From Chloroflexota bacterium (GTDB taxonomy: Bacteria > Chloroflexota > Anaerolineae > Anaerolineales > Villigracilaceae): a stretch of DNA of 64,000 nt. Positions within the stretch are counted from its first letter, which is position 1, and each line of letters opens with the position of its first letter. A model generated the notes under the pieces. It was not told where the DNA came from and made no database searches. It saw only the letters and a program-made list of their open reading frames with translations. Location of the stretch: positions 83,272-147,271 of the forward strand of contig JABRVZ010000003.1 of NCBI GenBank assembly GCA_039961775.1, read 5' to 3'. The position numbers were made by a program, and so were the translations under genes. This document shows positions 1-64,000 of the stretch, piece by piece.

Positions 1-1017
1 AAATGCCATACTCCTTTCGACTGGAAGGATGTGCATTTCGATCATAGCCAGACGGGATTCAAACTGGTTGGGGCGCATCAGGGAGCCGCCTGTACCTCCT
101 GTCACGCCGGCGGCAGGTTCAAGGGGACGCCTTCCAATTGTTTTGCCTGCCACTCCTCGGACGACAAACACAATGGTCAATTTGGAACGGACTGCGGCGC
201 TTGTCACAATCCGGTCTCCTGGAAAGATGTGAATTTCGACCACAGCCGCACGGGCTTCCCGCTTTCCGGCGCGCATAGCGGAGTGAAATGTACCGCCTGC
301 CATTCGAACGGCGTTTACAAGGGGACGCCGCAGGAGTGCGTCGCCTGTCACGCCGCTGACGATGCCCACAACGGGCAGTTTGGCACGGTCTGTTCGGCTT
401 GCCACAACACGAGTAGTTGGAAGAACGCCACCTTTGACCACAACCGCACGGGCTTCCCGCTCGTTGGCTCGCATTCGGGCGTGAAGTGTCAAAAATGTCA
501 TTCCAACGGCGTGTTCAAAGGGACGCCCTCGAATTGTTACGCCTGTCATGCTGGCAACGACAAACACAACGGTCAATTCGGCACCGACTGCGGTTCGTGT
601 CACAAACCAACCCGCTGGTCGGACGTAAATTTCAATCACAACAGCACCGGCTTTCCTCTTTCCGGCAAGCATGCCGGTGTACAATGCAAGGCATGTCATT
701 CCAACGGATATTCAGGAACGCCTTCCAATTGTTACGCCTGCCACGCCTCGGACGACAAGCATAACGGTCAATTCGGCACGGATTGCGCCTCCTGCCATAC
801 GCCCGACGGCTGGGGCAAGGCGAATTTCAATCACGACAAGACCGGTTTTCCCCTCGTGGGTAAACATGCCAAAGTTGATTGTAAAAAATGTCATCAAAAC
901 GGCTATCAGGGAACGCCAAATCAATGCGTTGCCTGCCACAAGGACAAACACAACGGCAAAAATGGCACCGACTGCGCGGCTTGTCATACCCCTGAGGGAT
1001 GGGGTAAAAAGCCGTAA
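1..1017 (+). CDS. Multiheme cytochrome c built from tandem ~66-aa triheme repeats (5'-truncated by window edge)
   Basis: Frame is open from base 1 (KCHTPFDW...). 15 complete CxxCH motifs in five near-identical units FxH..TGFPLxGxH..CxxCH..GTP..CxxCH..DxHNGQFGTDCxxCH..W, plus a partial motif at the edge. Confidence 0.95.
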   Translation, partial: KCHTPFDWKDVHFDHSQTGFKLVGAHQGAACTSCHAGGRFKGTPSNCFACHSSDDKHNGQFGTDCGACHNPVSWKDVNFDHSRTGFPLSGAHSGVKCTACHSNGVYKGTPQECVACHAADDAHNGQFGTVCSACHNTSSWKNATFDHNRTGFPLVGSHSGVKCQKCHSNGVFKGTPSNCYACHAGNDKHNGQFGTDCGSCHKPTRWSDVNFNHNSTGFPLSGKHAGVQCKACHSNGYSGTPSNCYACHASDDKHNGQFGTDCASCHTPDGWGKANFNHDKTGFPLVGKHAKVDCKKCHQNGYQGTPNQCVACHKDKHNGKNGTDCAACHTPEGWGKKP

Positions 1018-1047
1018 ACTTCATCGAAATTCATTTTGGGAGGGAAC

Positions 1048-2505
1048 ATGCGAACTGCCAATCGTTTAGGCTGCCTCTCAGGGGTGGGAATGGTCGCCGC
1101 GATCATTACCGCCCTGGTCATTGCGGGGTACGCCTATGCCCGGGGCGGCGTGTTGTACAACCCCGGCCCGTTGAACGCCCAAAGCGGAGAGATGCTCGGC
1201 GGCGTCACTTCACACGCCGAGACGGGCGGAAACTGCAAAGCCTGTCACACTGCGCCGTGGGAGGCGGCAAAGATGGAGGACCGCTGTGTGGCTTGTCATG
1301 GGGAGATTGCCATGCAGATGAAGGACGTGGCGACCCTGCACGGTTCACTGCTGACGGGTCAGCCGGACCTGCGCTGCCGCTTTTGTCACCCCGAACATCG
1401 CGGACCTGACGCCAGCCTGACGGAGTTGAACGGCATTTCCTTCCCGCATGAGGCGGTGGGATTTTCCTTAAAAGGGCACCAGTTCAAGGTCACGCGTGAA
1501 GCGTTTGTGTGTTCCGATTGTCACGCCGACGACATCTCCCGCTTCGATCCGCAGACCTGCGATACCTGCCATCGTCAAATGGATCTAGGGTTCATGACGG
1601 GGCATGTGCTGTCGTTCGGTTCGGCGTGTCTGAATTGTCACGATGGGGTGGATAGCCTCGTGACGGGTTTCAATCACAACAACTTTGCCTTCAAATTGAC
1701 GGGGAAGCATGGCGGCGTGACGTGCGTGAAGTGTCACGTGGATGCCCGTACGCTGGCAGATTTTGCCGCCGCGCCTCAGGATTGTTACACCTGCCATTAC
1801 GCTGACGAGCCGCACGAGGGGCGCTTTGGCAGAGATTGCGCCCTCTGCCATTCGACGGATGGCTGGACGCCTGCCAAATTCGACCACAACCTGGCGGCGT
1901 TCAAACTCGAAGGGAAACATGCGGATGTGCGCTGTGAGCAGTGCCACTTGAACAATGTGTACAAAGGCACGCCCAGCGATTGCTACTCCTGCCACCGTCA
2001 GGATGACGAGCATAACGGTCAATTTGGCACGGACTGCGCCGCCTGTCACAACCCGTCCAGTTGGGAGAACGCCACCTTCGACCACAGCCGCAGCAACTTC
2101 CCGTTGACCGGCGCGCACGTGAACGTGGCGTGTGAGCGCTGTCATAGCGGCGGGCAGTTCAAGGGGTTGTCCACAGCATGCGTTGCCTGTCATGCCGAGC
2201 CTGCTTTTCACGCCGGCATGTTCGGTACAGACTGCGCTGCCTGTCACAGCACATCCGCATGGGCGCCGGCGCAGTTCAACGGACCACATACCTTCCCCTT
2301 GAATCACGGCGGCGGGGCAACCTGCGCTACCTGTCACCCGAGCAACTTCTCGACTTACACCTGCTATGGATGTCATGAGCACAACGAAACCAAGATCCGT
2401 TCGAAGCATCTTGAGGAGGGCATTTCCAATTTCCAGGATTGTGTGAGGTGCCATCCCAGCGGGCAGGAGCACGAAGGCGGCGAAGGCGGCGGAGGGGATG
2501 ATTAG
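1048..2505 (+). CDS. Membrane-anchored or exported multiheme cytochrome c (18 CxxCH)
   Basis: ATG at 1048 after a GGGAGG SD. N-terminal hydrophobic helix. 18 CxxCH counted. Same triheme repeat as the upstream gene. Confidence 0.93.
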   Translation: MRTANRLGCLSGVGMVAAIITALVIAGYAYARGGVLYNPGPLNAQSGEMLGGVTSHAETGGNCKACHTAPWEAAKMEDRCVACHGEIAMQMKDVATLHGSLLTGQPDLRCRFCHPEHRGPDASLTELNGISFPHEAVGFSLKGHQFKVTREAFVCSDCHADDISRFDPQTCDTCHRQMDLGFMTGHVLSFGSACLNCHDGVDSLVTGFNHNNFAFKLTGKHGGVTCVKCHVDARTLADFAAAPQDCYTCHYADEPHEGRFGRDCALCHSTDGWTPAKFDHNLAAFKLEGKHADVRCEQCHLNNVYKGTPSDCYSCHRQDDEHNGQFGTDCAACHNPSSWENATFDHSRSNFPLTGAHVNVACERCHSGGQFKGLSTACVACHAEPAFHAGMFGTDCAACHSTSAWAPAQFNGPHTFPLNHGGGATCATCHPSNFSTYTCYGCHEHNETKIRSKHLEEGISNFQDCVRCHPSGQEHEGGEGGGGDD

Positions 2506-2511
2506 ATAGAG

Positions 2512-2550
2512 AAGCGCTCCCCGTTGTTTTGCGAGGAGCGCTTTTTGTTT
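2512..2550. terminator. Probable bidirectional intrinsic terminator
   Basis: AAGCGCTCC (2512-2520) / GGAGCGCTT (2535-2543) stem followed by a T-rich tract, between convergent genes. Confidence 0.75.
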
Positions 2551-3472
2551 ATGGCTTTCCGCCTCCACCCGAGCCGTTGCCGTTTCCTCCATTATCGCCC
2601 GGGGCAGGGTTGGGAGATGGGCTTGGGCTGGGATTTCCCGATTCGTCCGGCGCAGGGCTTGGTTCATTGGGACCCGCTTCGGGTTGACCGTTTTGCTGAC
2701 CGCCTCCATTCTGGGCGGGCGGTGTGACTTCCTCCTGCCCAACCTGGAAGCCGTTCTGCGCCTGCTCGCGGAACATCTCGCGGTTTTGCAATCCCTCGTC
2801 CACCACTTCCAAACGCTGTTGAAGCATCGTTTGAGTCTGGTTCATGATTTGCATCTGTTGTTGTGCGGCGGGGAGCGCCTGCTCCTGTTGTGTGCGGACT
2901 TGCAACTGGTTTGTTTCCTGCAACTGCAATTGGAGTCGTTCGCGGATTTGCAACAGGGCGCGTTCCATGGCAGGGTCATCCATTTGAGCGCACAGTTGCA
3001 GCGCCTGGCGGATGTGTTGCTCGAGGCGCAGTCTCACCTGATCGGGAACCGGCTGACCATTTTCCACCAATTGGCTCATCTCCTGAATGCGGATTTGCGC
3101 CAGTTCCATCAGACGCTCGACCTTTGCTTGCGGGTCGTACTGCATCTGCAGACCAACGTCTTCGCTCCAGGTCTTGACGGCGTACAACGGTTCTCCCGGC
3201 AAGTCGTCCTGCGCCGCGCCGACAACTGTCGCGCCGCCGCCGAACAACACGCCTGCAATGAGAAGGATGGAGAGTAACACGTTCATGGCATATTGCTCCT
3301 TTCTGAATTTGAAACTCCACCCTTTCTGACGTGGGAGCAAAGCCGCAGATACTGCCTGGCTCAAAAATTGGGCGCGTCCGCGTGATGCCATGTGCGGGTT
3401 ACGGGGCGGCACATCCCGAATCTCTTCCAGCCGTTGTTGCACATATTGTTCTGCTTCCTGCTGGTCTTTCAT
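2549..3472 (-). CDS. DUF5667-like membrane anti-sigma factor candidate
   Basis: One TM helix, then LPGEPLYAVKTWSE..L motif typical of DUF5667. Gln-rich helical region and Pro/Gly low-complexity tail. ATGA overlap with the sigma gene. Confidence 0.7.
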   Translation of the reverse strand: MKDQQEAEQYVQQRLEEIRDVPPRNPHMASRGRAQFLSQAVSAALLPRQKGWSFKFRKEQYAMNVLLSILLIAGVLFGGGATVVGAAQDDLPGEPLYAVKTWSEDVGLQMQYDPQAKVERLMELAQIRIQEMSQLVENGQPVPDQVRLRLEQHIRQALQLCAQMDDPAMERALLQIRERLQLQLQETNQLQVRTQQEQALPAAQQQMQIMNQTQTMLQQRLEVVDEGLQNREMFREQAQNGFQVGQEEVTPPAQNGGGQQNGQPEAGPNEPSPAPDESGNPSPSPSPNPAPGDNGGNGNGSGGGGKP

Positions 3473-4014
3473 GTCAACTCTTTTCTCAGTAACCTGTACA
3501 AACTTCTCAAGGCGCGGTGTTGAATGGATTTGACCGCGCCGACGGGCTTTCTCAACGCCCTGGCAATCTCTTCATTGCTCCACGCCTCCAAATACTTGAG
3601 TGCGATGACCTGTTGCTGATCGGGCGTCAGGCGTCGGATCGCCTCGCGAACTTCCCGTTTGCGGATACGTTCTTCCGCTTCCTCCTCAGGGAGATTTGCC
3701 TCGCTTCGAAGATCATCGTCCAACGCTGACGTGTTTTCCTGCCGTCGGTACGAATCCACGATCAGGTTGTGGGCAATGCGGTAGAGAAACGCCTGAAGAT
3801 TCTCCTGTGGACCGCGCCGTTCCTGCAAGGATTTGAGAAAACGGGCAAAGGTTTCAGCCACGCAATCCTCTGCCAGCGCCTCGTCGCCGAGCAGGCGCAT
3901 GGCATAGCGATAAATCCCCGGGCTGTAGGTATCGTAAATTTCTGCCAGGGCTTGGGTTTCCAACCATGAGGCGCGCTGCAGGAGGCTTTGTTCATCAGAC
4001 ACTGTTTTGCTCAT
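3469..4014 (-). CDS. ECF-family RNA polymerase sigma factor
   Basis: 181 aa. Region 2 (AEDCVAETF..FL; FLYRIAHNLIVD) and region 4 (LTPDQQQVIALKY..SNEEIARAL..PVGAVKS). Confidence 0.93.
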   Translation of the reverse strand: MSKTVSDEQSLLQRASWLETQALAEIYDTYSPGIYRYAMRLLGDEALAEDCVAETFARFLKSLQERRGPQENLQAFLYRIAHNLIVDSYRRQENTSALDDDLRSEANLPEEEAEERIRKREVREAIRRLTPDQQQVIALKYLEAWSNEEIARALRKPVGAVKSIQHRALRSLYRLLRKELT

Positions 4015-4180
4015 CTTTTTTGACGCAAAACAAGCCTATCAGATACTGCCTGATCGCAGGTGAAGAAATTTTGAAGGCGGGGGGATTGAGGATAAAAATC
4101 AGGGGAGGAACATGCCGTTTGGCAGAATCAAGCCCACGTCCAGGGGAAGACGCGGGCTGATTTTCCGAGACGGGGCGTGG

Positions 4181-5464
4181 TTAGTCGGTTGTGCCGGCCA
4201 GGGCGGCGGTCGTCTTGTGGTTGGTCTCGATGTTCATGATGGCAGGGACAAAGAATGCCGCCAGTGTCATCAGGATGCAGACCGTCCCGCCAAGGATGTA
4301 CCAGAAGCGGATGCCCAGCGCGTCGGCGACGGGACCCGCAATCAGCAGGCTGAGCGGCATCATGGCGGTGGCGCCAGCCCCCAGCAGGGAGAAGACGCGC
4401 CCCTGCACATCCGAATCAACGGTGGATTGCATGATTGCCATCAGGGGACCGTTAGCGAAGACTTGCGCAAAGCCCAGCAGAAATTGCGCGGCAAGCAGGA
4501 AGTAGAACATGTCCGCAGGGATGAGACCCGTGAGGATAACGCCCACGCCGATGCCGATGATGCCGCTGAAGGAGGTGACGATGCGGCGTTTGAACCCGCC
4601 CCAAACCCCAAGCAGCAGTCCGCCGGCGATCACGCCGACACCGAACAGCGATTCGGTCCAGCCCAATTCTGCCGCGCCTCCGTTGAAGACCTTTGTTACG
4701 ACCAGCGGGAGCAGGGACGAGGCAGGCACAATCATGAAGTTGAGCAGCATGGCGAGAATGATGAGACCGAGCAGCCCCTTCCAGCGGACAACGTAAGTGA
4801 ACCCCTCCCGCAGGTCATGCAGGTAGGACGTCCTGGCAATTTCGCCGCTGGCTTGCAAGGCATGACGCGCCGGCTGGGGGATGGGGATGAAGAACAAAGG
4901 CACGATGGCAAGGAGCGCCGTGCCTACGTCAATCAACAGGACGTTTTGCGTGGAGAGGAGTTCGATGAGCAGAGCGCCGAGCGGAGGGGCGAAGATGTTG
5001 AGCAAGCCTTGCAGGGTTTGGTTGGCGCCGGCGACGCGCGCAAGATGCTTGTCTGGCACCATGAGGGAGGTGGAGGCGGTCATGGCGGGACCGTGAAACG
5101 CTCCGCCCAACGAACGGACCGCCATCAATGCAAAGACATGCCAGGGTTGTATGTGTCCTGCGGCGAACAGGGAAAACAGGACGAGTGTGGCAAGCGCAAT
5201 GGACGTATCCGCAGCGATCATGATGACCCGGCGGTTCCAGCGATCAACCAGCGCGCCCACGAACGGACCGAGGACAATTTGCGGCAGCAACGCCACCAGC
5301 GAGGCGGTCGCCAGCACGGTTGCGGAGCCGGTTTCGCGGGTCAGCCACCAGACAAGGGCAAACTGCACGAGCGCCGAGCCGAACAACGAGATGGCTTGAC
5401 CGGTCCAGATGGTGAAAAAGCGGGCAGCCCAGTTTTCGGGGAGGGGTTGAGATGGATTTTGCAT
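4181..5464 (-). CDS. MFS transporter, DHA3/MefA-like efflux family
   Basis: About 12 hydrophobic segments. N-terminus FFTIWTGQAISLFGS resembles MefA. Motif A GALVDRWNRR. Confidence 0.88.
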   Translation of the reverse strand: MQNPSQPLPENWAARFFTIWTGQAISLFGSALVQFALVWWLTRETGSATVLATASLVALLPQIVLGPFVGALVDRWNRRVIMIAADTSIALATLVLFSLFAAGHIQPWHVFALMAVRSLGGAFHGPAMTASTSLMVPDKHLARVAGANQTLQGLLNIFAPPLGALLIELLSTQNVLLIDVGTALLAIVPLFFIPIPQPARHALQASGEIARTSYLHDLREGFTYVVRWKGLLGLIILAMLLNFMIVPASSLLPLVVTKVFNGGAAELGWTESLFGVGVIAGGLLLGVWGGFKRRIVTSFSGIIGIGVGVILTGLIPADMFYFLLAAQFLLGFAQVFANGPLMAIMQSTVDSDVQGRVFSLLGAGATAMMPLSLLIAGPVADALGIRFWYILGGTVCILMTLAAFFVPAIMNIETNHKTTAALAGTTD

Positions 5465-5528
5465 CGCTCCTCAATAATTTTAATTTATTTTGAAATAATT
5501 TTAACTCAAAAAGATTTATTTTTTATTT

Positions 5529-5556
5529 ATTATAAATATAAAATTCAATATGTCAA
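5529..5556 (-). promoter_or_regulatory. Consensus sigma70 promoter of the MFS gene
   Basis: Minus-strand TTGACA (5556-5551) - 16 nt - TATAAT (5534-5529) inside a very AT-rich intergenic tract. Confidence 0.7.
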
Positions 5557-5709
5557 CGGTCAGTTTTGTGAAATTTATGCTCAATTCGAAAAACTGAGGC
5601 GGTTTGCGCGTGGTAATCTCCTTTGCGCCATCTTTTATTTCTTTGATAGGGTTATACTTTGGAAAAACGCAATCTGACGTCAAGTTCTACCGTTGCCGAA
5701 AGGATTCCC

Positions 5710-7341
5710 ATGCCCCAACCTGCTTTCACTTCCCGCCGTTCGCCCGTTTACAGCCGCCGCGGCATCGTTGCCACGTCTCAGCCGCTCGCCACTGCCGCCG
5801 GACTCGAAATCCTTGCAAAAGGCGGCAACGCCGCCGACGCTGCCGTCGCGGCAGGCGCCGCCCTCAACGTGACCGAACCCACCTCCACGGGGATTGGCGG
5901 GGACATGTTCGCCCTCTACTATTCTGCGGATACGGGAAAGGTGACCGCCCTCAACGGATCGGGACGCGCTCCCGCCGCCCTGACGCTTGATCGGCTAAAG
6001 AACGAAGGACTCCTCGCTGAGACCTTGCCTCCGTTCCATGCCCATACCGTCACGGTCCCTGGCGCGTGCGCAGGCTGGTGCGACCTGATCGCCAGGCACG
6101 GCTCGCTCCCGCTGACAGAAATCCTTGTGCCCGCCATCCGCCTCGCGGAGGAGGGCTTTCCCGTCGCGCCGCTCACGGCTCACTTTTGGGCGCGCGGCGC
6201 GGAGCGGCAACTCAAGTCCGCGCCGAACGGACATGAACTCACCCTCAACGGACGCGCGCCAAAGGCGGGCGAGCTCTTCCGCAACCCAGGCTTGGCGCGC
6301 ACGTTCAAAGCCGTGGCGGAGGGAGGAGCGTCGGCGTTTTATCAAGGCGCGATTGCAGAGGCAATTGTCGGCGTAGTCAAAGAAGCGGGTGGATGTCTGA
6401 CGATGGACGACCTCGCGTCGCATGTGTCCACGTGGGAGGAGCCGATCTCCGTCACATATCGCGGACTGCGCGTGTACGAATGTCCGCCCAACGGACAGGG
6501 CATCACGGCGCTCATCGCTTTGAATATCCTCGAAGGCTTCGACCTTGCTTCGCTCGAAGCGTTATCCGCCGAAAAGATGCACCTGATGATCGAAGCCCTG
6601 CGGCTGGCGTTTGCGGATGCGCGCTGGTACGTCGCCGACCCGAAGTTTTCGAACGTGCCTGTGAAAGAGTTGTTGTCCAAGGAGTATGCCGCCGAACGCC
6701 GCAAATTGCTCGACCCGCAGCGCGCGACGGTTGACCAGAAACGCGGCGCGCCTGTGGCATCGTCGAACACCGTGTACCTGAGCGTTGTGGATCAATGGGG
6801 CAACGCCTGCTCGTTCATCAACAGCAACTATATGGGTTTTGGCACGGGCATCGTTCCCAAAGGTTGGGGCTTCACCCTGCAAAACCGCGGACACAACTTC
6901 AGCCTCGACCCGAATCACCCCAACTGCCTCGCGCCTCGCAAACGACCGTATCACACCATTATTCCCGCTATGGTGACGCGTGAAGCAGATGAATCACTCT
7001 ACGCCTCCTACGGCGTGATGGGCGGATTCATGCAGCCGCAGGGACATGTGCAGGTACTCTCCGCCCTGCACGACGCGGGTCTCGACCCGCAATCTGCCCT
7101 CGACCTGCCGCGCTTCTGTATCGACGTGGACGAAGCGGGCGGGCGTGTCGCCATCGAGGAAGGCATGCCAAAAACAACACTGGATGCCCTGCGTGAGATG
7201 GGACATCCAGTGTACGAGGTAAGCGGATATGAACGGGCGTTGTTTGGACGCGGTCAAGTCATCCTGCGCGATCCAGAGACGGGTGTGCTGTGCGGCGGGA
7301 GCGATCCGCGCGCGGACGGGTATGCGGGCGTTCTGGCGTGA
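5710..7341 (+). CDS. ggt: Gamma-glutamyltransferase family Ntn hydrolase
   Basis: GGNAADAAVA, EPTSTGIGGDMF, catalytic Thr in SNTVYLSVVD, KRPYHTIIP, GVMGGFMQPQGH, C-terminal SDPRADG. Start at ATG 5710 after AAAGGA. Confidence 0.92.
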   Translation: MPQPAFTSRRSPVYSRRGIVATSQPLATAAGLEILAKGGNAADAAVAAGAALNVTEPTSTGIGGDMFALYYSADTGKVTALNGSGRAPAALTLDRLKNEGLLAETLPPFHAHTVTVPGACAGWCDLIARHGSLPLTEILVPAIRLAEEGFPVAPLTAHFWARGAERQLKSAPNGHELTLNGRAPKAGELFRNPGLARTFKAVAEGGASAFYQGAIAEAIVGVVKEAGGCLTMDDLASHVSTWEEPISVTYRGLRVYECPPNGQGITALIALNILEGFDLASLEALSAEKMHLMIEALRLAFADARWYVADPKFSNVPVKELLSKEYAAERRKLLDPQRATVDQKRGAPVASSNTVYLSVVDQWGNACSFINSNYMGFGTGIVPKGWGFTLQNRGHNFSLDPNHPNCLAPRKRPYHTIIPAMVTREADESLYASYGVMGGFMQPQGHVQVLSALHDAGLDPQSALDLPRFCIDVDEAGGRVAIEEGMPKTTLDALREMGHPVYEVSGYERALFGRGQVILRDPETGVLCGGSDPRADGYAGVLA

Positions 7342-7367
7342 GCGGAGTTGGCTATTGCAAATAATGA

Positions 7368-7745
7368 CTAGTATTTCTTTTCAACATACTTCACGCCATC
7401 GCGGTCTTTGAAATGTTCGTCCTGTGTCCAAAGAACGGCGTCATGGGTGCGGGCGGCGGCAAGGATGAAACTATCCGCCATAGGCAGTCTCAGGTCTGCG
7501 GAGAGTTTTGCGGCGCTCAGCGCCAGCGATTCGTCAATTTCAATGACTTTTCCCTGCTTCATGTCGCTGACGCGGACTTGTGCCTCGGCGATTCCGTTTT
7601 GCTGGAGAATTTTCTTGAATACCTCGTAAATGCAAATGACAGGCACGAGCAGGTTCTTTGTATCTTCGATGGCAGGGGCGAAAAAATCGGCGTTACTCCC
7701 ATCCGCAAAATATTCCAGCCAGCCCGATGAGTCGACGATGTTCAT
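7368..7745 (-). CDS. vapC: PIN-domain toxin (VapC family)
   Basis: IVDSSGW, YEV, LPMADS, LWTQD acidic PIN quartet. ATGA overlap with the antitoxin. Confidence 0.9.
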   Translation of the reverse strand: MNIVDSSGWLEYFADGSNADFFAPAIEDTKNLLVPVICIYEVFKKILQQNGIAEAQVRVSDMKQGKVIEIDESLALSAAKLSADLRLPMADSFILAAARTHDAVLWTQDEHFKDRDGVKYVEKKY

Positions 7746-7951
7746 ACGCGATCCTCTTCGTCGCGCTCGATTCTCGTGTCAATGCCCTTCAAAGATCCGC
7801 GCGCCTGTTTGATGGGGCGGACGGGGATAAAGACCACCATGTTATCGTAAGCGATGACGTGCATTTTTTGTCCAGGCTTGACGCCCATTTGCTCGCGCAC
7901 TTTTAAAGGGATGACAACCTGATATTTGGGGGAAACAGTTACAGCATCCAT
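7742..7951 (-). CDS. vapB: AbrB/MazE/SpoVT-family antitoxin
   Basis: 69 aa. VSPKYQVVIPLKVREQMGVKPGQ swapped-hairpin motif. AGGAG SD. Confidence 0.88.
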   Translation of the reverse strand: MDAVTVSPKYQVVIPLKVREQMGVKPGQKMHVIAYDNMVVFIPVRPIKQARGSLKGIDTRIERDEEDRV

Positions 7952-7973
7952 ACGAATCTCCTATCGAACCAAA

Positions 7974-7994
7974 AATCGTATAACGATTATATCA
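7974..7994 (-). promoter_or_regulatory. Extended -10 promoter with overlapping palindromic operator for vapBC
   Basis: Minus-strand TG-A-TATAAT (7994-7986). AATCGT-ata-ACGATT inverted repeat at 7974-7988. Confidence 0.7.
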
Positions 7995-8075
7995 CCGCTT
8001 ATTTGAAAACTGTTGCTGGTTTTGTAAGGTTCGACGCCAACTTTTGGCGAAACTACAGTAAGATTACCCGAATTT

Positions 8076-8157
8076 GGGATAAGCTTTTTGAACCGTCCCG
8101 AAGGCTTTGTGCAGGCAACTTCAAGGGGTGGAACCCAGCCTTCGGGACGCTTATCCC
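8076..8157. repeat. Nested inverted repeat (REP-like or 3' hairpin)
   Basis: Perfect 13-bp IR CGTCCCGAAGGCT (8094-8106) / AGCCTTCGGGACG (8137-8149) inside GGGATAAG / CTTATCCC. Confidence 0.65.
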
Positions 8158-8166
8158 GAACTGACG

Positions 8167-10881
8167 TTAAGATTCCATTTCTCCAAACCAGCCCTTGCGC
8201 TCCATCCACTTGACCAGTTCCAGCACGGGGGAGATGGTCAGCGAGAGGGCGAAGATGATTACCCAGTCCACGAGGGGCAGGCTGAACGTGCTGAATGGTT
8301 CGTGCAGAGCGGGAACGTACACAATCAACAGCAGGAGCGCGGCTTCCCAGAGAATCGCCGTGTTCAGCCACTTGTTCTCGAACGGACGGTTGAAGATGGA
8401 GTGGCGGTCCGAGCGGAAGTTGTATGCCTTGAAGAACTGCACCAGCACCAGCGAGACGAAGGTCATGGTCATCGCTTCCTCCAGACTACGTCCCGAGTTC
8501 AACGCCCAGACGAATAAACCGAGATTGATGAGCGTGGACCACAGTCCGCCCGCGACCATCAGCGAAACCACAGGGCGGGTGAAGATGCCCGTGCGCGGGT
8601 TGCGCGGCTTGCGCTTCATCAAATCCTTTTCGGGCGGGTCCACCGAGAGCGCCAGCGCGGGCAGACCGTCGGTGGCGAGGTTGACGTAGAGGATTTGCAC
8701 GGCGGTCAGCGGCAGGGGCAAGCCGAGCAGGGCGGAGCCAGCCATCAGACCGATTTCGCCGATGTTCGAGGAAAGCAGGTACATCAAATATTTCTTGATG
8801 TTGCCGAACACGCCGCGCCCTTCCTCCACCGCCGCAACGATGGAGGCGAAGTTGTCATCGGTCAGGGTCATGGCGGCGGCTTCCTTGGTTACGTCGGTGC
8901 CTGTGATGCCCATCGCAATGCCGATATCCGCTTTTTTGAGGGCAGGGGCATCGTTCACGCCGTCGCCCGTCATGGCGACGATGTGTTCGTTGGCTTGTAA
9001 TGCGGTCACCACGCGCAATTTGTGAGCAGGGGAGACGCGGGCGTACACATCAATCGTTTCCACTTCACGCTTGAACTCTTCATCCGAGATGGCGTCCAGT
9101 TCCGCACCAGTGACCACACGTCCCGTTTTGAGCAAGCCCAGTTCGCGCGCCACCGCCTGAGCCGTGAGGGGATGGTCGCCCGTGATCATCACGGGGCGAA
9201 TCCCCGCCTCTTCGCACACGGCAATTGCCGCTTTTGCTTCGGGGCGCGGCGGGTCAATCATGCCCGTCAGCCCGAGGAAGGTCATGCCCGTTTGAGCAGA
9301 GTCAAGCGTGGCGTCGGGCTTTGAAGCGACGGCGAGCACGCGCAGCGCCTGGCTGGCAAAATCCTTCGCCGCGTCCAGCACTTGTCCGCGGGTCGCGTCG
9401 TCCAGTTTCTTTACGCCCTCTGCGGTGAGGATGAAATCGCAATTTTCCAGAATAATTTCGGGTGCGCCTTTGGTGTAGGCGACGATGCCTTTCTCCGTTT
9501 GATGGAGCGTGGTCATGCGTTTGGATTCGGATGTGAAGGGAATCTCCTGCACGCGCGGACAGATTCGATCCAGCGCTTCTTTCTGGACCCCTGCCTTGGC
9601 GGCGGCAACGACAAGCGCTCCCTCCGTTGGGTCGCCTTTGATGTCCCATCCGCCTCCTGCGCCGTTGCTTCCGTTTTGGATGAGTTTTGCGTCCGAAGCG
9701 AGGACGGCGGCGGTGAGCAGTTGTTTCAGTTCGCCGCTGATTTCGCTGGGCGCGCCGCCATTGGTGGAGAAGTGACCTTCGGGCGCGTATCCCGATCCGC
9801 TCACCGTGAAGACCTGACCCGCGACATAAATTTTGCGCACGGTCATTTCATCCTTGGTCAGTGTGCCTGTTTTGTCGGAGCAGATGACGGAGGTGCTGCC
9901 GAGCGTTTCCACGGCCGGCAGGCGGCGGATGAGCGCATTGCGTTTGACCATTTTCTGCACGCCAATGGCGAGGGAGATGGTCACGACGGCGGGCAATGCT
10001 TCAGGCACGACTGCCACCGCCAGCGCAATGCCGAAGATGAGCATTTCGATGAAGGGCTGTCCGCGCAGGAGCCCGAGCGCGACGATGATGGCAACCACGA
10101 CGAACGCGGCGCGCGCCAGCGTTGCGCCGACCTTGTCGAGGTTTTGCTGAAGGGGGGTTCTGGTGGTTTCGACGGTTTGCAGAAGTTGGGCGATCTTGCC
10201 GAACTCGGTCTGCATGCCCGTCGCCGCGATCAGCGCGCGTCCGCGCCCGTAGGTGACGGCGGTTCCAGCGTAGACCATGTTCCGTCGGTCGCCCACAGGC
10301 AAGGCTTGCCCTGAGCCTGTCGAAGGGTCGGATGGAAGCGGGTCGGTGTGTTTTTCCACAGGGACGGATTCGCCCGTCAGCGCGGCTTCCTCCACCTGCA
10401 GGTTGATCGACTCGATGACGCGCCCGTCGGCAGGGATGCGGTCGCCCGTGTGCAGGATGACCACGTCGCCTGGGACCACATCGCGCGCAGGGATTTTTAT
10501 TTCTTCGCCGCCGCGCAGCACGGTTGCCATCGGCGCCGCCATCTGGCGCAAAGCGTCAATGGCGCGTTCGGCGCGGTACTCCTGCACGAAGCCAAGCACG
10601 ACCGCAAACAGCACAATGACCGCGATCACGATGGACTCGACTCCATGACCCAGGAAGAACGAGATGGTGGTTGCGCCGAGCAGGATGAGAATGAGCACAT
10701 TCTTGAACTGCTCGAGCAGGATTTCCCACGGCGAGATGCGGCGCGCGGCTTGAATCTCGTTCGGTCCATACCTGGCGAGCCGCGCCCGCGCTTCTTCCTG
10801 ACTTAGACCTGATTCTGAACTATTGAGTTCGGCAAACGCCTCGTCCTTGCTTTTGGTGTGCCAGTGATTATTTTGTGTCAT
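8167..10881 (-). CDS. P2A-type cation-transporting P-type ATPase (Ca2+/Mn2+ exporter)
   Basis: TGES, VPEALP (M4), DKTGTLT, GDGVNDAPALKKADIGIAMG, SSNIGE (M5), NLATDGLP (M6). Start placed at MTQNNHW. Confidence 0.95.
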   Translation of the reverse strand: MTQNNHWHTKSKDEAFAELNSSESGLSQEEARARLARYGPNEIQAARRISPWEILLEQFKNVLILILLGATTISFFLGHGVESIVIAVIVLFAVVLGFVQEYRAERAIDALRQMAAPMATVLRGGEEIKIPARDVVPGDVVILHTGDRIPADGRVIESINLQVEEAALTGESVPVEKHTDPLPSDPSTGSGQALPVGDRRNMVYAGTAVTYGRGRALIAATGMQTEFGKIAQLLQTVETTRTPLQQNLDKVGATLARAAFVVVAIIVALGLLRGQPFIEMLIFGIALAVAVVPEALPAVVTISLAIGVQKMVKRNALIRRLPAVETLGSTSVICSDKTGTLTKDEMTVRKIYVAGQVFTVSGSGYAPEGHFSTNGGAPSEISGELKQLLTAAVLASDAKLIQNGSNGAGGGWDIKGDPTEGALVVAAAKAGVQKEALDRICPRVQEIPFTSESKRMTTLHQTEKGIVAYTKGAPEIILENCDFILTAEGVKKLDDATRGQVLDAAKDFASQALRVLAVASKPDATLDSAQTGMTFLGLTGMIDPPRPEAKAAIAVCEEAGIRPVMITGDHPLTAQAVARELGLLKTGRVVTGAELDAISDEEFKREVETIDVYARVSPAHKLRVVTALQANEHIVAMTGDGVNDAPALKKADIGIAMGITGTDVTKEAAAMTLTDDNFASIVAAVEEGRGVFGNIKKYLMYLLSSNIGEIGLMAGSALLGLPLPLTAVQILYVNLATDGLPALALSVDPPEKDLMKRKPRNPRTGIFTRPVVSLMVAGGLWSTLINLGLFVWALNSGRSLEEAMTMTFVSLVLVQFFKAYNFRSDRHSIFNRPFENKWLNTAILWEAALLLLIVYVPALHEPFSTFSLPLVDWVIIFALSLTISPVLELVKWMERKGWFGEMES
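10303..10326. repeat. 24-nt REP-like insertion (encodes PSTGSGQA) inside the ATPase CDS
   Basis: GGCTTGCCCTGAGCCTGTCGAAGG. Removing it restores EKxxDPLPSD-LPVGDRRNM spacing. Confidence 0.55.
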
Positions 10882-11113
10882 GGTTAAGGTTGAACTCCTG
10901 TTGAGTGATGTCTTCTTTTCTGGGCGTGGCGGATTTGAATACGAAATGGTTGAACAGCAAAATAGGACCCGCCACGAGAAGCACCGCCAGCGCCGAAAGA
11001 ACATCCAGCCAGATGGCGAAAAGTTCTTCGAGCCAGAAGAGAGCAGAGGCGCCTCCTGCGCCTGTGGCGAGGGCGGGCTTCCAATACCTTCGCAGGGCAG
11101 ATTTTGTGGGCAT
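10868..11113 (-). CDS. Small (81 aa) hydrophobic protein, first gene under the riboswitch
   Basis: AAAGGAG SD before ATG 11113. Hydrophobic core WLEELFAIWLDVLSALAVLLVAGPILLF. 3' end overlaps the ATPase start by 14 nt. Confidence 0.72.
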   Translation of the reverse strand: MPTKSALRRYWKPALATGAGGASALFWLEELFAIWLDVLSALAVLLVAGPILLFNHFVFKSATPRKEDITQQEFNLNHDTK

Positions 11114-11144
11114 GGGATTGCTCCTTTCTCGTTGTGAGGCGGGG

Positions 11145-11270
11145 AAAAGAAAAAGACCACCGCCTCGAAGGCGATGGTCTTGCGCTTCCATCCCGACAGC
11201 CGGTGGCGTTTGCGCCACGTCTTGACGACTGCCAGACCCGAAACCGGTTCGGGGGCTACTCCCCATCGGA
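11145..11270 (-). ncRNA. yybP-ykoY (Mn2+-sensing) riboswitch with intrinsic terminator
   Basis: Minus strand reads GATGG-GGAGTAGC...CGTCAAGAC...GCAAGA-CCATC with P1 GATGG/CCATC. Terminator GACCATCGCC-TTCG-AGGCGGTGGTC-TTTTTCTTTT shares the 3' strand of P1. Confidence 0.85.
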
Positions 11271-11278
11271 GTAGTTAG

Positions 11279-11307
11279 AGTTTACAGGGGAACTTCACTG
11301 GTGTCAA
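11279..11307 (-). promoter_or_regulatory. sigma70 promoter of the riboswitch leader
   Basis: TTGACA (11307-11302) - 17 nt - TAAACT (11284-11279), just upstream of the aptamer. Confidence 0.8.
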
Positions 11308-11345
11308 TTACAAAATCGCAAGCGGCACAAGCCTATAGACTGGCG

Positions 11346-12473
11346 CTACACATATCCTTCTGCCGACAGGATGCCGCTGAAGGCTCGGTCGGCGTCGGCG
11401 AGGGCTTTCTCCTTCCATTCTGTGGAGGCGGGGTTGAAAAGTTCCTCGAAGCCGTGCCTGGCTTTTGCAAGCAGGGTTTGGTTCTTTGTGCCGTGCCAGT
11501 AGGCGCGGTTTTCGTGAATCATCACACGCGGACTTTGAAACAAACCGTACATCGTATCGCCCAATGTGCCAAATTCGAAGGCAGTGGCAAAGAATTGCTT
11601 TTCGGGGAACTCGTTCTGCCAGAGCGCGTACTCGTAATCCACCATGTCGCCGCGGATGGCGTAGAACTCATCGGCGGTGGCGGCAACCACGAGCGGGTAG
11701 TTGAAGCGCTTTTGGTAATACGCCGAGGAGTTTTTGTCCAGCGCGGAGTTGACCAGGCTCATCTGGTAACGCGGACCGTAGCCGGTGTGCATGTCGAGAT
11801 GCAGGATTTGGTCGTAGGAGCTCATCATCTGTTTGTAGAGTTCCATCAATGCTTGGGTCTCTTCGGGGCGTTTTGTCCCGCCGTAGTACAGACCCTGCGG
11901 ATGGCGGTACTGTCCGAGCAGGAGGGCGTAGCGGAAATTCTTCATGCCCATGCGGGCGATGTGCCAGAATAACTGTATGACGTAGGCAATATTGTCGAAA
12001 AACAGGTTTGTAATCGGCGTGACGGGGTTGAGAAACCTGTCAATTTTGTCGTAGGCGGGGTTGAAGGCTGGGTCGTGGTCGAAGTTGTAAAGGAAGGTGC
12101 GGTTGAGGTCAATGTTGTCGCGGTTGCCGCGGCGGTGATGTTTCATCCCCCATGGGTTGATGGCGTGGACAAGCAAAATACCCGTCGTGCGCGGATCGAG
12201 TTTGGGCAGATACTTTTCGATGAAGCGCTGCATCATCGCCGAGCCGACATAGCCTTCCACACCATGCTCGCCGGTGGTCAGAATGAAAACCTTGCGGTTC
12301 GTTTCGATGGCGTCGGAGTAAATCCAGTCAATGGTCAGGTCTTCGCTGCCGGCGAGGTTATGCTGAAACAGGTTTGCCTTGCGCCACATGGATTGAATAT
12401 CCGCAAGGTTCTTGCGAAATCGCTCGCGCGAGGCTTCGTAGGTTTCCGGGAAAAGAGATTGGATGTCGGGCAT
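11346..12473 (-). CDS. M14-like zinc hydrolase (DUF2817 type)
   Basis: TGEHGVEG, HAINPWG, NRDNIDLNR, LDMHTGYG zinc and substrate motifs. Confidence 0.8.
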   Translation of the reverse strand: MPDIQSLFPETYEASRERFRKNLADIQSMWRKANLFQHNLAGSEDLTIDWIYSDAIETNRKVFILTTGEHGVEGYVGSAMMQRFIEKYLPKLDPRTTGILLVHAINPWGMKHHRRGNRDNIDLNRTFLYNFDHDPAFNPAYDKIDRFLNPVTPITNLFFDNIAYVIQLFWHIARMGMKNFRYALLLGQYRHPQGLYYGGTKRPEETQALMELYKQMMSSYDQILHLDMHTGYGPRYQMSLVNSALDKNSSAYYQKRFNYPLVVAATADEFYAIRGDMVDYEYALWQNEFPEKQFFATAFEFGTLGDTMYGLFQSPRVMIHENRAYWHGTKNQTLLAKARHGFEELFNPASTEWKEKALADADRAFSGILSAEGYV

Positions 12474-12530
12474 GTTTTGACAAGGTATGAAATTTGCGCT
12501 CTCCAGCGCAAAAACGTTCGAGAACGTCAA

Positions 12531-13580
12531 TTACGCTTGATACGGCTGGAGTTGATATTCGGCATATTCCGTCTCGCAGGCGTGCCCGCGTCCGATCCAC
12601 GATTTGAGCGATTCCACCTGAATGATGATGCTGAAGACGGTCTGCGTCTCTGCGCCGTGCTTGCAAATGGAAGCGGGGTAGCCGGCATGGTCTGCCAGCA
12701 GCGCCCGGAAAAGTTCGGGCGTCAGTTTGCCGTAGTTCTGGCGGAGCAGATATTCTGCCCGGTTTTGGCGGATGATCGAGCTGGCGATCACGCTTCGGTC
12801 CCGTTCGAAGCGCCGCATGGACGGAGCAATGTAATGATTGGCATGCGCCATCACATCGTCTTTGATGTAAATCGCTTCCATATCCGTCGCCGAGCCTTCC
12901 ATCGAATAGACCTCCCCGCTTCCGTCGGCGATGACGTTGTTGTAGCTGGATGCGCGAGTGGGGAGCAGGCAGTGACTCATGGCTTCGCTCAGGGTGCGCG
13001 AACCCAAAATGGCGCGGACAACCAGCAGGCGCGGCACTCCGGGACGGACGTCATTGCTGTCGAGCTGGTTGCCGGTCAGGCTGATTTTTGCAGCGTTGTA
13101 TCCCGCGCTGATGGCGATTCCGCCCACTGAAACGCCGAGGTACTCCGGCTCGTCTCCCGCCTGAACTTTGAGCAGGACCAGCATCGCTTCGGTCTTTGGC
13201 AGAAGGTCGTTGGTGTGTGCAATCAGCGTGCTTCCGTCGGCGGTGGCTTTACCGCGCGCCGCCATGTCGGTGCAGCCGTGCCAGGCGAAACTTTCCCAGA
13301 GTTCCTCGCACATGGTGAGAAAGACTTCGTCGAAAGATACGTCCGCGCCTTCGGCGATACCTTCGAGTTCCTCGATGTATTGGGGATAGACTGCGCGGCT
13401 GTGAGCGAGATAAACCCTGCTCTGATTGAGCATCGCCTCCCAGGTGACACCGGGCGGAAGTTCATCCCGCAGACCGGCAAACATGGACTGTATCCTTTCC
13501 TTGCACTGCTCGCCGATTTGCCGTCCGACTTCGCGGTGTGTTCCGCGCGCTTCGATGAGAGGGAGGAGAGAAGATGACAT
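12531..13580 (-). CDS. Peptidase C45 family Ntn hydrolase/acyltransferase
   Basis: GTHREVGRQIG propeptide, autocleavage GCT, AHTND, GYNAAKISL, HANHY. Confidence 0.85.
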   Translation of the reverse strand: MSSSLLPLIEARGTHREVGRQIGEQCKERIQSMFAGLRDELPPGVTWEAMLNQSRVYLAHSRAVYPQYIEELEGIAEGADVSFDEVFLTMCEELWESFAWHGCTDMAARGKATADGSTLIAHTNDLLPKTEAMLVLLKVQAGDEPEYLGVSVGGIAISAGYNAAKISLTGNQLDSNDVRPGVPRLLVVRAILGSRTLSEAMSHCLLPTRASSYNNVIADGSGEVYSMEGSATDMEAIYIKDDVMAHANHYIAPSMRRFERDRSVIASSIIRQNRAEYLLRQNYGKLTPELFRALLADHAGYPASICKHGAETQTVFSIIIQVESLKSWIGRGHACETEYAEYQLQPYQA

Positions 13581-13598
13581 TTTGAAAAAATGTCCCAA

Positions 13599-14798
13599 CT
13601 ACTCGATTTCCACCGCCATCGCCACCGCTTCGCCGCCGCCCAGGCAAAGCGACGCAATGCCGCGCTTCAGCCCGCGATTCTTCAAAGCATGGAGCAGGGT
13701 CACCAGAACGCGCGTGCCGCTTGCTCCCAGCGGATGCCCGATGGCAATCGCGCCGCCGTTGACGTTGACCTTGTCCCAGTCCCAGCCCTGGTCGGAGAGG
13801 GCATACCCGTCTGCCAGCACCTGCGCGGCGAAGGCTTCGTTGAGTTCGATCAAATCCACGTCGGCGAACGTCCAGCCGATTTTCTTCAGCAGTTTGGGCA
13901 TGGCATAGGCGGGCGCGGCAAACAGATATTTCGGCTCGACTGCCGCCTGAGCATAACCCACAATACGCGCCATCGGCTTGAGACCGTGCTTCTCGGCGTA
14001 GGCGCGGGAGGAAATCACCACTGCCGCCGCGCCGTCGCTCATCTGAGACGAGTTGCCTGGACTGACTTTGCCGTCTGCTTTGAAGGCGGGCTTGAGTTTG
14101 GAAAGTGTCTCCAGCGTCGTATCTTTTCGCGGACCTTCATCCTGCGTCACCTCTGTGACGGCTCCTTTGCGTCCCGCAATTTGGACGGGGACGATTTCAG
14201 CGTTAAACCAGCCTTTTTCTTGAGCCTCCACAGCCCGTTCGTGAGAGCGAAGCGCAAACTGATCCATCGCTTCGCGCGTGACCTCGTACTCGTCCGCGAT
14301 GAATTCAGCCGCCATCCCCATCCCCCAATTTTCGAAGGGGTCCCACAGTCCATCGTTGAGCAGAGCATCGGTGAGCGCCTGATTGCCGAACTTCAATTCG
14401 CCCGAACGCCCCGCAACGAGATACGGTGCGCGGCTCATGGACTCGAACCCGCCTGCCACGAATAAATCGGCGTCGCCAGCCCGAATTGCCTGCGCCGATA
14501 GCATGGCGGCTTTCAGCCCCGATCCGCAGACCTTGTTGATGGTGCTGGCGCCAACCGTTGCAGGGACGCCGCCGTGGATGCCCGCCTGACGGGCGGGCGC
14601 CTGTCCCTCGCCTGCCTGCACCACGTTGCCCATGATGACTTCCTCGATCTCTTCGGGATCAATGCCTGCCCGTTCCACTGCGGCTTTGACCGCAATTGCC
14701 CCCAACTGTGTGGCGGGAATACTGCTCAATGCTCCCTGAAACTTGCCGATGGGCGTGCGTACCGCGCTCAGAATGACTGCTTCGTTTTCGTGGCTCAT
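13599..14798 (-). CDS. Acetyl-CoA C-acyltransferase (thiolase)
   Basis: RTPIGKF, NKVCGSG, NEAFAAQ, GHPLGASG, CLGGG. GGAGG SD. Confidence 0.95.
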   Translation of the reverse strand: MSHENEAVILSAVRTPIGKFQGALSSIPATQLGAIAVKAAVERAGIDPEEIEEVIMGNVVQAGEGQAPARQAGIHGGVPATVGASTINKVCGSGLKAAMLSAQAIRAGDADLFVAGGFESMSRAPYLVAGRSGELKFGNQALTDALLNDGLWDPFENWGMGMAAEFIADEYEVTREAMDQFALRSHERAVEAQEKGWFNAEIVPVQIAGRKGAVTEVTQDEGPRKDTTLETLSKLKPAFKADGKVSPGNSSQMSDGAAAVVISSRAYAEKHGLKPMARIVGYAQAAVEPKYLFAAPAYAMPKLLKKIGWTFADVDLIELNEAFAAQVLADGYALSDQGWDWDKVNVNGGAIAIGHPLGASGTRVLVTLLHALKNRGLKRGIASLCLGGGEAVAMAVEIE

Positions 14799-15002
14799 GG
14801 GGTCCTCCATTGTCGTTTTTGTCGATGGGTGCTTTGCAGAATGGCATGATGTCGTTGTTTGTTTCTTAGACATTATAAAGCAAACATCCCCGACCTCGAT
14901 TCGATTTTCAGTAGACGTTATGGGCGTCTTCTGTTGACGTTAGCGAACGCCATTTGCACATAAAAGGGGAGTGGCTAAAAAGATGGGCTAACCAACCTGG
15001 CG

Positions 15003-15056
15003 CCACAGAGCTCACAGAATTCACAGAGTACCAAAAAATCTCCGTGCGCTCTGTGG
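15003..15056. repeat. CACAGAG-type REP-like palindrome
   Basis: CCACAGAG-ctCACAGAattCACAGAG...CTCTGTGG: internal tandem repeat with inverted ends. Confidence 0.6.
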
Positions 15057-15120
15057 TAAATCATAAAAAAAGCCCACAAAATTAGCCACTTTCCATAAAA
15101 GAGCAGTTTCCAGAGGCTTT

Positions 15121-16863
15121 CTAATGTATGATAACGACCATTTGCCAGCCTCTTACTGAGTTGACGCGGAATATTTCGGTGCAGGCGTCCAATTCTTCGC
15201 GCAGGATGACCCTTTCCTGCGCCTGCCCGGTTTCCAGCAGGTGGGCGCGAAATGTGCCGGGCAGTAGTCCGCATGAGAGAGGCGGGGTGTAGAGTTTGCC
15301 GCCTATGCGGACAATCAGGTTGCCGATTGTGAACTCGGTCAATTCGCCGCGTTCGTTGTATAGAAGAACATCATCCGCGCCGGGAAAATTTTGCAGGGCG
15401 GTTTCATACACATGGCGGTGAGTGGTTTTGTGATAGAGAAACACATCTGCGGAACTCACCGCTTGTTTTGCAAGCGCGGCTTTCAGCGGCTGAGATTTCT
15501 CTGCTGTTGGTAACGCCTGCGCTTCGGAACTCAATTCGCCGTTTCGGGCAAGTAAAATCCTGACGCGCTGAGGGGATGTGAAGCGGGAGGCAATGTCATC
15601 CAGATATGTTTCGAGGGTGGTTTGGGAGGGCGCAGAAAAATCAAAGTATTCGGCGGTGTCCAGCAGCCGGGCAATATGCTTTCCCCGCAAAAAGAAGCCT
15701 TCCTGGGGCGTCCAGCGCATGGTTTCGAGCAGGGAAAAGGCAAGGGGCGTTTCGGTGAGGACGCGGGTTTTGAGCAGGGCTTCGGCGTATTCATCCGCGC
15801 TGGCGGAGTCCCAGACGATGCCGCCGCCGGCGCCGTACTCGGCAGTTTGGGCGTCGCGGTCAATCCATGTTGTGCGTATAGCCACATTGAAAGAAGCCTT
15901 TCGCCCGGGCGCAATATGCCCGATGCTGCCGGTGTAAATACCGCGCGGCGTTGTTTCGAGCGCGGCGATGATTTTCATGGTGCTGACCTTCGGCGCGCCG
16001 GTGATGGAGGCGCAGGGGAAGAGCGCCTTGAGGATTTCCGTCGGCGGGGCAGTGGTTTGGGCGGTAACGGTGGAGGTCATTTGCCAAAGGGTGGGATATT
16101 TTTCGACGGCAAACAATTGGGGGACGCGGACGCTTCCGACCCGTGCAATCCGATTGAGGTCGTTGCGGATCATGTCCACGATCATGACGTTTTCAGCGCG
16201 GTTCTTTTCCGATGCTTGCAGCCATTGAGCCTGCTTCCTGTCTTCGAGGGTTGTCCGTCCCCGTTGTGCGGTTCCCTTCATGGGGCGGCAGGTGATGGTC
16301 TCACCATCGAGCGTGAAGAAAATTTCCGGTGAAGCAGAAGCGACAACAAATCTCCCCATGTCGAGGTAGGCGGCGTGATTGTTCTGGGTTTGTGCGAGGT
16401 GGAGGAAGAAATTCCACGGGTCGGTGTTGAAGGCGGCACGCAGGCGCATGGTGTAGTTGACCTGATAGGTGCGTCCGCGGGCGATGTGTTCCTTGATTTG
16501 TGCGATGGCGTGGTTGTAGGTTTGGCGGTCAACGGTTGGGGACCAGGTAAGGGCTGGTTTGGGTGAGGCAGGTTCAGGCAGGGAAACGAGGCGGGGCGGA
16601 GGGTAGAGTCCAAACCAGAGGAGGGGGAAGCCGGTCAGAGGTCTGGTTTGAAGCGCATCGTCGAATGCCGGTGCGGCTTCGTAACTGAGAAAGCCTGCGG
16701 CGTGCCAGTCTTTGCTTTCCACCAGGTCTTGAATCTGGCGCAGGGCGGGCAGCACTTCGCTGAGCGTGTTTGCTTGAATGATTTGATGCGGCTGGGTGAA
16801 GTACAGCCAGCGATTGTTTTCTCTGAGCAGGACTTCATTTTTTTGTGGTTCAATTGGGCGCAT
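15121..16863 (-). CDS. pabB: Aminodeoxychorismate synthase component I fused to class IV aminotransferase/ADC lyase (PabB-PabC)
   Basis: YQVNYT, SPEIFF, PMKGT, KNRAENVMIVDMIRNDL, SITGAPK, RGIYTG, GAGGGIV. C-terminal LLETM, YHKTT, ELTEFTIGN, GLLPGTFR. Confidence 0.9.
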   Translation of the reverse strand: MRPIEPQKNEVLLRENNRWLYFTQPHQIIQANTLSEVLPALRQIQDLVESKDWHAAGFLSYEAAPAFDDALQTRPLTGFPLLWFGLYPPPRLVSLPEPASPKPALTWSPTVDRQTYNHAIAQIKEHIARGRTYQVNYTMRLRAAFNTDPWNFFLHLAQTQNNHAAYLDMGRFVVASASPEIFFTLDGETITCRPMKGTAQRGRTTLEDRKQAQWLQASEKNRAENVMIVDMIRNDLNRIARVGSVRVPQLFAVEKYPTLWQMTSTVTAQTTAPPTEILKALFPCASITGAPKVSTMKIIAALETTPRGIYTGSIGHIAPGRKASFNVAIRTTWIDRDAQTAEYGAGGGIVWDSASADEYAEALLKTRVLTETPLAFSLLETMRWTPQEGFFLRGKHIARLLDTAEYFDFSAPSQTTLETYLDDIASRFTSPQRVRILLARNGELSSEAQALPTAEKSQPLKAALAKQAVSSADVFLYHKTTHRHVYETALQNFPGADDVLLYNERGELTEFTIGNLIVRIGGKLYTPPLSCGLLPGTFRAHLLETGQAQERVILREELDACTEIFRVNSVRGWQMVVIIH

Positions 16864-17230
16864 GTCAAATCGAATTGTATCTCGTTGGCTTCCCGCCTTG
16901 CTGGTCATGTTGGTTATTTTTGTGTTCTCTGCCCAACCCTCGGAGAGTCTGCCGGATTTCAACCGTCTCGACCGTCTTGTCAAAAAGGGCGGTCACATGC
17001 TGGGATATGGCTTGCTGGCGGCGTCGTATTGGCGCGGGTTGGGCTGGGATGGACGGCGCCGCCGGCTTGCCTGGCTGTTTGCCGTGTTGTACGCCGCGAC
17101 GGATGAATTTCATCAGTCTTTTGTGCCGGGGCGCAACGCTTCGCTGTGGGATGTGCTGGTGTTCGATAACGCGGGGGCGCTATTGGGGTTGTGGCTGGCG
17201 GATGTTTATTTCAAACGAAAGCGGCTGTAA
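16862..17230 (+). CDS. VanZ-family membrane protein
   Basis: IFVFSAQP, KKGGHMLGYGLL, LYAATDEFHQSFVPGRNASLWDVLVD-like motif. Confidence 0.85.
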   Translation: MSNRIVSRWLPALLVMLVIFVFSAQPSESLPDFNRLDRLVKKGGHMLGYGLLAASYWRGLGWDGRRRRLAWLFAVLYAATDEFHQSFVPGRNASLWDVLVFDNAGALLGLWLADVYFKRKRL

Positions 17231-17264
17231 CGATTTTTTTCGAGTAATTCACTCACCTTACGCG

Positions 17265-17314
17265 GTGGCGCGAGATTTATCTCGTGGTTTCAGGCGACAT
17301 GAATGTCGCGGCAC
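17265..17314. repeat. REP-like double hairpin between convergent genes
   Basis: CGAGAT-tt-ATCTCG and GCGACAT-ga-ATGTCGC hairpins inside a GTGGCG...CGGCAC outer stem. Confidence 0.55.
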
Positions 17315-17340
17315 GAATGAACTGCGTAACGTCAGTTAGT

Positions 17341-18111
17341 TCATTCAAACTCGATTTCGATCTCTTCGTCTTCTGACCAGTCTTCCAGACGGTCGAGTTC
17401 AATGTCGCCAAACAAGCCTTCCTGATGCGCCTGAATGCGGTAGCGTTTGATGAGTTCGAGCATTGCCAGAAAGGTGACAACAATTTCAAGGCGCGACTTG
17501 CTGTCTTTGATGAGCGCGCTGAAGGCGGTGCGCTGGACGGTTCTCAACGTCTTGGTGATTAACTCGATTTTTTCGCGGATGGTCACACGCGGGGCGGCGA
17601 TGACTGTCCCCAATGGCTTGCGGGCTTTTTCGCGGGCGAAGACTTCCTCCGCCGCGGCGACCAGTTTTTCCAGTGTGATGTTCGAGAGGTCGAGTTTCGG
17701 CTCCACTTTGGGCGGCGGCGCGACGCGCAGGTACGTCCGCAGGTTGGCTTGCTGACGGTCGTACAGCCATTCGCCGATTTCCTTGAAGCGCTTGTAGAGT
17801 TTCAACTGATCTACCAGCGCCTGCCCGGTATCTTCCTCGCCGGCTTCGCGCACGGGCGGTCTGGGAAGCAGGGCTTCGGACTTGATCTGAATCAGTTTTG
17901 CGGCGATGACCAAAAAGGCGGAGATTTCGTCGGCGTTAAGTTGTTCGAGGTTGTTGATGTGCGCCAGGTATTGGTCGGTCACCGAGGCGAGGGAAACGGT
18001 TGTAATATCCAGTTCGGCGCGCTCGATGAGATTGAGCAGCAAGTCGAGCGGTCCCTCGTAAACGGGCGTCTGCACCTTGTAATTCAACTGGCGTCCCAGC
18101 AGATTTTCCAT
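17341..18111 (-). CDS. scpA: Segregation and condensation protein A (kleisin)
   Basis: YEGPLDLLLNLI, LVIAAKLIQIKSEALLP, IVVTFLAMLELIK. Confidence 0.93.
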   Translation of the reverse strand: MENLLGRQLNYKVQTPVYEGPLDLLLNLIERAELDITTVSLASVTDQYLAHINNLEQLNADEISAFLVIAAKLIQIKSEALLPRPPVREAGEEDTGQALVDQLKLYKRFKEIGEWLYDRQQANLRTYLRVAPPPKVEPKLDLSNITLEKLVAAAEEVFAREKARKPLGTVIAAPRVTIREKIELITKTLRTVQRTAFSALIKDSKSRLEIVVTFLAMLELIKRYRIQAHQEGLFGDIELDRLEDWSEDEEIEIEFE

Positions 18112-18120
18112 AGGGCAGGG

Positions 18121-18149
18121 ATTATAACACTGCAAATCTTCGATATAAT
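18121..18149. promoter_or_regulatory. Back-to-back -10 boxes for scpA (minus) and moaC (plus)
   Basis: Minus-strand TG-T-TATAAT (18129-18121). Plus-strand TATAAT (18144-18149) lies 6 nt before the moaC ATG. Confidence 0.6.
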
Positions 18150-18155
18150 CGGCGC

Positions 18156-18635
18156 ATGCCCAACAAACTGACTCATCTCGATGAACACGGACGCGCCCGC
18201 ATGGTGGACGTCGGTCACAAGCCGGATACCGAGCGTACGGCGGTTGCCCGCGGCGAAGTCCACATGAAGCGCGAGACGCTGGAGTTGATTCGCGCAGGAC
18301 AAATCAAGAAAGGCGATGTTTTGACTGTGGCGCAGATTGCCGGCATCGCCGCCTCCAAACGGACCTCGGACCTGATTCCGTTATGTCATCCTCTTCCACT
18401 CTCCAAAGTGGACGTGGACCTTGCGCTGGACGATTCTCTGCCTGGCGTGGTCATTACCGCCACCGCCAAAGTGACCGGCAAAACCGGCGTGGAAATGGAA
18501 GCGCTGACGGCGGTCTCGGTGGCGGCGCTGACGGTGTACGACATGGCAAAAGCCGCCGAAAAAACAATGCGTATTCAAAACATCCGTCTTATCGAAAAGC
18601 ATGGCGGGCAGAGCGGAGATATTGTCAATGAATAA
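18156..18635 (+). CDS. moaC: Cyclic pyranopterin monophosphate synthase
   Basis: [38 protein letters not shown]. Confidence 0.97.
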
Positions 18636-18876
18636 AATTCGATTGCTGTTTTTTGCCACCATCCGCGACCGTGCGGGAACCAAATCGCTGGAACTGGAAA
18701 TCCCCGAAGATATGACCGTGCGGGGGTTGAAGGAGAAACTTGCTGCCGAGTATCCCACCCTTGGCGAGTCCATGAAGAGTGTGTTGATTACCATCAACCG
18801 CGAATATGCCTTCGACGAGGCGGTCATTCCGCCAAACGCCGAAATGGCGCTCTTTCCACCGGTCAGCGGAGGGTAG
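18628..18876 (+). CDS. moaD: Molybdopterin synthase sulfur carrier subunit
   Basis: [10 protein letters not shown]-terminal FPPVSGG. Confidence 0.95.
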
Positions 18877-18884
18877 TTTTTACC

Positions 18885-19352
18885 ATGAACTCTGTAAACT
18901 TTCCGACAATTTTTTCGATTACCGAAGATGAAATTGACCTGAACGACCTGCTGGCGAAAATCACGCTCACGTCCACGGGGGCGGCGGCGATTTTCACCGG
19001 CATGGTGCGCGGCGAGACCAAACGCGGCGATGCACATGAGACGGAATACCTTGAGTATGAAGCGTACATCCCAATGGCGGAAGCGAAGATGAAGCAGGTG
19101 GCGGACGAAATCCGCGCACGGTGGAAAAGCATCGAGGGTATTGCCATCGTCCAGCGGATTGGCAAACTTTACCCAAAGACCCCAACGGTTCTCATCGCCT
19201 GCACGGCGGCGCACCGCGATACGGGAGTCTTCGAGGCGGCGCGCTATGGCATTGACCGCTTGAAAGAAATCGTCCCAATCTGGAAAAAGGAAGTTGGTCC
19301 GAGCGGCGAGGAGTGGGTGGAAGGCGAGTACATTCCGAGGGCGGGGGAGTAG
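18885..19352 (+). CDS. moaE: Molybdopterin synthase catalytic subunit
   Basis: GAAAIFTGMVR, LEYEAY, AAHR, LKEIVPIWKKE. Confidence 0.95.
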   Translation: MNSVNFPTIFSITEDEIDLNDLLAKITLTSTGAAAIFTGMVRGETKRGDAHETEYLEYEAYIPMAEAKMKQVADEIRARWKSIEGIAIVQRIGKLYPKTPTVLIACTAAHRDTGVFEAARYGIDRLKEIVPIWKKEVGPSGEEWVEGEYIPRAGE

Positions 19353-19490
19353 CAACGGCGTCGGGGAGAAAAGGCTTTGAATGCAGAATCAGGCGGCGGC
19401 GCGGAGGGAGGCGCAGCCTGTCGGCGGCGTGACGAGTAGATGAGGTTGGGGTTTTACTAGTGCGTATGTCAATCGAACTGTGAGGTGTGA

Positions 19491-20726
19491 ATGGACAAAA
19501 TTGTCATTACAGGCATGGGGACGGTCAATCCGCTGGGGTTGACGGTGGAAGAGAGCTGGCGGAATGCGGTCAATGGCGTTTCGGGGGTGGGACGGATTAC
19601 GCATTTCGACCCGTCGGCGCTCAACGTGCACATTGCGGCGGAGGTGAAAAATTTTGCGCCCGAAAATTATATGGATGCAAAAGAGGCGCGCCGCCGCGAT
19701 CGTTTTGAACAGTTGGCGATTGCCGCGGCAAAGGATGCCATTGCCAGTTCGGGGCTGGAGATTACTGAGGAAAACTCCGGGCGGATCGGCGTGCTGGTTT
19801 CTTCGGCAATTGGCGGAATCAAGTCGTTGAGCGATGCGGTGATCACCAATTACACCGAGGGTCCGCGCCGCGTCAGCCCGTTTCTCATTCCTATGCTGAT
19901 GCCGAACGGCGCTTCGGGCATGATTGCGATTGATTTTCAAATCAAGGGTCCGTGCTTTTCTGTGGCTTCGGCGTGCGCTTCGGGCGCGGATGGGATTGGC
20001 ACGGCGTTCCTGATGTTGAAGGCAGGGATGATTGACGCCGCTTTGGCTGGCGCCACAGAGGCAACGATTTGCCCGGTGGGAGTGGCGGCGTTCGACCGCG
20101 TGGGGGCGATGTCGCGCCGCAACGATGATTTTTCGATGACGCCCCAGCCTTTCGATAAGAACCGCGATGGGCTGGTGATGGGGGAGGGTGCGGCTGTGCT
20201 GGTGCTGGAGCGCGAGTCGCACGCGCGGAAACGCGGCGCGAACATTCTGGCGGAACTGGCAGGCTATGGCGCGACCGCCGACGCGTTCCACGTCACTGCG
20301 CCGCATGAGACCGGCGCAGGCGGCGCGGCGGCAATGCGCATGGCGCTCGAGTCGGCGGGCGCAAACGACGACGAGTTAGGGTACATCAACGCGCACGGAA
20401 CCGGGACGCCGCTGAACGACCAGTCGGAGACGCGGGCAGTCAAAGCGGCGTTTGGCGAGCGGGCATATCAAATTCCGATTTCGTCCACCAAGTCCATGAC
20501 CGGGCATATGATGGGGGCAACCGGTGCGCTGGAAGCCATCTTCTGCGTACAGGCGGTGCGGGAGGGCGTTCTGCCCCCGACCATCCATTACCAAACGCCC
20601 GATCCCGAATGTGACCTGGACTACATTCCCAATCAGGCGCGCGAGAAGAAGATTACGCTGGCAATCAGCAACGCCTTCGGTTTTGGCGGTCACAATGCCG
20701 TGTTGGCGATACGGAAATATTCGTAG
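19491..20726 (+). CDS. fabF: 3-oxoacyl-ACP synthase II
   Basis: ASACASG (Cys), NAHGTGT and KSMTGH (His pair), SNAFGFGGHN. Confidence 0.95.
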   Translation: MDKIVITGMGTVNPLGLTVEESWRNAVNGVSGVGRITHFDPSALNVHIAAEVKNFAPENYMDAKEARRRDRFEQLAIAAAKDAIASSGLEITEENSGRIGVLVSSAIGGIKSLSDAVITNYTEGPRRVSPFLIPMLMPNGASGMIAIDFQIKGPCFSVASACASGADGIGTAFLMLKAGMIDAALAGATEATICPVGVAAFDRVGAMSRRNDDFSMTPQPFDKNRDGLVMGEGAAVLVLERESHARKRGANILAELAGYGATADAFHVTAPHETGAGGAAAMRMALESAGANDDELGYINAHGTGTPLNDQSETRAVKAAFGERAYQIPISSTKSMTGHMMGATGALEAIFCVQAVREGVLPPTIHYQTPDPECDLDYIPNQAREKKITLAISNAFGFGGHNAVLAIRKYS

Positions 20727-21341
20727 ATGACGGAAGCAATTGTCATTCATTTCATGCGTCATGGGCGTTCGCGGGCGGACGACGAAGGCGTGCATGAGGG
20801 CAGGTACGACAGTCCGCTCACGGATGTGGGACGGGTGCAGGTGAGGGCGCGCGGGGCATTCTGGAAGGAAAAAGGCGTGCAGTTTGACCACATTCTTGCC
20901 AGTACGCTCCTCCGCGCACGAGAATCTGCTCAGATTATTGGCGACCTGTTCGGTTTGCCCGTAGAGGCGGATGACGTTTGGATGGAGATGGACAACCGCC
21001 CGCTGGCGGGAATGCCCATTGAGGAGGCAAAAGTCCGCTATCCGCGCCCCCCATTTCGAGGTCCGTATGAAGCGTTTCACGGCGTTGGCGAAAGCGATTG
21101 GGACCTCCACTGCCGGGCGGTGTCGGCTATCCAAAAACTGGTGCGGCGCGGGGCGGGGCGTTATCTGGTGGTGTCGCATGGCGGCATGTTGAACGCTGTC
21201 CTGCGGTGCATCATGGGCGCCCAGCCGCCCATCAACGGGCATGGCGTCTGGTTTGCATTTGGTGATACGGGATTTGCCCGCTGTGAATACGTTCTCGGCA
21301 AGCATGAATGGACTTTGTTTGAGTTTCACCCCGGCGAGTAA
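20727..21341 (+). CDS. Histidine phosphatase family protein
   Basis: RHG motif, STLLRARESA, VVSHGG. Confidence 0.88.
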   Translation: MTEAIVIHFMRHGRSRADDEGVHEGRYDSPLTDVGRVQVRARGAFWKEKGVQFDHILASTLLRARESAQIIGDLFGLPVEADDVWMEMDNRPLAGMPIEEAKVRYPRPPFRGPYEAFHGVGESDWDLHCRAVSAIQKLVRRGAGRYLVVSHGGMLNAVLRCIMGAQPPINGHGVWFAFGDTGFARCEYVLGKHEWTLFEFHPGE

Positions 21342-21445
21342 AAGCGCTTCATTTTTTCATACCGCTCCGACGTTCAGGAAGCCGTGAATTTCGGACCATG
21401 GCTTTCTCAAAGTCGCCTTTATGACTGCCTGCTCTGGTTTTTTTT

Positions 21446-21500
21446 GCATCGAATTACGCGAATTTCACAAAAATCAGGTCCATTCGCGTCTATTCGATGC
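21446..21500. repeat. CGAAT-type REP-like nested inverted repeat
   Basis: GCATCGAAT / ATTCGATGC (9 bp perfect) enclosing ACGCGAAT / ATTCGCGT. Confidence 0.6.
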
Positions 21501-21547
21501 CGCTTTTGCTGACTTTGAGAAAACCATGAATTTCGGACAAAATCCGC

Positions 21548-21576
21548 TTGTAAAGCCCGAAAATGCGTGCTATAAT
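21548..21576 (+). promoter_or_regulatory. sigma70 promoter of rplS
   Basis: TTGTAA - 17 nt - TATAAT with a TG extension. Confidence 0.75.
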
Positions 21577-21626
21577 CCGCCCGCTCTGAAAACGAAATCA
21601 TGCAAAGGTAAGAAGGAAGAACGACA

Positions 21627-21977
21627 ATGGCAGACATCATCAAGGCTCTCGAAGCCAAGAAAAACGAAAACATCCCCGCAATTCGGTCTGGCGACAGCGT
21701 GAGCGTGCACGTCAAAATCAAAGAAGGCAACCGCGAGCGCATTCAGGAATTCAAAGGCACCGTCATTCGCGCCCGCAAAGGCGGCAACGACGAGTCCATC
21801 ACCGTGCGCCGCGTGGCATCCAACGGCATCGGCGTCGAGCGCACCTTCCTGCTCCGCTCCCCGCGCATTGACAAGATCGTGGTGGAACGTCACGGTCAGG
21901 TTCGCCGCGCGCAGCTCTACTTCATGCGCGAGCGCACGGGCAAATCTGCACGCCTCAAGCAGAAGTTCGACAAATAA
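21627..21977 (+). CDS. rplS: 50S ribosomal protein L19
   Basis: GDSVSVHVKIKEG.RERIQEFKG, GVERTF, VRRAQLYFMR. Confidence 0.97.
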   Translation: MADIIKALEAKKNENIPAIRSGDSVSVHVKIKEGNRERIQEFKGTVIRARKGGNDESITVRRVASNGIGVERTFLLRSPRIDKIVVERHGQVRRAQLYFMRERTGKSARLKQKFDK

Positions 21978-21987
21978 AGAACGCCAG

Positions 21988-22012
21988 GGACGCCCGCACG
22001 GGCGTCCTTTTT
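21988..22012 (+). terminator. Intrinsic terminator of rplS
   Basis: GGACGCCC-gcac-GGGCGTCC followed by TTTTT. Confidence 0.8.
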
Positions 22013-22028
22013 GATTACAATTGGGGGC

Positions 22029-22742
22029 ATGAAACCACTCATCGGAATTACCACCAACCAGTCCACCAACGCCAACGGGCATCCCACTGTCACGCTCATG
22101 CAGGCGTACATTCACGCCATCATGCAGGCGGGCGGGGTGCCGGTTCTCATCCCGTCCATGATTCACGAGGATGGATGGGATGCTCTCTATGCCCGCCTCG
22201 ATGGGATTCTCTTCTCTGGAGGCGGCGACATCGCCATCCAACATTTCGCCGGCGAACCGCATCCCCGCGTCTATGACGTGGACCCTGAGCGGGATGCCAT
22301 CGAACTGAACCTGATCCACGCTTCAGCCGCCGACGGCAAACCCTTCCTCGGCATCTGCCGCGGATGCCAGCTGGTCAACGTTGGTTTGGGCGGGACGCTC
22401 TACACCCATCTCGCCGACCAACTGCCCGGCGCCCTCGACCACGCCTACCCCGGTCACCTGCGGACGACGCTGGTGCATCAGGTCAAAATCGAGGAAGGGA
22501 CGCGTGTGGCGGAAATTTTGGGCGACCCGATCCTCCGCGTCAACAGCCTGCACCACCAGGGATTGAAAGACCTTGCGCCCTCCCTGCGTCCTGCCGCGTA
22601 CGCGCCGGATGGACTGGTCGAAGCCGTGGAACTGCCCGATCACCCCTTTGGCATTGCCGTGCAATGGCATCCCGAATGGCTGACTGATCAGGAGCCTACG
22701 CGGAATCTGTTCCGCAAGTTTGTAGAAGCGGCGGGGAGATAA
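22029..22742 (+). CDS. Peptidase C26 / gamma-glutamyl-GABA hydrolase family (class I glutamine amidotransferase fold)
   Basis: SGGGDI, GICRG nucleophile elbow, VNSLHHQG, VQWHPE. Confidence 0.9.
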   Translation: MKPLIGITTNQSTNANGHPTVTLMQAYIHAIMQAGGVPVLIPSMIHEDGWDALYARLDGILFSGGGDIAIQHFAGEPHPRVYDVDPERDAIELNLIHASAADGKPFLGICRGCQLVNVGLGGTLYTHLADQLPGALDHAYPGHLRTTLVHQVKIEEGTRVAEILGDPILRVNSLHHQGLKDLAPSLRPAAYAPDGLVEAVELPDHPFGIAVQWHPEWLTDQEPTRNLFRKFVEAAGR

Positions 22743-22745
22743 CGA

Positions 22746-23585
22746 TTGGCGGTGACCGCAGACTCTCCCATCGGCATTTTCGACTCCGGCGTAGGCGGGC
22801 TTTCGGTCTTGCGGGCAATCCGGGCGCAGATGCCGGAAGAAGCGGTGTTATATTTCGGTGACCAGGGACACATTCCCTACGGTCCGCGCCCGATGGAGCA
22901 GATACGGACGTTTTCGGAAGCGATTACGAACTTTCTGCTGGCGCGCGGCGCGAAGATTATCGTCGTTGCCTGCAACACCGCCTCGGCGGCGGCGCTGAGG
23001 GATTTGCGCGAAAAGTTCCCCGCTGTGCAGTTTGTCGGCATGGAGCCGGCGGTCAAGCCTGCGGCAGAGACCACGCAAACGGGCAGGGTGGGCGTCCTTG
23101 CCACGCCGGCAACCTTTCAGGGGGCGTTGTACGCTTCGGTGGTGGAGCGGTTTGCGAATGGCGTGGAGTTGTTTCAGGATACCTGCCCCGGATTGGTGCA
23201 GCAAATCGAGCAGGGAGACCTGAACGGCGGCAAGACCCGCAGAATTTTGGAAGACGCACTGCTGCCCATGCTCAAACAGAACATTGACACCGTTGTGCTG
23301 GGATGCACGCACTATCCCTTTGTGATTCCGCTCATTCAGGAGATTGCGGGGGAAAAGGTTCGGGTGATTGACCCAGCCCCGGCGGTGGCGAGACAGGTCA
23401 AACGTCTGTTGGAGGCGGGAGGGTTGAGGAGCGTTTCGCCGTCGCGGGGCGAGGTCAGGTTTTATACGTCAGGCAGTCCCGAGGCGCTCAAGTCCCTTTT
23501 GCCTGCGCTGTTGGGGGAGAGCGGCGTGGTGGAAGGTGTGGCGTGGGCGGATGACGCTTCCATCACAGCGCCCACGCCAGCATGA
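22746..23585 (+). CDS. murI: Glutamate racemase
   Basis: FDSGVGGLSV, ACNTAS, LGCTHYP. Confidence 0.96.
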   Translation: MAVTADSPIGIFDSGVGGLSVLRAIRAQMPEEAVLYFGDQGHIPYGPRPMEQIRTFSEAITNFLLARGAKIIVVACNTASAAALRDLREKFPAVQFVGMEPAVKPAAETTQTGRVGVLATPATFQGALYASVVERFANGVELFQDTCPGLVQQIEQGDLNGGKTRRILEDALLPMLKQNIDTVVLGCTHYPFVIPLIQEIAGEKVRVIDPAPAVARQVKRLLEAGGLRSVSPSRGEVRFYTSGSPEALKSLLPALLGESGVVEGVAWADDASITAPTPA

Positions 23586-23775
23586 AGCCGAAGATGGCGA
23601 CAATCACGCCCAGATGCAGAAACAGGTGAGTCCCTGTGACGATGGTGTAGGGACCGAGGATAAACAACAGAGCGTAATTGAGAACCACCAGCAGAATGCC
23701 GATGAGCGGCAGAAGCCCTTTGCGGTGGGCGAAAAAGGTCGAGGCGCGGTCAACCAGTTTGGAAAGCCATTTCAT
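23563..23775 (-). CDS. Small two-TM hypothetical protein
   Basis: 70 aa, two hydrophobic helices, ATGA overlap with the hflX stop. Confidence 0.7.
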   Translation of the reverse strand: MKWLSKLVDRASTFFAHRKGLLPLIGILLVVLNYALLFILGPYTIVTGTHLFLHLGVIVAIFGFMLAWAL

Positions 23776-25121
23776 ATTTCTTCTTCCTCTTCTGCGTGAT
23801 TTCCTGAAACCTGCCACTCGCTGAATTGCGCCAGGAGCCGTCCGGGGATGCGCCCCTGCATGTAGACTCCGCCGCGTCCGTGTTCGATCAATTCCACCTG
23901 CCCTGCCTCATGGAACAGCGAGATGAGCGCGCCCTGCTGATAGGGGAGTTTGACGCGGATGGGGGTGTACGTTTCGTACAACTCCTCCTGAAGCACGCGC
24001 AGCAAGTCGCGCAGCCCGGTTCCCTCCACGGCGGAAATTGCCACTGCCTTTGGGAAATTTGCCGTCAACTCCTGAGCAGCTTTGGGATCCCGCAGGCGGT
24101 CAATTTTGTTCAGGGCGGTGACAACGGGGATGTGCTGCGCTTCGATTTTGTTCAGCGTTTCCTGCACGGCTTCAAATTGGTTCATGGCGTTCGGGTGGGA
24201 AATATCCACCACATGCAGGAGCAGGTCGGCTTCGGCGATTTCCTCCAGTGTGGCGTGAAAGGATTCGATCAGCGTGGTGGGCAATTTTTGAATGAAGCCG
24301 ACGGTGTCGGTAAAGAGCGCCTGATAGCCGCCGGGCAATTCCACGCGGCGGGTGGTGGGGTCGAGCGTGGCAAAGAGTTGATCCGCCGCGTACACGTCGG
24401 CTTTGGCGATGCGGTTGAGGAGGGTGGATTTGCCGGCGTTGGTATAGCCCACCAGGGCGACGGTGGGGATGCGCGAACGCCGCCGCTGGGCGCGGTAACG
24501 CTGGCGGTGGGCGCGAATCTTCTCCAGTTCCCGTTTGAGGTGAGTGATGCGCTTGCGGATGGCGCGTTTGTCCACTTCCAACTGAGTCTCGCCGGGACCA
24601 CGCAAGCCCACGCCGCCGGTCGAGCCGGCGCGCCCGCCTCCGCCGCCCGCCTGCCGTTCGAGATGCGTCCACTGCCCGGTCAGGCGCGGCAGGTAATATT
24701 CGTATTGGGCAAGTTCCACCTGCAGCATGCCTTCGCTGGTGTGCGCGTGCTGGGCGAAGATGTCGAGAATCAGCGCGGTGCGGTCGAGCACGCGGACATT
24801 TTTGCCGATTGCCAGTTGAAGTTCGCGCTGGTGGCGCGGAGAGAGTTCGTCGTCGAAGATGACCACCTGTGAAAGCGTCTCTTCGACGAGCGCTTTCAAC
24901 TCCTCCACCTTGCCGGGACCGATGTAGGTCTTCACATGCGGGCGGTCGAGTTTTTGGGTCAATTCGCCGACAACCTCCAGCCCGGCGGTATCTGCCAGCA
25001 GGGCAAGTTCGCTGAGGGAATCTTCGAGGGAGAGCAATGTGTTTTGCTGATACAGTTCCACGCCGACCAGGAATGCGCGTTCGCGCGGCGGTTGGGTGGA
25101 TTCGGGGGATTTTTTAGCCAA
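23772..25121 (-). CDS. hflX: GTPase HflX
   Basis: LILDIFAQHA, LRGPGETQLE, GYTNAGKST, LFATLD, DTVGF, NKID. Confidence 0.96.
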   Translation of the reverse strand: MAKKSPESTQPPRERAFLVGVELYQQNTLLSLEDSLSELALLADTAGLEVVGELTQKLDRPHVKTYIGPGKVEELKALVEETLSQVVIFDDELSPRHQRELQLAIGKNVRVLDRTALILDIFAQHAHTSEGMLQVELAQYEYYLPRLTGQWTHLERQAGGGGGRAGSTGGVGLRGPGETQLEVDKRAIRKRITHLKRELEKIRAHRQRYRAQRRRSRIPTVALVGYTNAGKSTLLNRIAKADVYAADQLFATLDPTTRRVELPGGYQALFTDTVGFIQKLPTTLIESFHATLEEIAEADLLLHVVDISHPNAMNQFEAVQETLNKIEAQHIPVVTALNKIDRLRDPKAAQELTANFPKAVAISAVEGTGLRDLLRVLQEELYETYTPIRVKLPYQQGALISLFHEAGQVELIEHGRGGVYMQGRIPGRLLAQFSEWQVSGNHAEEEEEI

Positions 25122-25126
25122 TGTGT

Positions 25127-26362
25127 CTATTCCTTTTTGTCGAGTTCATCGAATAATTTTGCCATTTTCGTTTCGGCGCTCTCGGTGCGGATGGGGATGA
25201 GGATGTGGAAGGTCGAGCCGGGGCATTTTTGCTCGTCGTACCCTTCCGACTCAACCCAAATCGAACCGCCGTGCGCCTCGAGAATGCCACGCGCAATCGG
25301 CAGCCCCAGCCCAACACCGGCGCCTTTGAATTTGGTCTTTCCGCTGGAGTGTAAGTTCAGTCCTCCCAGCTGGTCGAATTTTTCGAAGATTGCCGCCTGG
25401 TCTTCGAGCGAAATGCCAATGCCGTTATCTTTGACCGTCACTTCGATGAAGCCGGGCAGCGTTCTGCCATCCACGATGATTCTGCCGCCGTCGGGCGTGT
25501 ATTTGATGGCGTTCTCGATGATGTTGCGGATCGCCTGCAGGATGCGCGCCGAGTCCACATAAATCCATTGGTCGCTGCCTTCGAAGCGGCGGACTTCCAA
25601 TGTCTGGCGGCGTTTTTGCGCCGTTGCGGCGAAGTCCCGCTCGAGGATTTCGAGAAGCGTATCGAGTTGAATCGGCTGGACGTTCAAACTGAGCAGGTTG
25701 TTGTCAATCATCGAAACGTCCAGCATGTCGTCCACAATCGAGCGCAGGCGCTTGATGCCGCTTTGCATCCCTGCCAGCAGGCTGTCCAGCGGCAAGCCCT
25801 TGCCTTCGCGGAGCATATCTTCCATCATGGAAGCGTAGCCGTCAATCAGGGTGAGGGGCGTCTTGAGTTCGTGCGCCGCCACCGAAATAAACGCGGATTT
25901 GCTGCGATCCACCCGCGCCAATTGCTTTTGTGCCTTTTCCATTTCGCTCGAAATGTACGCCACGCGGGTTTCCATTTCGTAACGCGCCGCCACGCCCAGC
26001 CCATAGGTGAAAATCGGAAACACCGCCGCCAGCAAATCGAGCGCTTGTTGTTTGGTCAGCGTTTCTTTTGCCGCCTGAATGGTCAGCGCCATCATGCGGT
26101 TGAGCAGAAACGTGACCTGATACATGCCCGCCTCGAGGTCGCTTTCCGTAGAAGATTTTGCCCAGTCGAGCAGGACGGAGTCCATCCACGCCGTATCTCC
26201 GCTGTTGACCGTTTGAATCAGCAGGTCGAAGAAACGCTCCAACTGCTCATTGAGACCGGCGCGCATTTCCGCATCCTGCGCCAGTTCCTCTCCAACGAGT
26301 TGAATCCACACAGGGCGAATCTTTGCGAGAATTTTCTGAAGCGGCACGGGTCTTCGCGGCAC
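25127..26362 (-). CDS. Cytoplasmic sensor histidine kinase with unrecognised helical N-terminal domain
   Basis: AHELKTPLT H-box, NIIENAIKY N-box, DNGIGI, GVGLGL. GTG start 6 nt after TG-A-TAAAAT. Confidence 0.88.
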   Translation of the reverse strand: MPRRPVPLQKILAKIRPVWIQLVGEELAQDAEMRAGLNEQLERFFDLLIQTVNSGDTAWMDSVLLDWAKSSTESDLEAGMYQVTFLLNRMMALTIQAAKETLTKQQALDLLAAVFPIFTYGLGVAARYEMETRVAYISSEMEKAQKQLARVDRSKSAFISVAAHELKTPLTLIDGYASMMEDMLREGKGLPLDSLLAGMQSGIKRLRSIVDDMLDVSMIDNNLLSLNVQPIQLDTLLEILERDFAATAQKRRQTLEVRRFEGSDQWIYVDSARILQAIRNIIENAIKYTPDGGRIIVDGRTLPGFIEVTVKDNGIGISLEDQAAIFEKFDQLGGLNLHSSGKTKFKGAGVGLGLPIARGILEAHGGSIWVESEGYDEQKCPGSTFHILIPIRTESAETKMAKLFDELDKKE

Positions 26363-26374
26363 GGATGTATTTTA

Positions 26375-27283
26375 TCAGGGTTGGGCGCTCTGCCTCGTCA
26401 GCCAGGCTTGCAAAGTTCTGCCCACTGCCTGCAAACTCTGCGGCGAGACCTTGTCCGGCGTATCCTGCACGGTATGCCAGTAAGGGTAATCGAAGTCAAT
26501 GAGGTCCACGGCGGGAATGCCCGCCTCCAGGAACGGCGTGTGATCGTCGAGCATAGAAAACTTGTATTCGGGAAGGAACACATCCTCATATCCCAGCGCA
26601 TGCGCCGCCGCCCAAATTTCATCGGTCAGCGCTGGCGTGGAATTGCGCTCCTTGTAAATTTGCAAATCCGCGTCGCCGATCATGTCCACGATTACCACCG
26701 CCTGCGGTTGAACCGGGTTCAGCCGCACAAACTCACGCGAGCCGAGAATCCAATCCCACCCTTCGATTCGCCCGTTGTCTTCCGCATCGAAAAACACCAG
26801 CCAGACGGGAACCGTGTCTTCGGGTAAAACGCGCGCCAGTTCGAGCAAAACCGCCACGCCCGAAGCGCCGTCGTTGGCGCCCGGCACAGGCAGGGAATGG
26901 TTGGCTGGGTTCGGGTCGTGATCGGCAAACAGGCGGCTGTCGTAATGCGCCCCCAAAATGACCTGCGGAGGCGACTCCCCCCGCTTTGCCACGAGATTGA
27001 AGACCGCATGCCCCATCGCCTCGGATTCCTGGACCTCCACCTGCCAGCCCGCCGACTCAAGTTCCTCCCGCATCCATGCCCGGACCTGAGCATGTCCCTC
27101 CGATCCGGGCGTCCGCGCCCCGAAACCGACCTGGGTGACCACATCGGCATAGGCGCGCTGACCGTCGAATTGGGCAGAGTCAGGCTCCGGCTGAGTCTGA
27201 AACGCAAAGATGTACCAGCCGATGGTGACGGCAAGCAGAAGTCCGATGAGCGTCAGATAGAGGGCAATGGAGCGATTTTTCAA
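26375..27283 (-). CDS. M28 family metallopeptidase / glutaminyl-cyclase-like, N-terminally anchored
   Basis: [35 protein letters not shown] start overlaps the trmFO TGA. Confidence 0.85.
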
Positions 27284-28617
27284 GCGTGAACCCCGTCGAG
27301 CAGAGCGCGCAGGTCTGCCAGGGCGCGTTCGGCGTAAGCCCTGCCGCGTTCCCGTTTGTGGACTTTCGCCTCCAGCGGCGGCAGGATGCCAAAATTTGCC
27401 TTCATTGGCTGAAAGTCCTTGAGATCGGCATGCGTGACGTAGTGACACAATGCGCCGAGCATGGTGGTGGGAGGCAGGGTGAGCGGTTCTTCTCCGTGAA
27501 GCAGGCGCGCCGCATTGACGCCCGCCAGCAGACCGGTGGCAATGTTGCCCATGTAGCCTTCCACGCCCGTGATTTGACCGGCGAAGAACAAGTCATCGCG
27601 CTGGCGGAATTGCAGGGTGGGGCGCAGGAGTTTGGGTGAGGCGATGAACGTGTTGCGGTGCATCTGCCCGTAGCGCAGGAACTCGGCGTTTTCCAAGCCC
27701 GGAATCATGCGGAAGACGCGTTTTTGCTCCGGGAATTTCAGGTTGGTCTGGAAGCCCACCATGTTATACAGGCTTCCCGCCAGATTGTCCTGACGCAATT
27801 GCACCACCGCGTACGGACGTTTTCCCGTGCGCGGGTCGCGCAGCCCTACCGGGCGCATGGGACCGAACGCGAGCGAATCCAGCCCGCGTTCTGCGATGAT
27901 TTCCACCGGCAGACAGCCCTCGAAGAATTGCCCCGCCTTCACGCCGCTTTTGATGGCATCCTCGAAGGAGCGCAATTCGATGCGTTCGGCTTGCAGGAGC
28001 GCCTCCACGAAGGCGTAATACTCTTCCTTCGTCATCGGGCAGTTGATGTAATCGCCCTCCTCCTGCTCCCCTGTGCCGTAGCGCGAGGCGCGAAAAGCGA
28101 TGTCCATGTTGATTGAATCGGCGTGGATGACCGGCGCGATGGCGTCGAAGAAAAACAGGTGTTCCTCGCCGCTCAGCGCTGCAATGGACTGTGACAACGC
28201 CGGCGAAGTCAACGGCCCGCTGGCGACGATGGCGGGGGCGCTCGGTATCTCCCGCACCTCCTCGCGGACGATTTCGATTCGGGGATGCGCTTCGATGCGC
28301 TCGGTCACTTTGCGGGCGAACAGTTCGCGGTCCACTGCCAGCGCTCCGCCCGCCGGCAGAGCCGCCTCCCCGGCGCATTCCAACAGCATCGAGCCGAGCA
28401 GACGCGCCTCTTCCTTGAGCAGACCGGAGGCGCGGTCGGGAAGGTTCGAGCCGAGCGAATTCGAGCAGACGAGTTCCGCCAGGTCTGGGGTCTGATGCGC
28501 TCCCGTCGGCACCTGGGGGCGCATCTCGAAGAGGCGCACGTTCAATCCGCGCTGGGCGGCTTGCCAGGCGGCTTCACTTCCAGCCAGCCCGCCGCCGATG
28601 ATGATGAGTTCAGTCAT
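27280..28617 (-). CDS. trmFO: Folate/FAD-dependent tRNA (uracil-5)-methyltransferase
   Basis: [58 protein letters not shown]. Confidence 0.97.
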
Positions 28618-28671
28618 ATTTTGATTCTACCATTTCACCTCTGCGGATTCCCCTGCTGTATAATTGCTTCG

Positions 28672-31293
28672 ATGACCGAAACCGCCGCGATTGAACTCCA
28701 ACTCAAAGAAGCCTGCCAGTTGACCGACGCCGCCTGGTCGGCGCTGGTGGAGCGGGAAGCGGGAAAGTGGCGTGTGGCGGCGCACTATCATCTGGGGAAG
28801 AAATCCCACTCTGCGCTTGTTAAATTCCTTGAAGATACTGAAGTGGACGCCTGGCTTTCCGGCGCGTTGAGCGGAGGAGGCAGCCGTTCTGTTTCTCTGC
28901 CCTCCTCGAGCGCCCTGCGGGTCGAGCGCCTGTATGCCTTCCCGGTGGCGGGGGCTTCTCAGGTGGTCCTGGCGGGGGCGGGATTGCTCAGCCTGCCGGC
29001 GCAGCGCATCTGGCGGCTGGCAGTGAGCGGCATCCGCGCGGAGTCAGCCCATCCTGAGTCGCCCGCTTCCTCGGTGGCGGCGTCTCTCCTGATGCCGGAT
29101 TTGAACTCCGAAAGCCCCTACGACCTGCCGCGCGCCCTTCACCGCGCTCTGGATGCCTTCACCCGCCTCGTTCCCGTACAGGGAGCCTGGTTCGCCATCC
29201 GGCGGGCGGACTCTCTCGAAATCCGCGCCCAGTGGAACGCGCCTGCCCTCGCCGACCTGGTTCTGCAGATTGACGCCCATTCCCTTCTGCGGCGCATGAA
29301 CCGTAACCTCACGCCCGTCGCCGTTCAGCGCGGCGATGCGCTGTGGGCGCAGATTCCGCACAAAGGGCTGAAGGCGGGCGTCAAAGCCTGGATTTGCGTG
29401 CCGCTGGTCATCGGTCAGCGGTTGATCGGCGCTGTTGGCATGTGGCGTTCTTCCAACTTCAAAGCAGAGGAATGGAACCGCCTCGTGGATCTGGCAACCC
29501 AGATTGCACCGGCGCTCGAAACGCTCATCACGTTTGCCGAAATGGCAGGACATTTGCGCCGTCTTGCCATGCTGAACGACTTTGCTCTTACCGTTGCCAC
29601 CGGGCGCAGTCTCGACCAGATTGCGCGGCGTCTGTTTGCCCTGCTTTCCCGCGCTTTCGGCACCGAGTTGATTGTGCTGGATTTGTTCTCCTCCGAAGAC
29701 GTGATTCAGGAATACCGCATGGAAGCCGGAAACCTGGTCTCCATCCTGCGCAGCGCAGAGGGGCATCCCATCTCCCGCCTGCTGACCAGCGACCAGATGA
29801 TGCGGCTGAGCGACATGGGGGCAGAGTCCGCTTTACCGTTATACAACGGCGCACTTTCGGGCATCTACGCGCCGCTGCGCCTGCGCGGTCAACGCATTGG
29901 GGCGCTGAGCGTGGAAAGCCGGTTGAGGAATGCCTTCAGCCCATACGATGAAAGCCTGCTGGTTGTGCTCGCCAGTCATCTCGCCAGCCTGGCAGATTAC
30001 ACGCGCGTCCGTGAGGAGGCGGAGGGCAGGGCGAGGAACCTGGGGGTCATCCATGAGGTCGTTCAGCAGATTGTCGGTCTGACCGACTCCCGCCAGGTGG
30101 CGGAAGCCACTGCCAGCCTGCTGGCGCGGTATTTTTCCTACGAACTCACGACAGTTTTTATTGCCGATGAAAGCGGCAGCCTGACCATCAGCGGCTTTGG
30201 CGGCGTCAGCCCCAATGTGGTGCGGCGGGCGATGAAATCCGTCACCTACCCTGTGCGCGGCGGCATTACCGGCTATGTCTTCGAAAGCGGACGCGGCGTT
30301 CTGGTCAACGATGTGCTGCAAGATGAGCGTTACACGCCCATCAAAGGCTGGCAGGCAGGGTCGGAGATGTGCGTGCCCATCCGCGACGCCTCGAAGGTGC
30401 TGGGCGTCATCAATGTGGAGAGCAGTTCGCGTAATGCCTTCACCCATAACGATTACATTGCCCTCGAGTCGCTGGCGGGCATTCTGGCGGCGGTCATCAC
30501 CAGCGCCAACCAATATCAACGGCTGCAAGAGACCATCTATCAACTGCGCGAAACCGAGATGGAACTCAACGCGCGCATGGAAGCGCAGCGGCTGGCGGAG
30601 AACCGCCTCGTCCAGGCTGCTAAATTGGCGGCGGTGGGCGAGATGGCGGCGGGCATTGCCCATGAATTGAACAACCCCCTCACCTCCGTGACCGGCTTTG
30701 CCGAACTGGTGATGAACGACCTCCCCGACGATTCGCCTCTGCGCGCCGACCTGGACCTGGTCATCCGCGAGGCGCGCCGCGCGCGCGACGTGGTCCGCCG
30801 CCTGCTCGATTTTGCCCGCCAGAGCGAAAGCGCCCGCGCCAATGCCTCGCTGAACAAGGTGGTCGAAGACGTGGTAGCGCTCACGCGACATCTGATTCAC
30901 ACAAACGGGGTAGAATTGCGGCTGCATTTGCAGGAGGATTTACCCTGGGTTTCCATGGACGAAAACCAAATGAAACAAGTCCTGCTCAACCTTGTTCACA
31001 ACGCCCTGCAAGCCATGCCGGGCGGCGGTCAACTGGAGATACGAACCGCCGCTGTCCCCAAAGTGGGACGCGAAGGCGTCATCGTCTCGGTGCGCGACAG
31101 CGGGGTGGGCATTCCTCCGGAGATTCAAACCCGCATCTTCGAACCGTTCTTCACCACCAAAGCCAACCGCGGCGGAACGGGGCTTGGGCTTTCCGTCACT
31201 TACGGCATCGTTTCTGCACACGGCGGCGAAATCGAACTCATCAGCCAGCCCGGCGCCGGCTCCACCTTCACCGTCTGGCTTCCGAAAGGGTAG
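28672..31293 (+). CDS. Multi-GAF sensor histidine kinase
   Basis: Several GAF units (VPLVIG.RLIG; APLRLRG.RIG; VPIRD..KVLG), AHELNNPLT, NLVHNALQA, GGTGLGL. ATG 7 nt after TATAAT. Confidence 0.9.
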   Translation: MTETAAIELQLKEACQLTDAAWSALVEREAGKWRVAAHYHLGKKSHSALVKFLEDTEVDAWLSGALSGGGSRSVSLPSSSALRVERLYAFPVAGASQVVLAGAGLLSLPAQRIWRLAVSGIRAESAHPESPASSVAASLLMPDLNSESPYDLPRALHRALDAFTRLVPVQGAWFAIRRADSLEIRAQWNAPALADLVLQIDAHSLLRRMNRNLTPVAVQRGDALWAQIPHKGLKAGVKAWICVPLVIGQRLIGAVGMWRSSNFKAEEWNRLVDLATQIAPALETLITFAEMAGHLRRLAMLNDFALTVATGRSLDQIARRLFALLSRAFGTELIVLDLFSSEDVIQEYRMEAGNLVSILRSAEGHPISRLLTSDQMMRLSDMGAESALPLYNGALSGIYAPLRLRGQRIGALSVESRLRNAFSPYDESLLVVLASHLASLADYTRVREEAEGRARNLGVIHEVVQQIVGLTDSRQVAEATASLLARYFSYELTTVFIADESGSLTISGFGGVSPNVVRRAMKSVTYPVRGGITGYVFESGRGVLVNDVLQDERYTPIKGWQAGSEMCVPIRDASKVLGVINVESSSRNAFTHNDYIALESLAGILAAVITSANQYQRLQETIYQLRETEMELNARMEAQRLAENRLVQAAKLAAVGEMAAGIAHELNNPLTSVTGFAELVMNDLPDDSPLRADLDLVIREARRARDVVRRLLDFARQSESARANASLNKVVEDVVALTRHLIHTNGVELRLHLQEDLPWVSMDENQMKQVLLNLVHNALQAMPGGGQLEIRTAAVPKVGREGVIVSVRDSGVGIPPEIQTRIFEPFFTTKANRGGTGLGLSVTYGIVSAHGGEIELISQPGAGSTFTVWLPKG

Positions 31294-31303
31294 GGAATTT
31301 GCC

Positions 31304-32890
31304 ATGGAATCCGCTTCTGTCTTTGTCGTTGACGACGAAGCCGGCATTGCCTTGCTGTGCAGCCGCGTCCTGACGCGCGCCGGCTACGAAGTCCAATCCG
31401 AAACCAATCCCCGCGCCGCAGTCGAAATCCTCGGTCAGCGCCGCTTCGACCTGCTCCTCGTGGACATTCGCATGCCCGAAGTGGACGGTTTCGACGTCAT
31501 CTCGCGCGCCAAACGCGCCCAGCCTGATATTGCCGTGCTGGTGATGACCGGCTTCGGCACCGTCGAAACCGCCATCCGCGCTTTGCGCCAGGGAGTGGAT
31601 GGGCTTTTGCTCAAACCATTCGAAAAAGGGGACGAACTGATTGCCGCCGTGGAACAGGCGCTTACCGATAACCGCCGCAAGCGCGAAACCGCCCGCGCGC
31701 AGGCGCTCCGTCCCCTCTTCGACGCCACCGAACGGCTGTTTTCCGAGACCAACTCAGACAAACTGTACCCCCTTATCGTTGACACGGTTTGCGAACATTT
31801 GCAATGTCCCAACGCCGCATTTTACCGGCTGGAGCCGAACGGTTTTTCGCTGGTCTCCAAACGGGGGAACGTCTTGCCGGTAGAGGCGGGCGGCTTTGCG
31901 GCTGACCTTCTGCAAAGGGTGGCGTCAGATGGGAAACCGATCCTCGTCAACGCCACAGGACCGGGGGAGAAAGAGGCGCAGGCGCTTCTTTCGGACCTCA
32001 AACTTGGCGCGGCAATCCTGATTCCAATTTCACGCTCAGACCTGCGCGCCGTCCTGTTTGCCGCAAGAGACGCAGGCGTGGCTCCTTTTCGCGGCACCGA
32101 CCTGGAGCTGTTCCACATCCTTGCCAGCCAGTCGCTGGTGGCGTTGGAAAACGCCCGCCTGTACGCCGACCTGCGCGCCTATGTTCGCAAAGTGGAAGAA
32201 TCCCAGCAGGCGCTCCTGCGTTCGGAAAAGATGGCGGCGGCGGGCAGGCTGACGGCTTCGATTGCGCATGAAGTCAACAACCCTTTGCAGTCTGTGCAGA
32301 ACTGTCTGCACCTTGCCGGGCGCGAAGACCTGCCGGCGGAAAAACGCAAACAATACTTCGAGCTGGCTCGCTCCGAACTCGAACGTCTGATGAAAACCAT
32401 GCACCGTATGCTCGATTTCTACCGCCCCGGCTCGGTCAAAATGGAAAAGGTGGATGTGTTGGAACTGCTGAAGCATGTGCTCAGTCTTACCTCCCAGCAG
32501 TTGGGGCAGCGGCACATCGAGGTCATCGCCGAACTGCCCGAGTCTTTGCCCCCGGTGCTGGCGGTGAGCAGTCAGATTCAACAAATTTTCATCAATCTGA
32601 TTTTGAACGCCTTCGACGTGATGCCCGGCGGAGGCGCGCTCTACATCCGTGCGAAAGAGCTGGAAAACGGCGTGGAGATACAATTCGAAGACACGGGACC
32701 CGGCATACCCGAAGAACTGCGCAACAACATCTTCGAGCCATTCTTCAGCACCAAGGAGGGCGGCACCGGTTTGGGGCTGACGGTGAGTTACAATATCGTC
32801 ACCGCGCACGGCGGCACATTGGACATTGTGAAAGGAAGCGGCGATGGCGCCTGTTTCCGCTTATTCCTGCCCACGGGAGAAATATCATGA
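31304..32890 (+). CDS. REC-GAF-histidine kinase
   Basis: VVDDE...LVDIRMP...KPF receiver, then GAF, AHEVNNPL, NLILNA, GGTGLGL. Confidence 0.9.
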   Translation: MESASVFVVDDEAGIALLCSRVLTRAGYEVQSETNPRAAVEILGQRRFDLLLVDIRMPEVDGFDVISRAKRAQPDIAVLVMTGFGTVETAIRALRQGVDGLLLKPFEKGDELIAAVEQALTDNRRKRETARAQALRPLFDATERLFSETNSDKLYPLIVDTVCEHLQCPNAAFYRLEPNGFSLVSKRGNVLPVEAGGFAADLLQRVASDGKPILVNATGPGEKEAQALLSDLKLGAAILIPISRSDLRAVLFAARDAGVAPFRGTDLELFHILASQSLVALENARLYADLRAYVRKVEESQQALLRSEKMAAAGRLTASIAHEVNNPLQSVQNCLHLAGREDLPAEKRKQYFELARSELERLMKTMHRMLDFYRPGSVKMEKVDVLELLKHVLSLTSQQLGQRHIEVIAELPESLPPVLAVSSQIQQIFINLILNAFDVMPGGGALYIRAKELENGVEIQFEDTGPGIPEELRNNIFEPFFSTKEGGTGLGLTVSYNIVTAHGGTLDIVKGSGDGACFRLFLPTGEIS

Positions 32891-33621
32891 AACCCAACAT
32901 CCTTGTCGTTGACGATGAGCCTGTTGCACGTCAGTCGCTTTCGGACATTTTGCGCCTCGAAGGGTATGCGGTCAGCGCTGTGCCAAATGGACAGGCGGCG
33001 GTCGAATATGTCCGCACACATCCCATTGACTTGATGATCGTGGATTTGCGCATGCCGGGCATGGACGGGCTGGAGGTGGTTCAGGTTGTCAACCAGATTT
33101 CGCCGGAGACTGAGATCATCCTGCTCACCGCCTACGGCACAACCGAATCTGCCATTCAGGCGCTGCGTTTGCGTGTGCACGATTATCTGCTCAAACCCGC
33201 CTCCCCCTCGCAGGTCATCAACAGCATCAAGAAAGGGCTGGCGCGGCGGGATGCACGCCTGAAGGCAAAGGGCGGATCAGTTTCGGCGGATGTGGAAGAA
33301 GCGCCCCTCGAATTTTCCCTCCCCGACGGCACCCGCATCGACCTCTCCCGCCGCCTGATTCAGAAAAAAGACCAGATGATTCATCTGACGCCCGCCGAAG
33401 GGCGGCTCCTGCGCGTCCTCATGGAAAATCCGGGAAGGGTGTACACCCACCGCGAGCTTGTCCTGCTTGTGCAGGGCTACGATACGTCCCAGCGAGAGGC
33501 GCCAGAGATTTTGCGTCCGCTGGTCAGCCGCCTGCGCCACAAACTGGAGGCTTTTCCGTCCCTGTCGCGGGCAATCGTCAGCGTGAGGGGGACGGGCTAC
33601 TTGTACGAAGTGGAAAAGTAG
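32887..33621 (+). CDS. OmpR-family response regulator
   Basis: Receiver (VVDDE, DLRMP, KP) plus winged helix (LTPAEGRLL, VSRLRHKL, VRGTGY). Confidence 0.93.
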   Translation: MKPNILVVDDEPVARQSLSDILRLEGYAVSAVPNGQAAVEYVRTHPIDLMIVDLRMPGMDGLEVVQVVNQISPETEIILLTAYGTTESAIQALRLRVHDYLLKPASPSQVINSIKKGLARRDARLKAKGGSVSADVEEAPLEFSLPDGTRIDLSRRLIQKKDQMIHLTPAEGRLLRVLMENPGRVYTHRELVLLVQGYDTSQREAPEILRPLVSRLRHKLEAFPSLSRAIVSVRGTGYLYEVEK

Positions 33622-33630
33622 CGTAAAGAA

Positions 33631-33659
33631 CAGACCTCCGGCTGGAAGCCGGAGGTCTG
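33631..33659. terminator. Hairpin between convergent genes (probable terminator)
   Basis: CAGACCTCCGGCT / AGCCGGAGGTCTG, 13-bp perfect stem. Confidence 0.7.
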
Positions 33660-33662
33660 GGT

Positions 33663-34604
33663 TTAATGCTTGTAAAAGTCTGTGGGGAATTCGGGCGGTT
33701 GCAGCCAGGAAAGAAGTCCCCTGGCGTAAAGCGGTCGGTTGACCGGCTTCTCGAACCAGACCAGCAACAGGCTGGAACTCAATCCGGCTGTTCCTATCCA
33801 TTGCCAGGAGGTGAGCGTTTCGCCGAGCAAAAGGTGGCTGAACGTGATGGCGACCAAAAGTTCGGCAAGACCGAGCAGGGCAGTTTGCATCCCGCCGATG
33901 TTCTTGACGCCCAAAAACAGCAGGAGCCGCGAGCCAAAGGTGACCGCTGTCAGCCCCAGCACGGGCATCCATTGAGGATCGGCAGGAGGGGGCGGGCTGG
34001 CGATGAAATAGGCAGGAACGACGATGGCGCTCATCGCCAGCAGGGTGTACACGGTCACGGTGGGGGCGGGAACGTCGTACAACACCCGCTGATTGACCGG
34101 TAAATGCAGGGCGTAGAGCGCGGCAGAAATCAGCATAAAAATTACGCCGGTCAGGTTGATACCTCCCGAGTCGACGCGGGTCAGCAGAAGCGCCGAAAAA
34201 CCTGCGATAACGATGCGAATGACGGTCAGGCGGGAGGGCGGTTGTCCGTCCAGTTGCAGCCAGAACGCCACGAACAAGGGGTAAAGGGCATAAAGCATTT
34301 GCGCCACGCTGGCGTTCAATTTACTCAACCCCACATAGTAGAAAATCGAACCAATGCCGTTCAATGCCCCAGCCAGAAGACACCCATACAGCCCCGCCGG
34401 GTAGATATACAAATACTGCCGGCGGAAGATGAGCATAATCAATACAAGCAGCGCCGCCGCTATGCTTGTGCGAAGCGCCACCACCGCATAGGGTGAGAAC
34501 TGTCCCTCTCCCATTGCCGCTTTGCCAAACACGGGAGCCATGCCAATGAGAGCGGCTGAAATCAGCGCGGCGCTGATACCCTGGGAGCGTTTTTTTTTCG
34601 ACAA
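33663..34604 (-). CDS. DMT/EamA-family transporter
   Basis: About 10 TM in two repeats; YYVGLSKLNASVA...YPLFVA; LAELLVAITFSHLLLGE. Confidence 0.88.
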   Translation of the reverse strand: MSKKKRSQGISAALISAALIGMAPVFGKAAMGEGQFSPYAVVALRTSIAAALLVLIMLIFRRQYLYIYPAGLYGCLLAGALNGIGSIFYYVGLSKLNASVAQMLYALYPLFVAFWLQLDGQPPSRLTVIRIVIAGFSALLLTRVDSGGINLTGVIFMLISAALYALHLPVNQRVLYDVPAPTVTVYTLLAMSAIVVPAYFIASPPPPADPQWMPVLGLTAVTFGSRLLLFLGVKNIGGMQTALLGLAELLVAITFSHLLLGETLTSWQWIGTAGLSSSLLLVWFEKPVNRPLYARGLLSWLQPPEFPTDFYKH

Positions 34605-34745
34605 GTTGCACCGGCTTTCAATAGGTGCCGGCAGGCAGTTCGCTGTCCACCGGTTCTGTTAGAAAACGCCCAAAGATTCTCAGAAGGGACCCGACAAAAA
34701 ACACCCTTCCCTTCAAAGCGATGCCTGTCATTCGGAAAGCGTCTG

Positions 34746-36422
34746 TCACTTGATCAAGGCGCGGACTTCTTCGAGAAATTCGTCGTTCAGAAAATCACCC
34801 TTGAGCATCAGGGACTGGATTTGCCCCTGCAGGCGGCTTTTCTCGTCCACAGTCAGTTCCTTGGCGGTGGCGACGATAACGGGGATGTTGGCTGTCTCCG
34901 GCTGACTGCGCAGTATATCCATGACGGTGAAGCCGTCCATTTCGGGCATCATCAAGTCGAGAATGAGAAGATCGGGGCGTTCGCGGTTGACCAGTTCGAT
35001 GGTTTCGCGCCCGTTGACGGCTTCGAAGATTTCAAAATCACCCTGCGACTGCAAAATTCGGCGGATGAGGCGGCGCGCCTCGGCGGTGTCATCTGCCACC
35101 ACCACGCGCGGGAAGCGGTTCGGCGTCACATTGTTGAGGGCGGAGAGCAGCCCCTCTTGCGGGGTCTCCGCTTCTACCTGTTTATGGCGCAGGTCAATAT
35201 CGCGTGTCCAACCTTCGCCGAACAGATATTGCTCGGCGGGCATGGTGTGACCGGTGCAATTCACCACTACTACATCATCCGGCTTGATTATGCCGGCGCG
35301 CACCAGTTTGAAAAGCCCGGCAAAGGCAGTCGCAGAGGCGGGTTCAGCGGAGATGCCCTCCATCTTTGCCAGCACGTGCATCGCGCGAAAGGATTCTTCA
35401 TCCGAAACGCTCTCGAAGACCCCGCCAGTTTCATTGACCTGTTTGCGCAGCATGACGTAGGTGCGCCCAGGGTCGCCGGTTGCCAGCGTTTCGATGCGCG
35501 TTTTGGGCGAGCGCACCGGCTCGGCTTTTTCGAGCCCTTTGCGCCAACTCTCCACCATCGGCGCACAGCCATCCACCTGAATTGGGGCGATGGCAGGGAT
35601 GCGGTCAATCAGCCCCAGCGCCTTCAACTCACGGAAGCCCTTGTACACGCCGAGCGGTCCCAGCCCTCCGCTGATGGATTGCACATACCAGTCGGGCGTG
35701 CGCCATTTCGGACGGTCTTCTGTGGACTCTGGCGGAGCGCCGTTTTGCAGGGTCAACTGTTCGGCAATTTCGAACGCCAGCGTTTTCATTGCCTCCACCG
35801 CTGTGACCGTGCGTGCGCCCATGTCCTGATACAAACCACGCTGGCGGGCAAACTCTGCCGCCATGATTTTCGCCTCATCGTAGGAGCCGGTGATTTTGAC
35901 CACCTGACTGCCATACAGGGCGATCTCGCGCATCTTGACCCCCGGAACGAGGCTGGTGACGAACGCCCAAAGTTTGATCCCCGCCCGAGCCGCATACGCC
36001 GACAGCGAGATAGCGACATTGCCTGTGGAGGCGGCAACCATTTCAGTGATGCCCGCTTCCTTGAGCGCGGCAATCGTCAGCGCCGCCTGCCGGTCCTTGA
36101 AGGAGGAGGTGGGTCCCTGGCGCTCGTCCTTGATGTAGAGATTGTTCAGCCCCAGCATCATTCCCAGATTGACGGCTTTGATGAGCGGCGTGCCGCCCTC
36201 GCCAAGCCGCAGGCTGGGATTGGGGTTGTGAATGGGCAGGAGTTCCTTGTAACGCCACAAATCGAACTCACGGTTTTTCAGTTGTGACGGAAAGGTTTTT
36301 GCCACCTCCGCCATGTCGTATTCGGCTTCGCGCCACTGACTGGAGCAATTGGGGCATTGCATGGAACTGGGCGTGAAGGGAGCGGCATGCCCGCAATCGA
36401 GACAACGAATGACAAATGACAT
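34746..36422 (-). CDS. Threonine-synthase-like PLP enzyme (N-terminal Zn ribbon) fused to a C-terminal receiver domain
   Basis: CLDC...CPNC, LGEGGTPL, SFKDR (PLP Lys), ASTGN, EPASA. C-terminal VVADD...LILDLMMPEMDG...TAK...KG. Confidence 0.88.
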   Translation of the reverse strand: MSFVIRCLDCGHAAPFTPSSMQCPNCSSQWREAEYDMAEVAKTFPSQLKNREFDLWRYKELLPIHNPNPSLRLGEGGTPLIKAVNLGMMLGLNNLYIKDERQGPTSSFKDRQAALTIAALKEAGITEMVAASTGNVAISLSAYAARAGIKLWAFVTSLVPGVKMREIALYGSQVVKITGSYDEAKIMAAEFARQRGLYQDMGARTVTAVEAMKTLAFEIAEQLTLQNGAPPESTEDRPKWRTPDWYVQSISGGLGPLGVYKGFRELKALGLIDRIPAIAPIQVDGCAPMVESWRKGLEKAEPVRSPKTRIETLATGDPGRTYVMLRKQVNETGGVFESVSDEESFRAMHVLAKMEGISAEPASATAFAGLFKLVRAGIIKPDDVVVVNCTGHTMPAEQYLFGEGWTRDIDLRHKQVEAETPQEGLLSALNNVTPNRFPRVVVADDTAEARRLIRRILQSQGDFEIFEAVNGRETIELVNRERPDLLILDLMMPEMDGFTVMDILRSQPETANIPVIVATAKELTVDEKSRLQGQIQSLMLKGDFLNDEFLEEVRALIK

Positions 36423-36497
36423 TTGCTGATTCTTTCTTTTTGCCGCCCCAGAACTATACCAGGCGGCAAACAGTCTTTAGAATATTGTTGGGACGGC

Positions 36498-39400
36498 TTA
36501 ACCGCCAATTCGTTTGAGTGCGTTTTCAATGCTGGCAATCAAATCGTTTTCGGTGAGCGATCCCTTGGCAATGAGCCTTTTGCCGTACTCGGCAAGTTGT
36601 TTGTGCTGTTCGTTGGTGAGCCCGCCGCCGCTGACCACCAGTACCGGTATCTCGCGGAGCGCCGGTTCTTCCATCATTTTTTCGAGAATCATGAAGCCAT
36701 TCATCTCCGGCATGAAGATGTCAAGAATGACGGCGTCTGGCGGATTGGTGTTGAGGATTTCCCAGCCGCGGCGTCCGCCTTCGGCAAGAACTGGTTGATA
36801 TTTGCCGTGTTCGGTCAGGATTTTTTCGATGAGGCGTAAGTCGTTGGGGTCGTCATCAACGACCAGCACGCGGCGGATTTTGTCGTTTTTGTCGAGGCGT
36901 TCCAGCGCATGGACAAGGTCTTCTTCGAGAATGGGTTTGACCAGGTAGTCTGCCGCGCCGAGGGTGAAGCCCTTGTCGGTTTGTTCGACGATGGAACAGA
37001 TGATGATGGGCACGTCTCGCGTGGCAGGATCAGATTTGAGGTCGGTCAGAACCGACCAGCCATCCACGTTGGGCATCATGATGTCGAGGGTCACGGCAAA
37101 GGGGTTGATTTCCTTCACTTGTTCCTTTGCCCTGGCAGGTTCGGTCAGAGCGACGACGTGGTATCCCTGCGGCGTGAGGTAGCGTTCGTAGAGACTGATG
37201 ACCTGCGGGTCGTCGTCAATGGCAAGCACAATTTTTTTGCCCGCCGGAATTTCCCCGGCTGGCTGGCGGAAGAGCGGCATGGTGAACCAGAAGGTGGAGC
37301 CTTTGCCCTCCTCACTTTCGACGCCGATGCGCCCCCCATGGAGTTGAACGAGGTTGGCGCAAATGGAGAGACCCAGTCCCGAGCCGCCCGTCTTGCGGGT
37401 GGCGGAGCCATCCACCTGCGAGAACGCCTTGAATAGTTTTTCCTGACCTTCCGACGATATGCCGGGACCGGTGTCGATCACTTTGATGAGCGCCTCGAAT
37501 TTTCCGTTTGGCGCTTTTTGCACGGAGGTCTCGACGGTGATGAAGCCCTCGTCGGTGAATTTGGCGGCGTTGGAAATCAGGTTGAGCAAAATCTGACGCA
37601 CACGCATCGTGTCGCCGCGGACAGTGGGCATTTCCGGCGGAACCTTTTCGATGAGTTGGATGGGCTTTTCCTTGACAAGTCCTTTCGCCGTGGAGAAGAC
37701 GCTGTGAATCATCTCGGCGAGGTGAACTTCCTCGAAGTTGAGTTCCATCTTGCCGGCTTCGATGCGTGCCAGGTCGAGGATGTCGTTGATGAGTCCGAGC
37801 AGGTGCTGACCCGAATTGTAGATGGCGGTGAGGTCCTGCTGCTGCATGTCGGTGATGGGACCATCTATGCCCTTCAGGATGACGCGCGAGAAGCCGATGA
37901 TGGAGTTCAGCGGGGTGCGCAGTTCGTGGCTCATGTTGGCGAGGAACTGACTCTTGAGTTTGTCCACTTCCTGGAGGTTCTTGATGAGTTCCTGCGATTC
38001 AAGGTACAGGGTGGCGTTGTTGATGGCAACGGCAACCTGGTCTGCCAGAGATTGAAGGATGGAAAGCGCATCGGTGGTGAAGGCGTGCGGCTGGGTAGAT
38101 TGAATGTCAATCACGCCGAGCGCCTTGCCGCTGACCTTGAGCGGAATGGCGACCTCTGATTGCGTGTCGAGCAGGAGCGGGTTGGGCTGGTACAGGCGGT
38201 CGGTGGCGGTGTCGTTGACAATGACGGTGTCACCTTTTTCCGCCGCTTTGCCTACGATGGTTTGCGAGCCGACGGGGACCCTGTATCGTTGGGCTTTCAT
38301 TTTTTCGCCGGCGCCGCCTGTCGCTTCGCGCAGGATGACATGGTAGCCGTCTTCGTCCATCTGATAGATGGCGGCGAAGTAGAAGCCTAGGCGGTCGCTG
38401 ACCAGATTGACGGTCTGTGCGAAGATCGTGTTGAGGTCGAGCGTGGAGGTGACGAGCCGCCCGATTTCGGCGGAAGCGGCAAGGTAGATGTTGCGCCGCT
38501 CCAGGGCTTCTCGGGCTTCCAGGCGTTCCAGCGCGGCGGATGTTTGAGCGGCGATTGCCTCGAGGATTTCTTCGTGCTTTTCTGTGAGGCGTATGGCAGG
38601 GTTATAGGTCTGAACCGCCATGACGCCTCGTACCGCGCCGCGGCTTTTCATCGGCACCCCAAGCCAGTCCACGCTGGGAGCGCCGTCGGAGACAATTTCG
38701 CCGCTGGCTTCGAGGTCGGCAAAGATTTCCGGAGTGACGCGCAGGCGTTTACCGGAACGGATGACATAAGAGGTGAGCCCGCGCCCCAGTTTGCGAGGCG
38801 CCCAGTCGTCGTCGTATTCATCCGCGTGATAAGGGAAGGTAATCTGTTGAATCTCCGGGTCGTAGAGCGCCACGAAGAAGTTTTTGGCTGGCAGAAGTGG
38901 TTGAACGGATTCGTGTACGGTGCGGAGTAATTCTTCTGCTGATTGAGCCGTCAGAGCGCTCTCGGTGATGTGCGTGATGGCGTCCTGGGTGAGTTCGTTG
39001 ATCTTACGGTCGGTGATGTCGTGCGCCACCCAAAAGACCTCGGTTTCGCTCAACTTGGAGACGTTGGCGTCGAACCAGAAGCGGCTGCCTTGAATTTCCA
39101 ACGGATATTCGATGCGCACAATTTCATCGCTATTCAACGCATCGAGGATGGCTTTCATAACCGGTTCGCAAAGGTCCGGCGGCAGGACATCGCGGATGTT
39201 TTTTCCCACCATTTCGTCGGGGGGGCGAACCAGCAGGGAGGGGTTGGTGGGTGCGATGCGGACGTAGGTGCCATCCTTGTCGTACACGATAATGACGTCA
39301 TTCATGGCGGCGAACAACGCCCGCAGTTCTGCCTCGGAGCGCTTGGTCTCCTGGAATAGACGGGCGTTTTCGAGCGCCAGCGTCAGTTGGTCGGTCACCT

Positions 39401-39716
39401 GACGGGCGAGCAGTTGGTCTTCCTCCGTCCAGACACGCTGATTGGTTTCATCAACAACCTGCAGGGTCGCCCAGGTATCGGTGCTCAGTTTGAAATCCAG
39501 CGCCAGGGCGGTTTCCGTGAGGGGTGCCGCTTTGGCGCGGCGAACAATGCCGGGGTGTTTTGCTGCCGGCAGTTCCTTGCCCGATACCGCTGCAGGCGGC
39601 TGGGACGCGCCGGCAGGAGCAACCGCCTGAGGTTCGACGCTCGGTTCTTCGTGCTTGATGTCTTCGAATAGTTTGTCAAGCCGCCTGTCGAGCGGTTTCT
39701 TCTTTGGCATATTCAA
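36498..39716 (-). CDS. Hybrid histidine kinase: basic peptide / half-GAF / PAS / GAF / GAF / HisKA / HATPase / REC / REC
   Basis: ANMSHELRTPLN, NLISNAAKFT, DTGPGI, GGSGLGL. Two receivers (TLDIMMP; ILDIFMP). Start may be at 39710. Confidence 0.93.
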   Translation of the reverse strand: MNMPKKKPLDRRLDKLFEDIKHEEPSVEPQAVAPAGASQPPAAVSGKELPAAKHPGIVRRAKAAPLTETALALDFKLSTDTWATLQVVDETNQRVWTEEDQLLARQVTDQLTLALENARLFQETKRSEAELRALFAAMNDVIIVYDKDGTYVRIAPTNPSLLVRPPDEMVGKNIRDVLPPDLCEPVMKAILDALNSDEIVRIEYPLEIQGSRFWFDANVSKLSETEVFWVAHDITDRKINELTQDAITHITESALTAQSAEELLRTVHESVQPLLPAKNFFVALYDPEIQQITFPYHADEYDDDWAPRKLGRGLTSYVIRSGKRLRVTPEIFADLEASGEIVSDGAPSVDWLGVPMKSRGAVRGVMAVQTYNPAIRLTEKHEEILEAIAAQTSAALERLEAREALERRNIYLAASAEIGRLVTSTLDLNTIFAQTVNLVSDRLGFYFAAIYQMDEDGYHVILREATGGAGEKMKAQRYRVPVGSQTIVGKAAEKGDTVIVNDTATDRLYQPNPLLLDTQSEVAIPLKVSGKALGVIDIQSTQPHAFTTDALSILQSLADQVAVAINNATLYLESQELIKNLQEVDKLKSQFLANMSHELRTPLNSIIGFSRVILKGIDGPITDMQQQDLTAIYNSGQHLLGLINDILDLARIEAGKMELNFEEVHLAEMIHSVFSTAKGLVKEKPIQLIEKVPPEMPTVRGDTMRVRQILLNLISNAAKFTDEGFITVETSVQKAPNGKFEALIKVIDTGPGISSEGQEKLFKAFSQVDGSATRKTGGSGLGLSICANLVQLHGGRIGVESEEGKGSTFWFTMPLFRQPAGEIPAGKKIVLAIDDDPQVISLYERYLTPQGYHVVALTEPARAKEQVKEINPFAVTLDIMMPNVDGWSVLTDLKSDPATRDVPIIICSIVEQTDKGFTLGAADYLVKPILEEDLVHALERLDKNDKIRRVLVVDDDPNDLRLIEKILTEHGKYQPVLAEGGRRGWEILNTNPPDAVILDIFMPEMNGFMILEKMMEEPALREIPVLVVSGGGLTNEQHKQLAEYGKRLIAKGSLTENDLIASIENALKRIGG

Positions 39717-40461
39717 TCAACTCCTGAGCGAGGACACGATATTGCTGCGAGCCGCGGCTGGTGGGTTTGTAGTGAATGATGGGCACGCCGGCGATCGGGC
39801 TTTCCCTGAGTTTGGTGTCAATTTCGATGACGGTGGTAAAAACGCCCTGCCCAAAGGTGGCTTGCAGCTGCTCGAAGATATTGCGGTGTGTGCGGTTGCG
39901 GCGGTCGAGGAGGGTGACCAGAATACGGTAGGCAAGCGCAGGATTGACTTCCTGACGGATGCGGCGGATGGTCCCCATCATGTTGCGCAGCGCGTAGGCG
40001 GAGAAGTATTCTGCCTGGGTGGGGATGATGAGCAGGTTTGCAGCGGCGAGCGCGTTGAGGGTGATCGCTCCGAGGGCGGGCGGGCAGTCGAACAGGATGT
40101 AGTCGTAGGGAAGCGGTTCAGCCGCCAGTGCGTCGCGGAGTGTGGTCAGGTAATGATTTCGCATGGGCAGGAATTGCTCCGCATTTTCGATGCGAAAACT
40201 GGACGGCACCAGGGAAAGGTTACGAATTTCGGTGGCGCGGACGGCGGTTTTAAGGGGCGCGCCTTCAATCAGCACGTTTGCCGAGGTGATGCTTGTCTCG
40301 TCGGTTTCCAAACCAAGGGCGAGCGAAAGGTTCGCCTGCGGGTCGAGGTCCACCAGCAGGACGCGGTAATTCAGTTCGGCAAGCGCCGCGCCCAGCGAAA
40401 GCGTGGAGGTGGTTTTGGCGACGCCTCCCTTTTCGTTCGACATTGCGATTGCGTATGCCAT
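39676..40461 (-). CDS. ParA/Soj-family ATPase (orphan, no adjacent parB)
   Basis: KGGVAKTT deviant Walker A, DLDPQAN, DCPP, LIIPTQAEY. Confidence 0.92.
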   Translation of the reverse strand: MAYAIAMSNEKGGVAKTTSTLSLGAALAELNYRVLLVDLDPQANLSLALGLETDETSITSANVLIEGAPLKTAVRATEIRNLSLVPSSFRIENAEQFLPMRNHYLTTLRDALAAEPLPYDYILFDCPPALGAITLNALAAANLLIIPTQAEYFSAYALRNMMGTIRRIRQEVNPALAYRILVTLLDRRNRTHRNIFEQLQATFGQGVFTTVIEIDTKLRESPIAGVPIIHYKPTSRGSQQYRVLAQELIEYAKEETARQAA

Positions 40462-40462
40462 C

Positions 40463-42976
40463 TTACTTGTCCTTTCCGTCCGAAGCCTTGGGCAGGATTT
40501 CCACACGGGTGGCGCCAAGCGCCTGACGCAGTTCCTGCAGGGCGGTTTCGATCATGGCTTGCGGGTCGTTATGGTTGCGTATCTTGCCGGTGATTTCCGA
40601 GACCAGCCGTTCGCGTTCGGCGCGGCGGGTTGTTTCTTCGAACAGGCGGGCGTTTTCTGCGGAGAGCGCCACGCGTTCCGCCACCGCCTGAATGAGGTCT
40701 TTTTCGTCCTCACCCCATTGGGATGCGGATGCAGATTGGACGACCAGCCTGCCGATGACTTCGCCGCGCAGTTCGATCGGGACGACAATCGAGGTTGTTT
40801 CAGCCTTCTCAGCCTTTTTCTTGTCTGGAAGCGGCATGTCCAACTTGATGGGCTCGGTGAGGGGCACTGCCCCCATGGTATTGTAGCGGTAGCCGAGCAG
40901 TTTTTGGCTGTGCGGCAAACGTTTCCATGCTTCGCGAGTGGACTGGCGCATGAGTGTTTGCAGTTCTTCAAGCGCGCGGTTGGAAGCATCGAACAGACGC
41001 GCATTTTCGATGGCGAGGCTTACCTGTTCGGCGAGCAGACTGAGCGTTTGCACGTCTTCTTCGGTGAAGGCGCCGACTTCCGTGCTTTGCACGTCGAGCG
41101 CGCCGATGACTTTGCCGCCGCTGAAGAGGGGCAGCGCCATTTCGGAGTGGGTGTCGGGGAGGTCGGGGTTGTTGAAGTAGACGGCATCCACCCCGACGTC
41201 GAGGGCGATGCGCGGTTTTCCGCTTCCCGTCACGCTGCCGACGATGCCTTGTTCGCCTACTTTCAGGCGGTGTCGCCTTGCCAGCATTCTCTGACCGCCT
41301 TCGCTGTTAGCCGCGGCAAGTACGGCGTATTCGTTGTTTTCATCGAGCAGGAAGATGCCGACATGGTAAAAGCCGTACTTTTCGCTGATGACCGACGTCA
41401 CGTGCGGGAGGAGTTCCTTGGGGTCGCGGATGGAAGCGATGGATTGGGCGACCTGCGCCATTGCCTCGAATTGTGCCGCGCGGCGGTGAAGTTGGGCGTT
41501 TGCCGCTTCCAGCTCACGTCCGCGTTGTTCGACTTCCCGGGTGCGTTCGGCGACGCGCATTTCGAGCGAGTCGATGGATGTCTTGAGTTCCGCCGCCATG
41601 GCGTTGAGGGTGGAGGCAAGGGTGCCGATTTCGTTTTGCTCGGTGATGGCTGCGCGCGCTTCCAGGTTACCTTTTGCCATTTCTTCGGCGGTACGGGTGA
41701 GCGAAAGCAGAGGGGCTATCAGGCTGTTGCTGAAATTGCGGGTGGCGAGCAGGGTGAGCCCGAAGATGCCCAGAACGACGAAGAGACTGATGCCCAGCGC
41801 ATTGCGGCTTTCGCGTTCGAGTTGTTGGCGGGCTTCCAGCGCTTTGGCGAGCATTTCATTGACCGGTACGATGATTGCCAGGCTGAAGCCCGCGCGTTGT
41901 ACCGGGCGGTAAACGACGAACCTCCTGGTGCCGTTCAGGCTGAGTTCTGTGAAGCCGCTGTTGCCGGCGGTCATTTCGGTGAGTATGGGCGCGAGTTCTC
42001 TGGCGGTGCTTCCCAGGTTGGTGGCAGTGAGTTTGCCTCCCAGCGGTAACATGTTCGGGTTGATGTTCAGATCGGCGTAGCCCGCATTGGGCATGGCAAT
42101 CAGCCGCCCGTCGCGGTCGAGCAGGAATGCGTAGCCGCTCTCTGCCACGCTGATATTACCGACGATTTCCGAGATTTTAGTTAGTTGAATATCCTGCGCA
42201 ACGACGCCAGCCAGTCTGCCTGCCGCATCGTAGACCGGCGCGCTGTTGGTGATGACAATACCGTTGAGCGCGGCGTCCAGATACGGCTCTGACCAGACCG
42301 CCCCTTTGCCAGGATTTGCTTCCGGCGCCGCCGCCGTGTACCAGGGTCTGCCGGTGACGTCGAAATCGGGAGGGACGATGGCGGCAAGGTCTATGTTGGG
42401 GTAATAGAGCGTGTACCCCGAAGAACCGCCAAAGTACACGGCGATGACATCGGGATTGGCTTCAAGGATGGAGGGGGCAATCAAGTCCATGTGGCGGATG
42501 ATGTTCAAATCCGCTTTCATTGAGTCGGAGAGGTCGGCTGCGGCAGGGATAAATACGGAGCCGATTTCTGTGTTGGGGTTATCCCAACTGCCCTTGTCGT
42601 TGCGGGAAAGCGATGTGCCGGCGTCCCAAAATGCGCCGGTTTCGAAAGACTGCCGGTTCAGCAGAAGGTTCTGGTCATATTCTCTCAACGAGAGGATGCC
42701 TGCCTCCAGCGACGCGAAAAAGTTCGATAAAGTTTCTGTCTTTCGGTCGGCTGTAATGGCAAGCAGGGTCTCGGCTTCATTACGTGTGGCGGCGTCGAGA
42801 CGTGAAATCAGGGCGGAGTTGGTCTGCCGCGTGCGGATGAATACGAAGACGCCCATGATGGCAAGCGCCAGAAACACGATGGCAATACTGCCGCGAACCA
42901 GCCTGTTGCGAATGGACGGCTGAGGCGCTGAATAGGATTGCGGAGAACCGCCGGTGGGTTTCACTGCATCTGTCAT
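40463..42976 (-). CDS. TM-dCache-TM-HAMP-GAF receptor with split-GAF tail, no catalytic domain
   Basis: FDVTGRPWY..WSEPY dCache, HAMP EIGTLA, conserved GAF, PIELRGEVIG...ENARL...RERLVSEI tail. ATGA overlap with the upstream gene. Confidence 0.85.
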   Translation of the reverse strand: MTDAVKPTGGSPQSYSAPQPSIRNRLVRGSIAIVFLALAIMGVFVFIRTRQTNSALISRLDAATRNEAETLLAITADRKTETLSNFFASLEAGILSLREYDQNLLLNRQSFETGAFWDAGTSLSRNDKGSWDNPNTEIGSVFIPAAADLSDSMKADLNIIRHMDLIAPSILEANPDVIAVYFGGSSGYTLYYPNIDLAAIVPPDFDVTGRPWYTAAAPEANPGKGAVWSEPYLDAALNGIVITNSAPVYDAAGRLAGVVAQDIQLTKISEIVGNISVAESGYAFLLDRDGRLIAMPNAGYADLNINPNMLPLGGKLTATNLGSTARELAPILTEMTAGNSGFTELSLNGTRRFVVYRPVQRAGFSLAIIVPVNEMLAKALEARQQLERESRNALGISLFVVLGIFGLTLLATRNFSNSLIAPLLSLTRTAEEMAKGNLEARAAITEQNEIGTLASTLNAMAAELKTSIDSLEMRVAERTREVEQRGRELEAANAQLHRRAAQFEAMAQVAQSIASIRDPKELLPHVTSVISEKYGFYHVGIFLLDENNEYAVLAAANSEGGQRMLARRHRLKVGEQGIVGSVTGSGKPRIALDVGVDAVYFNNPDLPDTHSEMALPLFSGGKVIGALDVQSTEVGAFTEEDVQTLSLLAEQVSLAIENARLFDASNRALEELQTLMRQSTREAWKRLPHSQKLLGYRYNTMGAVPLTEPIKLDMPLPDKKKAEKAETTSIVVPIELRGEVIGRLVVQSASASQWGEDEKDLIQAVAERVALSAENARLFEETTRRAERERLVSEITGKIRNHNDPQAMIETALQELRQALGATRVEILPKASDGKDK

Positions 42977-45834
42977 GCGATACTTTCTCCGTCTGAGTCG
43001 CCGAATTGGATGATGACTTCTGAGCCAGGCAGGGCGCGTCCCAGTTCTTCGACGGCGGTCTGCAGCACGTTGCGCATGTTGATGGATGCGCCGATTTTGG
43101 CGGAGACTTCGCCGATCTTTGCCTCTTTGGCGGCGCGGCGCTGTGATTCCAGCAGGAGGCGGGCGTTGTCGAGGGCGAGCGCCAGGCGGTCTGAAACGGC
43201 TTGAGCAAGGTTGATTTCGTCCTGATTCCAGCGGTGGTTGGGCAGAGGGGCTTTGATGTTGAGCACACCGATGGTTTGTCCGCGCAGTTTGACCGGGACG
43301 GCAATGGCTGGCTGGGAGAGGGCGTCTCCGCTGTTCACCACTACCACGCGTCCCTGTTTGAGCGCTTTGCGGATTTCCTCCGACATGACTGGTTTGGTGA
43401 GTCTCTGCCCGCCGGTGGCGGTTTGTTGGTAACCAATCCTTTCTGCCTGGCGGATAAATGCGCTCCATTCCCGACTTTGAATCTGGGCGTACAATGACTC
43501 GGCTTCTTCACGCGCCTGGCGCATTTGCCCAAAGAGACGGGCGTTTTCAATGGCAATGGCAACCTGGTCGGCGAGGATGCTGAGGGTTTGGGCGTCATTT
43601 TCGGTGAAGGCGCCGGGCTTGTCACTTTGTACATCCAGAACGCCGATGGTGTCGCCTCGATAGTTGAGGGGCAGCGCCATTTCGGAGTGGGTGTTGGGGA
43701 GGTCGGGGTTGTTGAAGAAAACGGCATCCGCTCCCACGTCGAGGGCGATGCGGGGTTGTCCGGTCTGGATGACGGTGCCTACCAGTCCTGTGCCGATTTC
43801 CAGGCGGTGCCCGCGGGCGAGCATCTTCTTTCCGCCTTCGCTGTTGGCGGCTTGTAGGATGGCAAAGCGGCGGGTCTCATCCACAAAGAAGATGCCGACA
43901 TGATAGAAGTCGAAGCGTTCGCTGATGAGGCGGGTAACGAGAGGCAGCAACACGTCGAGCCGTTGTTCGCTGGCGATGAGGCGGGAGATTTCGCTAATGG
44001 ATTGAAGGTCGTGCGCGCGCTTTTCACTGACCAGTACGGCGTTTTTCAGGTCCAGCGTTCGTTCGCTTACACGCTGTTCGAGCCCGGCAATCAGGTCGCG
44101 CAGTTGGGATGTCATGTAGTTGAAGGCGACTGCCAGCGCGCCGGTTTCGTCGCCGCTTTCGATGTTTGCCCGGATATTGGTATCGCCTTTGGCGATTTTT
44201 TCTGCCACCTGTTTGAGCTGGGTGATGGGAGCCGCAAGCACCTGGGCAAAGCCAGTTGCCGCCGCCGTTGCTGCCAGTGCAATCAGAATTGCAAACAAGG
44301 TGATGTTGCGCGTTTGAATTTGAATTGGCTGGAGCGCCTCGGTTTGATTTTGGATGGAGACGGCATGCCAGTTGAGATCTGTGATGAGGGTGCTCTTTCC
44401 ATTGAGTTGAACAACATCGGTGACGCGGGCGTGGCTTGCCAGGATGGGAATTTCATCGTGGAAGGTTTCATGGTAGGGTTCGGTGGATTCCAGGAGTTCG
44501 TTGATGTTCAGCGACGCAACGGGTTTTAGTATGGTTTCGTAGGCGCCGTCTTCCTTGAGCCGCAAGGAAATTTCCTGCCCGTTGGGGAGGTAGATGTCGG
44601 TGTGGCCGGTTTGACCGAATAAACCGGATGTCAGGGTGTTGGTGAAGATGGATATATCCAGGGTGGTGCGTAGAACGCCGATAGGCTCTGTATATCCCGG
44701 GGGCTGAATGCGAATTGCCATGATAACGCCAATTGCATTGATGCTTTCGTCGTATTCCGGTTGACCGATGTAGCCGCCTTGCTCGTAGGCAGTGCGCCAC
44801 CATGTTTCGTCTGCCTGATAGTAATCGGATGTGCTGTTCGTGATGGCGATGTTCACTCCCTGGCGGTTGGTGAGGATGATTTCGATGTGCTGGGGAAATT
44901 TTTCCTGGAATTGGCGGAGTTCCTGGCTGAGAGGGGCGTTCAGGATGTCACTCACGAGAGGGTCGGCGTAGTTGCGGGCGGCATTGGCAGAGCGCCATTG
45001 TTGGTCGCGGCGGACGATTTCTTCTTCGCTCAGGGGTTTCTGCGCGCTGGAAGATGAAGCAGTCTGAATGACAAGCGGATTCAACGCCAGCGTTTGAAGG
45101 AGGTCTCTCTCGTGCCCGAGGGTTTGACCGACTTCCAGTGCCTTTGAATTTGCCAGCGTGGAAAGTTGTCCGCTGATGATGCGCACCAACGTGGCGCGCA
45201 GGGTGTTGCTTGTGAGGGCTGCGCCAAGTCCAACCGTACCCAGCACGAGAGCGGCAAAAACGACGATCAATTTGGTGCGCAGGGTGTAATTACGGAATTG
45301 CCGTGCAGTGACATGCCCGAACAACAGAATGACCGTTAGCAATATGCCGGGCAGGAAGAAACGAATGATGGCTGGCGGAGGCAGGCGGAAGGCAGGCGGG
45401 AAGATTTCGACCATCATGGCGGCGATTCCACTGACGGTTCCCCAAATGACCGCCTGGGTGACCTGCCTGGCCGGCAGTGTTTGCCCCGCGATGACAGCGG
45501 TGAGAGCCAGGATGGAGATGCCAATGAGCAGCCCGATGCCTTGGATCAGCGCCACAGCAGCGATGAACGTGATTTGCAAAGCAATCAGGATGAGCCAAAT
45601 GGCAGAGGCGAGACGCCGCCGTCGCAACAGGAAGAGGCTGACAAGCAATGCCAGCGCCAGAAGCCAGATGTCGGCGCTCCAGGCATACAGTTGCCAGTTG
45701 CCCAATTGCAGCCCCAGCGCGAGATAGACGGATGCGGCGAGGATGGAGGCCGGCAAGCCAATCAGGATAATGCGCAGGGCGTTGCGTTCTTCGTTTGTAA
45801 AGTTGGAGTCGAAGCGGAATGGATTACTAATCAT
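42973..45834 (-). CDS. Multi-TM + Cache + HAMP + GAF receptor with split-GAF tail
   Basis: N-terminal hydrophobic helices, SDYYQADETWW Cache-type segment, HAMP DETGALA, conserved GAF and tail. Confidence 0.85.
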   Translation of the reverse strand: MISNPFRFDSNFTNEERNALRIILIGLPASILAASVYLALGLQLGNWQLYAWSADIWLLALALLVSLFLLRRRRLASAIWLILIALQITFIAAVALIQGIGLLIGISILALTAVIAGQTLPARQVTQAVIWGTVSGIAAMMVEIFPPAFRLPPPAIIRFFLPGILLTVILLFGHVTARQFRNYTLRTKLIVVFAALVLGTVGLGAALTSNTLRATLVRIISGQLSTLANSKALEVGQTLGHERDLLQTLALNPLVIQTASSSSAQKPLSEEEIVRRDQQWRSANAARNYADPLVSDILNAPLSQELRQFQEKFPQHIEIILTNRQGVNIAITNSTSDYYQADETWWRTAYEQGGYIGQPEYDESINAIGVIMAIRIQPPGYTEPIGVLRTTLDISIFTNTLTSGLFGQTGHTDIYLPNGQEISLRLKEDGAYETILKPVASLNINELLESTEPYHETFHDEIPILASHARVTDVVQLNGKSTLITDLNWHAVSIQNQTEALQPIQIQTRNITLFAILIALAATAAATGFAQVLAAPITQLKQVAEKIAKGDTNIRANIESGDETGALAVAFNYMTSQLRDLIAGLEQRVSERTLDLKNAVLVSEKRAHDLQSISEISRLIASEQRLDVLLPLVTRLISERFDFYHVGIFFVDETRRFAILQAANSEGGKKMLARGHRLEIGTGLVGTVIQTGQPRIALDVGADAVFFNNPDLPNTHSEMALPLNYRGDTIGVLDVQSDKPGAFTENDAQTLSILADQVAIAIENARLFGQMRQAREEAESLYAQIQSREWSAFIRQAERIGYQQTATGGQRLTKPVMSEEIRKALKQGRVVVVNSGDALSQPAIAVPVKLRGQTIGVLNIKAPLPNHRWNQDEINLAQAVSDRLALALDNARLLLESQRRAAKEAKIGEVSAKIGASINMRNVLQTAVEELGRALPGSEVIIQFGDSDGESIA

Positions 45835-47770
45835 TTTGGCTTCCCATCGTGTCCGCATGGAGTTGTACCAGCACTTCGGAGCCGCCCAGGGCGCGGCTGA
45901 GTTCTTCCACGGCGGTGCGCAGGATGGCGTCAATCTGGGTGGTGGCGGTGATTCTGCTGGAGATGTCGGTGGTGATGCGTTCGAGTTCTGCGCGCCGCTG
46001 GGTGGTTTTGAGCAGCAGCGAAGTTTCGAGCGCCAGTGACAGGCGTTCTGCCACGGCTTCGGCAATGTCCACTTCGTCTTCATCCCATTCGTGTTCGCCG
46101 CGGGTGTGGATGTCGAGCACGCCGATTACCTCGCCGCGCAGGCGAATGGGAACGGCAAGCGTGGCGTTTACGCCGCTTTCCGCCACTGTCTGTTTTTCGG
46201 TCAGCGCTTTGCGGTTATGAGCGTTCATCCACGGACGGGAGAGAGGCGCAACTTCATCGCCGGATGCCTTGAAGCCGATTCTTGCGCTGTCGGCTTGCAG
46301 AATGCGCCAGGCGTCCTGCAGGTAGGCGACGGATGTTCTTTGGGCTTTTTCCAGCAGTTCCTGCATGGATTCGAAGGAGCGGGCATTTTGAATTGCCACG
46401 GCAATCTGGTCGGCAAGGGTGGTCAGCACGCGGACGTCTTCCTGCTGGAAGGCGTTGGGCTGGGTGCTTTGTACATCCAGGACGCCGATGGTTTGTCTGC
46501 CGATGATGAGAGGCAGGGCAATTTCGGAGCGAGTTTCGGGGAGGTCGGGATTGTCGAAGTACACGGCATCCGCTCCCACGTCCAGGGCGATGCGGGGAGC
46601 GCCGAGGGCTGAGACGTAGCCAACGATGCCGGTCTGCCCGACCTTGAGCTTGTGTCCGCGCGCGAGCATTCTCTGTCCGCCGGGGCTGTTGGCGGCGCGC
46701 AGGACGGCGTACTCGTTGTTTTCGTCCAGGAGGAAGATGCCCACATGGTAGTATCCCATCCGCTCGCTGATGGCGGTTGTGATGCGCGGAAGCAGGCTTG
46801 GCAGGCTTTCAAGGGAGGTTGCGGCTTTGACGATTTCTGAAATGATTTCGAGCTGACCAGCGCGTTTTTCGAGCGTTTCAACGGTCTGTTGAATTTCTTC
46901 GTTTTGTACGTTCAGGCTGGCGGCTTGACGCCGAAGTTGCTCCTCGTCTGCCTGCTGAACGGCGAGCAGGTCGTTGAAACTTTCGATGACCTGGTTGAGT
47001 TCACGGATGCCGGTGTGCAGTTCCAGCCGTTTGCCTGCTTCCCGAACGCTGGAGGTGGCTTTCGCCAATTCCAACACGGGATTGGCAATTCGTGTGCCTG
47101 CCAGCCAGCCCAGCGCCGCGGCGCCTGCGGCGGACGCCAGGAACAAAAGCACAAAGGTGCGGAAAAACTCCTGTTGTTGCGCCAGGATGTCCTGTGCCAG
47201 AATATCCACGCCGACGATGCCTTCCAATTGCCCGTCGGAGCGGTAGAACGGAGCATAGGCGGTCAGGTAGGTGCCGAATTCATCGGTGTAGAACTCGGTT
47301 TCGACTGCCGGGGCGCGCAAGGTATCGAAGTTTTCAAGCAGGAACCCGCTTGGGCTTTCATAAACCGAGCCAATTTCAACCGGCTGGTACTCTTCGGGCG
47401 GTGCGCCGGGTTCGTGACCGGCGTCCAGGACGAAGTAGATTTCACCCGCTGTATTTTTGCGCATGGTGTACACGTACAGGATTTCCGGGTCGGTGGCGGC
47501 AATGGCGAAGCCTTTGGCTTGCAGTTCCCGGTAGGCGTCGGTGTCCATGTCGGCAGGGGTTTGCAGTTGCGCATGGAGGTCGCCGTTGATTTGCAGGGCG
47601 GCGTTCGCGGCAATGGCTGTCAGTTTGTGCTGCTTTTCGCGGAGCAGGTTATTGCGCGCTTGCGAGTAGGAAAGCGAAATTGTCAGCGCACTGATGAGCA
47701 CACCGGCAATGGCAAAACCAATGGCAAGACGGAAGCGCAGGCTGGTCAGCCGTTCCATTAAGGCTTTCAT
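45827..47770 (-). CDS. TM-single Cache-like-TM-HAMP-GAF receptor with split-GAF tail
   Basis: YVYTMRK..YFVLD...YTDEFGTYLTAYAP...GVD sensor, conserved GAF and tail. ATGA overlap. Confidence 0.85.
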   Translation of the reverse strand: MKALMERLTSLRFRLAIGFAIAGVLISALTISLSYSQARNNLLREKQHKLTAIAANAALQINGDLHAQLQTPADMDTDAYRELQAKGFAIAATDPEILYVYTMRKNTAGEIYFVLDAGHEPGAPPEEYQPVEIGSVYESPSGFLLENFDTLRAPAVETEFYTDEFGTYLTAYAPFYRSDGQLEGIVGVDILAQDILAQQQEFFRTFVLLFLASAAGAAALGWLAGTRIANPVLELAKATSSVREAGKRLELHTGIRELNQVIESFNDLLAVQQADEEQLRRQAASLNVQNEEIQQTVETLEKRAGQLEIISEIVKAATSLESLPSLLPRITTAISERMGYYHVGIFLLDENNEYAVLRAANSPGGQRMLARGHKLKVGQTGIVGYVSALGAPRIALDVGADAVYFDNPDLPETRSEIALPLIIGRQTIGVLDVQSTQPNAFQQEDVRVLTTLADQIAVAIQNARSFESMQELLEKAQRTSVAYLQDAWRILQADSARIGFKASGDEVAPLSRPWMNAHNRKALTEKQTVAESGVNATLAVPIRLRGEVIGVLDIHTRGEHEWDEDEVDIAEAVAERLSLALETSLLLKTTQRRAELERITTDISSRITATTQIDAILRTAVEELSRALGGSEVLVQLHADTMGSQND

Positions 47771-50700
47771 CCTGCCCTCCTTTCCAGCGCTTCGCTTTGC
47801 AGCTGCACGATGACTTCCGTTTCGGGCAGGGCGCGTTTTAATTCGAGCGCCGCCGCTTTCAACAGTTCCTCCATGTCGCTTTGGGCGCTGATTTTGGCGG
47901 AAATTTCTCCGATGGTGTGCTCCTTGGCGGCGCGTTTCTGGCTTTCGGCAAGCAGACGGGCGTTTTCCATGGCAATGGCGGCGCGTTCGAGGATGGCGTT
48001 GACGATGTCCAGTTCGTCCTGGTCCCATTGACGATTGCCCGGCGCGCGCACATCCACCGAACCGATGACCTCTCCGCGCAATTTGATGGGCATGGACAAC
48101 ACTGCGCCTCCCATCCCCGCCTTGAGTTGTTTCGCCGACTGAAGGATTTCCTGCGCCTCCTTGCTGTTTCGCGCATAGAGCAGGGACGCCTTTGCGCCCG
48201 TATGGCGCACGCCAAGCAATTTCTCTCGTTTGGTGAACTGGCTCCAACCGCTGCGCACGAACTGCCTCGAAAGCGACTGCGATTCTGCCAGCGCCTGTCG
48301 GGTTTCCTCGTTTTGTCTCGCGTTTTGGATGGCGATGCTCACCTGGTCGGCGAGGATGGTGAGGATGGCGATGTCTTCGTCGCCGAAGGCGTTCGGCTGG
48401 GTGCTTTGTACGTCGAGCACACCGATGATCATTTCACCCGCCCGCAGGGGCAGGGCAATTTCGGAGCGGGTTTCGGGGAGGTCGGGGTTGTTGAAGAAAA
48501 CGGCATCCGCCCCCGTGTCCAGAGCGATGCGGGGTTTGCCGGTGCCGGCGGCATAGCCGACCAATCCCTTTGCTCCGACTTTCAGCCTGTGTCCGCGGGC
48601 GAGCATGCGCTGTCCGCCGGGGCTATTGGCGGCGCTCAGCACGGCATATTCTCCGTTGCTGTCGAGCAGGAAGATGCCCACGTGGTAGAAGCCAAACTCG
48701 CGGCTGATTGCAACCGTGATTTGTTTGAGCAGACTCTCGAGCTCGAGGTTGGAACTGATGGTGCGGGCGATGTGCGCGATGGATTGGAACTGCCGGGCGC
48801 GCCGCTCGATGTTGGCGTTGGCTTCGAGCAATTGGGCGGTGCGTTCCTCGACGCTTCTTTCCAGACCTTCGAGCGTGCCGCGCAGACGGGCAGTCATGGC
48901 GTTGAATGCCTGCGCCAGTGTGCCGACTTCGTCTTGCGTGCGGATATCCGCTTGTGCGGCCAGGTTGCCCTCCAGAATTTGGTTGGCGGTTTGGGTGAGA
49001 CTCAAGATGGGCGCGGCAAGCAGTTGACCCAGTCCCAGGCTGACCGCCAACGCTCCTGCCAGCAGGATGATGAGAATGACGACGGCGCTGCGCACGGTGC
49101 CCTGTACCTGGGCGGCGATTTCGTTGCGTGTGGCGGCTACCGGTTGTGTCAATTCATCCACAGGCACGATCAACCCAAGGCTGAAACTGCGGTTTGCCAG
49201 CGGAGCGTAGGCAACAAAGTATTTCACGCCATTGGCGCTGGTGGTGATGAGTCCACTCGCGCCGGCAGTTATCCTGAGGGTAATCTGCCGTAACTCAAAA
49301 GGCAGGTTGCCATCGAAGATGGTTTGCTTGGGCTCTTCATTCATTCCCAACACTTCGGGCTGCAAGCCCAGCAGTTCGTATCCCTGCGGCGGCATGGCAA
49401 TGATGTGACCGTCGCTATCCACCAGGAAGGCGTAGCCGCTGGTCCCCACTTTGATTGCGCCGATTTGTTCGGCAATCTTTGCCAGCTGAAAATCTGCCGT
49501 CATCACGCCGATGAACTCATCTTTGAAATACACCGGTGTGGAGACGGAAACCACCAGCCCTCTGCCGGCCGGGTCCTGGCGGGGGAAGGACCAGCGTGCG
49601 CTTCGATCTCTGTTGAAGAGCGGGGTTGCCACACGGAAGGGCGGCTGTGCCGTGCCGTCATAGTTATGCGGCAGGCTTTCGCCCAGTCGAATGTTGGGGT
49701 AGTGAGTGATAATTCCGCGTTTGTCGGTGAAATAGAGCGCTGTAATTTGCGGGTTGTTTTCCAGCACGAACGGCGCAGAAAAATCCAGATATGCCGTCAC
49801 GTTCAATTCACGGATGACATCCTCTGTCAATTCCACGGTCGAGGGGACAAATACGCTGCTGGGCGAGTAGCGGCTGTTGAAGTATTGTCCGTCGCTGTAG
49901 CGGGTGAGCCGCACGGCGGCATCCCAATAGAACCCATTCCCAAGGGTGTTCTTCTGTTCCTGAAGCAGTTCCAACTGGTGGGCAACACCTTCCACCTGGG
50001 CAACCGCTGTATTGAAGGCGCTGTCTGCCCGGCCGGCTTCGTTGGTGATGGTATTGATGAGTTGTTCTTCCGCCAACTGGTTGGCGAGCCGCTCGATGCT
50101 AACCGAAAAGGTGTTGACAAGCCCGGCGGCGCGATTCAGCGCAAAGATCGAAAGCGCCAGCAGCGAAAGGAAACCAGTGGTAAGAATTCCCGCCACGATT
50201 TTCGTGCGGATATTGCCGCTTAACGCCCGCCGCGCAAAATAGGCGGCAGACCCGGCTGCTGCCAGCATCATGATGACTGCGCCAACAATTGGCGCAAAGA
50301 ACTGCGATTGGATACGAAATGCCGGGTCCCAGATTTCGATGGCGGTTGCAAGCAAAAGAGTGGCGGCTGCCAGAAGGATGACGCGGCTCCGCGAACCCGC
50401 CGGGAAAACCCGCCACACGAATAACGCCGTGAAAACCACCACGCTCGCGCCGGCGACCAGGATGGCTCCCCGAATAACCAGCGTCGCCGCCAGCGGGAAG
50501 GCGACCATGCTGAGCGCGTACGTCAACCATGCGCCCGCCAGGTGACGTCCCCGACGCATCAGCGCCAACGCCAGCAGGTTGCCGAGCACCATCAGGCTCA
50601 AAAACGGAATCATGACGCGGTCTGAAAGGTCCAGCGTTCCGCTTTGCAGACGCACAGTAATGAGATCGAACACCAAAAACGCCGCGCCTGCCAGCGCCAG

Positions 50701-50775
50701 CATGCCCGCCAGCAGTGTGCCGACCTGTTTTTGTTTTTCACTCAACATGCTGTCCGTGTCTCGCATTCCGCTCAT
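47767..50775 (-). CDS. Multi-TM + dCache + HAMP + GAF receptor with split-GAF tail
   Basis: N-terminal helices, dCache (VSVSTPVY..GVMTADF; GYAFLVD..G), HAMP DEVGTLA, conserved GAF and tail. Confidence 0.85.
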   Translation of the reverse strand: MSGMRDTDSMLSEKQKQVGTLLAGMLALAGAAFLVFDLITVRLQSGTLDLSDRVMIPFLSLMVLGNLLALALMRRGRHLAGAWLTYALSMVAFPLAATLVIRGAILVAGASVVVFTALFVWRVFPAGSRSRVILLAAATLLLATAIEIWDPAFRIQSQFFAPIVGAVIMMLAAAGSAAYFARRALSGNIRTKIVAGILTTGFLSLLALSIFALNRAAGLVNTFSVSIERLANQLAEEQLINTITNEAGRADSAFNTAVAQVEGVAHQLELLQEQKNTLGNGFYWDAAVRLTRYSDGQYFNSRYSPSSVFVPSTVELTEDVIRELNVTAYLDFSAPFVLENNPQITALYFTDKRGIITHYPNIRLGESLPHNYDGTAQPPFRVATPLFNRDRSARWSFPRQDPAGRGLVVSVSTPVYFKDEFIGVMTADFQLAKIAEQIGAIKVGTSGYAFLVDSDGHIIAMPPQGYELLGLQPEVLGMNEEPKQTIFDGNLPFELRQITLRITAGASGLITTSANGVKYFVAYAPLANRSFSLGLIVPVDELTQPVAATRNEIAAQVQGTVRSAVVILIILLAGALAVSLGLGQLLAAPILSLTQTANQILEGNLAAQADIRTQDEVGTLAQAFNAMTARLRGTLEGLERSVEERTAQLLEANANIERRARQFQSIAHIARTISSNLELESLLKQITVAISREFGFYHVGIFLLDSNGEYAVLSAANSPGGQRMLARGHRLKVGAKGLVGYAAGTGKPRIALDTGADAVFFNNPDLPETRSEIALPLRAGEMIIGVLDVQSTQPNAFGDEDIAILTILADQVSIAIQNARQNEETRQALAESQSLSRQFVRSGWSQFTKREKLLGVRHTGAKASLLYARNSKEAQEILQSAKQLKAGMGGAVLSMPIKLRGEVIGSVDVRAPGNRQWDQDELDIVNAILERAAIAMENARLLAESQKRAAKEHTIGEISAKISAQSDMEELLKAAALELKRALPETEVIVQLQSEALERRAG

Positions 50776-52517
50776 TGATCAACCTCTTTGTTCTGAAACT
50801 GGATCAGCACCTCTGCGCCGCCCAGCACGCGTCCCAATTCCGCGGCGGTGGTTTGCAGGATGTTTTCCAAATTGAGCGCGCTGCCAATCTTTGCAGACGC
50901 TTCGGAGATGGCTTGTTCCTTGGCGGCGCGGCGGCGGGCATCCTGAAACAGACGCGCGTTTTCCATGGCAAGCGCGGCGCGTTCCGCAACCGCCTCCAGC
51001 AGGCTGATTTCATCCTCCTGCCACGTTTTGGAGGGATCGTTCGCCTCGACGTGCAATACGCCGATGACTTCTCCGCGTAATTTGACCGGTACCGCCACCG
51101 CCGGACGCTTCCCGCCGGGCCCTTCAGCCTGTCTCAACGCCGCCCGGCCTTTTGCCGCCGCCGACGCCACCTCCGGCGCGCGCAATTCCGTCTCCAGGAT
51201 TTCGATGCGCCCGGCGTTGTAACGGAAGCCGGCTTGTTCCGCCAGCGCAATGGTGCGATGCCATTCCGTGCGCGTGAACTCGTTGTACACCTCCTCCATT
51301 TGGGAGAGGGCGGCGCGGGTTTCTGCCAGCAGACGGGTATTTTCGAAGGCAATCGAGACTTGATTGGCGAGGGTGAGCAGTACCTGCAAGTCTTCCTCGC
51401 TGAAAGCGCCCGCCTCAGTGGATTGCACGTCCAGCACGCCGATGACCTCATCGCGCGATTTGAGCGGAAGGGCAGCTTCGGAGCGGGTGTTGGGGAGGTC
51501 GGGGTTGTTGAAGAAAACGGCATCCGCTCCCACGTCCAGGGCGATGCGGGGTTGTCCTGTTTGAGCGGCGTAGCCGACAACGCCGGTTCCCAGTTCCAGC
51601 GCGTGGCCGCGGGCGAGCATGCGCTGTCCGCCTTCGCTGTTTGCGGCTTGCAGTACGGCAAATCTTTTTTCGCTGTCGAGCAGAAAGATGCCGACATGAT
51701 AGAAACCGAACTGTTCGCTGATGAGTCGGGTGACGGCGGGGAAGAGGTCGGTCAGGTCTCGAAATTGAGCGATGGCTTCCGAGAGTTGAGTGATGGTGTG
51801 TAGTTGGGCGGCGCGGCGCTGGGCTTGGCGGTTGGCTTCGGCGAGTTCCGCCGTGCGTTCTGCCACGCGTTGTTCGAGGTTGCCGGTCAGGTCTTCCAGC
51901 TGGCGGTTGATTGTGCGGATTTCTTCGAGCCTGACGGCTTCGGAGCGGTTTCTGAAGTTGTCGAGGAACATCAGTGCGACGCCCAGGGTGGTGAGAATGC
52001 CGGCAATCCCTCCGGCGTTTTCGGGCAGAGGGATGCCGAAAAGCGGAAGCGAAACGAAGGCGCCGATGTTCAGCCCTACCAACAGGAACACCGCCCAGGG
52101 GGAGAGGAAGTTGCTCGCCATGACCAGGCTGAGCGGCACAAAGATGAAAATGTTTGCGGCCACATCAACAGCAGGACCTTGCCGGATGACGTTGATGTAA
52201 CCGCCTGCGGCAAATATCACCGCAAAGAAGAACACGCCCCCCCGGTAGTATTTGGTTTTTGCCAGCAGGTATGCGATTCCCAGCCCAATCAAGGGGGCGC
52301 CAAAGCCGCCGATGCCCTCCGCAAGCCCGTTAGAAAGGCTGCTGGCAATAAAGCCGGTGAAATTCAGGATTTCGATGACCAGAATCAGGGTGATGGCGAG
52401 GCGGGCGTATTGCTGCTCCCGGCTGTCTTGCAGGGAGGGGTGAGGCATGGTGAGCGCCTGCCAAAGGCGACTTAGCCGATTTCCGGTCTGGGGGGCGGGG
52501 TTCAAGGGTTCGTTCAT
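50772..52517 (-). CDS. About 5-TM intramembrane sensor + GAF receptor with split-GAF tail
   Basis: Hydrophobic N-terminal block, LEQRVAERT coiled coil, conserved GAF and tail. Confidence 0.85.
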   Translation of the reverse strand: MNEPLNPAPQTGNRLSRLWQALTMPHPSLQDSREQQYARLAITLILVIEILNFTGFIASSLSNGLAEGIGGFGAPLIGLGIAYLLAKTKYYRGGVFFFAVIFAAGGYINVIRQGPAVDVAANIFIFVPLSLVMASNFLSPWAVFLLVGLNIGAFVSLPLFGIPLPENAGGIAGILTTLGVALMFLDNFRNRSEAVRLEEIRTINRQLEDLTGNLEQRVAERTAELAEANRQAQRRAAQLHTITQLSEAIAQFRDLTDLFPAVTRLISEQFGFYHVGIFLLDSEKRFAVLQAANSEGGQRMLARGHALELGTGVVGYAAQTGQPRIALDVGADAVFFNNPDLPNTRSEAALPLKSRDEVIGVLDVQSTEAGAFSEEDLQVLLTLANQVSIAFENTRLLAETRAALSQMEEVYNEFTRTEWHRTIALAEQAGFRYNAGRIEILETELRAPEVASAAAKGRAALRQAEGPGGKRPAVAVPVKLRGEVIGVLHVEANDPSKTWQEDEISLLEAVAERAALAMENARLFQDARRRAAKEQAISEASAKIGSALNLENILQTTAAELGRVLGGAEVLIQFQNKEVDQ

Positions 52518-52520
52518 GGA

Positions 52521-53906
52521 CTAGGCTTTGCTTTGATCTTCTGGTGCGGTTTGGGCGGCGGAACGCCGGGGGGCGGTGAGTTGGAATGTAATGGTGGTGT
52601 CTTTCAGAAATTGTCCGAGTTCTTCCACCGTATCCCGCAGGATGGAATCCAGTTTGAAGGATGTGCCCAGTTTTGCCGCCAGTTCCGAAAGGAATTTTTC
52701 ACGGGCGGCGCGTCTTTGGGCTTCGTTGAGGAGACGGGCGCCATCCAGCGCCAGGGCAACACGTTCGGCAGTGGATTCGATAATGGCGAGTTCATCTTCG
52801 TTCCAACTTTGAGCTTCGCTCGACGGTTTTATTTTCAGTCGCCCGATGGTCTGTCCGCGTAATTGCACAGGCACAGTGAGCGCATTGTCTTCCATCGTTG
52901 GAGGGGTCGCTTTTTTCAGCGGTTCGGGTTTGATTCCGTCGTAACGGTAGCCTTTTGTGCGGATGGCGTCGGCTACATTTTGCCAAGCCTGGCTGGTGAG
53001 GCGGCTGGAGGCAATTGCTGCTTCGCGCAAGGCACGCTGTGCCTGCTCGAAGGAGCGCGCATTTTGAATGGCGACCGAGATCTGGTTGGCGAGGATGGTG
53101 AAGACTTCGATATCTTCCTGCGAGAAGGCATTGGCTTCAGTGGATTGAATATCCAGAACGCCGATGGTTTCGGGACCGAATTTGAGGGGCAGGGCAACCT
53201 CGGAGTGCGTATCTGGCAGGTCGGGGTTGTTGAAGAAAACGGCGTCTGCTCCCACGTCCAAAGCGATGCGGGCTGTTCCGCGCGCGGCAACGTAGCCTAC
53301 AATGCCCTGTTGACCGACGCGCAGGCGATGACCACGAGCGAGCATACGCTGTCCGCCCTCGCTGTTGGCAGAACGCAGGATGGCGTATTCGCGGTTATCG
53401 TCGAGCAAAAAGATGCCGGTGTGATAAAAACCAAGCGATTGACTGATGAGGCGGGGGAGTTGCGCCAGGAGTTCATCCAGACTGCGAACGTTGATGATGG
53501 TGCGGGTGATTTCGGCGATGGCTTTCAGTTGTTCGGTGCGTTTTTCGGCTTTTTGGTTTGCCGCTGTGAGGTCTCTGGTTTTTTCTTCGACAAGTTCCTG
53601 CAGAGTTTTCTGCATGGCTTTTAGTTCTTTTTCTGTGTGGACCAGCGCATCGTTTGTTTTTTGCAATTTTTCCTGGCGGCGCCCTGCCAGCGCGGCGAAG
53701 AAGCCCAGGAAGAATGGCGCGGTGTCAATCACCCAGAGCAAGGGGTCGGCGGTTTGAATCGAGGCGATGTTCGAGAAGGTGAGAGGAAGACCGGCGTCCA
53801 GCACTCTCACGATGGTCGAGCCGATGGGAAACAATAAGCCAAAGAGCGCGCCGAAGAGGGCGTATCTTTGTGTGACGGTAATGGAGAATGAGCCTTGCTG
53901 CTTCAT
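52521..53906 (-). CDS. 2-TM sensor + GAF receptor with split-GAF tail
   Basis: LLWVIDTAPFFLGFFA two-helix head, coiled coil, conserved GAF and tail. Confidence 0.85.
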   Translation of the reverse strand: MKQQGSFSITVTQRYALFGALFGLLFPIGSTIVRVLDAGLPLTFSNIASIQTADPLLWVIDTAPFFLGFFAALAGRRQEKLQKTNDALVHTEKELKAMQKTLQELVEEKTRDLTAANQKAEKRTEQLKAIAEITRTIINVRSLDELLAQLPRLISQSLGFYHTGIFLLDDNREYAILRSANSEGGQRMLARGHRLRVGQQGIVGYVAARGTARIALDVGADAVFFNNPDLPDTHSEVALPLKFGPETIGVLDIQSTEANAFSQEDIEVFTILANQISVAIQNARSFEQAQRALREAAIASSRLTSQAWQNVADAIRTKGYRYDGIKPEPLKKATPPTMEDNALTVPVQLRGQTIGRLKIKPSSEAQSWNEDELAIIESTAERVALALDGARLLNEAQRRAAREKFLSELAAKLGTSFKLDSILRDTVEELGQFLKDTTITFQLTAPRRSAAQTAPEDQSKA

Positions 53907-53920
53907 ATTGTCGTTTGCGC

Positions 53921-55804
53921 CTATTCTCTTTCGAGTTCGAGGGTCACTTCTGCGGCGTTGCCAAGTCTGCGTCCAAGTTCTTCGACTGCCGATTGCATAA
54001 TGGCGTCCATTTCGCTGATGGCGCTCACTTTGGCGGCAATTTCGCCGATGACCCGCTCGCGGGAGGCGCGGCGCTGTGCAGAATCCACGAGGCGGGCGTT
54101 TTCGAGGGCAAGGGCGGCGCGTTCGGCGGCGGCTTCGAGCAGGGCGCGTTCGTCGTCCGTCCACTTGCGAGTCATGCTTTTGGGACGCACTTTGATAATT
54201 CCGATTACCTGTCCTTTGAGCCGTACAGGGACGAGCATTTCACCGCTGTCCTTTTCCATGCTCAGGCGTCCGGTTTGCGGCAGGGCGGAGGCTTGAGCCT
54301 GACCGTCCTTTTCTTCGAAGGGAATGGTGCGTTGCCCGTCAAACAGATAGCCGGCGGTCTTTGCATACTGCCTGAAACTGTTCCATTCCTGTTTGACGTA
54401 CCGCGCGAAGGTTTGTTCGGACTCTTTCAGCGCTTCGCGGGCTTCGCTGAACAGGCGGGCATTTTCGATGGCGATGGCAACCTGGTCGGCGAGGGTGGCA
54501 AGAACAGCGACATCCTCTTCGGTAAAGGCGTTCGCTTGTGTGCTTTGAACGTCGAGCACGCCGATGACGCGTCCGCCCACAATGAGGGGAAGCGCCATTT
54601 CGGAGCGGGTGCTGGGGAGGTCGGGATTGTTGAAGAAAACGGCATCCGCTCCCACGTCCAGGGCGATGCGGGGTTCGCCGCGCAGTGCGGTGTAGCCAAC
54701 GATGCTTTTCATGTCCAGGCGGAGTTTGTGCTGGCGTTTGAGCATTCTTTGTCCGCCTTCGCTGTTGGCGGCGTGGAGAACGGCAAATTCCCGCGCTTCG
54801 TCCAGGAGGAAGATGCCGACGTGGTAAAAGCCGAACCGCTGGCTGATCAGTCGCGTGATTTCGGGGAGCAGCAGGCTGGTTTCCTGAAGTGAGGCAATGG
54901 CGCGGGCGACGGCAGAAACTGCCTGCAGCCGGGCGGCACGCGCTTCGGATTTTTGTGTGCGTTCCGCCACCTGCGCTTCGAGGTTGTTGACCAGCTCTGC
55001 AAGTTTTTGCGCCATGCGGTTGACGCTGTTCGCCAGGAGGGTGGCTTCCCTCGAATTTTGGGCTTCATTGACGCGCTCATTCAGGGCGCCTTCAGCAATT
55101 TTTTGGACGGTGTGGGTCATTTCTGCCAGTGGGGTTGTTAATTGTTTGCCAAGCAGGTAACCCAGCAGGGCAATGACTGGCAGAGACGCGAGAAAAACCG
55201 CCAGGCTTATGTAGAGGAATCTACGTTCCTTTTCCAGCACCCGGTTTGCCGTGATGTCCACACCCAGCACGCCGACTTTTTCGCCGTTGGAAGCGTAGAT
55301 TGGTGCGTATGCCGAGAGGAAGGAGCCAAATTCGTCGGTGTAGAAATCGGGTTCGATGAGGGGTTGATTGATGGTGTCGAAGTTGTCCGCAAGGAGGGGA
55401 CCCGGTTCCTCGTAGGGTTGACCGAAATCGGCAATGCCCTCATCACCCGGCAGGTTGGCGTCCACCACGAAGTAGATGCCTTGTTCGTTTTTGCGCATGG
55501 TGTACACGTACACGAGGTCCGGATCGGAGGCGCGGATTTTGAGGTTTTGCGCGTTGATTTTGTTGTAGTACTCGTCGTTTCGCGCCGCTACTTTGACGAG
55601 GGTGTCGCCGTCCTGTTGGAGGGCGGCAACGGCGGTGATGCTGACAAGGCGGTTACGCAATTCCTGCCGCAGTTCGGTTCTAAAGTTATTGTAGAGAAAC
55701 AGAATGATGGCGGCGGAAATAAGCGCGCCGCTGATCGTAAAACTGACGGTCAGCAGGGTTTGGAGAGATGGCTGGCGGAAGAATGGTCTTCTCATAACGT
55801 TCAC
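53921..55804 (-). CDS. TM-single Cache-like-TM-HAMP-GAF receptor with split-GAF tail
   Basis: Sensor is paralogous to 45827-47770 (YVYTMRK, YTDEFG..SAYAP). GTGA overlap; alternative ATG at 55795. Confidence 0.85.
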   Translation of the reverse strand: MNVMRRPFFRQPSLQTLLTVSFTISGALISAAIILFLYNNFRTELRQELRNRLVSITAVAALQQDGDTLVKVAARNDEYYNKINAQNLKIRASDPDLVYVYTMRKNEQGIYFVVDANLPGDEGIADFGQPYEEPGPLLADNFDTINQPLIEPDFYTDEFGSFLSAYAPIYASNGEKVGVLGVDITANRVLEKERRFLYISLAVFLASLPVIALLGYLLGKQLTTPLAEMTHTVQKIAEGALNERVNEAQNSREATLLANSVNRMAQKLAELVNNLEAQVAERTQKSEARAARLQAVSAVARAIASLQETSLLLPEITRLISQRFGFYHVGIFLLDEAREFAVLHAANSEGGQRMLKRQHKLRLDMKSIVGYTALRGEPRIALDVGADAVFFNNPDLPSTRSEMALPLIVGGRVIGVLDVQSTQANAFTEEDVAVLATLADQVAIAIENARLFSEAREALKESEQTFARYVKQEWNSFRQYAKTAGYLFDGQRTIPFEEKDGQAQASALPQTGRLSMEKDSGEMLVPVRLKGQVIGIIKVRPKSMTRKWTDDERALLEAAAERAALALENARLVDSAQRRASRERVIGEIAAKVSAISEMDAIMQSAVEELGRRLGNAAEVTLELERE

Positions 55805-57966
55805 TCTGCCTGTTCCGTAAGTTGGATGCTGACTTCCGCATCGCCCAGCGACCTGCCGATTTCTTCGACGGTTGTTCGCAGGATGGCATCGAACTCGGAT
55901 GCAGAACTGATGGCGCTTGTCACTTGCGAGATTGCCTGTTCACGTTCGGCTTTCAAGCGGGCTTCCTCGAAGAGGCGGGCGCTTTCCAATGCGCTTGCAA
56001 GACGTTCCACTGCCAGCGTAATGGTTTTGATGGTGTTGGGATTGTAGTTTTCCCTGAGTTTCAGGGAGACGACGCCGATGGGCTGACCGCGCAGTTTGAT
56101 GGGAACCGCCACTTTTGCCGGCTGTGAGACGCCTTTTTCGCTTCCAGCCTGGACGATGGGGCTGCCGGCGCGAAGGGCTTCTTCTCCCGCTTCGGGCATT
56201 TCCTGGAGGGGTTGAATGCGCACGTTGTCGAAGCGGTAGCCGGCTTTTTCGAGCAAGCCTGTTTCAACGAGCGCCCTCCATTTTTCGCGGGTGGTTTCGC
56301 CGTAGGCGCGCTGGAGTTCTTTGAGGTTTTCTTCCACCTGCTCGAGCAGGCGCGCGCGTTCGATGGCGATGCCGATCTGGTCGGCGATGATTTGGAGAAT
56401 GGCGGTATCTTCTCCACGCTGGAATGCCTGTGGCTGGTTGCTTTGCAGATCGAGAACGCCGATGGTGCGGTTTGCTACTTTAAGGGGAAGCGCCAGCGCG
56501 GAACGGGTGTCGGGGAGAAGCGGAGGCTGATTGTCTGGAGCAGTGGGGAGGTCCGAGGTGGATGCGAGAGTAGGCTCGCCGGTGGATGCGGTTCGCGCAA
56601 TGAAATCGGCGCCGGTGATGGGTAGTTTGTAGCCTTCAGCGATCCTCTGTTTGCCTGTGGGCGAGGAAGCAGAAACGGGAACGGCAAATTCCCGTTTGTT
56701 GTCAAGCAGATAAATGCCGGCATGGCGCACCTGGAAGCGCGCCGAAAGGGATGTGGCTGTCAGTTGAAGGAGACTCTCCAGGTTGGATGTAGCGGCGATG
56801 TCGCGGGCAATTTGGGAAACGAGGTAGAGTTTGTTGGTCTGGTTTTGGAGTTCCTGCGTGCGCTGGGCGACCTGAATTTCGAGATTTTCGGCGTTGGCTT
56901 GTAATTGTTGGCTGGCGGCGCTTAATTTTTCGATTAGCCGGGTATTGTCTGCTATGATGAATATTTGCCGGGCGATGGTGAGGAAGACGGTCAGGGCGGT
57001 TGCAACGAAAAGCCCGTAGGCGGGGATGCCAGGTTCTTTCCCCGAGGTGGCGGCGTAGAGTGAGACGAGGACGCTGGCGATGAGGGCGGTAATGGAAAGG
57101 ACGGCGCTTTGCCAGACCGTGACAGGCTTTACGGCGGAGGGGATGTTGGTGCGGGTGTCGGTTTGGCGCAGGGCGGAAATGCCAATGAAGTAGTAACTGA
57201 CGCTCCACAGGGCGTCCACAGGGCTGCCTGATGTGTAGGTTTCCTGCAAGACTGCTCCGGCATAGATGATGTCGGCAAGGATGTAGGCAGACATTCCGAG
57301 TGCAAGGATGAAAAGAGCCTGGCGGGCGCCGGGGTGGTTTCTTTGCAGGATGAGGCTGATGATGCTGGCAAGCAGGAGCGCATCCATGCCGGGGTAGGCG
57401 CCTGCAACCCATTTTGCCAGCCAGGTTTCGCCGCCTGCCGCGGCGGTGGGGGCAATGATGAAATACCAGAGAATGCCGGTCACGCTGGTCATGGTGATGA
57501 CCAGGTCGAGGTTGTGCGTGCGTTTCAGGGCAGGGTCTTCTTCCAGGGTAGGGATGGAGACAATGCCGGCGAACGCCAGCGGGTAAAATACGAGATAGAA
57601 AATATCTGGAATGTCGGGAAAGCCAACGCCCTTTGTGAGGTCAATGGCTGTGTAAAGAATGTCGCCGATGACCAGGGAGAACAGACTTAGAGCAAGGAAT
57701 CGCCAGGCGCGGCGCGTGCGCAAGTCGAGGTCGGATTGACGCGCTGTGAGTGAGGCGCTGACGGCGGCGAAAAAGCCGAGCGGCAGGTAACCGAGCCCGG
57801 CGATCAGTTCCTCGTAGGCGGGGTCTGTCCATTTGAAAAGAATCCAGGAGGTAAAGACCAGCAGGTATAACCCTGCCGCTGCTGCCCAGGGGAATTTCCA
57901 TCCCTCGAGCCAGGCGGGAATGCGGCGGGTTGCGGCTGGTTGCGTTGTGTTGGTTTGCGTGTCCAT
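55801..57966 (-). CDS. Multi-TM (MASE-like) sensor + GAF receptor with split-GAF tail
   Basis: About 9 hydrophobic helices (RRAWRFLA, PDIPDIFYL, AYPGMD, YILADIIY), divergent GAF, tail. Confidence 0.83.
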   Translation of the reverse strand: MDTQTNTTQPAATRRIPAWLEGWKFPWAAAAGLYLLVFTSWILFKWTDPAYEELIAGLGYLPLGFFAAVSASLTARQSDLDLRTRRAWRFLALSLFSLVIGDILYTAIDLTKGVGFPDIPDIFYLVFYPLAFAGIVSIPTLEEDPALKRTHNLDLVITMTSVTGILWYFIIAPTAAAGGETWLAKWVAGAYPGMDALLLASIISLILQRNHPGARQALFILALGMSAYILADIIYAGAVLQETYTSGSPVDALWSVSYYFIGISALRQTDTRTNIPSAVKPVTVWQSAVLSITALIASVLVSLYAATSGKEPGIPAYGLFVATALTVFLTIARQIFIIADNTRLIEKLSAASQQLQANAENLEIQVAQRTQELQNQTNKLYLVSQIARDIAATSNLESLLQLTATSLSARFQVRHAGIYLLDNKREFAVPVSASSPTGKQRIAEGYKLPITGADFIARTASTGEPTLASTSDLPTAPDNQPPLLPDTRSALALPLKVANRTIGVLDLQSNQPQAFQRGEDTAILQIIADQIGIAIERARLLEQVEENLKELQRAYGETTREKWRALVETGLLEKAGYRFDNVRIQPLQEMPEAGEEALRAGSPIVQAGSEKGVSQPAKVAVPIKLRGQPIGVVSLKLRENYNPNTIKTITLAVERLASALESARLFEEARLKAEREQAISQVTSAISSASEFDAILRTTVEEIGRSLGDAEVSIQLTEQAE

Positions 57967-57970
57967 GCGG

Positions 57971-59623
57971 TTACCTTCTGGAGCGCCTCTTTTCGGGTGT
58001 TTGGGCGGCTATGTCACTGACGAAAACGGACGCTTCCAGCACATCTGGTATTTGACCCAATTCGCGGGCGGCGGTTTGGAGCAAGGCGTCAATGTCCATC
58101 ACCTGGCTGAAGCGCAGGGCAAGTTCGCTTACGGTTTGTTCCTGTTGGGAGCGCTGGGTGGCTTCTTCGATGAGGCGCATGTTGTCGAGTGCAAGTCCGG
58201 TCTGGTATGCCACCTCCTGAACCATTTCTTTGTCGAACTGGTTCCAGGGGGCGTTGTCTTTGCGGGCGATGGAGATGACGCCGATTTTCTGTCCGCGCAG
58301 GGTGATGGGGATTTTCAGGGCGTTGTCTTCGTTTTCCAAAGTTCCCCCTGCGCGGACGCCAAGCGGAGTGTAGGTGTAAGCCACGCCGCCCTGCCGCGCC
58401 CGCTGTTCCCATGCTTGGCGGGTGCGGGCGGCAGTGAGGGCTTCGATCTGCATGAGCGCTGTCTGGGCTTCTTCGAGCAGGCGCATTTTTTCGATGGCGA
58501 CTGCCGCCTGGCTGGCAAGGGTTTCGAGAACGTCGAGGTCGTCTGTGCTGAATGCCATGGGCTGGCTGGACTGAATGTCGAGGACGCCGATGACGCGGTC
58601 ATGAATCATCATGGGAACGGCGGCTTCGGAGCGGGTTTCGGGGAGGTGGGGGTTGTCGAAGAAAACCGGATCCGTTCCGGTGTCCAGGGCGATGCGGGGT
58701 TTCTTCAGGGCGGCAGCGTATCCGACGATTCCTTCCGTGCCGACTTTGAGAGAATGTCCCTTTTCGATCATTCGTTTGCCGCCTTCGGAGGATGCCGAGA
58801 CGAGGATGACTTCGTCGCCGTTTTCGTTCATGAGGAAGATGCCGGCGTGATAAAAGCCGAATTGCTCGGTGATCAGGTTGACGATGAATTTGAGGATGGA
58901 GTCGAGGTCTTGCAGTTCTGCGGTTTGACGGGCGATATAGGATGCGGCGCGGAGTTGCTCGGTTTTTTGCCGGAGGCCGGCGGTGCGCTCTTCGACGCGT
59001 TTTTCCAGTTCGGCGCGCTCGTGCGTGAGGGCGGCAACTGCTTTTTGAAACCGTGAGGCAACGTCTTTGAATTCGGTTTTTAGCAGGTAGATTGCCCAAA
59101 TGGCGGCAGCAGAAATGAAGAAATAGTCTGCCAGGTAAGAGAGCCACTCCGCCGCGCTGGTATCCGGCGAAACTGGCGCAATGAGTGTCAGGTATCCAAA
59201 GGAATTAAGTGCGCCGACGGCGGCGATGCTGAGGATGTTTATTCCAAACATCCAGCGGTCAGCGCCGCGGTCGAAGAGCAGGGCGGCGAAGATGTTTGCC
59301 GTCAGCAGGTAGGCGGTAGCGCCGGACCAGGGACCAATTTGCAGAAGGACAAAGAGCCCCATCAGGTAGAGGCTTGTAATCAGAACGGCGGCTTTTAGTC
59401 TGTAGGGCAGAGGCGTGAAGGCAAGGAGCAACAGCACCGCATAGACCAGCAGGAAGGAGAATATTTCATTGCGGTCGAGGAGGGGGATGTTGGCGGCGAG
59501 AAGGACCAGCCCCAGTCCGGCAATGACGCGCAGTATGGCAGCGAGAAATGTTGCCCGCCAGCGATCGTACTGGAAGGAAGTTTCATCCGGCTGATTGAAG
59601 GACGGAAGTTCAGGCGTGGTCAT
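57971..59623 (-). CDS. About 5-TM sensor + GAF receptor with split-GAF tail
   Basis: Hydrophobic head, LEKRVEERT, GAF with ALDTGTDPVFFDNPHLP, tail. GAGGA SD before ATG 59623. Confidence 0.85.
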   Translation of the reverse strand: MTTPELPSFNQPDETSFQYDRWRATFLAAILRVIAGLGLVLLAANIPLLDRNEIFSFLLVYAVLLLLAFTPLPYRLKAAVLITSLYLMGLFVLLQIGPWSGATAYLLTANIFAALLFDRGADRWMFGINILSIAAVGALNSFGYLTLIAPVSPDTSAAEWLSYLADYFFISAAAIWAIYLLKTEFKDVASRFQKAVAALTHERAELEKRVEERTAGLRQKTEQLRAASYIARQTAELQDLDSILKFIVNLITEQFGFYHAGIFLMNENGDEVILVSASSEGGKRMIEKGHSLKVGTEGIVGYAAALKKPRIALDTGTDPVFFDNPHLPETRSEAAVPMMIHDRVIGVLDIQSSQPMAFSTDDLDVLETLASQAAVAIEKMRLLEEAQTALMQIEALTAARTRQAWEQRARQGGVAYTYTPLGVRAGGTLENEDNALKIPITLRGQKIGVISIARKDNAPWNQFDKEMVQEVAYQTGLALDNMRLIEEATQRSQQEQTVSELALRFSQVMDIDALLQTAARELGQIPDVLEASVFVSDIAAQTPEKRRSRR

Positions 59624-61568
59624 GTTCCTCATCCAGTTTCAGTTCAATAGAGGCGCCGGAGGCATCGAGGCGTTTGCCCAGTTCTTTCACTACGGTTTGC
59701 AGAACGCCTTCCACCGAGCCGGATGCCCAAATTTTGGCGCTGATTTCTGCGAGGGCGCGTTCGCGCAGTGCAATTTGGCGGCTCTCAGAGACGAGACGGG
59801 CATTTTCCAGCGCAATGGCGGCTTGCGCGGCGACAGCGTCCACCAGGCTTCTTTGTTCGGGCGTCCATTCGGCGCGTCCCTCCAAAGTGATTTGCCCAAA
59901 GACCTGATTGCGGAGTTCGATGACGCTTTGCAGGATTTGGCTGGCAGATTCGTTCGGCTCGCCGATTTCGTATTCGAGCGCGTCGTTATAGGACCTGATG
60001 CTTTTCCAGCCTTCGAGGAGGTATTGCTTTTGGATAGCGCGCAGTTCTTGAATGCTTTGCTGCGCTTCCTGGAAGAGACGGGCATTTTCTAACGCGGCGG
60101 CAATCTGGCTGGCGACGGTTTGCAGGGTTTCGATGGTTTCTGCGTCGAAATCAGCGGTTCTGGTGGAATGGATGTTCAATGCGCCGAGCACACGGTCGCC
60201 GATCATGAGCGGCAGGGCAACTTCAGAACGGGTGTAAGGCAGGAGCGGGTTTTCGAGGCGCGGTTTTTCTTCCGCTGTATTTTGTACGATGCGCGCCGTT
60301 TTTTCGCGGATGCATCCCGCCACCATGCTTCTTCCTGAGATTTCCAGGCGGTGACGGTTTTGCTTGAGGACGTTGCCCGCCTGCCCGGTGGCTTCGCGCA
60401 GTTCCGCCCATTTTTCGCTGGGGTCGAGGAGGTAGATGGCAGTGTAATAGTAGCCGAAGCGGTCGGTAATCAGGCTGGCGACTTTGTTGAGCAGCTGGTC
60501 AATATCCAGGAGGGAGGAAGCCACTTTGCCCACCTCGATGGTTGCGGTGAGCTGTTTGGTGCGGTCTTTGACTTGTTGCTCCAGCGTGGATTGTAATGTT
60601 TCGAGGCGGGAAATCATGCGGTTGAATTGGATCGCCACTGCGGCGAGTTCGTCGGTGGCAGTGACAGGAACGCGCTGCCGCAGGTCACCCTGTTCGATTG
60701 TTTGGAGGACGTCGGTCAATTCCTTGATAGGGTCTGAAACGGAACGAGTAGCTATGTAGGAAAATGCGCCGCCCAGCACAAGCATAAGAGCGCTGAGCAG
60801 GAGCGACTGAATTTGCAGGTCGCGGAGGATTTGAAGTGGCTGCGTGTCGGTGTAGAGGGCGCGGAGGGTCTGACGGAATTCAACAGGGGCGATGACTGCC
60901 AGCCCGATGACGATGAGCCCGATGATGAGAACGCGGAATTTGAAGCCCAACAAAGTGCCGCTTTGTTCCTGCAATTGGGTCTCGTAGTCTCTGGGTAGCA
61001 GAATCAACCTGGCGGGGGTGGTGAGGCGTTCGACTATCAAAACAGTGAAGATGGTCCAGCCGATAATGGAGGCTAGCCCGCCAAGGAAGAAATAGATGAT
61101 AAATGAGGTGGATGTTGATGTTGGCTGGAGGAGGGAGACGAGCGCATCCTCCCGTATCAGTGCCATGATTTTCAGGATGGGCGGCGGTAGAAGGATGACA
61201 ATCAGGTGGACCACGAGGGCAATTGCGCCATAGAGAGATGCAAAGTTGGTTGCCTGTTTCCAGGCAAGGCGTTCCTGGGTTTCATCTGCGGGCAGTGCGT
61301 TTTGTTGACGCCATTGATTCAATCGTTCTCTAGCGTCGGGAGTCAATTCCCAGAGGATGGCGAAGATGACGCCTTCACTGATGAGTAATAGAACAGGCAG
61401 CAGCCATGTCAATAGTCCGCGCAATTCTTCGTCCGGCGCGGCAGTCAGGAAGATGACCGCCAGCCCCGGGATGGTCCCCGCCAAGCCGATGACCTGGCTG
61501 GTGAAGATGGCGAGGAGAAGATACCATCCGCCTGTCCGCTTCAGTACGAGTTCGTTAAACCGTTTCAT
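59610..61568 (-). CDS. Multi-TM + HAMP + GAF receptor with split-GAF tail
   Basis: Hydrophobic head, HAMP DELAAVA, GAF (NPLLPYTRSE), tail. ATGA overlap. Confidence 0.85.
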   Translation of the reverse strand: MKRFNELVLKRTGGWYLLLAIFTSQVIGLAGTIPGLAVIFLTAAPDEELRGLLTWLLPVLLLISEGVIFAILWELTPDARERLNQWRQQNALPADETQERLAWKQATNFASLYGAIALVVHLIVILLPPPILKIMALIREDALVSLLQPTSTSTSFIIYFFLGGLASIIGWTIFTVLIVERLTTPARLILLPRDYETQLQEQSGTLLGFKFRVLIIGLIVIGLAVIAPVEFRQTLRALYTDTQPLQILRDLQIQSLLLSALMLVLGGAFSYIATRSVSDPIKELTDVLQTIEQGDLRQRVPVTATDELAAVAIQFNRMISRLETLQSTLEQQVKDRTKQLTATIEVGKVASSLLDIDQLLNKVASLITDRFGYYYTAIYLLDPSEKWAELREATGQAGNVLKQNRHRLEISGRSMVAGCIREKTARIVQNTAEEKPRLENPLLPYTRSEVALPLMIGDRVLGALNIHSTRTADFDAETIETLQTVASQIAAALENARLFQEAQQSIQELRAIQKQYLLEGWKSIRSYNDALEYEIGEPNESASQILQSVIELRNQVFGQITLEGRAEWTPEQRSLVDAVAAQAAIALENARLVSESRQIALRERALAEISAKIWASGSVEGVLQTVVKELGKRLDASGASIELKLDEEHDHA

Positions 61569-63673
61569 TGCCTGTCCTGGGTTTCTTCATCGGCGATACC
61601 AAGCCTGGCGTGTATCCGGCTGGCACCGGTCACGCGGGTCAATTCGCTGACGGTGGTGGTAAGGATGGTCTGGATGTCGGTGGTGCGGCGGATTTTGTCG
61701 GTGATCTCAAAGAGCGTTCGTTCGCGCTCCGCCTGGGCGCGGATTTGTTCGAGAAGCCTGGCGTTGGCGATGACTGCCGCCAAACTACCGCCAAGCGTGC
61801 CAAGCAGTTCTTCGTCTGTTTCGGTATAGGCGTTGAGTTGTTCGCTTTCCACGTTGAGAACGCCGAGCAGTTCTCCGCGGTAGATCATGGGAACGGCAAG
61901 TTCGGAGCGGGTGTTGACGCTGCCCTCGACGTAGCGCGCATCTTCCTGGACGTTGTTGATGCGCAGGGTGCGGCGGTGAGCCGCCGCCCAGCCGGTAACC
62001 CCGCTGCCGATAGGGATTTTGACTTCATAAATGTCAGGCGCGTATCCGACTGCGGCTTTCACTTCGAGATATTTTTTCTCGCGGTCTGCCAGCAGAATGG
62101 TCACGCGGTCGCCGCCGAGGGTTACCTGCAGTCCGCTGACGGCGGATTCGAGCGCCTCCTCCAATGTGGTGCCGGAGGCGGCAGATGTGGTGATGTGGTG
62201 CAAAAGCCGGTGCTGCGCCAGGTGTTCCTGGGTTTCGGCGAAAAGTTCGGTGTTGACCACGGCGGTGCCGAGTTGGTCTGCGAGGATTTGCAGCGTGCGC
62301 AGGTTGTCTTCCGCGAAGGCGTAGGGAGTTTTGCTTTGAACATCCAGCACGCCGACCACGCGGTCGCCCACGCGCAAAGGAAGCGCCGCTTCGGCGCGCG
62401 TATCCGGGAGGAGGGGATTGGGGTAATACGTGGCGTCGCGGCTTGTGTCGTTGACGATCAACGCTTCGCCTTTGCCTGCCACAAAGCCGACGATGGATTT
62501 CGACCCGATTCCCAATTTGAAGCCGGAGCGTTTCAGTTGTGCGCCGGCGTCGCCGGTGGCTTCGCGGATGACCACATATTCTCCGCTGGCGTCTTTGAGG
62601 AAGACGCTGGCGTGGTAGAAGTTGAAGCGGGAGCGGATCAGGTTGACCGCTTTTTCCAGCAGTTCGTCCAGGTGCAGGGAGCTGCTGATGTCGCGGGCAA
62701 TTTCTGCCGCTGTCTCGAATTGAAGCGCGGTTCGTTTGCTTTCTTCCAGTACGCGAACGTTGTAAATCACGCCGGCAACCTGATTGGCAACTGAGATGAG
62801 GAAGTTCAGGTCGTTTTCGTTGAAACTGTGTTCGTTTTCCAGGTCTTGAACGATGAGCGCTCCGATTGCTTCACCCTGCGCCAGAAGCGGAACTCCCATC
62901 CATGAACGGGCTGGTTTTCCGGCGATCTTGGCGCCCATGGCGAGGGCGCGGTTCATGGTATCGTCCACCAGCATGAGGGGTTCGCGGGTGCGAATCAGGA
63001 TGGAGGTAAGCCCCTCGCCGAGCGGGAACGCTTCAATGGTGGAAATTTTTCCATCCTCGAATAGAAACGGAACGCTGATGGAGTCGGTCTTCTTTTCATA
63101 TAACGCAATGACGAAACCGTATTCGCCGAGGACGTTGCGAACGTGCTCATAGATGATCGAGTAGAAACTTTGCAGGTCGCTCACACTTGCGGCGCTGGCG
63201 GCGAGAGCGTTCAGCGCTCTCATTTCCGCAGCGCGGCGGTCACTGACCGGTTCGGTGGGTGAAATTTTGGTTGTGATGGAGTTTGCGGTCAGGCGAATGG
63301 TGCGGTTGAAGGCGGTGACGACTTCGTCGTCGAGGATTTGTCCTTCTCTGGCGCCAATTAAAACAACGCCGCGCAGTTGACCGTCTTGCAGGATGGGTAC
63401 ATACGCGGCTTTTTCGCATCCCAGTTGTTTGGGGTAGGCGAGCAGCGGCGGCGGAATGGTGGACTGCCCTTTCAGGTTCACGGTAACGGGTCCGTCTTTG
63501 AGATACCCTTCCATCACATCCCGCAAAAGTTCCACGCCGCGCGGAATGGTGGCTTGCACATCCTGGCTCTGCGGGTCTGAGAACTGGGTGAGTTGCAGAT
63601 GGTTGCCCGCTGCGGTAAAGAAGGCGGTGACAAAAAAGTTGCTGACGTTCTCGTTGGGGATTCGAGTAGCCAT
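61565..63673 (-). CDS. Soluble four-GAF protein ending in the N-half GAF stub, no catalytic domain
   Basis: Four GAF-like units, no TM helix. C-terminal AERERTLFEITDKIRRTTDIQTIL..VSELTR..GASRI. Confidence 0.85.
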   Translation of the reverse strand: MATRIPNENVSNFFVTAFFTAAGNHLQLTQFSDPQSQDVQATIPRGVELLRDVMEGYLKDGPVTVNLKGQSTIPPPLLAYPKQLGCEKAAYVPILQDGQLRGVVLIGAREGQILDDEVVTAFNRTIRLTANSITTKISPTEPVSDRRAAEMRALNALAASAASVSDLQSFYSIIYEHVRNVLGEYGFVIALYEKKTDSISVPFLFEDGKISTIEAFPLGEGLTSILIRTREPLMLVDDTMNRALAMGAKIAGKPARSWMGVPLLAQGEAIGALIVQDLENEHSFNENDLNFLISVANQVAGVIYNVRVLEESKRTALQFETAAEIARDISSSLHLDELLEKAVNLIRSRFNFYHASVFLKDASGEYVVIREATGDAGAQLKRSGFKLGIGSKSIVGFVAGKGEALIVNDTSRDATYYPNPLLPDTRAEAALPLRVGDRVVGVLDVQSKTPYAFAEDNLRTLQILADQLGTAVVNTELFAETQEHLAQHRLLHHITTSAASGTTLEEALESAVSGLQVTLGGDRVTILLADREKKYLEVKAAVGYAPDIYEVKIPIGSGVTGWAAAHRRTLRINNVQEDARYVEGSVNTRSELAVPMIYRGELLGVLNVESEQLNAYTETDEELLGTLGGSLAAVIANARLLEQIRAQAERERTLFEITDKIRRTTDIQTILTTTVSELTRVTGASRIHARLGIADEETQDRQ

Positions 63674-63688
63674 CTTAGCGAGGGAAGA

Positions 63689-64000
63689 TTAGTTGTATTC
63701 CCAAACGGGTTCGCCCGCCAAAATGCGGCGAATCTGGTCGGGGAAACGATCGGGATCGAGCGGTTTGCCAAGAAACCCGTCGAAGCCGGAAGCGCGGGCT
63801 TTTTCCATTTGATCCAGGCTGGCTTCGGCAGTGACCGCGATGATCGGGATGTTCTTCAGTCTTTCCGACGCCCTAATCTTTTTCAGCGCGCCGTACCCAT
63901 CCTCGTAGGGCAGGCGAATGTCCATCAGGATCAAATCGAGGCGTTGGAGCGTATCGGCATATTCCACCACTTCGTAGCCGGAAGTCTTCCATTCACAGTG
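63689..64000 (-). CDS. Single-domain CheY/DivK-like response regulator (5'-truncated by window edge)
   Basis: Frame is open to the window end; LILMDIRLP, IIAVTA, GFDGFLGKP. Confidence 0.9.
   Translation of the reverse strand, partial: HCEWKTSGYEVVEYADTLQRLDLILMDIRLPYEDGYGALKKIRASERLKNIPIIAVTAEASLDQMEKARASGFDGFLGKPLDPDRFPDQIRRILAGEPVWEYN

Follow-up and report, generated by a model that had tools for sequence, protein, structure and literature searches.

Comparison with described systems

Coupling of many sensors to one kinase is a problem known to date chiefly from chemotaxis arrays and from the stressosome, which comprises RsbR paralogs, RsbS, and the RsbT kinase and is built on the STAS fold and a serine kinase. 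Folds shared between two chains are also known: a split PH domain has been proposed for PLC-gamma1 and TRPC3, and donor-strand complementation operates in chaperone-usher pili. We know of no GAF domain assembled in this manner, and a literature search found no GAF composed of two chains.

We analyzed a 64,000-nucleotide window of a Chloroflexota contig (Anaerolineales; JABRVZ010000003.1) encoding receptors, a ParA-type ATPase, and a hybrid kinase. The closest known systems are MCP-CheW-CheA arrays, including those positioned by ParA homologs (ParC/ParP in Vibrio and PpfA/TlpT in Rhodobacter sphaeroides). As in such arrays, one kinase and a ParA-type ATPase are encoded alongside a large set of paralogous dCache/HAMP receptors, whose inputs vary and whose cytoplasmic module is constant, and a basic peptide is present at the N-terminus of a probable partner protein. 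Unlike in those arrays, the kinase belongs to the HisKA-type hybrid kinases and has neither CheW nor CheA domains, and the constant receptor module consists of a GAF domain, a compact GAF domain, and a C-terminal stub instead of an MCP signalling domain. Pfam scans of the kinase and six of the 11 receptors (R1–R6) detected no MCPsignal, CheW, or CheA domains; the locus is not an MCP-CheW-CheA system, and the scanned proteins share with such systems only dCache and MCP-like PDC sensor heads. The stressosome likewise has sensor paralogs with variable N-termini and a conserved C-terminal module plugging into one kinase-controlling hub, but it has neither the truncated domains nor the ParA found here. 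No description of the receptor/ParA/kinase system was found in the searchable literature.

Organization of the locus

The coordinates of the analyzed features are listed in Table 1; kinase residues are numbered from the ATG at 39710. The ParA gene was located directly upstream of the kinase gene in 72 of 73 loci, and its product belongs to the ParA/MinD ATPase family according to Pfam. The start of the kinase gene overlaps the end of the ParA gene by 35 nt in the window and also in L001 and L003. Stub-ended receptors, ParA, and the kinase occurred together in 70 of the 73 loci. The remaining three were uninformative because of incomplete flanks, and co-occurrence was thus strict among the informative Anaerolineales loci (70/70). 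Conservation of the system extends over an entire order of filamentous bacteria that are abundant and poorly studied.

Table 1. Positions of the kinase, ATPase, and receptor features in the window
Feature	Position	Strand	Remarks
Rest of hybrid histidine kinase	36498..39347	-	Pfam: PAS, GAF, GAF, HisKA, HATPase_c, REC, REC
Orphan GAF fragment of kinase	39348..39512	-	Residues 67-121, hairpin and helix
Pro/Ala-rich variable linker of kinase	39513..39644	-	Residues 23-66, about 45 residues
Conserved basic N-terminal kinase peptide	39645..39710	-	MPKKKPLDRRLDKLFEDIKHEE; upstream of linker
ParA/MinD-type ATPase	39676..40461	-	261 aa from ATG 40461; Pfam AAA_31, CbiA, ParA, MipZ
R1 stub	40469..40654	-	Stub HMM 85 bits
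R2 stub	42982..43167	-	Stub HMM 91 bits
R3 stub	45833..46021	-	Stub HMM 83 bits
R4 stub	47776..47964	-	Stub HMM 82 bits
R5 stub	50775..50933	-	a1-a2 and unpaired end segment homologous to GAF b1
R5 long connecting helix and compact second GAF-like domain	50934..51374	-	AlphaFold2, Foldseek, Pfam
R6 stub	52551..52742	-	Stub HMM 84 bits
R7 stub	53927..54100	-	Stub HMM 79 bits
R8 stub	55804..55983	-	Stub HMM 81 bits
R9 stub	57992..58183	-	Stub HMM 79 bits
R10 stub	59613..59804	-	Stub HMM 82 bits
R11 stub	61574..61765	-	Stub HMM 80 bits

The kinase was assigned as a hybrid histidine kinase by Pfam, with HisKA (3e-21), HATPase_c (3e-29), and two REC stretches. Its head, consisting of the N-terminal peptide, the linker, and the half-GAF fragment, was constant in more than 100 kinases, while the middle domains varied and the total lengths ranged from 1070 to 1713 aa. 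Within the N-terminal peptide, M1, K3-K5, P6, R10, and F15 were invariant (alignment A2), and the peptide was found in 111 of 119 homologs among the matches listed. It is probably the partner peptide of the adjacent ParA-like ATPase. The linker differed in both length and sequence among more than 100 homologs, and its P/A-rich composition, conservation of 23%, and pLDDT of 27–42 show it to be disordered, as the first-pass annotation had stated. The kinase of this locus is a soluble protein.

Receptor tails

The receptors are composed of a sensor, HAMP, a GAF domain, a compact GAF domain, and a stub (Pfam and AlphaFold2). No output domain was found in them by Pfam, and none of 19 stub-ended representative proteins contained an H box. 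Each of the 11 upstream proteins terminates in a stub corresponding to the first ~55 residues of a GAF domain, a1-a2-b1 (two helices and one strand), as the first-pass annotation had stated. The stub profile aligned to residues 5–59 of the receptors' GAF1, ungapped over the first 55 residues (hhalign probability 87.6%, E 3.5e-6), and also to residues ~3–57 of solved phytochrome and cyanobacteriochrome GAFs. On these alignments, the stub is a GAF N-terminal segment at which the chain ends. With Pfam, the isolated stub gave no match because it is too short. With a stub HMM, the median score was 74 bits for 260 C-terminal stubs and ordinary GAF N-termini scored about 20 bits, indicating that the stub is a specialised, constrained module. 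In the AlphaFold2 model of R5, the stub helices were confident without a partner (pLDDT ~90), and the terminal segment was an unpaired coil. R11 is a soluble multi-GAF protein whose stub is preceded by a full GAF domain.

The hairpin and helix upstream of the stubs had been described as a bare half-GAF. In the AlphaFold2 model (pLDDT 87.9), the linker, hairpin, and helix instead form a helix, five strands, and a helix, the preceding W..GYRY linker completing a compact GAF-like domain; the bare half-GAF reading of the receptor tails is therefore not upheld, and only the kinase copy lacks the head. In R5, the order of elements is a W..GFRY strand, a second strand, a short helix, three strands, and a5 ending in ENARLF. 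The best PDB matches of the second domain by Foldseek were all GAF domains (probability 1.0), with TM-scores of only 0.3–0.49, and Pfam GAF_3 was matched at positions 47–129 (E 4.8e-9). As modelled, the second domain is a GAF domain. A hairpin, W..DE, and ENARL helix had also been reported for ten tails: the tryptophan was present in nine, whereas W..[DE][DE] was found in seven and exact ENARL in five.

In sequence and fold, the receptor tail resembles the junctions between tandem GAF domains and between GAF and PHY domains in phytochromes, cyanobacteriochromes, and PDE/CyaB proteins (e.g., PDB 8W26, 6OAP, and 3LFV), where a5 leads straight into a1-a2-b1 of the next domain. Those proteins have complete domains on either side of the junction; here, in contrast, the receptor chain stops after b1 and the kinase starts at the penultimate strand. 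A circularly permuted GAF formed in cis, with hairpin-a5 followed by a1-a2-b1, was rejected because the modelled domain uses the upstream linker and the stub end is unpaired. A daisy chain of the 11 hairpins and 11 stubs, considered for their parity, was dropped since the receptor hairpins sit in complete domains.

N-terminal GAF fragment of the kinase

The peptide ALALDF...ENARLFQE, which the first-pass annotation had placed within 39345–39520, corresponds to kinase residues 68–121 (39348–39509, minus strand). The fragment contains a hairpin (E69-75/E81-87), invariant W80 and W94, and a helix (96–121) ending in ALENARLFQE. Searched alone, it matched only positions 100–133 of the 133 of the Pfam GAF profile (E 0.011); the whole profiles (PF01590, PF13185, and PF13492) were not matched, and the piece is to be classed as a fragment rather than as a GAF domain. 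Only this final quarter was matched, and the upstream linker is disordered; for the kinase, the description of the half-GAF as an orphan holds. An HMM of the ten receptor-tail hairpins gave the fragment 31.4 bits and one of the hairpins from the receptors' full GAFs gave it 20.4 bits, indicating that it is closest to the receptor-tail hairpins.

Conservation of the fragment among orthologs was 81%, compared with 23% for the linker. W80, W94, and nearly all helix residues from 100 to 123 were invariant or almost so (alignment A2), and the same positions were strongly conserved over ~70 loci. The hairpin was also conserved across the order, at W80, A81, T82, L83, Q84, V85, D87, and E88. As a monomer, the fragment was modelled by AlphaFold2 with a pLDDT of only 43–65, compared with 82–93 for the adjacent PAS domain, and the hairpin-helix elements exceeded 90 within the complete domain of the receptors.

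The entropy of the fragment's helix was 0.63 bits, versus 0.78 bits for the helix in the final GAF preceding HisKA. Exceptional helix conservation as a sign of a multi-partner interface was rejected, as a second signalling helix in the kinase is conserved almost as strongly, and a structural role in the dimeric kinase could by itself account for the conservation of the fragment. The hairpin-helix units of two kinase protomers would then cap a dimeric coiled-coil spine, as a remnant of an ancestral membrane kinase that lost its head, and would make no contact with the receptors, which would be coupled otherwise, e.g., by co-localisation on a ParA scaffold or through other kinase domains. Untruncated membrane-anchored hybrid kinases (GAF, compact GAF, and GAF) exist in related loci, and their truncation would give exactly the kinase fragment; the lack of covariation with the stubs, described below, also fits. 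This explanation is nevertheless somewhat unlikely: the hairpin, and not the helix alone, is conserved across the order, and the receptors would lack any identified output route. With regard to a homodimer, the low-confidence monomer model is neutral.

Candidate receptor contact at the kinase fragment

We tentatively consider the fragment, a truncated second-GAF copy forming a tethered N-terminal end, to be the likeliest putative receptor contact site, and put this at somewhat less than an even chance. Its closest match to the receptor tails, its high conservation and low monomer confidence, the constant kinase head, the output-less receptors, and the co-occurrence in 70 of 73 loci argue for this assignment. 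The data show homology, truncation, and conservation of the fragment, a disordered linker, strict synteny in Anaerolineales, and receptors lacking any output domain; physical docking, and the fragment as its site, are what we infer from them. The N-terminus of the kinase is a copy of the compact second GAF-like domain present in every receptor, shortened from its N-terminal side so that just the final hairpin and the signalling helix a5 are left. The fragment would be the free N-terminal end of the helical spine of the kinase, and the flexible linker of ~45 residues tethers it to the basic peptide, which probably binds the ParA-like ATPase. The receptors would act on the fragment through their homologous tails (second GAF and stub), either by strand-and-helix completion of the fragment by a stub or by side-by-side pairing of homologous a5/a1 junction helices. 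If the fragment is the contact site, the locus shows how one two-component kinase can serve about a dozen sensors of unrelated input with no CheW or CheA.

The first of these geometries, taken strictly, is one particular form of docking and coincides in part with the preferred explanation. The GAF sheet has the order 2-1-6-5-4-3, with a1/a2 packed against a5. The stub (GAF residues 1–55) and the kinase piece (the last two strands and a5; 100–133) are therefore direct neighbors in the fold, and completion of a GAF in trans, as first proposed from the sequence, is topologically sensible. The stub strand would lie beside WATLQVVDE of the kinase and the stub helices would pack on a5 of the kinase, and the kinase would be docked on the receptors by the resulting GAF-like core of three strands and three helices. 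As in the known two-chain domains, incomplete pieces could form one fold with one chain donating a terminal strand; unlike in those cases, the association here is putative, the pieces being known from sequence and monomer models. Neither piece is satisfied in its own chain, given the coil at the stub end and the low-confidence kinase hairpin; the specialised HMM score of the stub, the strict co-occurrence, and the missing output domain of stub-ended proteins point the same way. On the other hand, the composite would be short of three of the six strands, the stub helices are already confident without a partner, the receptor hairpins lie within complete domains, and eleven stubs would face one kinase. 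We regard strict fold completion as unlikely. The corresponding view of the whole system, in which each sensor carries the first third and the kinase the last third of a split GAF that in Anaerolineales couples a battery of membrane and soluble sensors lacking output domains to a single ParA-positioned hybrid kinase, is equally doubtful; any one sensor tail would complete the fold and set the register of the kinase signalling helix. If true, the split GAF would be a new example of fold completion in signalling and a plug-and-socket mode of receptor-kinase coupling distinct from both CheW/CheA arrays and covalent sensor kinases, and would offer protein engineering a compact docking pair of natural origin.

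No covariation of the stubs with the kinase half was detected in 258 locus-matched pairs, the maximum corrected MI being 0.23 compared with a mean of 0.22 and a maximum of 0.33 after shuffling; the test has low power. In the related metagenomic loci L079–L083, L091, and L101, stub arrays and ParA were found beside hybrid kinases without the orphan half, whose N-termini are formed by a membrane region or by a full GAF; in these loci, the N-peptide was carried by a membrane stub receptor. This indicates that the stub has some function independent of the kinase fragment. Both results weaken the contact-site assignment and count against strict fold completion.

Proteins that begin with an orphan half, end with a stub, and lack a kinase domain were encoded in L054 (9989–11644), L071 (1785–6029), and L072 (9002–13396), and P0366, P0368, and P0349 have the same architecture. 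The two pieces at opposite ends of one chain, in all of these except P0349, are in line with strict fold completion. The six proteins would also fit head-to-tail chaining or ring closure by fragment and stubs, with no dedicated receptor-kinase link; we consider this improbable, since in the window and about 70 related loci there is one orphan half per locus, on a protein other than those bearing the stubs. An unsplit ancestor was sought with the 73-residue fragment among 1.84 billion representatives, but giant multi-GAF proteins, whose repeats sum their scores, dominated the matches, and the search was informative only on the wider family combining the N-peptide and the half-GAF.

The kinase head and its orphan GAF piece

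The hybrid kinase gene likely starts at the ATG at 39710 (MPKKKPL...), and the stop codon of the ParA-like gene lies inside it. The peptide ALALDF...ENARLFQE, in which the first-pass annotation had seen a half-GAF lacking its N-terminal part and resembling the receptor tails, was present in the kinase. When compared alone with the Pfam GAF profile, this orphan half matched only positions 100–133 of 133, confirming that the N-terminal part is missing; it is the C-terminal piece of a GAF and not a domain. It scored 31.4 bits against an HMM of the receptor-tail hairpins, in agreement with the claimed resemblance, and 20.4 bits against an HMM of the hairpins of the receptors' first GAF (GAF1), and is best interpreted as the compact second GAF of the receptors, copied without its first half. 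Beyond the orphan half, Pfam identified PAS, GAF, GAF, HisKA, HATPase_c, REC, and REC domains.

The kinase homolog search returned more than 1000 proteins above the cut-off, and the head was examined in 119 listed proteins. Among the matches listed, 111 of 119 had the same head at the N-terminus, consisting of a basic peptide (N-peptide; MPKKKPI.KRL..LFE), a variable P/A-rich linker, and a strongly conserved hairpin-helix (SLAFQAGQNSWATLQVLDE..R.W..DEQLLVKQVADQLSLALENARLFQETQ). The homologs differed after the head, continuing with PAS or a full GAF, and their total lengths ranged from 1070 to 1713 aa. Conservation among orthologs was 73% for the N-peptide, 23% for the linker, and 81% for the orphan half, and the first ~22 residues were nearly invariant in the window, the related loci L001 and L003, and about 70 other loci. 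In the monomer model of kinase residues 1–250, pLDDT was 27–42 for the N-peptide and linker, 43–65 for the hairpin (69–75 and 81–87) and helix (96–121), and 82–93 for the PAS domain; the values for the linker agree with its earlier description as disordered.

Giant kinases of the wider family (1800–3200 aa; P0267, P0271, P0300, P0329, P0338, P0344, P0356, P0368, and one at L107) started with the same RL..LF.DL peptide; between it and the orphan half came a conserved PAS-like insert (GWTWECD...) and a lengthy low-complexity linker. Directly downstream of the kinase, a PLP-dependent enzyme (PALP, threonine-synthase-like) fused to a receiver domain was encoded, which is likely a phosphorelay output. 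This fusion, followed by an EamA transporter, was also conserved at L001 and L003.

Coordinates of features in the window and in related loci
Feature	Location	Coordinates	Strand	Remark
Hybrid kinase ORF	window	36498–39716	minus	
ParA-like gene end/kinase start overlap	window	39676–39710	minus	35 nt
Orphan half	window	39348–39509	minus	kinase residues 68–121
R11	window	61565–63673	minus	array's far end; stub directly after full GAF
PLP-enzyme–REC fusion	window	34746–36422	minus	
PLP-enzyme–REC fusion	L001	15188–16864		
PLP-enzyme–REC fusion	L003	14131–15807		
Giant kinase	L107	16591–20925		
Receptor with duplicated tail	L074	4078–6318		
Protein with both pieces	L054	9989–11644		
Protein with both pieces	L071	1785–6029		
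Protein with both pieces	L072	9002–13396		
Membrane stub receptor with N-peptide	L079	4768–6831		directly after ParA
Membrane stub receptor with N-peptide	L083	4560–6161		directly after ParA
Membrane stub receptor with N-peptide	L091	2006–4234		directly after ParA
Membrane stub receptor with N-peptide	L101	4634–6232		directly after ParA

Receptor tails and stubs

R1–R10, ten of the eleven sensor proteins encoded upstream of the kinase, had varied heads; behind these came a full GAF and then a ~190-residue conserved tail. In R1–R6, which were scanned with Pfam, the heads contained dCache and/or HAMP or no recognized sensor domain, and no output domain was found. R11 was a soluble multi-GAF protein, and its first GAF-like region appears to begin without leading helices. 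All eleven proteins terminated in the identical kind of ~55-residue stub. An hhalign comparison with GAF1 from the receptors themselves placed the stub profile, ungapped, on the first 55 residues (a1-a2-b1; probability 87.6%, E 3.5e-6), and the tail profile matched residues ~3–57 of solved phytochrome/cyanobacteriochrome GAFs (8W26, 6OAP, 8K9O, 6BHN, and 2LB5). The proposal that all of them end in GAF N-terminal elements was thus borne out.

The last 200 residues of R5 were modeled using an alignment of ten paralogs and 17 homolog tails, with a mean pLDDT of 87.9. The model comprised a helix (2–45), strands (49–53 and 56–60), a helix (67–75), strands (79–85, 88–99, and 102–110), and two helices (120–164 and 169–184), followed by coil to the end. 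This order indicates that the W..GYRY linker provides the first strands and the long GAF1 helix provides the N-terminal helix. The top Foldseek matches were all GAF domains with a probability of 1.0, although the TM-scores were only 0.3–0.49 because of the long helices. The model suggests that the receptor hairpin belongs to a complete compact GAF-like domain, and not to a bare half-GAF as had been described. In the stub, a first helix prolonged a5; a second helix and a terminal segment with homology to b1 followed, and this segment had no partner in the monomer model. The receptor tail is a genuine GAF junction, cut on both sides.

Some receptors (P0124, 922 aa, and one at L074) had a duplicated tail, namely compact GAF, stub, second compact GAF, and second stub; at L074, no break separated the first stub from the strands of the following unit, and together they read like an ordinary, normally ordered GAF.

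Distribution of the system

Scanning one genome for each species gave 71 loci, labeled Anaerolineales, Anaerolineae, or Chloroflexota except for one labeled Syntrophothermus. Including the window and separately fetched loci, the HMM found the kinase-type fragment in 73 loci; ParA was immediately upstream of the kinase in 72 of them, and at least one stub-ended ORF was upstream in 70, the three exceptions having truncated flanks. The stub HMM gave a median of 74 bits for the 260 C-terminal stubs and about 20 bits for ordinary GAF N-termini in internal positions, and thus separated the two.

The system resembles a chemosensory array in combining numerous receptors with a single kinase and a ParA-type positioning ATPase. 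Unlike such an array, it had no MCP signaling domain, CheW, or CheA in the proteins scanned with Pfam (R1–R6 and the kinase), and therefore it is not assigned to the chemosensory arrays. No description of a stub-receptor/ParA/kinase system was found in the literature searched.

Possible coupling between receptors and kinase

In the established GAF fold, the first and last strands are paired and a5 packs against a1/a2, making the stub and the kinase piece natural neighbors. That the orphan half is a receptor-coupling site, whatever the geometry, is a serious possibility, though somewhat short of probable. The first-pass annotation had proposed a narrower form, in which the kinase docks on receptors by strict completion of a GAF fold in trans. 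Besides this adjacency, several results are consistent with completion: neither piece was satisfied in its own chain in the monomer models; the scanned receptors had no output domain, and the H box was absent from all 19 stub-ended representative proteins; stubs and the kinase fragment strictly co-occurred within Anaerolineales; and several proteins carried both pieces at opposite ends. However, mutual information between kinase-half and stub columns showed no excess over shuffled controls in 258 locus-matched pairs, a low-power test, and the conservation of the orphan-half helix was only a little above that of the final GAF helix preceding HisKA.

The most important counterevidence came from a metagenome scan whose seed, a related kinase, carries the N-peptide yet has an intact first GAF. 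In addition to window-type loci (L107, L109, L116, L118, L119, L122, and L129), it yielded seven loci (L079–L083, L091, and L101) in which stub arrays and ParA adjoin hybrid kinases of a different layout: these start with a membrane region or coiled coil and a complete GAF, and in L081–L083 and L101 a compact GAF and another GAF come next. In these seven loci, the N-peptide was carried by a membrane stub receptor; in L079, L083, L091, and L101, this peptide was of the same kind and read M..D..L..QLEGLF, and the hybrid kinases had neither N-peptide nor orphan half. Even low-threshold searches found no orphan half within about 20 kb of any of the seven. Since stubs persist in loci with no orphan half in the vicinity, completing the kinase fragment cannot by itself explain them. 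Strict completion in trans is unlikely; that the orphan half is only a homodimeric cap or a remnant is slightly less so, but still doubtful.

The kinase is most economically read as a truncated descendant of an L083-type, receptor-like kinase. The membrane head, GAF1, and the compact GAF's first half would have disappeared, the hairpin and signaling helix would have stayed, and a tether and a ParA-partner peptide would have been added. The tail of the receptors (...hairpin-a5-a1-a2-b1) and the head of the kinase (hairpin-a5-a1...) would then be overlapping homologous copies of one inter-domain junction, and might associate by strand and helix completion or by side-by-side pairing of junction helices. 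In tandem GAF proteins, the dimer interface pairs junction helices side by side.

The proteins bearing both pieces (P0366, P0368, P0349, and those at L054, L071, and L072) lacked a kinase domain; they began with the N-peptide, linker, and orphan half and ended in a stub. Such proteins could form chains if the pieces pair, but head-to-tail self-assembly through orphan half and stub is quite improbable.

Follow-up and report, generated by a model that had tools for sequence, protein, structure and literature searches.

We judge it reasonably probable that the ParA-like gene P0001 (39676..40461, minus strand; 261 amino acids plus stop) encodes a dedicated ATPase of a signalling cluster and not a chromosome-partition protein, and that this ATPase is nucleoid-bound and positions its cargo through a ParB-like tag on the hybrid histidine kinase encoded next to it. 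A separate clade of ParAs, a conserved tag on the adjoining gene and a remodelled partner pocket are all evident from the alignments, the tree and the structural models. The ParA probably holds or distributes a signalling complex in the filament-forming Anaerolineales. A literature search, with most subscription journals lying outside it, found no paper on a ParA with a histidine-kinase partner in Chloroflexota. The organism itself is represented by metagenome-assembled genomes alone.

The ParA gene lies tightly packed between two signalling genes in the window, by which we mean the whole 64,000-nucleotide stretch that was analysed. The preliminary description had given its span as 39660-40461; the open reading frame is real and runs from 40461 to 39676, while the left coordinate 39660 falls 16 nt past the stop codon. 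Upstream is a dCache-HAMP-GAF membrane sensor without an output domain, the last of its series (40463..42976, minus strand), whose start is probably near 42976 (MTDAV...) rather than at the first ATG of the frame, 43468. Its TAA stop (40465-40463) leaves 1 nt before the ParA ATG, and a Shine-Dalgarno-like AAGGA for ParA (40470..40474, minus strand) lies within the sensor gene, 8 nt 5′ of that ATG. At the other end, the ParA stop had been placed inside the kinase start, and the two genes do overlap, by 35 nt (39676..39710, minus strand), with the kinase ATG at 39710 and an AGGAG Shine-Dalgarno sequence (39721..39725, minus strand) 10 nt 5′ of it, within the ParA codons for QEL. The same arrangement is found at nearly all of 73 orthologous loci, where the gene for the partner begins ahead of the ParA stop, the overlaps being mostly 28-43 nt long. 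The kinase, P0002 (36498..39710, minus strand; 1070 amino acids), is a soluble hybrid histidine kinase made up, in order, of the tag, a linker, a half-GAF hairpin plus helix, a PAS domain, two GAF domains, HisKA, HATPase_c and two REC domains. The next codirectional gene encodes a PLP-dependent enzyme fused to a receiver domain (34746..36422, minus strand), which is likely to be the output of the kinase.

Both the motifs and the predicted structure indicate that P0001 is an intact ATPase with a Soj-type fold, and ATPase activity is predicted for it. The protein matches Pfam AAA_31 (E = 3.5e-47) and carries a deviant Walker A motif, KGGVAKTT (residues 11-18; 40408..40431, minus strand), with the signature lysine K11 and the Walker lysine K16, a motif 2 or Walker A′ (40330..40350, minus strand) with D38, D40 and N44, and the Walker B aspartate D125 (40087..40089, minus strand). 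K11, K16, D38, D40 and D125 are invariant in the 73 clade members, N44 is kept in 69 of them, and Ala15 takes the place of the usual Gly in 70. In the loop after D125, L130 and G131 are kept, and A132 stands where Soj carries Leu (M. xanthus L152). The AF2 model (pLDDT 95.2) superposes in Foldseek on M. xanthus ParA (8RAY) with a TM score of 0.93 and an rmsd of 1.4 Å and on 2BEK and 6IUB with TM scores of 0.86-0.92; its fit to McdA, MinD and FlhG is poorer than that to 8RAY. Neither the sequence nor the model contains a C-terminal amphipathic membrane-targeting helix of the MinD/FlhG type, the last helix (residues 236-260) having a polar and charged end (...YAKEETARQAA) in a tail that varies across the clade. 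The P-loop variant KGGVAKT was considered as a clade marker and rejected, as it is also found in Bacillota Soj proteins with a normal downstream ParB and in FtsZ-linked ParAs; the motif D-T-K-L-R-E is a better marker.

P0001 had been described as an orphan ParA, and the phylogeny sets it apart from chromosomal Soj. The extra ParAs form a monophyletic clade (SH-aLRT 99), here called the signalling-array ParA clade, separate from that of the chromosomal Soj proteins of the order (SH-aLRT 100), on long stem branches of 0.73 and 0.91, and the split is retained in a tree of 168 sequences. Chromosomal Soj adjoins parB in 20 of 21 genomes. Members of the extra clade are present in 22 of 24 genomes of the genus and in 148 of the 301 Anaerolineales genomes (E <= 1e-55). 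A phylum-wide search at E <= 1e-52 gave no match in any other sampled order of the class and, in other classes, three matches that were borderline; a pattern scan found members of 42-47% identity that carry the clade motif in MAGs of other Anaerolineae and Chloroflexota, so the clade is wider than the E <= 1e-52 threshold implies. P0001 also matches more than 4,700 metagenome protein clusters at E <= 1e-40, a threshold that lets in ordinary Soj homologues as well. Some relatives come from genomes labelled as an activated-sludge family.

A GAF sensor gene lies directly upstream of ParA in 44 of 46 long loci from many families, and no mobile-element genes were found in the signalling context of these loci. 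The preliminary description had named the kinase as the partner of the ParA, and this holds for 27 of the 46 long loci; most of the others carry the tag on another GAF-array protein, and elsewhere it is borne by a small half-GAF protein or a CheW-domain protein. A kinase is encoded as the partner or further downstream in 34 of the 46. Three sister ParAs from Chloroflexota (SH-aLRT 97) have a CheW-domain partner bearing the same tag and linker, which is the architecture of ParP.

The N-terminus of the kinase reads MPKKKPLDRRLDKLF and had been likened to the basic-then-amphipathic N-termini of ParB. The comparison holds up at the level of individual residues. The first 18 residues, MPKKKPLDRRLDKLFEDI (39657..39710, minus strand), make up a ParB-like, putative ParA-docking tag, predicted by AF2 to be helical at residues 7-14, in which L7, L11, L14 and F15 are in register with L7, L11, L14 and I15 of the ParB from the same genome. 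That ParB begins MPKRTGLGKGLDALIP, and the tag agrees with it at L7, the basic residue 9, L11, D12, L14 and I/F15. The matching positions correspond to M. xanthus ParB L11, R13, L15, L18 and I19, which mutagenesis and NMR have shown to bind ParA and trigger its ATPase (PMC12462528). The likeness is incomplete: both invariant ParB glycines are missing, with Arg at the second, Phe replaces Ile and there is no Pro cap. The conserved Arg of the tag also lies one position later than that of ParB, whose position is occupied by Asn in about a third of the partners; in this genus the tag is basic at the ParB Lys/Arg position as well. The consensus of the partner tags is M-[S/P]-K-K-K-[K/R]-[L/I]-x-[K/N]-R-L-[E/D]-x-L-F, and R10, L11 and F15 are invariant in the aligned orthologues. 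The Pro/Ala-rich linker that had been noted after the kinase start is also real (residues 19-66; 39513..39656, minus strand): P, A, E, K, S, G and Q account for 74% of the 50-residue stretch after the opening sequence given above, and AF2 assigns no secondary structure and a pLDDT below 50 over most of the segment, to about residue 60. Unlike the tag, the linker is unconserved, differs in length between orthologues and cannot be aligned. A disordered, positively charged partner N-terminus is a general mode of engaging ParA/MinD ATPases (PMC10241942).

The ParB-like tag is more than a chance likeness, as judged by its frequency. Among 73 partner proteins, encoded by the genes that overlap the ParA stop, 58 start with the tag by a loose pattern, and 52 have the core pattern [RK][LI][DEN]x[LI]F within their first 45 residues. 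Of the 30,156 ATG-started open reading frames of at least 100 amino acids in this genome, 53 start with the loose pattern and 12 have the core pattern within their first 30 residues, which makes the core about 1,700-fold enriched on the partners.

The pocket in which the tag would dock differs from that of Soj where the ParB peptide is contacted. The region of helices H4-H6 (residues 61-99; 40165..40281, minus strand) corresponds to the ParB-peptide site of M. xanthus ParA, and in M. xanthus numbering P0001 carries the replacements Y81->A, E82->N, D110->R, V116->Q and E117->F. Across the 73 clade members Tyr is never found at position 81, which is Ala or Ser instead; V116 has become Arg or Gln in 68, E117 has become Phe or Tyr in 55, and the L152 position is Ala, Pro or Ser. 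The resulting clade-specific pocket motif is AE[R/Q]FLP, as against AEVELV in Soj, and among Y81, E117, V116, L150, L152, L155, L187 and L192 only L150 is largely kept. In contrast, Y81 and E117 are both present in all 21 chromosomal Soj proteins compared from this order. Four of ten pocket residues and one neighbour are within the 25 most clade-discriminating columns; taken over the pocket and its neighbours together, the share is 5 of 19 residues, out of 261 columns in all (hypergeometric p = 0.025), a modest enrichment among columns that are not independent of one another. The identity of ParA residue 96 (R/Q) is apparently associated with tag position 10 (Fisher p = 0.009), but the association is not upheld once phylogeny is taken into account, the sign test on the 3 phylogenetically independent pairs being non-significant. 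The remodelled pocket suggests that the clade is insulated from chromosomal ParABS, the pattern being that expected under insulation of coexisting ParA systems as argued in PMC12462528.

Two key basic positions of the surface that binds DNA in Soj are retained, as had been proposed from the motifs DRRNR and KLRESP. In the putative non-specific DNA-binding face (residues 186-242; 39736..39906, minus strand), R188 is the counterpart of B. subtilis Soj R189, and K217 that of B. subtilis R218 and HpSoj K230; the two positions are basic in 97% and 100% of the clade, respectively. R219 is basic in 100% of the clade and R236 in 99%; R190, H192, R193, R219, R236 and R242 are clade-specific additions to this face. 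The HpSoj K199 position is His in 99% of the clade, and the K247 position is variable, with R236 two residues further on. In all, eight positions on the Soj DNA-binding face are conserved as basic or His, several of them gained in this clade, and P0001 may bind DNA. The exception is the equivalent of HpSoj K227 (M. xanthus R235), which is I214 in P0001 and Val or Ile in the clade. The superfamily conserves a basic residue here, placed between DNA and ATP, and with its loss the DNA coupling of P0001 may differ or be absent.

The mechanism that we favour would operate as follows. An ATP-bound ParA dimer would bind both tags at the N-termini of the adjacent gene's product, the dimeric hybrid histidine kinase, each tag having a basic run ahead of an amphipathic helix, L-x-[K/R/N]-R-L-[D/E]-x-L-F, and hanging on a disordered tether of about 50 residues; the tag itself may be derived from, or convergent on, the ParA-binding peptide of ParB. 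Nucleoid-bound ParA-ATP would thereby tether the kinase together with the output-less GAF/HAMP sensors that presumably signal through it, the tag would stimulate ATP hydrolysis and so bring about release, and the resulting ParA gradient would spread signalling complexes over the length of the cell and share them among its daughters. That the tag binds ParA is strongly suggested; the stimulation of the ATPase is a prediction, and the nucleoid positioning, like any spatial pattern and like the spacing or segregation of a receptor-kinase assembly along filaments that had been proposed, is an inference. A mode of action similar to that of ParC-ParP, PpfA-TlpT or McdAB seems most likely because the Soj-type basic surface is kept and a membrane-targeting helix is absent. 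Some observations sit less easily with nucleoid-based positioning through a kinase tag. The sensors are membrane proteins, and a nucleoid ratchet is not the simplest geometry for a membrane-tethered assembly. The tagged protein itself is not a kinase in 19 of the 46 long loci. The HpSoj K227 equivalent is lost, and the Arg of the tag is shifted by one relative to ParB.

Some of these observations would suit an assembly or activity switch, in which an ATP-dependent ParA dimer clamps two kinase tags and so gates the activity of the kinase, its joining with the sensors or its availability, with no gradient or spacing. FlhG/FleN and BcsQ are nucleotide switches that act on partner proteins, and a conserved tag with a remodelled pocket would fit such a switch equally well. 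The loss of the residue that couples DNA to ATP and the poor match between membrane-bound sensors and a nucleoid ratchet favour it too; moreover, M. xanthus ParA requires a juxtaposed pair of peptides, and a kinase that is constitutively dimeric would provide such a pair. We nevertheless consider a switch rather unlikely, since eight basic or His positions are conserved on the DNA-binding face, several gained in the clade, the fold and sequence are nearest to nucleoid-binding Soj/ParA and not to FlhG or BcsQ, and the sister clade has a ParP-like CheW partner, localisation being the known role of that class. The closeness of the tag to ParB, with all four hydrophobic positions of the peptide kept plus a basic residue in this genus, raises the different prospect of cross-talk with chromosome segregation: the tag might engage chromosomal Soj, which has kept its canonical pocket (Y81 and E117 in 21/21), or the extra ParA might compete for ParB, coupling signalling to the ParABS cycle. 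This strikes us as improbable, given that the tagged gene has its own, translationally coupled ParA at nearly every locus, that the pocket of this ParA departs from Soj precisely at the peptide-contacting positions, and that the tag lacks the two invariant ParB glycines and has Phe for Ile, as would be expected of insulated coexisting systems (PMC12462528).

A role in DNA partition, for the chromosome or a mobile element and with a centromere-binding partner that has escaped recognition, would agree with the Soj-type fold, the retained DNA-binding Arg and Lys, and the public annotation of P0001 as a chromosome partitioning protein; the homologue search gave only close relatives, under generic names. 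A partition role is very hard to reconcile with the locus. The preliminary description reported neither parB nor parS, and our searches of the 64,000-nt window likewise found no ParB homologue, no parS-like site when up to 2 mismatches were allowed, and no ribbon-helix-helix gene. A canonical soj-parB pair is present elsewhere in the genome, on contig C43, its Soj being 38% identical to P0001; the same signalling context, free of mobile-element genes, recurs at 44 of 46 loci in many families, and both genes flanking P0001 encode signalling proteins translationally coupled to it. We give still less credence to the idea that the tag resembles ParB by chance or as a by-product of coding overlap. 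Kinase codons 1-11 do share their nucleotides with the ParA tail, which puts a two-frame constraint on some of the peptide, but the D-x-L-F portion lies beyond the ParA stop, the tag is kept across the order despite a variable ParA tail, the core motif is some 1,700-fold more frequent than at the starts of the genome's open reading frames, and the tag is also found on CheW-type partners; the comparative data already contradict this idea.

Our preferred reading, nucleoid-bound positioning through the kinase tag, could be taken further. The sensors, the tagged kinase and the ParA might together form an organised signalling array of a new, non-chemotaxis kind that evolved in Anaerolineales from a ParC/ParP-like chemotaxis-array system, by transfer of the tag from a CheW adaptor onto GAF proteins. 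The ParA would then space the arrays over the nucleoids of long filaments, and each cell compartment would inherit the capacity to sense. We offer this as a tentative possibility. No CheW domain, MCPsignal domain or chemotaxis gene was found in this genome, which is 98.8% complete.

Among known systems, ParC-ParP of Vibrio, which localises chemotaxis arrays, also has a ParA-like gene immediately upstream of its partner gene. In ParP, the region that interacts with the ParA is N-terminal, and a long Pro-rich linker joins it to an array-integrating module (PMC5706961); the CheW-domain partners of the three sister Chloroflexota ParAs, with the same tag, share this layout. However, the cargo of ParC is the CheA-CheW-MCP array, with the gene in a che operon, whereas CheW and MCP signalling domains are both absent from the present genome, its tagged protein is a hybrid histidine kinase of the PAS-GAF type, and output-less dCache/HAMP/GAF proteins serve as receptors. 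ParC moreover has a polar anchor, and none is known for P0001. In Rhodobacter sphaeroides (PMC5706961, PMC11407121), the ParA-like PpfA partitions cytoplasmic chemoreceptor clusters with the nucleoid as matrix, and the N-terminus of its partner interacts with PpfA and probably stimulates its ATPase. PpfA-TlpT resembles the present system in being an extra ParA in a signalling operon (PMC5706961, PMC11407121). The present system differs in having a cargo other than a chemotaxis cluster, a tag borne by kinase or GAF proteins instead of a chemoreceptor, and membrane proteins as sensors.

Chromosomal ParABS is nearest in sequence (38% identity) and fold (TM 0.93 to 8RAY), with the same catalytic motifs, basic equivalents of B. 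subtilis R189 and R218, and a partner tag in the ParB hydrophobic register. The present system departs from it in lacking parB and parS, in forming its own clade, in the replacement of all of Y81, V116, E117 and L152, and in a proposed cargo of protein and not DNA. McdA-McdB of carboxysomes is similar by analogy, with a nucleoid-bound ParA-type ATPase, an adjacent partner with a charged, disordered N-terminus and a protein cargo, but McdA is far more distant from P0001 (20% identity; Foldseek E 1e-17). Cyanobacterial McdA is also described as lacking the signature lysine, which in the P0001 clade is the invariant K11. If our reading is correct, the partner tag is still recognisable as a ParB peptide while the ParA pocket has diverged, which makes the system a natural experiment in the insulation of coexisting ParA systems, and one that is common, being present in about half of the Anaerolineales genomes sampled; the tag, at about 18 residues, is also a potential portable tag. 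The known cargoes of ParA/MinD ATPases are chromosomes, plasmids, carboxysomes, division sites, flagella, chemotaxis arrays and secretion machines (PMC11407121, a 2024 review), to which a two-component histidine kinase and its set of sensors would add a new class.

The ParA gene at this locus (P0001, 261 aa) reads on the minus strand from an ATG at 40461 to a stop at 39678-39676. A dCache-HAMP-GAF sensor gene on the same strand ends in a TAA at 40465-40463, 1 nt before the ParA ATG, which has an AAGGA 8 nt upstream. The 3′ end of ParA is overlapped over 35 nt by the minus-strand gene of a 1070-aa hybrid histidine kinase (P0002), whose ATG lies at 39710 with an AGGAG 10 nt before it. The kinase has PAS, two GAF, HisKA, HATPase_c and two REC domains, and its N-terminus reads MPKKKPLDRRLDKLF, followed by a Pro/Ala-rich stretch. 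Additional sensor paralogues without output domains lie upstream of the sensor gene, and a fusion of a PLP enzyme with a receiver domain lies downstream of the kinase. The longest open frame of the last sensor gene (40463-43468) starts about 165 codons too early, the excess being Pro/Arg-rich and overlapping the 3′ end of the sensor gene before it (42973-46083); the true start is probably the Met of MTDAV... near 42976, which, if correct, would mean tight coupling along the sensor array too.

P0001 matched the Pfam model AAA_31 (E = 3.5e-47) as well as CbiA, MipZ and related models, and no NCBIfam equivalog at cut-off, the best partial matches being archaeal MinD, ParA_partition and RepA. Among solved structures its sequence comes nearest to M. 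xanthus ParA (8RAY, E = 2e-49), T. thermophilus Soj and H. pylori Soj, and its AF2 model, made with 62 homologues as input (pLDDT 95.2), superposes on 8RAY (TM 0.93, rmsd 1.4 Å) better than on McdA, MinD, FlhG or BcsQ. A maximum-likelihood tree placed 73 such extra ParAs (SH-aLRT 99) apart from 21 chromosomal Soj of the same order (SH-aLRT 100), in agreement with the preliminary description, which had called this ParA an orphan. Of 24 genomes of the genus, 22 have an orthologue at 78-98% identity and, besides it, a chromosomal Soj at 36-38%. At E <= 1e-55, a cut-off well clear of the Soj level (~1e-44), a match was found in every one of the 31 genomes sampled from the window's own family and in 148 of the 301 sampled across the order; at E <= 1e-52, sampled genomes of other orders of the class gave no match and those elsewhere in the phylum three borderline ones. 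A pattern scan of one genome per species found lower-identity members (42-47%) bearing the D-T-K-L-R-E signature of the clade in other Anaerolineae and Chloroflexota MAGs. Public annotation of relatives is generic (ParA family protein, chromosome partitioning protein). Ca. Villigracilis is a subject of papers on filamentous Chloroflexi of activated sludge.

All 73 clade members retain the signature Lys, the Walker A Lys, both motif-2 Asp and the Walker B Asp, so P0001 is expected to be an active, dimerising ATPase. Its P-loop, KGGVAKT, has the Gly-to-Ala variant seen in 70 of the 73. As a marker of the clade this P-loop was rejected, because Bacillota Soj with an ordinary ParB downstream have it as well (L165, L168, L176, L178, L184; ParB N-termini ...GLG[K/R]GL.AL[I/L/M]P); the variant is thus compatible with function and not peculiar to the extra ParAs.

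Residue R188 of P0001, basic in 97% of the clade, corresponds to R189, a DNA-binding residue of B. subtilis Soj. Five further arginines (R190, R193, R219, R236, R242) have no Soj equivalent and are clade-specific at 84-100%. H. pylori Soj binds DNA through K199, K227, K230 and K247 (PMC6393308). At the K230 position (M. xanthus R238) the clade is basic throughout (K217), and at that of K199 it has His in 99% (H192). The preliminary description had basic residues kept at DNA-binding positions of Soj, which stands for R188 and K217. At the position of K227 (M. xanthus R235) the basic residue has given way to Val or Ile (I214); this loss is a genuine difference from Soj. Neither the sequence nor the model of P0001 has an amphipathic membrane helix at the C-terminus, and this together with the basic DNA-face positions suggests the nucleoid as the most likely matrix.

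The partner ORFs beginning around the ParA stop, taken from the 73 loci, overlap that stop mostly by 28-43 nt and open with a basic run, to which L/I-x-[K/N]-R-L-[E/D]-x-L-F-x-[D/E]-[I/L/V] is joined. A loose form of this tag is present in 58 of the 73 partners against 53 of 30,156 ATG-started ORFs of the window's own genome, and the core form in 52 against 12, the only one of these 12 with a basic run being the kinase P0002; as the loci share descent, the counts measure conservation, not independent occurrences. Most partners that miss the pattern have variants such as SLERIEALF or IRSRIESLF. An alignment of ten orthologous N-termini shows no variation at R10, L11 and F15 and almost none at L14; the 45-95 residues after the tag cannot be aligned, and conservation returns with the hairpin and helix of a half GAF. 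In the AF2 model the kinase N-terminus has a helix at 7-14 and no structure (pLDDT below 50) from there to about residue 60, after which come a hairpin and a long helix. In the region of kinase residues 67-125 (39336-39512) a beta-hairpin (68-86) and a long helix (96-139) directly follow the disordered linker, which fits a kinase that starts with just the final part of a GAF domain. Constraint from the gene overlap does not account for tag conservation, since D-x-L-F is encoded past the ParA stop and the tail of ParA is variable across the order. A 156-aa ORF on contig C103 of the same genome (minus strand, 9262 from the end of the reverse-complemented contig), starting MDILQLIDRLEELFNESKSIP, has the core R-L-E-x-L-F motif without the basic run and is probably unrelated.

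The resemblance of the kinase N-terminus to the ParB peptide, noted at the outset, was borne out. MPKRTGLGKGLDALIP is the N-terminus of the ParB encoded in this genome, and M-x-K-R-x-G-L-G-[K/R]-G-L-[D/E]-A-L-I-P is common to twenty ParBs of the order; aligned on L-[D/E]-x-L, the kinase tag has ParB residues or classes at positions 1-4, 7, 9, 11, 12, 14 and 15. The M. xanthus ParB peptide docks as a short helix into a bipartite pocket on the ParA dimer edge, where L11, L15, L18 and I19, at corresponding positions, are each required for ParA binding and R13 for stimulating the ATPase (PMC12462528), the latter role falling to Lys3 and Lys7 in B. subtilis Spo0J and to Arg9 in H. pylori ParB (PMC11229316). 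Unlike ParB, the tag has neither of the two invariant Gly; its best-conserved Arg comes one position later (81% of partners), with Lys or Asn at the ParB position; it has Phe where ParB has Ile; and its helix can run on to a further hydrophobic residue, whereas that of ParB ends at Pro.

The pocket has changed as well. Mapped through the 8RAY alignment and a MAFFT alignment of both clades, M. xanthus Y81 and E117 are Tyr and Glu in 21 of 21 Soj of the order, whereas the extra ParAs have Ala, Ser or Gly at the former (Tyr in 0 of 73) and Phe or Tyr at the latter in 55 of 73. V116 (Val or Ile in Soj) is Arg or Gln in 68 of 73, G113 (Gly) is Leu, Thr or Met, L152 (Leu or Ile) is Ala, Pro or Ser, and L150 (Leu) is mostly kept. 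The top 25 clade-separating columns include four of the ten pocket residues and one neighbour (p = 0.025), and the pocket helices are present in the P0001 model. The picture is of a conserved docking site with a new specificity. One apparent association in a test for pocket-tag covariation was lost in the phylogenetically independent test.

We consider it quite probable that the ParA binds the tag. The fuller reading, which we favour with some reserve, is that the ATP dimer of ParA would bind both tags of the kinase as a private pair of ParA and partner, and would distribute kinase and sensors using the nucleoid, by analogy with ParC-ParP, PpfA-TlpT and McdAB. In its main rival, ParA would act on the kinase as a nucleotide-dependent switch or assembly factor, with no spatial patterning. 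The location of the sensors in the membrane and the loss of a DNA/ATP-coupling residue in the ParA clade speak for this rival, the basic DNA face speaks for the nucleoid, and on balance we regard the rival as rather improbable. Chance resemblance of the tag to the ParB peptide is unlikely given its frequency among partners and its rarity in the genome at large.

An unrecognised role of the ParA in DNA partition is also unlikely: neither a ParB homologue nor a parS-like site is present in the window, as first reported, and the canonical soj-parB pair of this 98.8% complete genome is on contig C43. The genome has several more distant ParA-like paralogues. At C53:30226-30501 (minus strand) a 402-aa open frame holds a second ParB_N domain (56 bits), away from every listed ParA match, and the assembly's only parS-like sites, with 2 mismatches to TGTTTCACGTGAAACA, are 636 bp apart at C113:20028 and 20664, on a different contig from soj-parB. 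Cross-talk with the chromosomal ParABS is unlikely in view of the altered pocket; new docking specificity has been argued to be the route by which coexisting ParA systems avoid it (PMC12462528).

Gene context was compared over 46 loci with long flanks. ParA directly follows a GAF sensor gene in 44 of them, usually the final one in a row of three to five; 27 have a tagged partner with a kinase core, and in 34 a kinase is encoded either by the partner gene or farther downstream. The tag is also found on a MASE11-GAF membrane protein, on multi-GAF proteins and on small proteins of 128-222 aa (L036:2405-2791, L095:8766-9434, L105:7575-8039, L152:4767-5159), one of which shows just the second half of a GAF domain, the rest having no Pfam match. 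Where seen, the kinase at these small-partner loci is further downstream, and the small proteins may be adaptors between ParA and the array.

A separate observation concerns KGGVAKT ParAs, 36-39% identical to P0001, encoded directly 5′ of an FtsZ gene whose start overlaps the ParA stop (ParA ~4001-4760, FtsZ from ~4743) in Actinomycetota MAGs (L173, L179, L193, L197, L199, L201, L210, L211) and Atribacterota (L171, L207). These FtsZs (393-530 aa; Pfam Tubulin and FtsZ_C) have an N-terminal extension whose first residues form a ParB-like peptide such as M..GKRASMREGPLAALFRKT or MVDRPSMKDGLSELFRRT. A ParA-type ATPase may dock directly on FtsZ at these loci, for which our literature search found no description.

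A 2024 review of ParA/MinD ATPases lists the chromosome, carboxysome, divisome, flagella, chemotaxis arrays and secretion machinery as cargos, with no histidine kinase among them (PMC11407121), and charged, disordered N-termini are described as the general interface of partners with these ATPases (PMC10241942); the literature searched, of limited coverage, gave no account of a ParA paired with a tagged kinase. A stand-alone ParA pair among metabolic genes (L106:7059-8830, G249:C18), in a genome that also has a GAF-array ParA copy (L096), has a 307-aa tagged partner with a CheW domain, and two further CheW-domain partners with the same tag occur in other Chloroflexota (L162:1054-2629, L164:4001-5404). 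All three ParAs carry D-T-K-L-R-E, the partners (208-307 aa) have tag and linker, and the three ParAs group together (SH-aLRT 98) as exclusive sister (SH-aLRT 97) to the 96 GAF-array ParAs. The window's own genome (98.8% complete) has no CheW or MCP signalling domain, so its ParA serves a non-chemotaxis function. The CheW-linked pairs are ParC/ParP-like: Vibrio ParP, encoded just after a ParA-like gene, is described as a tag, a Pro-rich linker and an array-integration domain (PMC5706961), the same layout as in these partners.

Follow-up and report, generated by a model that had tools for sequence, protein, structure and literature searches.

Two-component signalling is normally wired one sensor to one kinase, on the same chain. 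To our knowledge, only the chemotaxis array is well understood as a means of connecting many receptors to one kinase; such chemosensory arrays combine many MCPs with CheW and one CheA, and are positioned by ParA-like proteins (ParC/PpfA). Completion of an incomplete fold by the terminal extension of another protein is the principle by which subunits of chaperone-usher pili (Fim/Pap) undergo donor-strand complementation, and it has been proposed that some PH domains are split, with two proteins each contributing a part. In the GAF sheet, strand 1 adjoins strand 5. The tandem GAFs of PDE2A/PDE5 and CyaB2 form parallel dimers along their connecting helices; both of their GAFs are full size and ligand-binding, and the catalytic domain comes next on the same chain.

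The locus described here lies in a window of 64,000 nt from a Chloroflexota bacterium (GTDB lineage Anaerolineae; Anaerolineales; Villigracilaceae; assembly GCA_039961775.1, contig JABRVZ010000003.1, positions 83,272-147,271). It contains ten minus-strand paralogs, g1-g10, which share a common tail of 159-191 aa C-terminal to a full GAF domain. The tail comprises a reduced GAF, a long linker helix and a terminal stub of about 60 residues. As in chemosensory arrays, many receptors with varied inputs share one conserved distal tip and would share one common kinase, and a ParA-type ATPase is found in the cluster. Unlike in these arrays, Pfam detected no MCP signalling domain, CheW or CheA in any of the twelve proteins or in the neighbouring ones; a GAF fragment forms the tip, and a receiver-fused PLP enzyme is the likely output. 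The hairpin, W..EE helix, long helix and next-domain start of phytochrome and cyanobacteriochrome spines (SyB-Cph1 GAF-PHY, 8W26; Cph2, 4BWI; Anacy_2551g3, 6OAP) could be aligned with the tail, and GAFs of this class usually start with the motif seen in the stub, ERER..S.I..KI...LDL..ILQT.V.E....L....V. In contrast to that class, the tail has neither cysteine nor bilin pocket, its middle domain is cut to ~110-130 aa, and the chain ends after strand 1 of the next domain, with no output domain on the polypeptide. Fim/Pap pili and split PH domains belong to the same class of mechanism as two of the readings discussed below, although their folds (Ig-like or PH) are unrelated to GAF and all but one of the ten receptor domains here seem complete, as judged from sequence and prediction; only the kinase resembles, by its sequence, the acceptor subunit of a donor-strand system. 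Literature searches returned no description of these tails, arrays or operon.

Organization of the Receptor Array

The array and its neighbours are listed below in the order of transcription, with positions counted from the first letter of the window.

63689..64000, minus strand: receiver-domain gene 5' of g0, cut by the window end (Pfam Response_reg 3e-16)
61565..63673, minus strand: g0, soluble multi-GAF protein, 702 aa, three GAF stretches by Pfam
61568-61768, minus strand: g0 stub, with no reduced GAF ahead of it; the stub HMM matches residues 637-698 (E 3e-14)
59610..61568, minus strand: g1, TM + HAMP + GAF receptor, 652 aa; tail 59613-60089, stub 59613-59807
57971..59632, minus strand: g2, MASE11 + GAF receptor, 553 aa; tail 57974-58492, stub 57974-58186
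55801..57966, minus strand: g3, multi-TM + GAF receptor, 721 aa; tail 55804-56361, stub 55804-55986
53921..55804, minus strand: g4, HAMP + GAF receptor, 627 aa; tail 53924-54466, stub 53924-54103
52521..53906, minus strand: g5, TM + GAF receptor, 461 aa from the ATG at 53906; tail 52524-53066, stub 52524-52745
50772..52517, minus strand: g6, multi-TM + GAF receptor, 581 aa; tail 50775-51344
50946-51344 and 50775-50963, minus strand: reduced GAF and stub, respectively, of the g6 tail
47767..50775, minus strand: g7, dCache + HAMP + GAF receptor, 1002 aa; tail 47770-48327, stub 47770-47967
45827..47770, minus strand: g8, TM + sensor + GAF receptor, 647 aa from the ATG at 47770; tail 45830-46390, stub 45830-46027
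42973..45858, minus strand: g9, multi-TM + dCache-like + HAMP + GAF receptor, start at 45858 or 45834
42976-43548, minus strand: g9 tail; stub 42976-43170
40463..42976, minus strand: g10, dCache + HAMP + GAF receptor, 837 aa from the ATG at 42976; tail 40466-41008, stub 40466-40657
39676..40461, minus strand: ParA/MinD-type ATPase, 261 aa (Pfam AAA_31 4e-47, plus CbiA, ParA, MipZ)
36498..39710, minus strand: soluble hybrid histidine kinase, 1070 aa, domains by Pfam
34746..36422, minus strand: fusion of a PALP-family PLP-dependent enzyme with a receiver domain (Pfam PALP 4e-63, Response_reg 1e-18)

The g0 stop and the g1 start codon share the overlap ATGA, and the ATPase gene starts 2 nt past the g10 stop and overlaps the kinase start with its 3' end; the genes of the array are translationally coupled. 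The long plus-strand ORFs over the array were taken to be antisense artefacts, the region being filled by end-to-end minus-strand genes with Pfam support. The complete tail was found in these ten genes only, and nowhere else in the 4.07-Mb genome.

Relationship of the Tails to GAF Domains

The alignment of the ten tails recovered the motifs that the original prediction had assigned to them, at the expected place on the minus strand. W28 is invariant, the G of GY.Y and W108 of W..DE are each conserved in at least 90%, and both P(I/V)xLRGxxIG and ENARL were found. The tail end reads RRAxRE..ISEI..KI....D..ILQTAVEELGR.L...V.IQ, and the stop codon follows 3-20 residues later. The g1 protein carries a short variant of the reduced GAF, in which LEYEI replaces GY.Y and the long insert is missing.

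The derivation of both tail parts from GAF domains, also claimed at the outset, was corroborated by profile comparisons and by structure-profile matches. With hhalign, positions 79-134 of the tail aligned to positions 115-169 of the paralogs' own full GAF (probability 97.8%, E 8e-13) and the stub to positions 1-55 (86%, E 4.9e-6), a similarity that in these sequence comparisons is far beyond chance. The Pfam GAF models (PF01590, PF13185 and PF13492 were considered) gave 37.3 bits for the g6 unit and 39.9 bits for the g9 unit on the first tail part, for a curated cut-off of 22.4, and the g9 reduced GAF aligned to Pfam GAF profile positions 17-133; the g1 unit was below the GAF cut-off (20.8 bits for GAF, 23.9 for GAF_3), and the isolated stubs of 63-66 aa had no GAF match with the Pfam models. 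Among phytochrome and cyanobacteriochrome GAF structures, the tail profile matched 8W26 (E 1.9e-19) and 6OAP (E 6.7e-16). Its positions 81-178 correspond to the stretch from the GAF end to the PHY start of 8W26 (E 2.4e-12), positions 124-180 to the start of GAF3 in 6OAP (domain E 2.8e-10), and positions 124-181 to the GAF starts of 6OAP, 8K9O, 2LB5, 6BHN, 6OZB and 6XHG (whole-sequence E 6.7e-16 to 3.5e-6). In hhalign, the N-terminal tail part showed nothing significant against the full GAF except ENARL and a weak GFRY/FGFYH match; it did not match the stub either, and mimicry of the reduced GAF's own first strand by the stub was not seen. No cysteine occurs in any of the ten tails or in the g0 stub, so that the bilin-binding cysteine of photosensory GAFs is missing and bilin attachment to the reduced GAF is therefore not possible.

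Predicted Structure of the Tail

AlphaFold2 monomer models were obtained for the whole g6 protein (mean pLDDT 85.7) and for the g1 tail alone. In the g6 model, the helix 374-425 leads into a reduced GAF with strands 430-434, 437-441, 460-462, 473-480 and 483-491 (pLDDT ~80-88), and the five/six-stranded antiparallel sheet with flanking helices that characterizes the GAF fold is present. The unit is about 110-130 aa long and lacks the short helix that comes after the linker helix in the full GAF. The GAF ligand pocket, to which the helices between strands 2-3 and 3-4 give rise, is absent, one short helix (448-456) being left there in g6; the corresponding segment varies from 0 to 40 aa among the ten tails and is poorly conserved. 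The short g1 variant was confidently modelled only for the hairpin (51-59/62-71) and the helices (77-122 and 126-140), with a first strand at pLDDT ~51 and a C-terminal coil.

The reduced GAF had been taken for half a domain. This view did not survive the five-stranded g6 model, the nearly full-length profile alignment of g9 and the kinase of genome G015, in which three copies of the ~120-aa reduced-GAF unit follow each other head to tail; from this tandem repeat, the reduced GAF appears to be an independent unit. The single continuous helix predicted between the two tail parts was in turn recovered in both models (501-545 in g6, unbroken and followed by a helix at 550-565; 77-122 in g1), the linker helices having pLDDT values of 83-95. 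After them the g6 chain ends in a coil whose pLDDT drops from 78 to 43. Folding back of the stub in cis, considered unlikely from the start, likewise appears unlikely in the models, as the last strand stays coil and the tail superposes on extended GAF-to-PHY junctions. With Foldseek, the tail-only model matched phytochrome GAF-to-PHY junctions over 96-99 columns with an rmsd of 2.2-3.8 A (best-quoted match 6ptx_A, 96 columns, 2.2 A). The best long matches of the full GAF, helix and reduced GAF of g6 were tandem-GAF and GAF-PHY structures, those to PDE2A/PDE5 and CyaB2 (1MC0, 3IBJ, 3LFV, 1YKD) covering 339-384 columns (E 6e-9 to 1e-7). Seen through these models, the tail is the end of a truncated tandem array: a full GAF, a reduced GAF and the start of a third GAF.

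The stub amounts to the opening helix and strand 1 of an additional GAF and cannot constitute a domain alone. The terminal strand is amphipathic, with a single hydrophobic face (V.I.L), and is unpaired in the AlphaFold2 models. The profile alignment indicated that the hydrophobic residues at the start of complete cyanobacteriochrome GAFs are kept in the stub.

The Kinase N-Terminus

The kinase starts with the basic peptide MPKKKPLDRRLDKLFEDI, followed by a disordered Pro/Ala-rich linker and an orphan hairpin plus helix (39348-39509), then by PAS, two GAFs, HisKA, HATPase and two REC domains (Pfam). Among the matches listed, all 120 kinase orthologues start with M[PS]KK and have the hairpin motif W[AVG][TAM]L[QRE][VIAL] at residues 70-89, as WATLQV in most of these 120. 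The combination of N-terminal peptide and hairpin pattern was met in none of the 73 H-box proteins of the representative search; as these are mostly giant kinases of other lineages, the absence carries little information. The orphan piece is closer to the reduced-GAF end (E 5.8e-14) than to the full-GAF end (E 7.2e-8) and, on this profile evidence, belongs to the reduced-GAF class. The kinase and receptor hairpins differ in sequence, and hhalign aligned the helix only.

A clear orphan acceptor, with hairpin plus helix, is recognizable only at this N-terminus. Of the fragment complementation first proposed for the whole array, the receptor part was lost, their domain being predicted complete, and the part concerning the kinase was retained, its N-terminus reading as an orphan hairpin plus helix. 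The gene order put forward with it, from a stub-only protein (g0) to a kinase with an orphan half, was found as described.

Conservation and Distribution

Arrays were present in 19/19 sampled genomes of the window's family, with 3 to 11 receptors, and the operon order was kept in the six loci examined. Orthologues of g0 occupy the first array position in G043, G085 and G234, and the ParA-type ATPase has the same position in these genomes and in CP129483. The g10 stub subtype (NDPQAMI...RVEILP) was invariably that of the last receptor in four genera, across which the stub subtypes hold their array position. These comparisons indicate that the operon is conserved in Anaerolineae-type Chloroflexota.

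All 41 array proteins of five genomes stop at most 35 aa past the stub, one of them having an additional full GAF ahead of it. Among the best 150 representatives, 33 end in the stub and none of these 33 has an H-box. The stub subfamily scored E 1e-12 to 1e-29, vs. 1e-4 to 1e-8 for internal GAF starts. Stubs also terminate giant multi-GAF proteins of unrelated clusters, and in related proteins the tail junction runs on into complete GAFs. The tail profile matched 10,397 representative clusters at E <= 1e-30, a number that includes GAF-to-GAF junctions inside ordinary tandem-GAF proteins. By these sequence criteria the stub appears to be a selected terminal module. The receptors of G015 retain stubs, and the kinase adjoining them is a membrane receptor-kinase fusion without orphan N-terminal piece and without ParA; the role of the stub is therefore not strictly dependent on the socket, unless an acceptor exists elsewhere in that genome.

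Discussion

The reading that we favour, with a probability of roughly 0.42, is that the eleven stubs (g0-g10) are plugs for the one socket of the operon, that of the kinase. Each receptor combines a variable membrane sensor, a full GAF and the common tail, a truncated tandem-GAF spine of the phytochrome/cyanobacteriochrome class, and would form a parallel dimer like other HAMP/GAF sensors, with the stub as its signalling tip. The stub would dock on the single soluble hybrid kinase, whose start offers a basic peptide like those of ParA partners, a flexible linker and a complementary orphan piece of the same GAF class (two strands and the C-terminal helix). Stub and orphan piece would thus make up one reduced GAF-like unit, and docking would rejoin the helical spine of the receptor to that of the kinase, as in an unsplit sensor kinase, with eleven interchangeable plugs for one common socket. 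The closest solved homologue of the stub, cyanobacteriochrome 2551g3 (6OAP), forms a "handshake" dimer in the crystal (bioRxiv 10.1101/2020.06.02.130930). It provides a precedent for a swappable N-terminal helix, an element that another chain could supply, although the handshake is a crystal contact of a complete domain rather than an evolved split, and strand 1 stays with its own domain.

Several observations speak against this plug-and-socket arrangement. Eleven plugs for one socket imply competition or a large excess of free tips; stub and orphan piece would form only a three-stranded unit, and the comparable short g1 unit was not confidently modelled; the kinase hairpin is unlike the receptor hairpins in sequence; and the stubs of G015 persist without an orphan socket in the adjoining kinase. 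The conservation of the stub could also be explained by a homodimeric cap, in which a parallel receptor dimer packs its two stubs together as four helices and a two-stranded sheet that end and stabilise the spine. Kinase coupling or receptor clustering would then use other surfaces, e.g., the reduced GAF or the highly conserved full GAF, whose mean column identity among paralogs (65%) exceeds that of the tail (44%). In the receptors, HAMP domains are combined with long amphipathic helices whose spacing stays close to a heptad across the junction, so that two stubs must lie side by side; the stubs retained in G015 fit such a cap as well, and the three reduced GAFs of its kinase could be like-with-like docking sites. 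However, the cap explains neither why the soluble kinase has, behind a flexible linker, an orphan hairpin-helix of this GAF class that hardly varies, nor why the stub keeps hydrophobic residues that in complete cyanobacteriochrome GAFs would pack on the sheet. We consider it unlikely, if deserving of serious attention.

The original prediction had gone further, proposing that head-to-tail chains or swapped dimers arise as each stub fills in the half-GAF of its neighbour, with g0 first and the kinase last. The gene order kept across genera, an unpaired stub that the models place on a rigid helix beyond reach of its own chain, a ParA-type ATPase suggestive of a large assembly in need of positioning and the groove that the missing short helix might leave in the reduced GAF all speak for such chains. 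The receptor "half", however, is predicted to be complete, with five strands that include first strands of its own, and is aligned in g9 to nearly the whole Pfam profile; it behaves as an independent tandem repeat, so that no strand position is vacant. With complete reduced GAFs in nine of the ten presumed links, a receptor-to-receptor chain has no plug-in site, AlphaFold2 did not put the stub strand beside the hairpin, as might occur with strong co-variation of a stub and its own hairpin, and the array length is variable; chains are thus improbable. The suggestion of a circularly permuted GAF closed within one chain had in its favour the expected order of elements, from the hairpin (strands 4-5) and C-terminal helix to the stub's N-terminal helix and strand 1. 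It is scarcely credible given the straight 45-residue helix and the last strand left as coil in the predictions for two paralogs, the superposition of the model on extended GAF-to-PHY junctions and the continuation of the junction into complete GAFs in related proteins, and we rejected it on the AlphaFold2 and Foldseek results. We also rejected, as highly improbable, the view that the stubs are functionless relics of an old truncation that removed the kinase or further GAFs. Unsplit relatives do exist, such as the receptor-kinase fusion of G015, but the stub is a distinct and strongly conserved subfamily that ends every one of the array proteins surveyed, as well as giant multi-GAF proteins from unrelated clusters, and its subtypes keep their place in the array.

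Docking of the stubs on the kinase, the reading preferred above, could be extended to a naturally split sensor kinase, in which the GAF fragments of eleven kinase-less sensors and the hairpin-helix of a ParA-positioned kinase rebuild one GAF-like domain and pass signals along the rebuilt spine; in this full form we regard it as rather doubtful. Larger assemblies of mixed composition might likewise be driven by these fragments. These proteins make up a large, undescribed family of sensors without any output domain, all ending in the same exposed domain fragment, and the kinase of their operon starts with a fragment complementary to it. Should the fragments assemble, they would represent a natural use of protein-fragment complementation for signal wiring and a ready-made modular plug-and-socket pair for synthetic biology; should they not, the stub would still mark the output surface of thousands of orphan sensors.

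Once engaged, the kinase would phosphorylate the receiver-fused PLP enzyme, which is likely the phosphorylation target and output of the operon. Its gene lies directly 3' of the kinase in all five other loci examined. This fusion enzyme had initially been labelled threonine-synthase-like.

Operon layout and distribution

The 36.5-64 kb part of the window is occupied by a single minus-strand operon, in which adjacent genes either share 4 nt (ATGA) or leave gaps of at most about 15 nt.

Genes of the operon
63689-64000, minus strand: receiver-domain gene, immediately upstream of g0 and truncated by the edge of the window
61565-63673, minus strand: g0, soluble multi-GAF protein, first before the receptors
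59610-61568 (g1) down to 40463-42976 (g10), minus strand: ten receptors, g1-g10
39676-40461, minus strand: ParA/MinD-type ATPase, between the last receptor and the kinase
36498-39710, minus strand: soluble hybrid histidine kinase
34746-36422, minus strand: PLP enzyme (Pfam PALP) fused to a receiver domain, directly after the kinase; counterparts in loci from related genomes at L013:8999-10651, L016:5579-7249, L017:17505-19214, L018:16175-17863 and L019:15188-16864

The receptor heads all differ (multi-TM, MASE11, dCache and/or HAMP), and each is followed by a coiled coil, a single full GAF and a common tail of 159-191 aa; no Pfam output domain was found in any of g1-g10. The ten tails align at 44% mean column identity. 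The full GAF of the ten paralogs (window 41150-58700), which carries the motif NNPDLPxTRSExALPL, reaches 65%, above both tails and heads, a level that suggests a shared ligand or partner, or else gene conversion.

Between 3 and 11 tail-bearing genes make up an array, and such arrays were recovered in 26 of the 301 sampled genomes of the phylum: in all 19 sampled from the family to which the window belongs, and here and there in other families. The homologues come from Anaerolineales/Chloroflexota MAGs, in which they are annotated only as "GAF domain-containing protein", and we found no paper describing this operon or system. Four related genomes (G043, G085, G234 and CP129483) have an identical order, namely a multi-GAF stub protein, receptors, ParA, the kinase and the receiver-fused PLP enzyme, often followed by an EamA exporter. 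The more distant G015 has no ParA, and periplasmic binding proteins (Peripla_BP_6 and NMT1/THI5-like; L015:6633-7829 and L015:14285-15313) lie between its receptors; these are probably ligand-delivery partners of the adjoining sensors.

The receptor tail is predicted to include a complete reduced GAF

Every tail motif listed in the original prediction, which had read the tails as a split or permuted GAF possibly polymerising head-to-tail, is present in the alignment, and the GAF ancestry proposed for both parts was confirmed. Tail residues 79-134 (hairpin, W..DE helix and ENARL) aligned with the C-terminal third of the full GAF carried by these paralogs (hhalign probability 97.8%, E 8e-13), and the last ~60 residues, the stub, matched GAF positions 1-55 (probability 86%, E 4.9e-6). 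The first part of the tail scores above the cut-off of the curated Pfam GAF models, which did not detect isolated stubs. The tail profile also matches solved GAFs of the phytochrome/cyanobacteriochrome class: residues 150-247 of 8W26 (SyB-Cph1 GAF-PHY) align with tail 81-178, a stretch that runs from the end of the GAF through the long helix into the beginning of PHY, and the GAF start of 6OAP aligns with tail 124-180. Since it aligns to the starts of solved GAFs, the stub is, on sequence grounds, the usual beginning of this class (ERER..S.I..KI...LDL..ILQT.V.E....L....V.I). None of the ten tails contains a cysteine, which excludes bilin binding by them. In terms of membership, the parts derive from GAF and fall in the phytochrome class, but have no chromophore. 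No gene other than g1-g10 carries the whole tail in the genome of the window (4.07 Mb, 98.8% complete); the remaining matches cover tail ~76-187 and correspond to GAF-to-GAF junctions of ordinary tandem-GAF proteins.

The receptor "half-GAF" proposed earlier is instead predicted to be a complete small domain, as indicated by the g6 model, by g9 and by G015. Contacts in the AlphaFold2 models were judged solely by pLDDT, secondary structure and matches in Foldseek. The full-length model of g6 (91-sequence alignment, mean pLDDT 85.7) starts with membrane helices and a long signalling helix, followed by the full GAF (255-366) and a helix (374-425). The reduced GAF comprises strands 430-434 and 437-441, helix 448-456 and strands 460-462, 473-480 and 483-491; then come an unbroken helix (501-545), a helix (550-565) and a terminal coil in which pLDDT drops from 78 to 69 and 43. 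The tail motif W...GY.Y falls on the end of the incoming helix and strand 1, and P.xLRG..IG on the hairpin of strands 4-5, so that the reduced GAF is predicted to keep the full set of five strands that a cyanobacteriochrome-type GAF has, with a shortened pocket region. In g9, the Pfam GAF model aligned to this domain over profile positions 17 to 133. The GAF, helix and reduced GAF of g6, taken together, gave Foldseek matches of 339-384 columns to structures of tandem GAFs and of GAF-PHY. In the G015 array-end kinase, three ~120-aa reduced-GAF units stand in tandem, flanked by a full GAF and by a full GAF plus HisKA, indicating that the unit is an independent repeat. This kinase (L016:1679-5542; full GAF, three tandem reduced GAFs, full GAF, HisKA, HATPase, REC) is a membrane receptor-kinase fusion and has the appearance of a receptor and its kinase in unsplit form. 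The g1 receptor is a conserved short variant, with widespread orthologues of about 648 aa, and its tail model is confident only for the hairpin and helices.

The stub is a terminal element

In both AlphaFold2 models (g6 and g1), the stub lies at the far end of a straight ~45-residue helix and its last strand is unpaired. When the g1 tail was modelled alone, the model could be superposed on GAF-to-PHY junctions of phytochromes: 6ptx_A (96 columns, rmsd 2.2 A), 9jry_B and 6ndo_A (both 98-99 columns). The straight helix, unpaired strand and GAF-to-PHY geometry make folding back within a single chain unlikely, as originally suggested, whereas the notion of circular permutation is not upheld; we consider a permuted GAF domain folded within one chain extremely unlikely.

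All 41 array proteins considered (five genomes, several families) end within 35 residues past the stub, including g0-type proteins and a receptor with an extra complete GAF ahead of it (L015:4231-6561). The stub HMM gave E-values of 1e-12 to 1e-29 for terminal stubs versus 1e-4 to 1e-8 at points where complete internal GAFs begin. Among the best 150 cluster representatives from a library of 1.84 billion proteins, on which alone overlap was judged, 33 have the stub ending, 73 an H-box and none has both. V.I.L lines one face of the stub strand and polar residues the other, an amphipathic pattern that suits a sheet with a single covered side. These features suggest that the stub is a terminal module under selection, and we regard a functionless relic as very improbable.

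In four genera, a separate stub subtype (..KIR..NDPQAMI....L..AL...RVEI.P) marks the last receptor before ParA (window 40466-40657, L013:14591-17386, L017:10114-12903 and L018:7557-10502), and the g0-type stub (ERERxLFEITDKIRRSxDIQTIL) is likewise position-specific, so stub subtypes hold their place in the array. Giant multi-GAF proteins of other clusters (1100-2700 aa; P0362-P0511 of the representative search) share the stub, after which they continue into a tail that is acidic or Pro-rich; this ending therefore extends beyond the membrane receptors of this type of operon.

Possible coupling between receptors and kinase

The 120 listed kinase orthologues all start with M[PS]KK, mostly MPKKKPIxKRLxxLFE. 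After this basic start come a variable linker of about 50 residues and, at residues 70-89, a nearly invariant orphan piece (SLAFQ..SWATLQVLDE..R.WSQDEQLLVKQVADQLSLALENARLFQETQ) made of two strands and a helix running into the PAS domain. Its match to the end of the reduced GAF (E 5.8e-14) is stronger than that to the end of the full GAF (E 7.2e-8); the helix alone aligns, and the kinase hairpin is thus a version of its own. No other GAF-like piece of the operon is clearly incomplete.

In the tail, as observed or predicted, a reduced GAF is followed by a rigid helix and then by the start of a GAF that stays unpaired, and the kinase opens with the end of a GAF that is complementary to it. Both pieces are strongly conserved and are encoded in the same operon. 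Our leading interpretation, to which we give a probability of roughly 0.4, is that the receptors end in a truncated tandem-GAF spine with the stub as its coupling tip. More specifically, the stub might dock on the orphan piece of the kinase as a plug in a socket. Receptors would be dimers whose two stubs make up the distal tip, and this tip would dock on the N-terminal pieces of the kinase, strand 1 of the stub pairing with strand 5 and the first GAF helix bundling with the C-terminal helix. Such pairing would restore both a reduced GAF and an uninterrupted helical spine leading into PAS-GAF-GAF-HisKA. That this first helix can bundle with a partner molecule is shown by 6OAP, the closest solved homologue, in a "handshake" dimer (bioRxiv 10.1101/2020.06.02.130930). 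We consider this specific docking less likely than not, the main objection being G015, whose receptors keep their stubs next to a receptor-kinase fusion devoid of the socket.

That the stubs form a homodimeric cap is the strongest rival, though also rather unlikely. The receptor-to-receptor chain of the original prediction, in which each stub would complete a neighbour's domain, is improbable, as nine of the ten supposed acceptors look complete. In function the operon resembles a chemosensory array (many receptors, a conserved tip, one kinase and ParA), although the two have no components in common.

ParA and the PLP enzyme

The basic peptide of the kinase, coded at window 39657-39710, fits a ParA-partner peptide; it is missing from the membrane-anchored kinase of G015, the one related locus without ParA. 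The receiver-fused PLP enzyme, first labelled threonine-synthase-like, directly follows the kinase in every locus examined. Next after it in L019 are an EamA exporter and an Asp/Glu racemase, and in G015 EamA follows after one intervening gene; the output of the operon may therefore be amino-acid metabolism or export.
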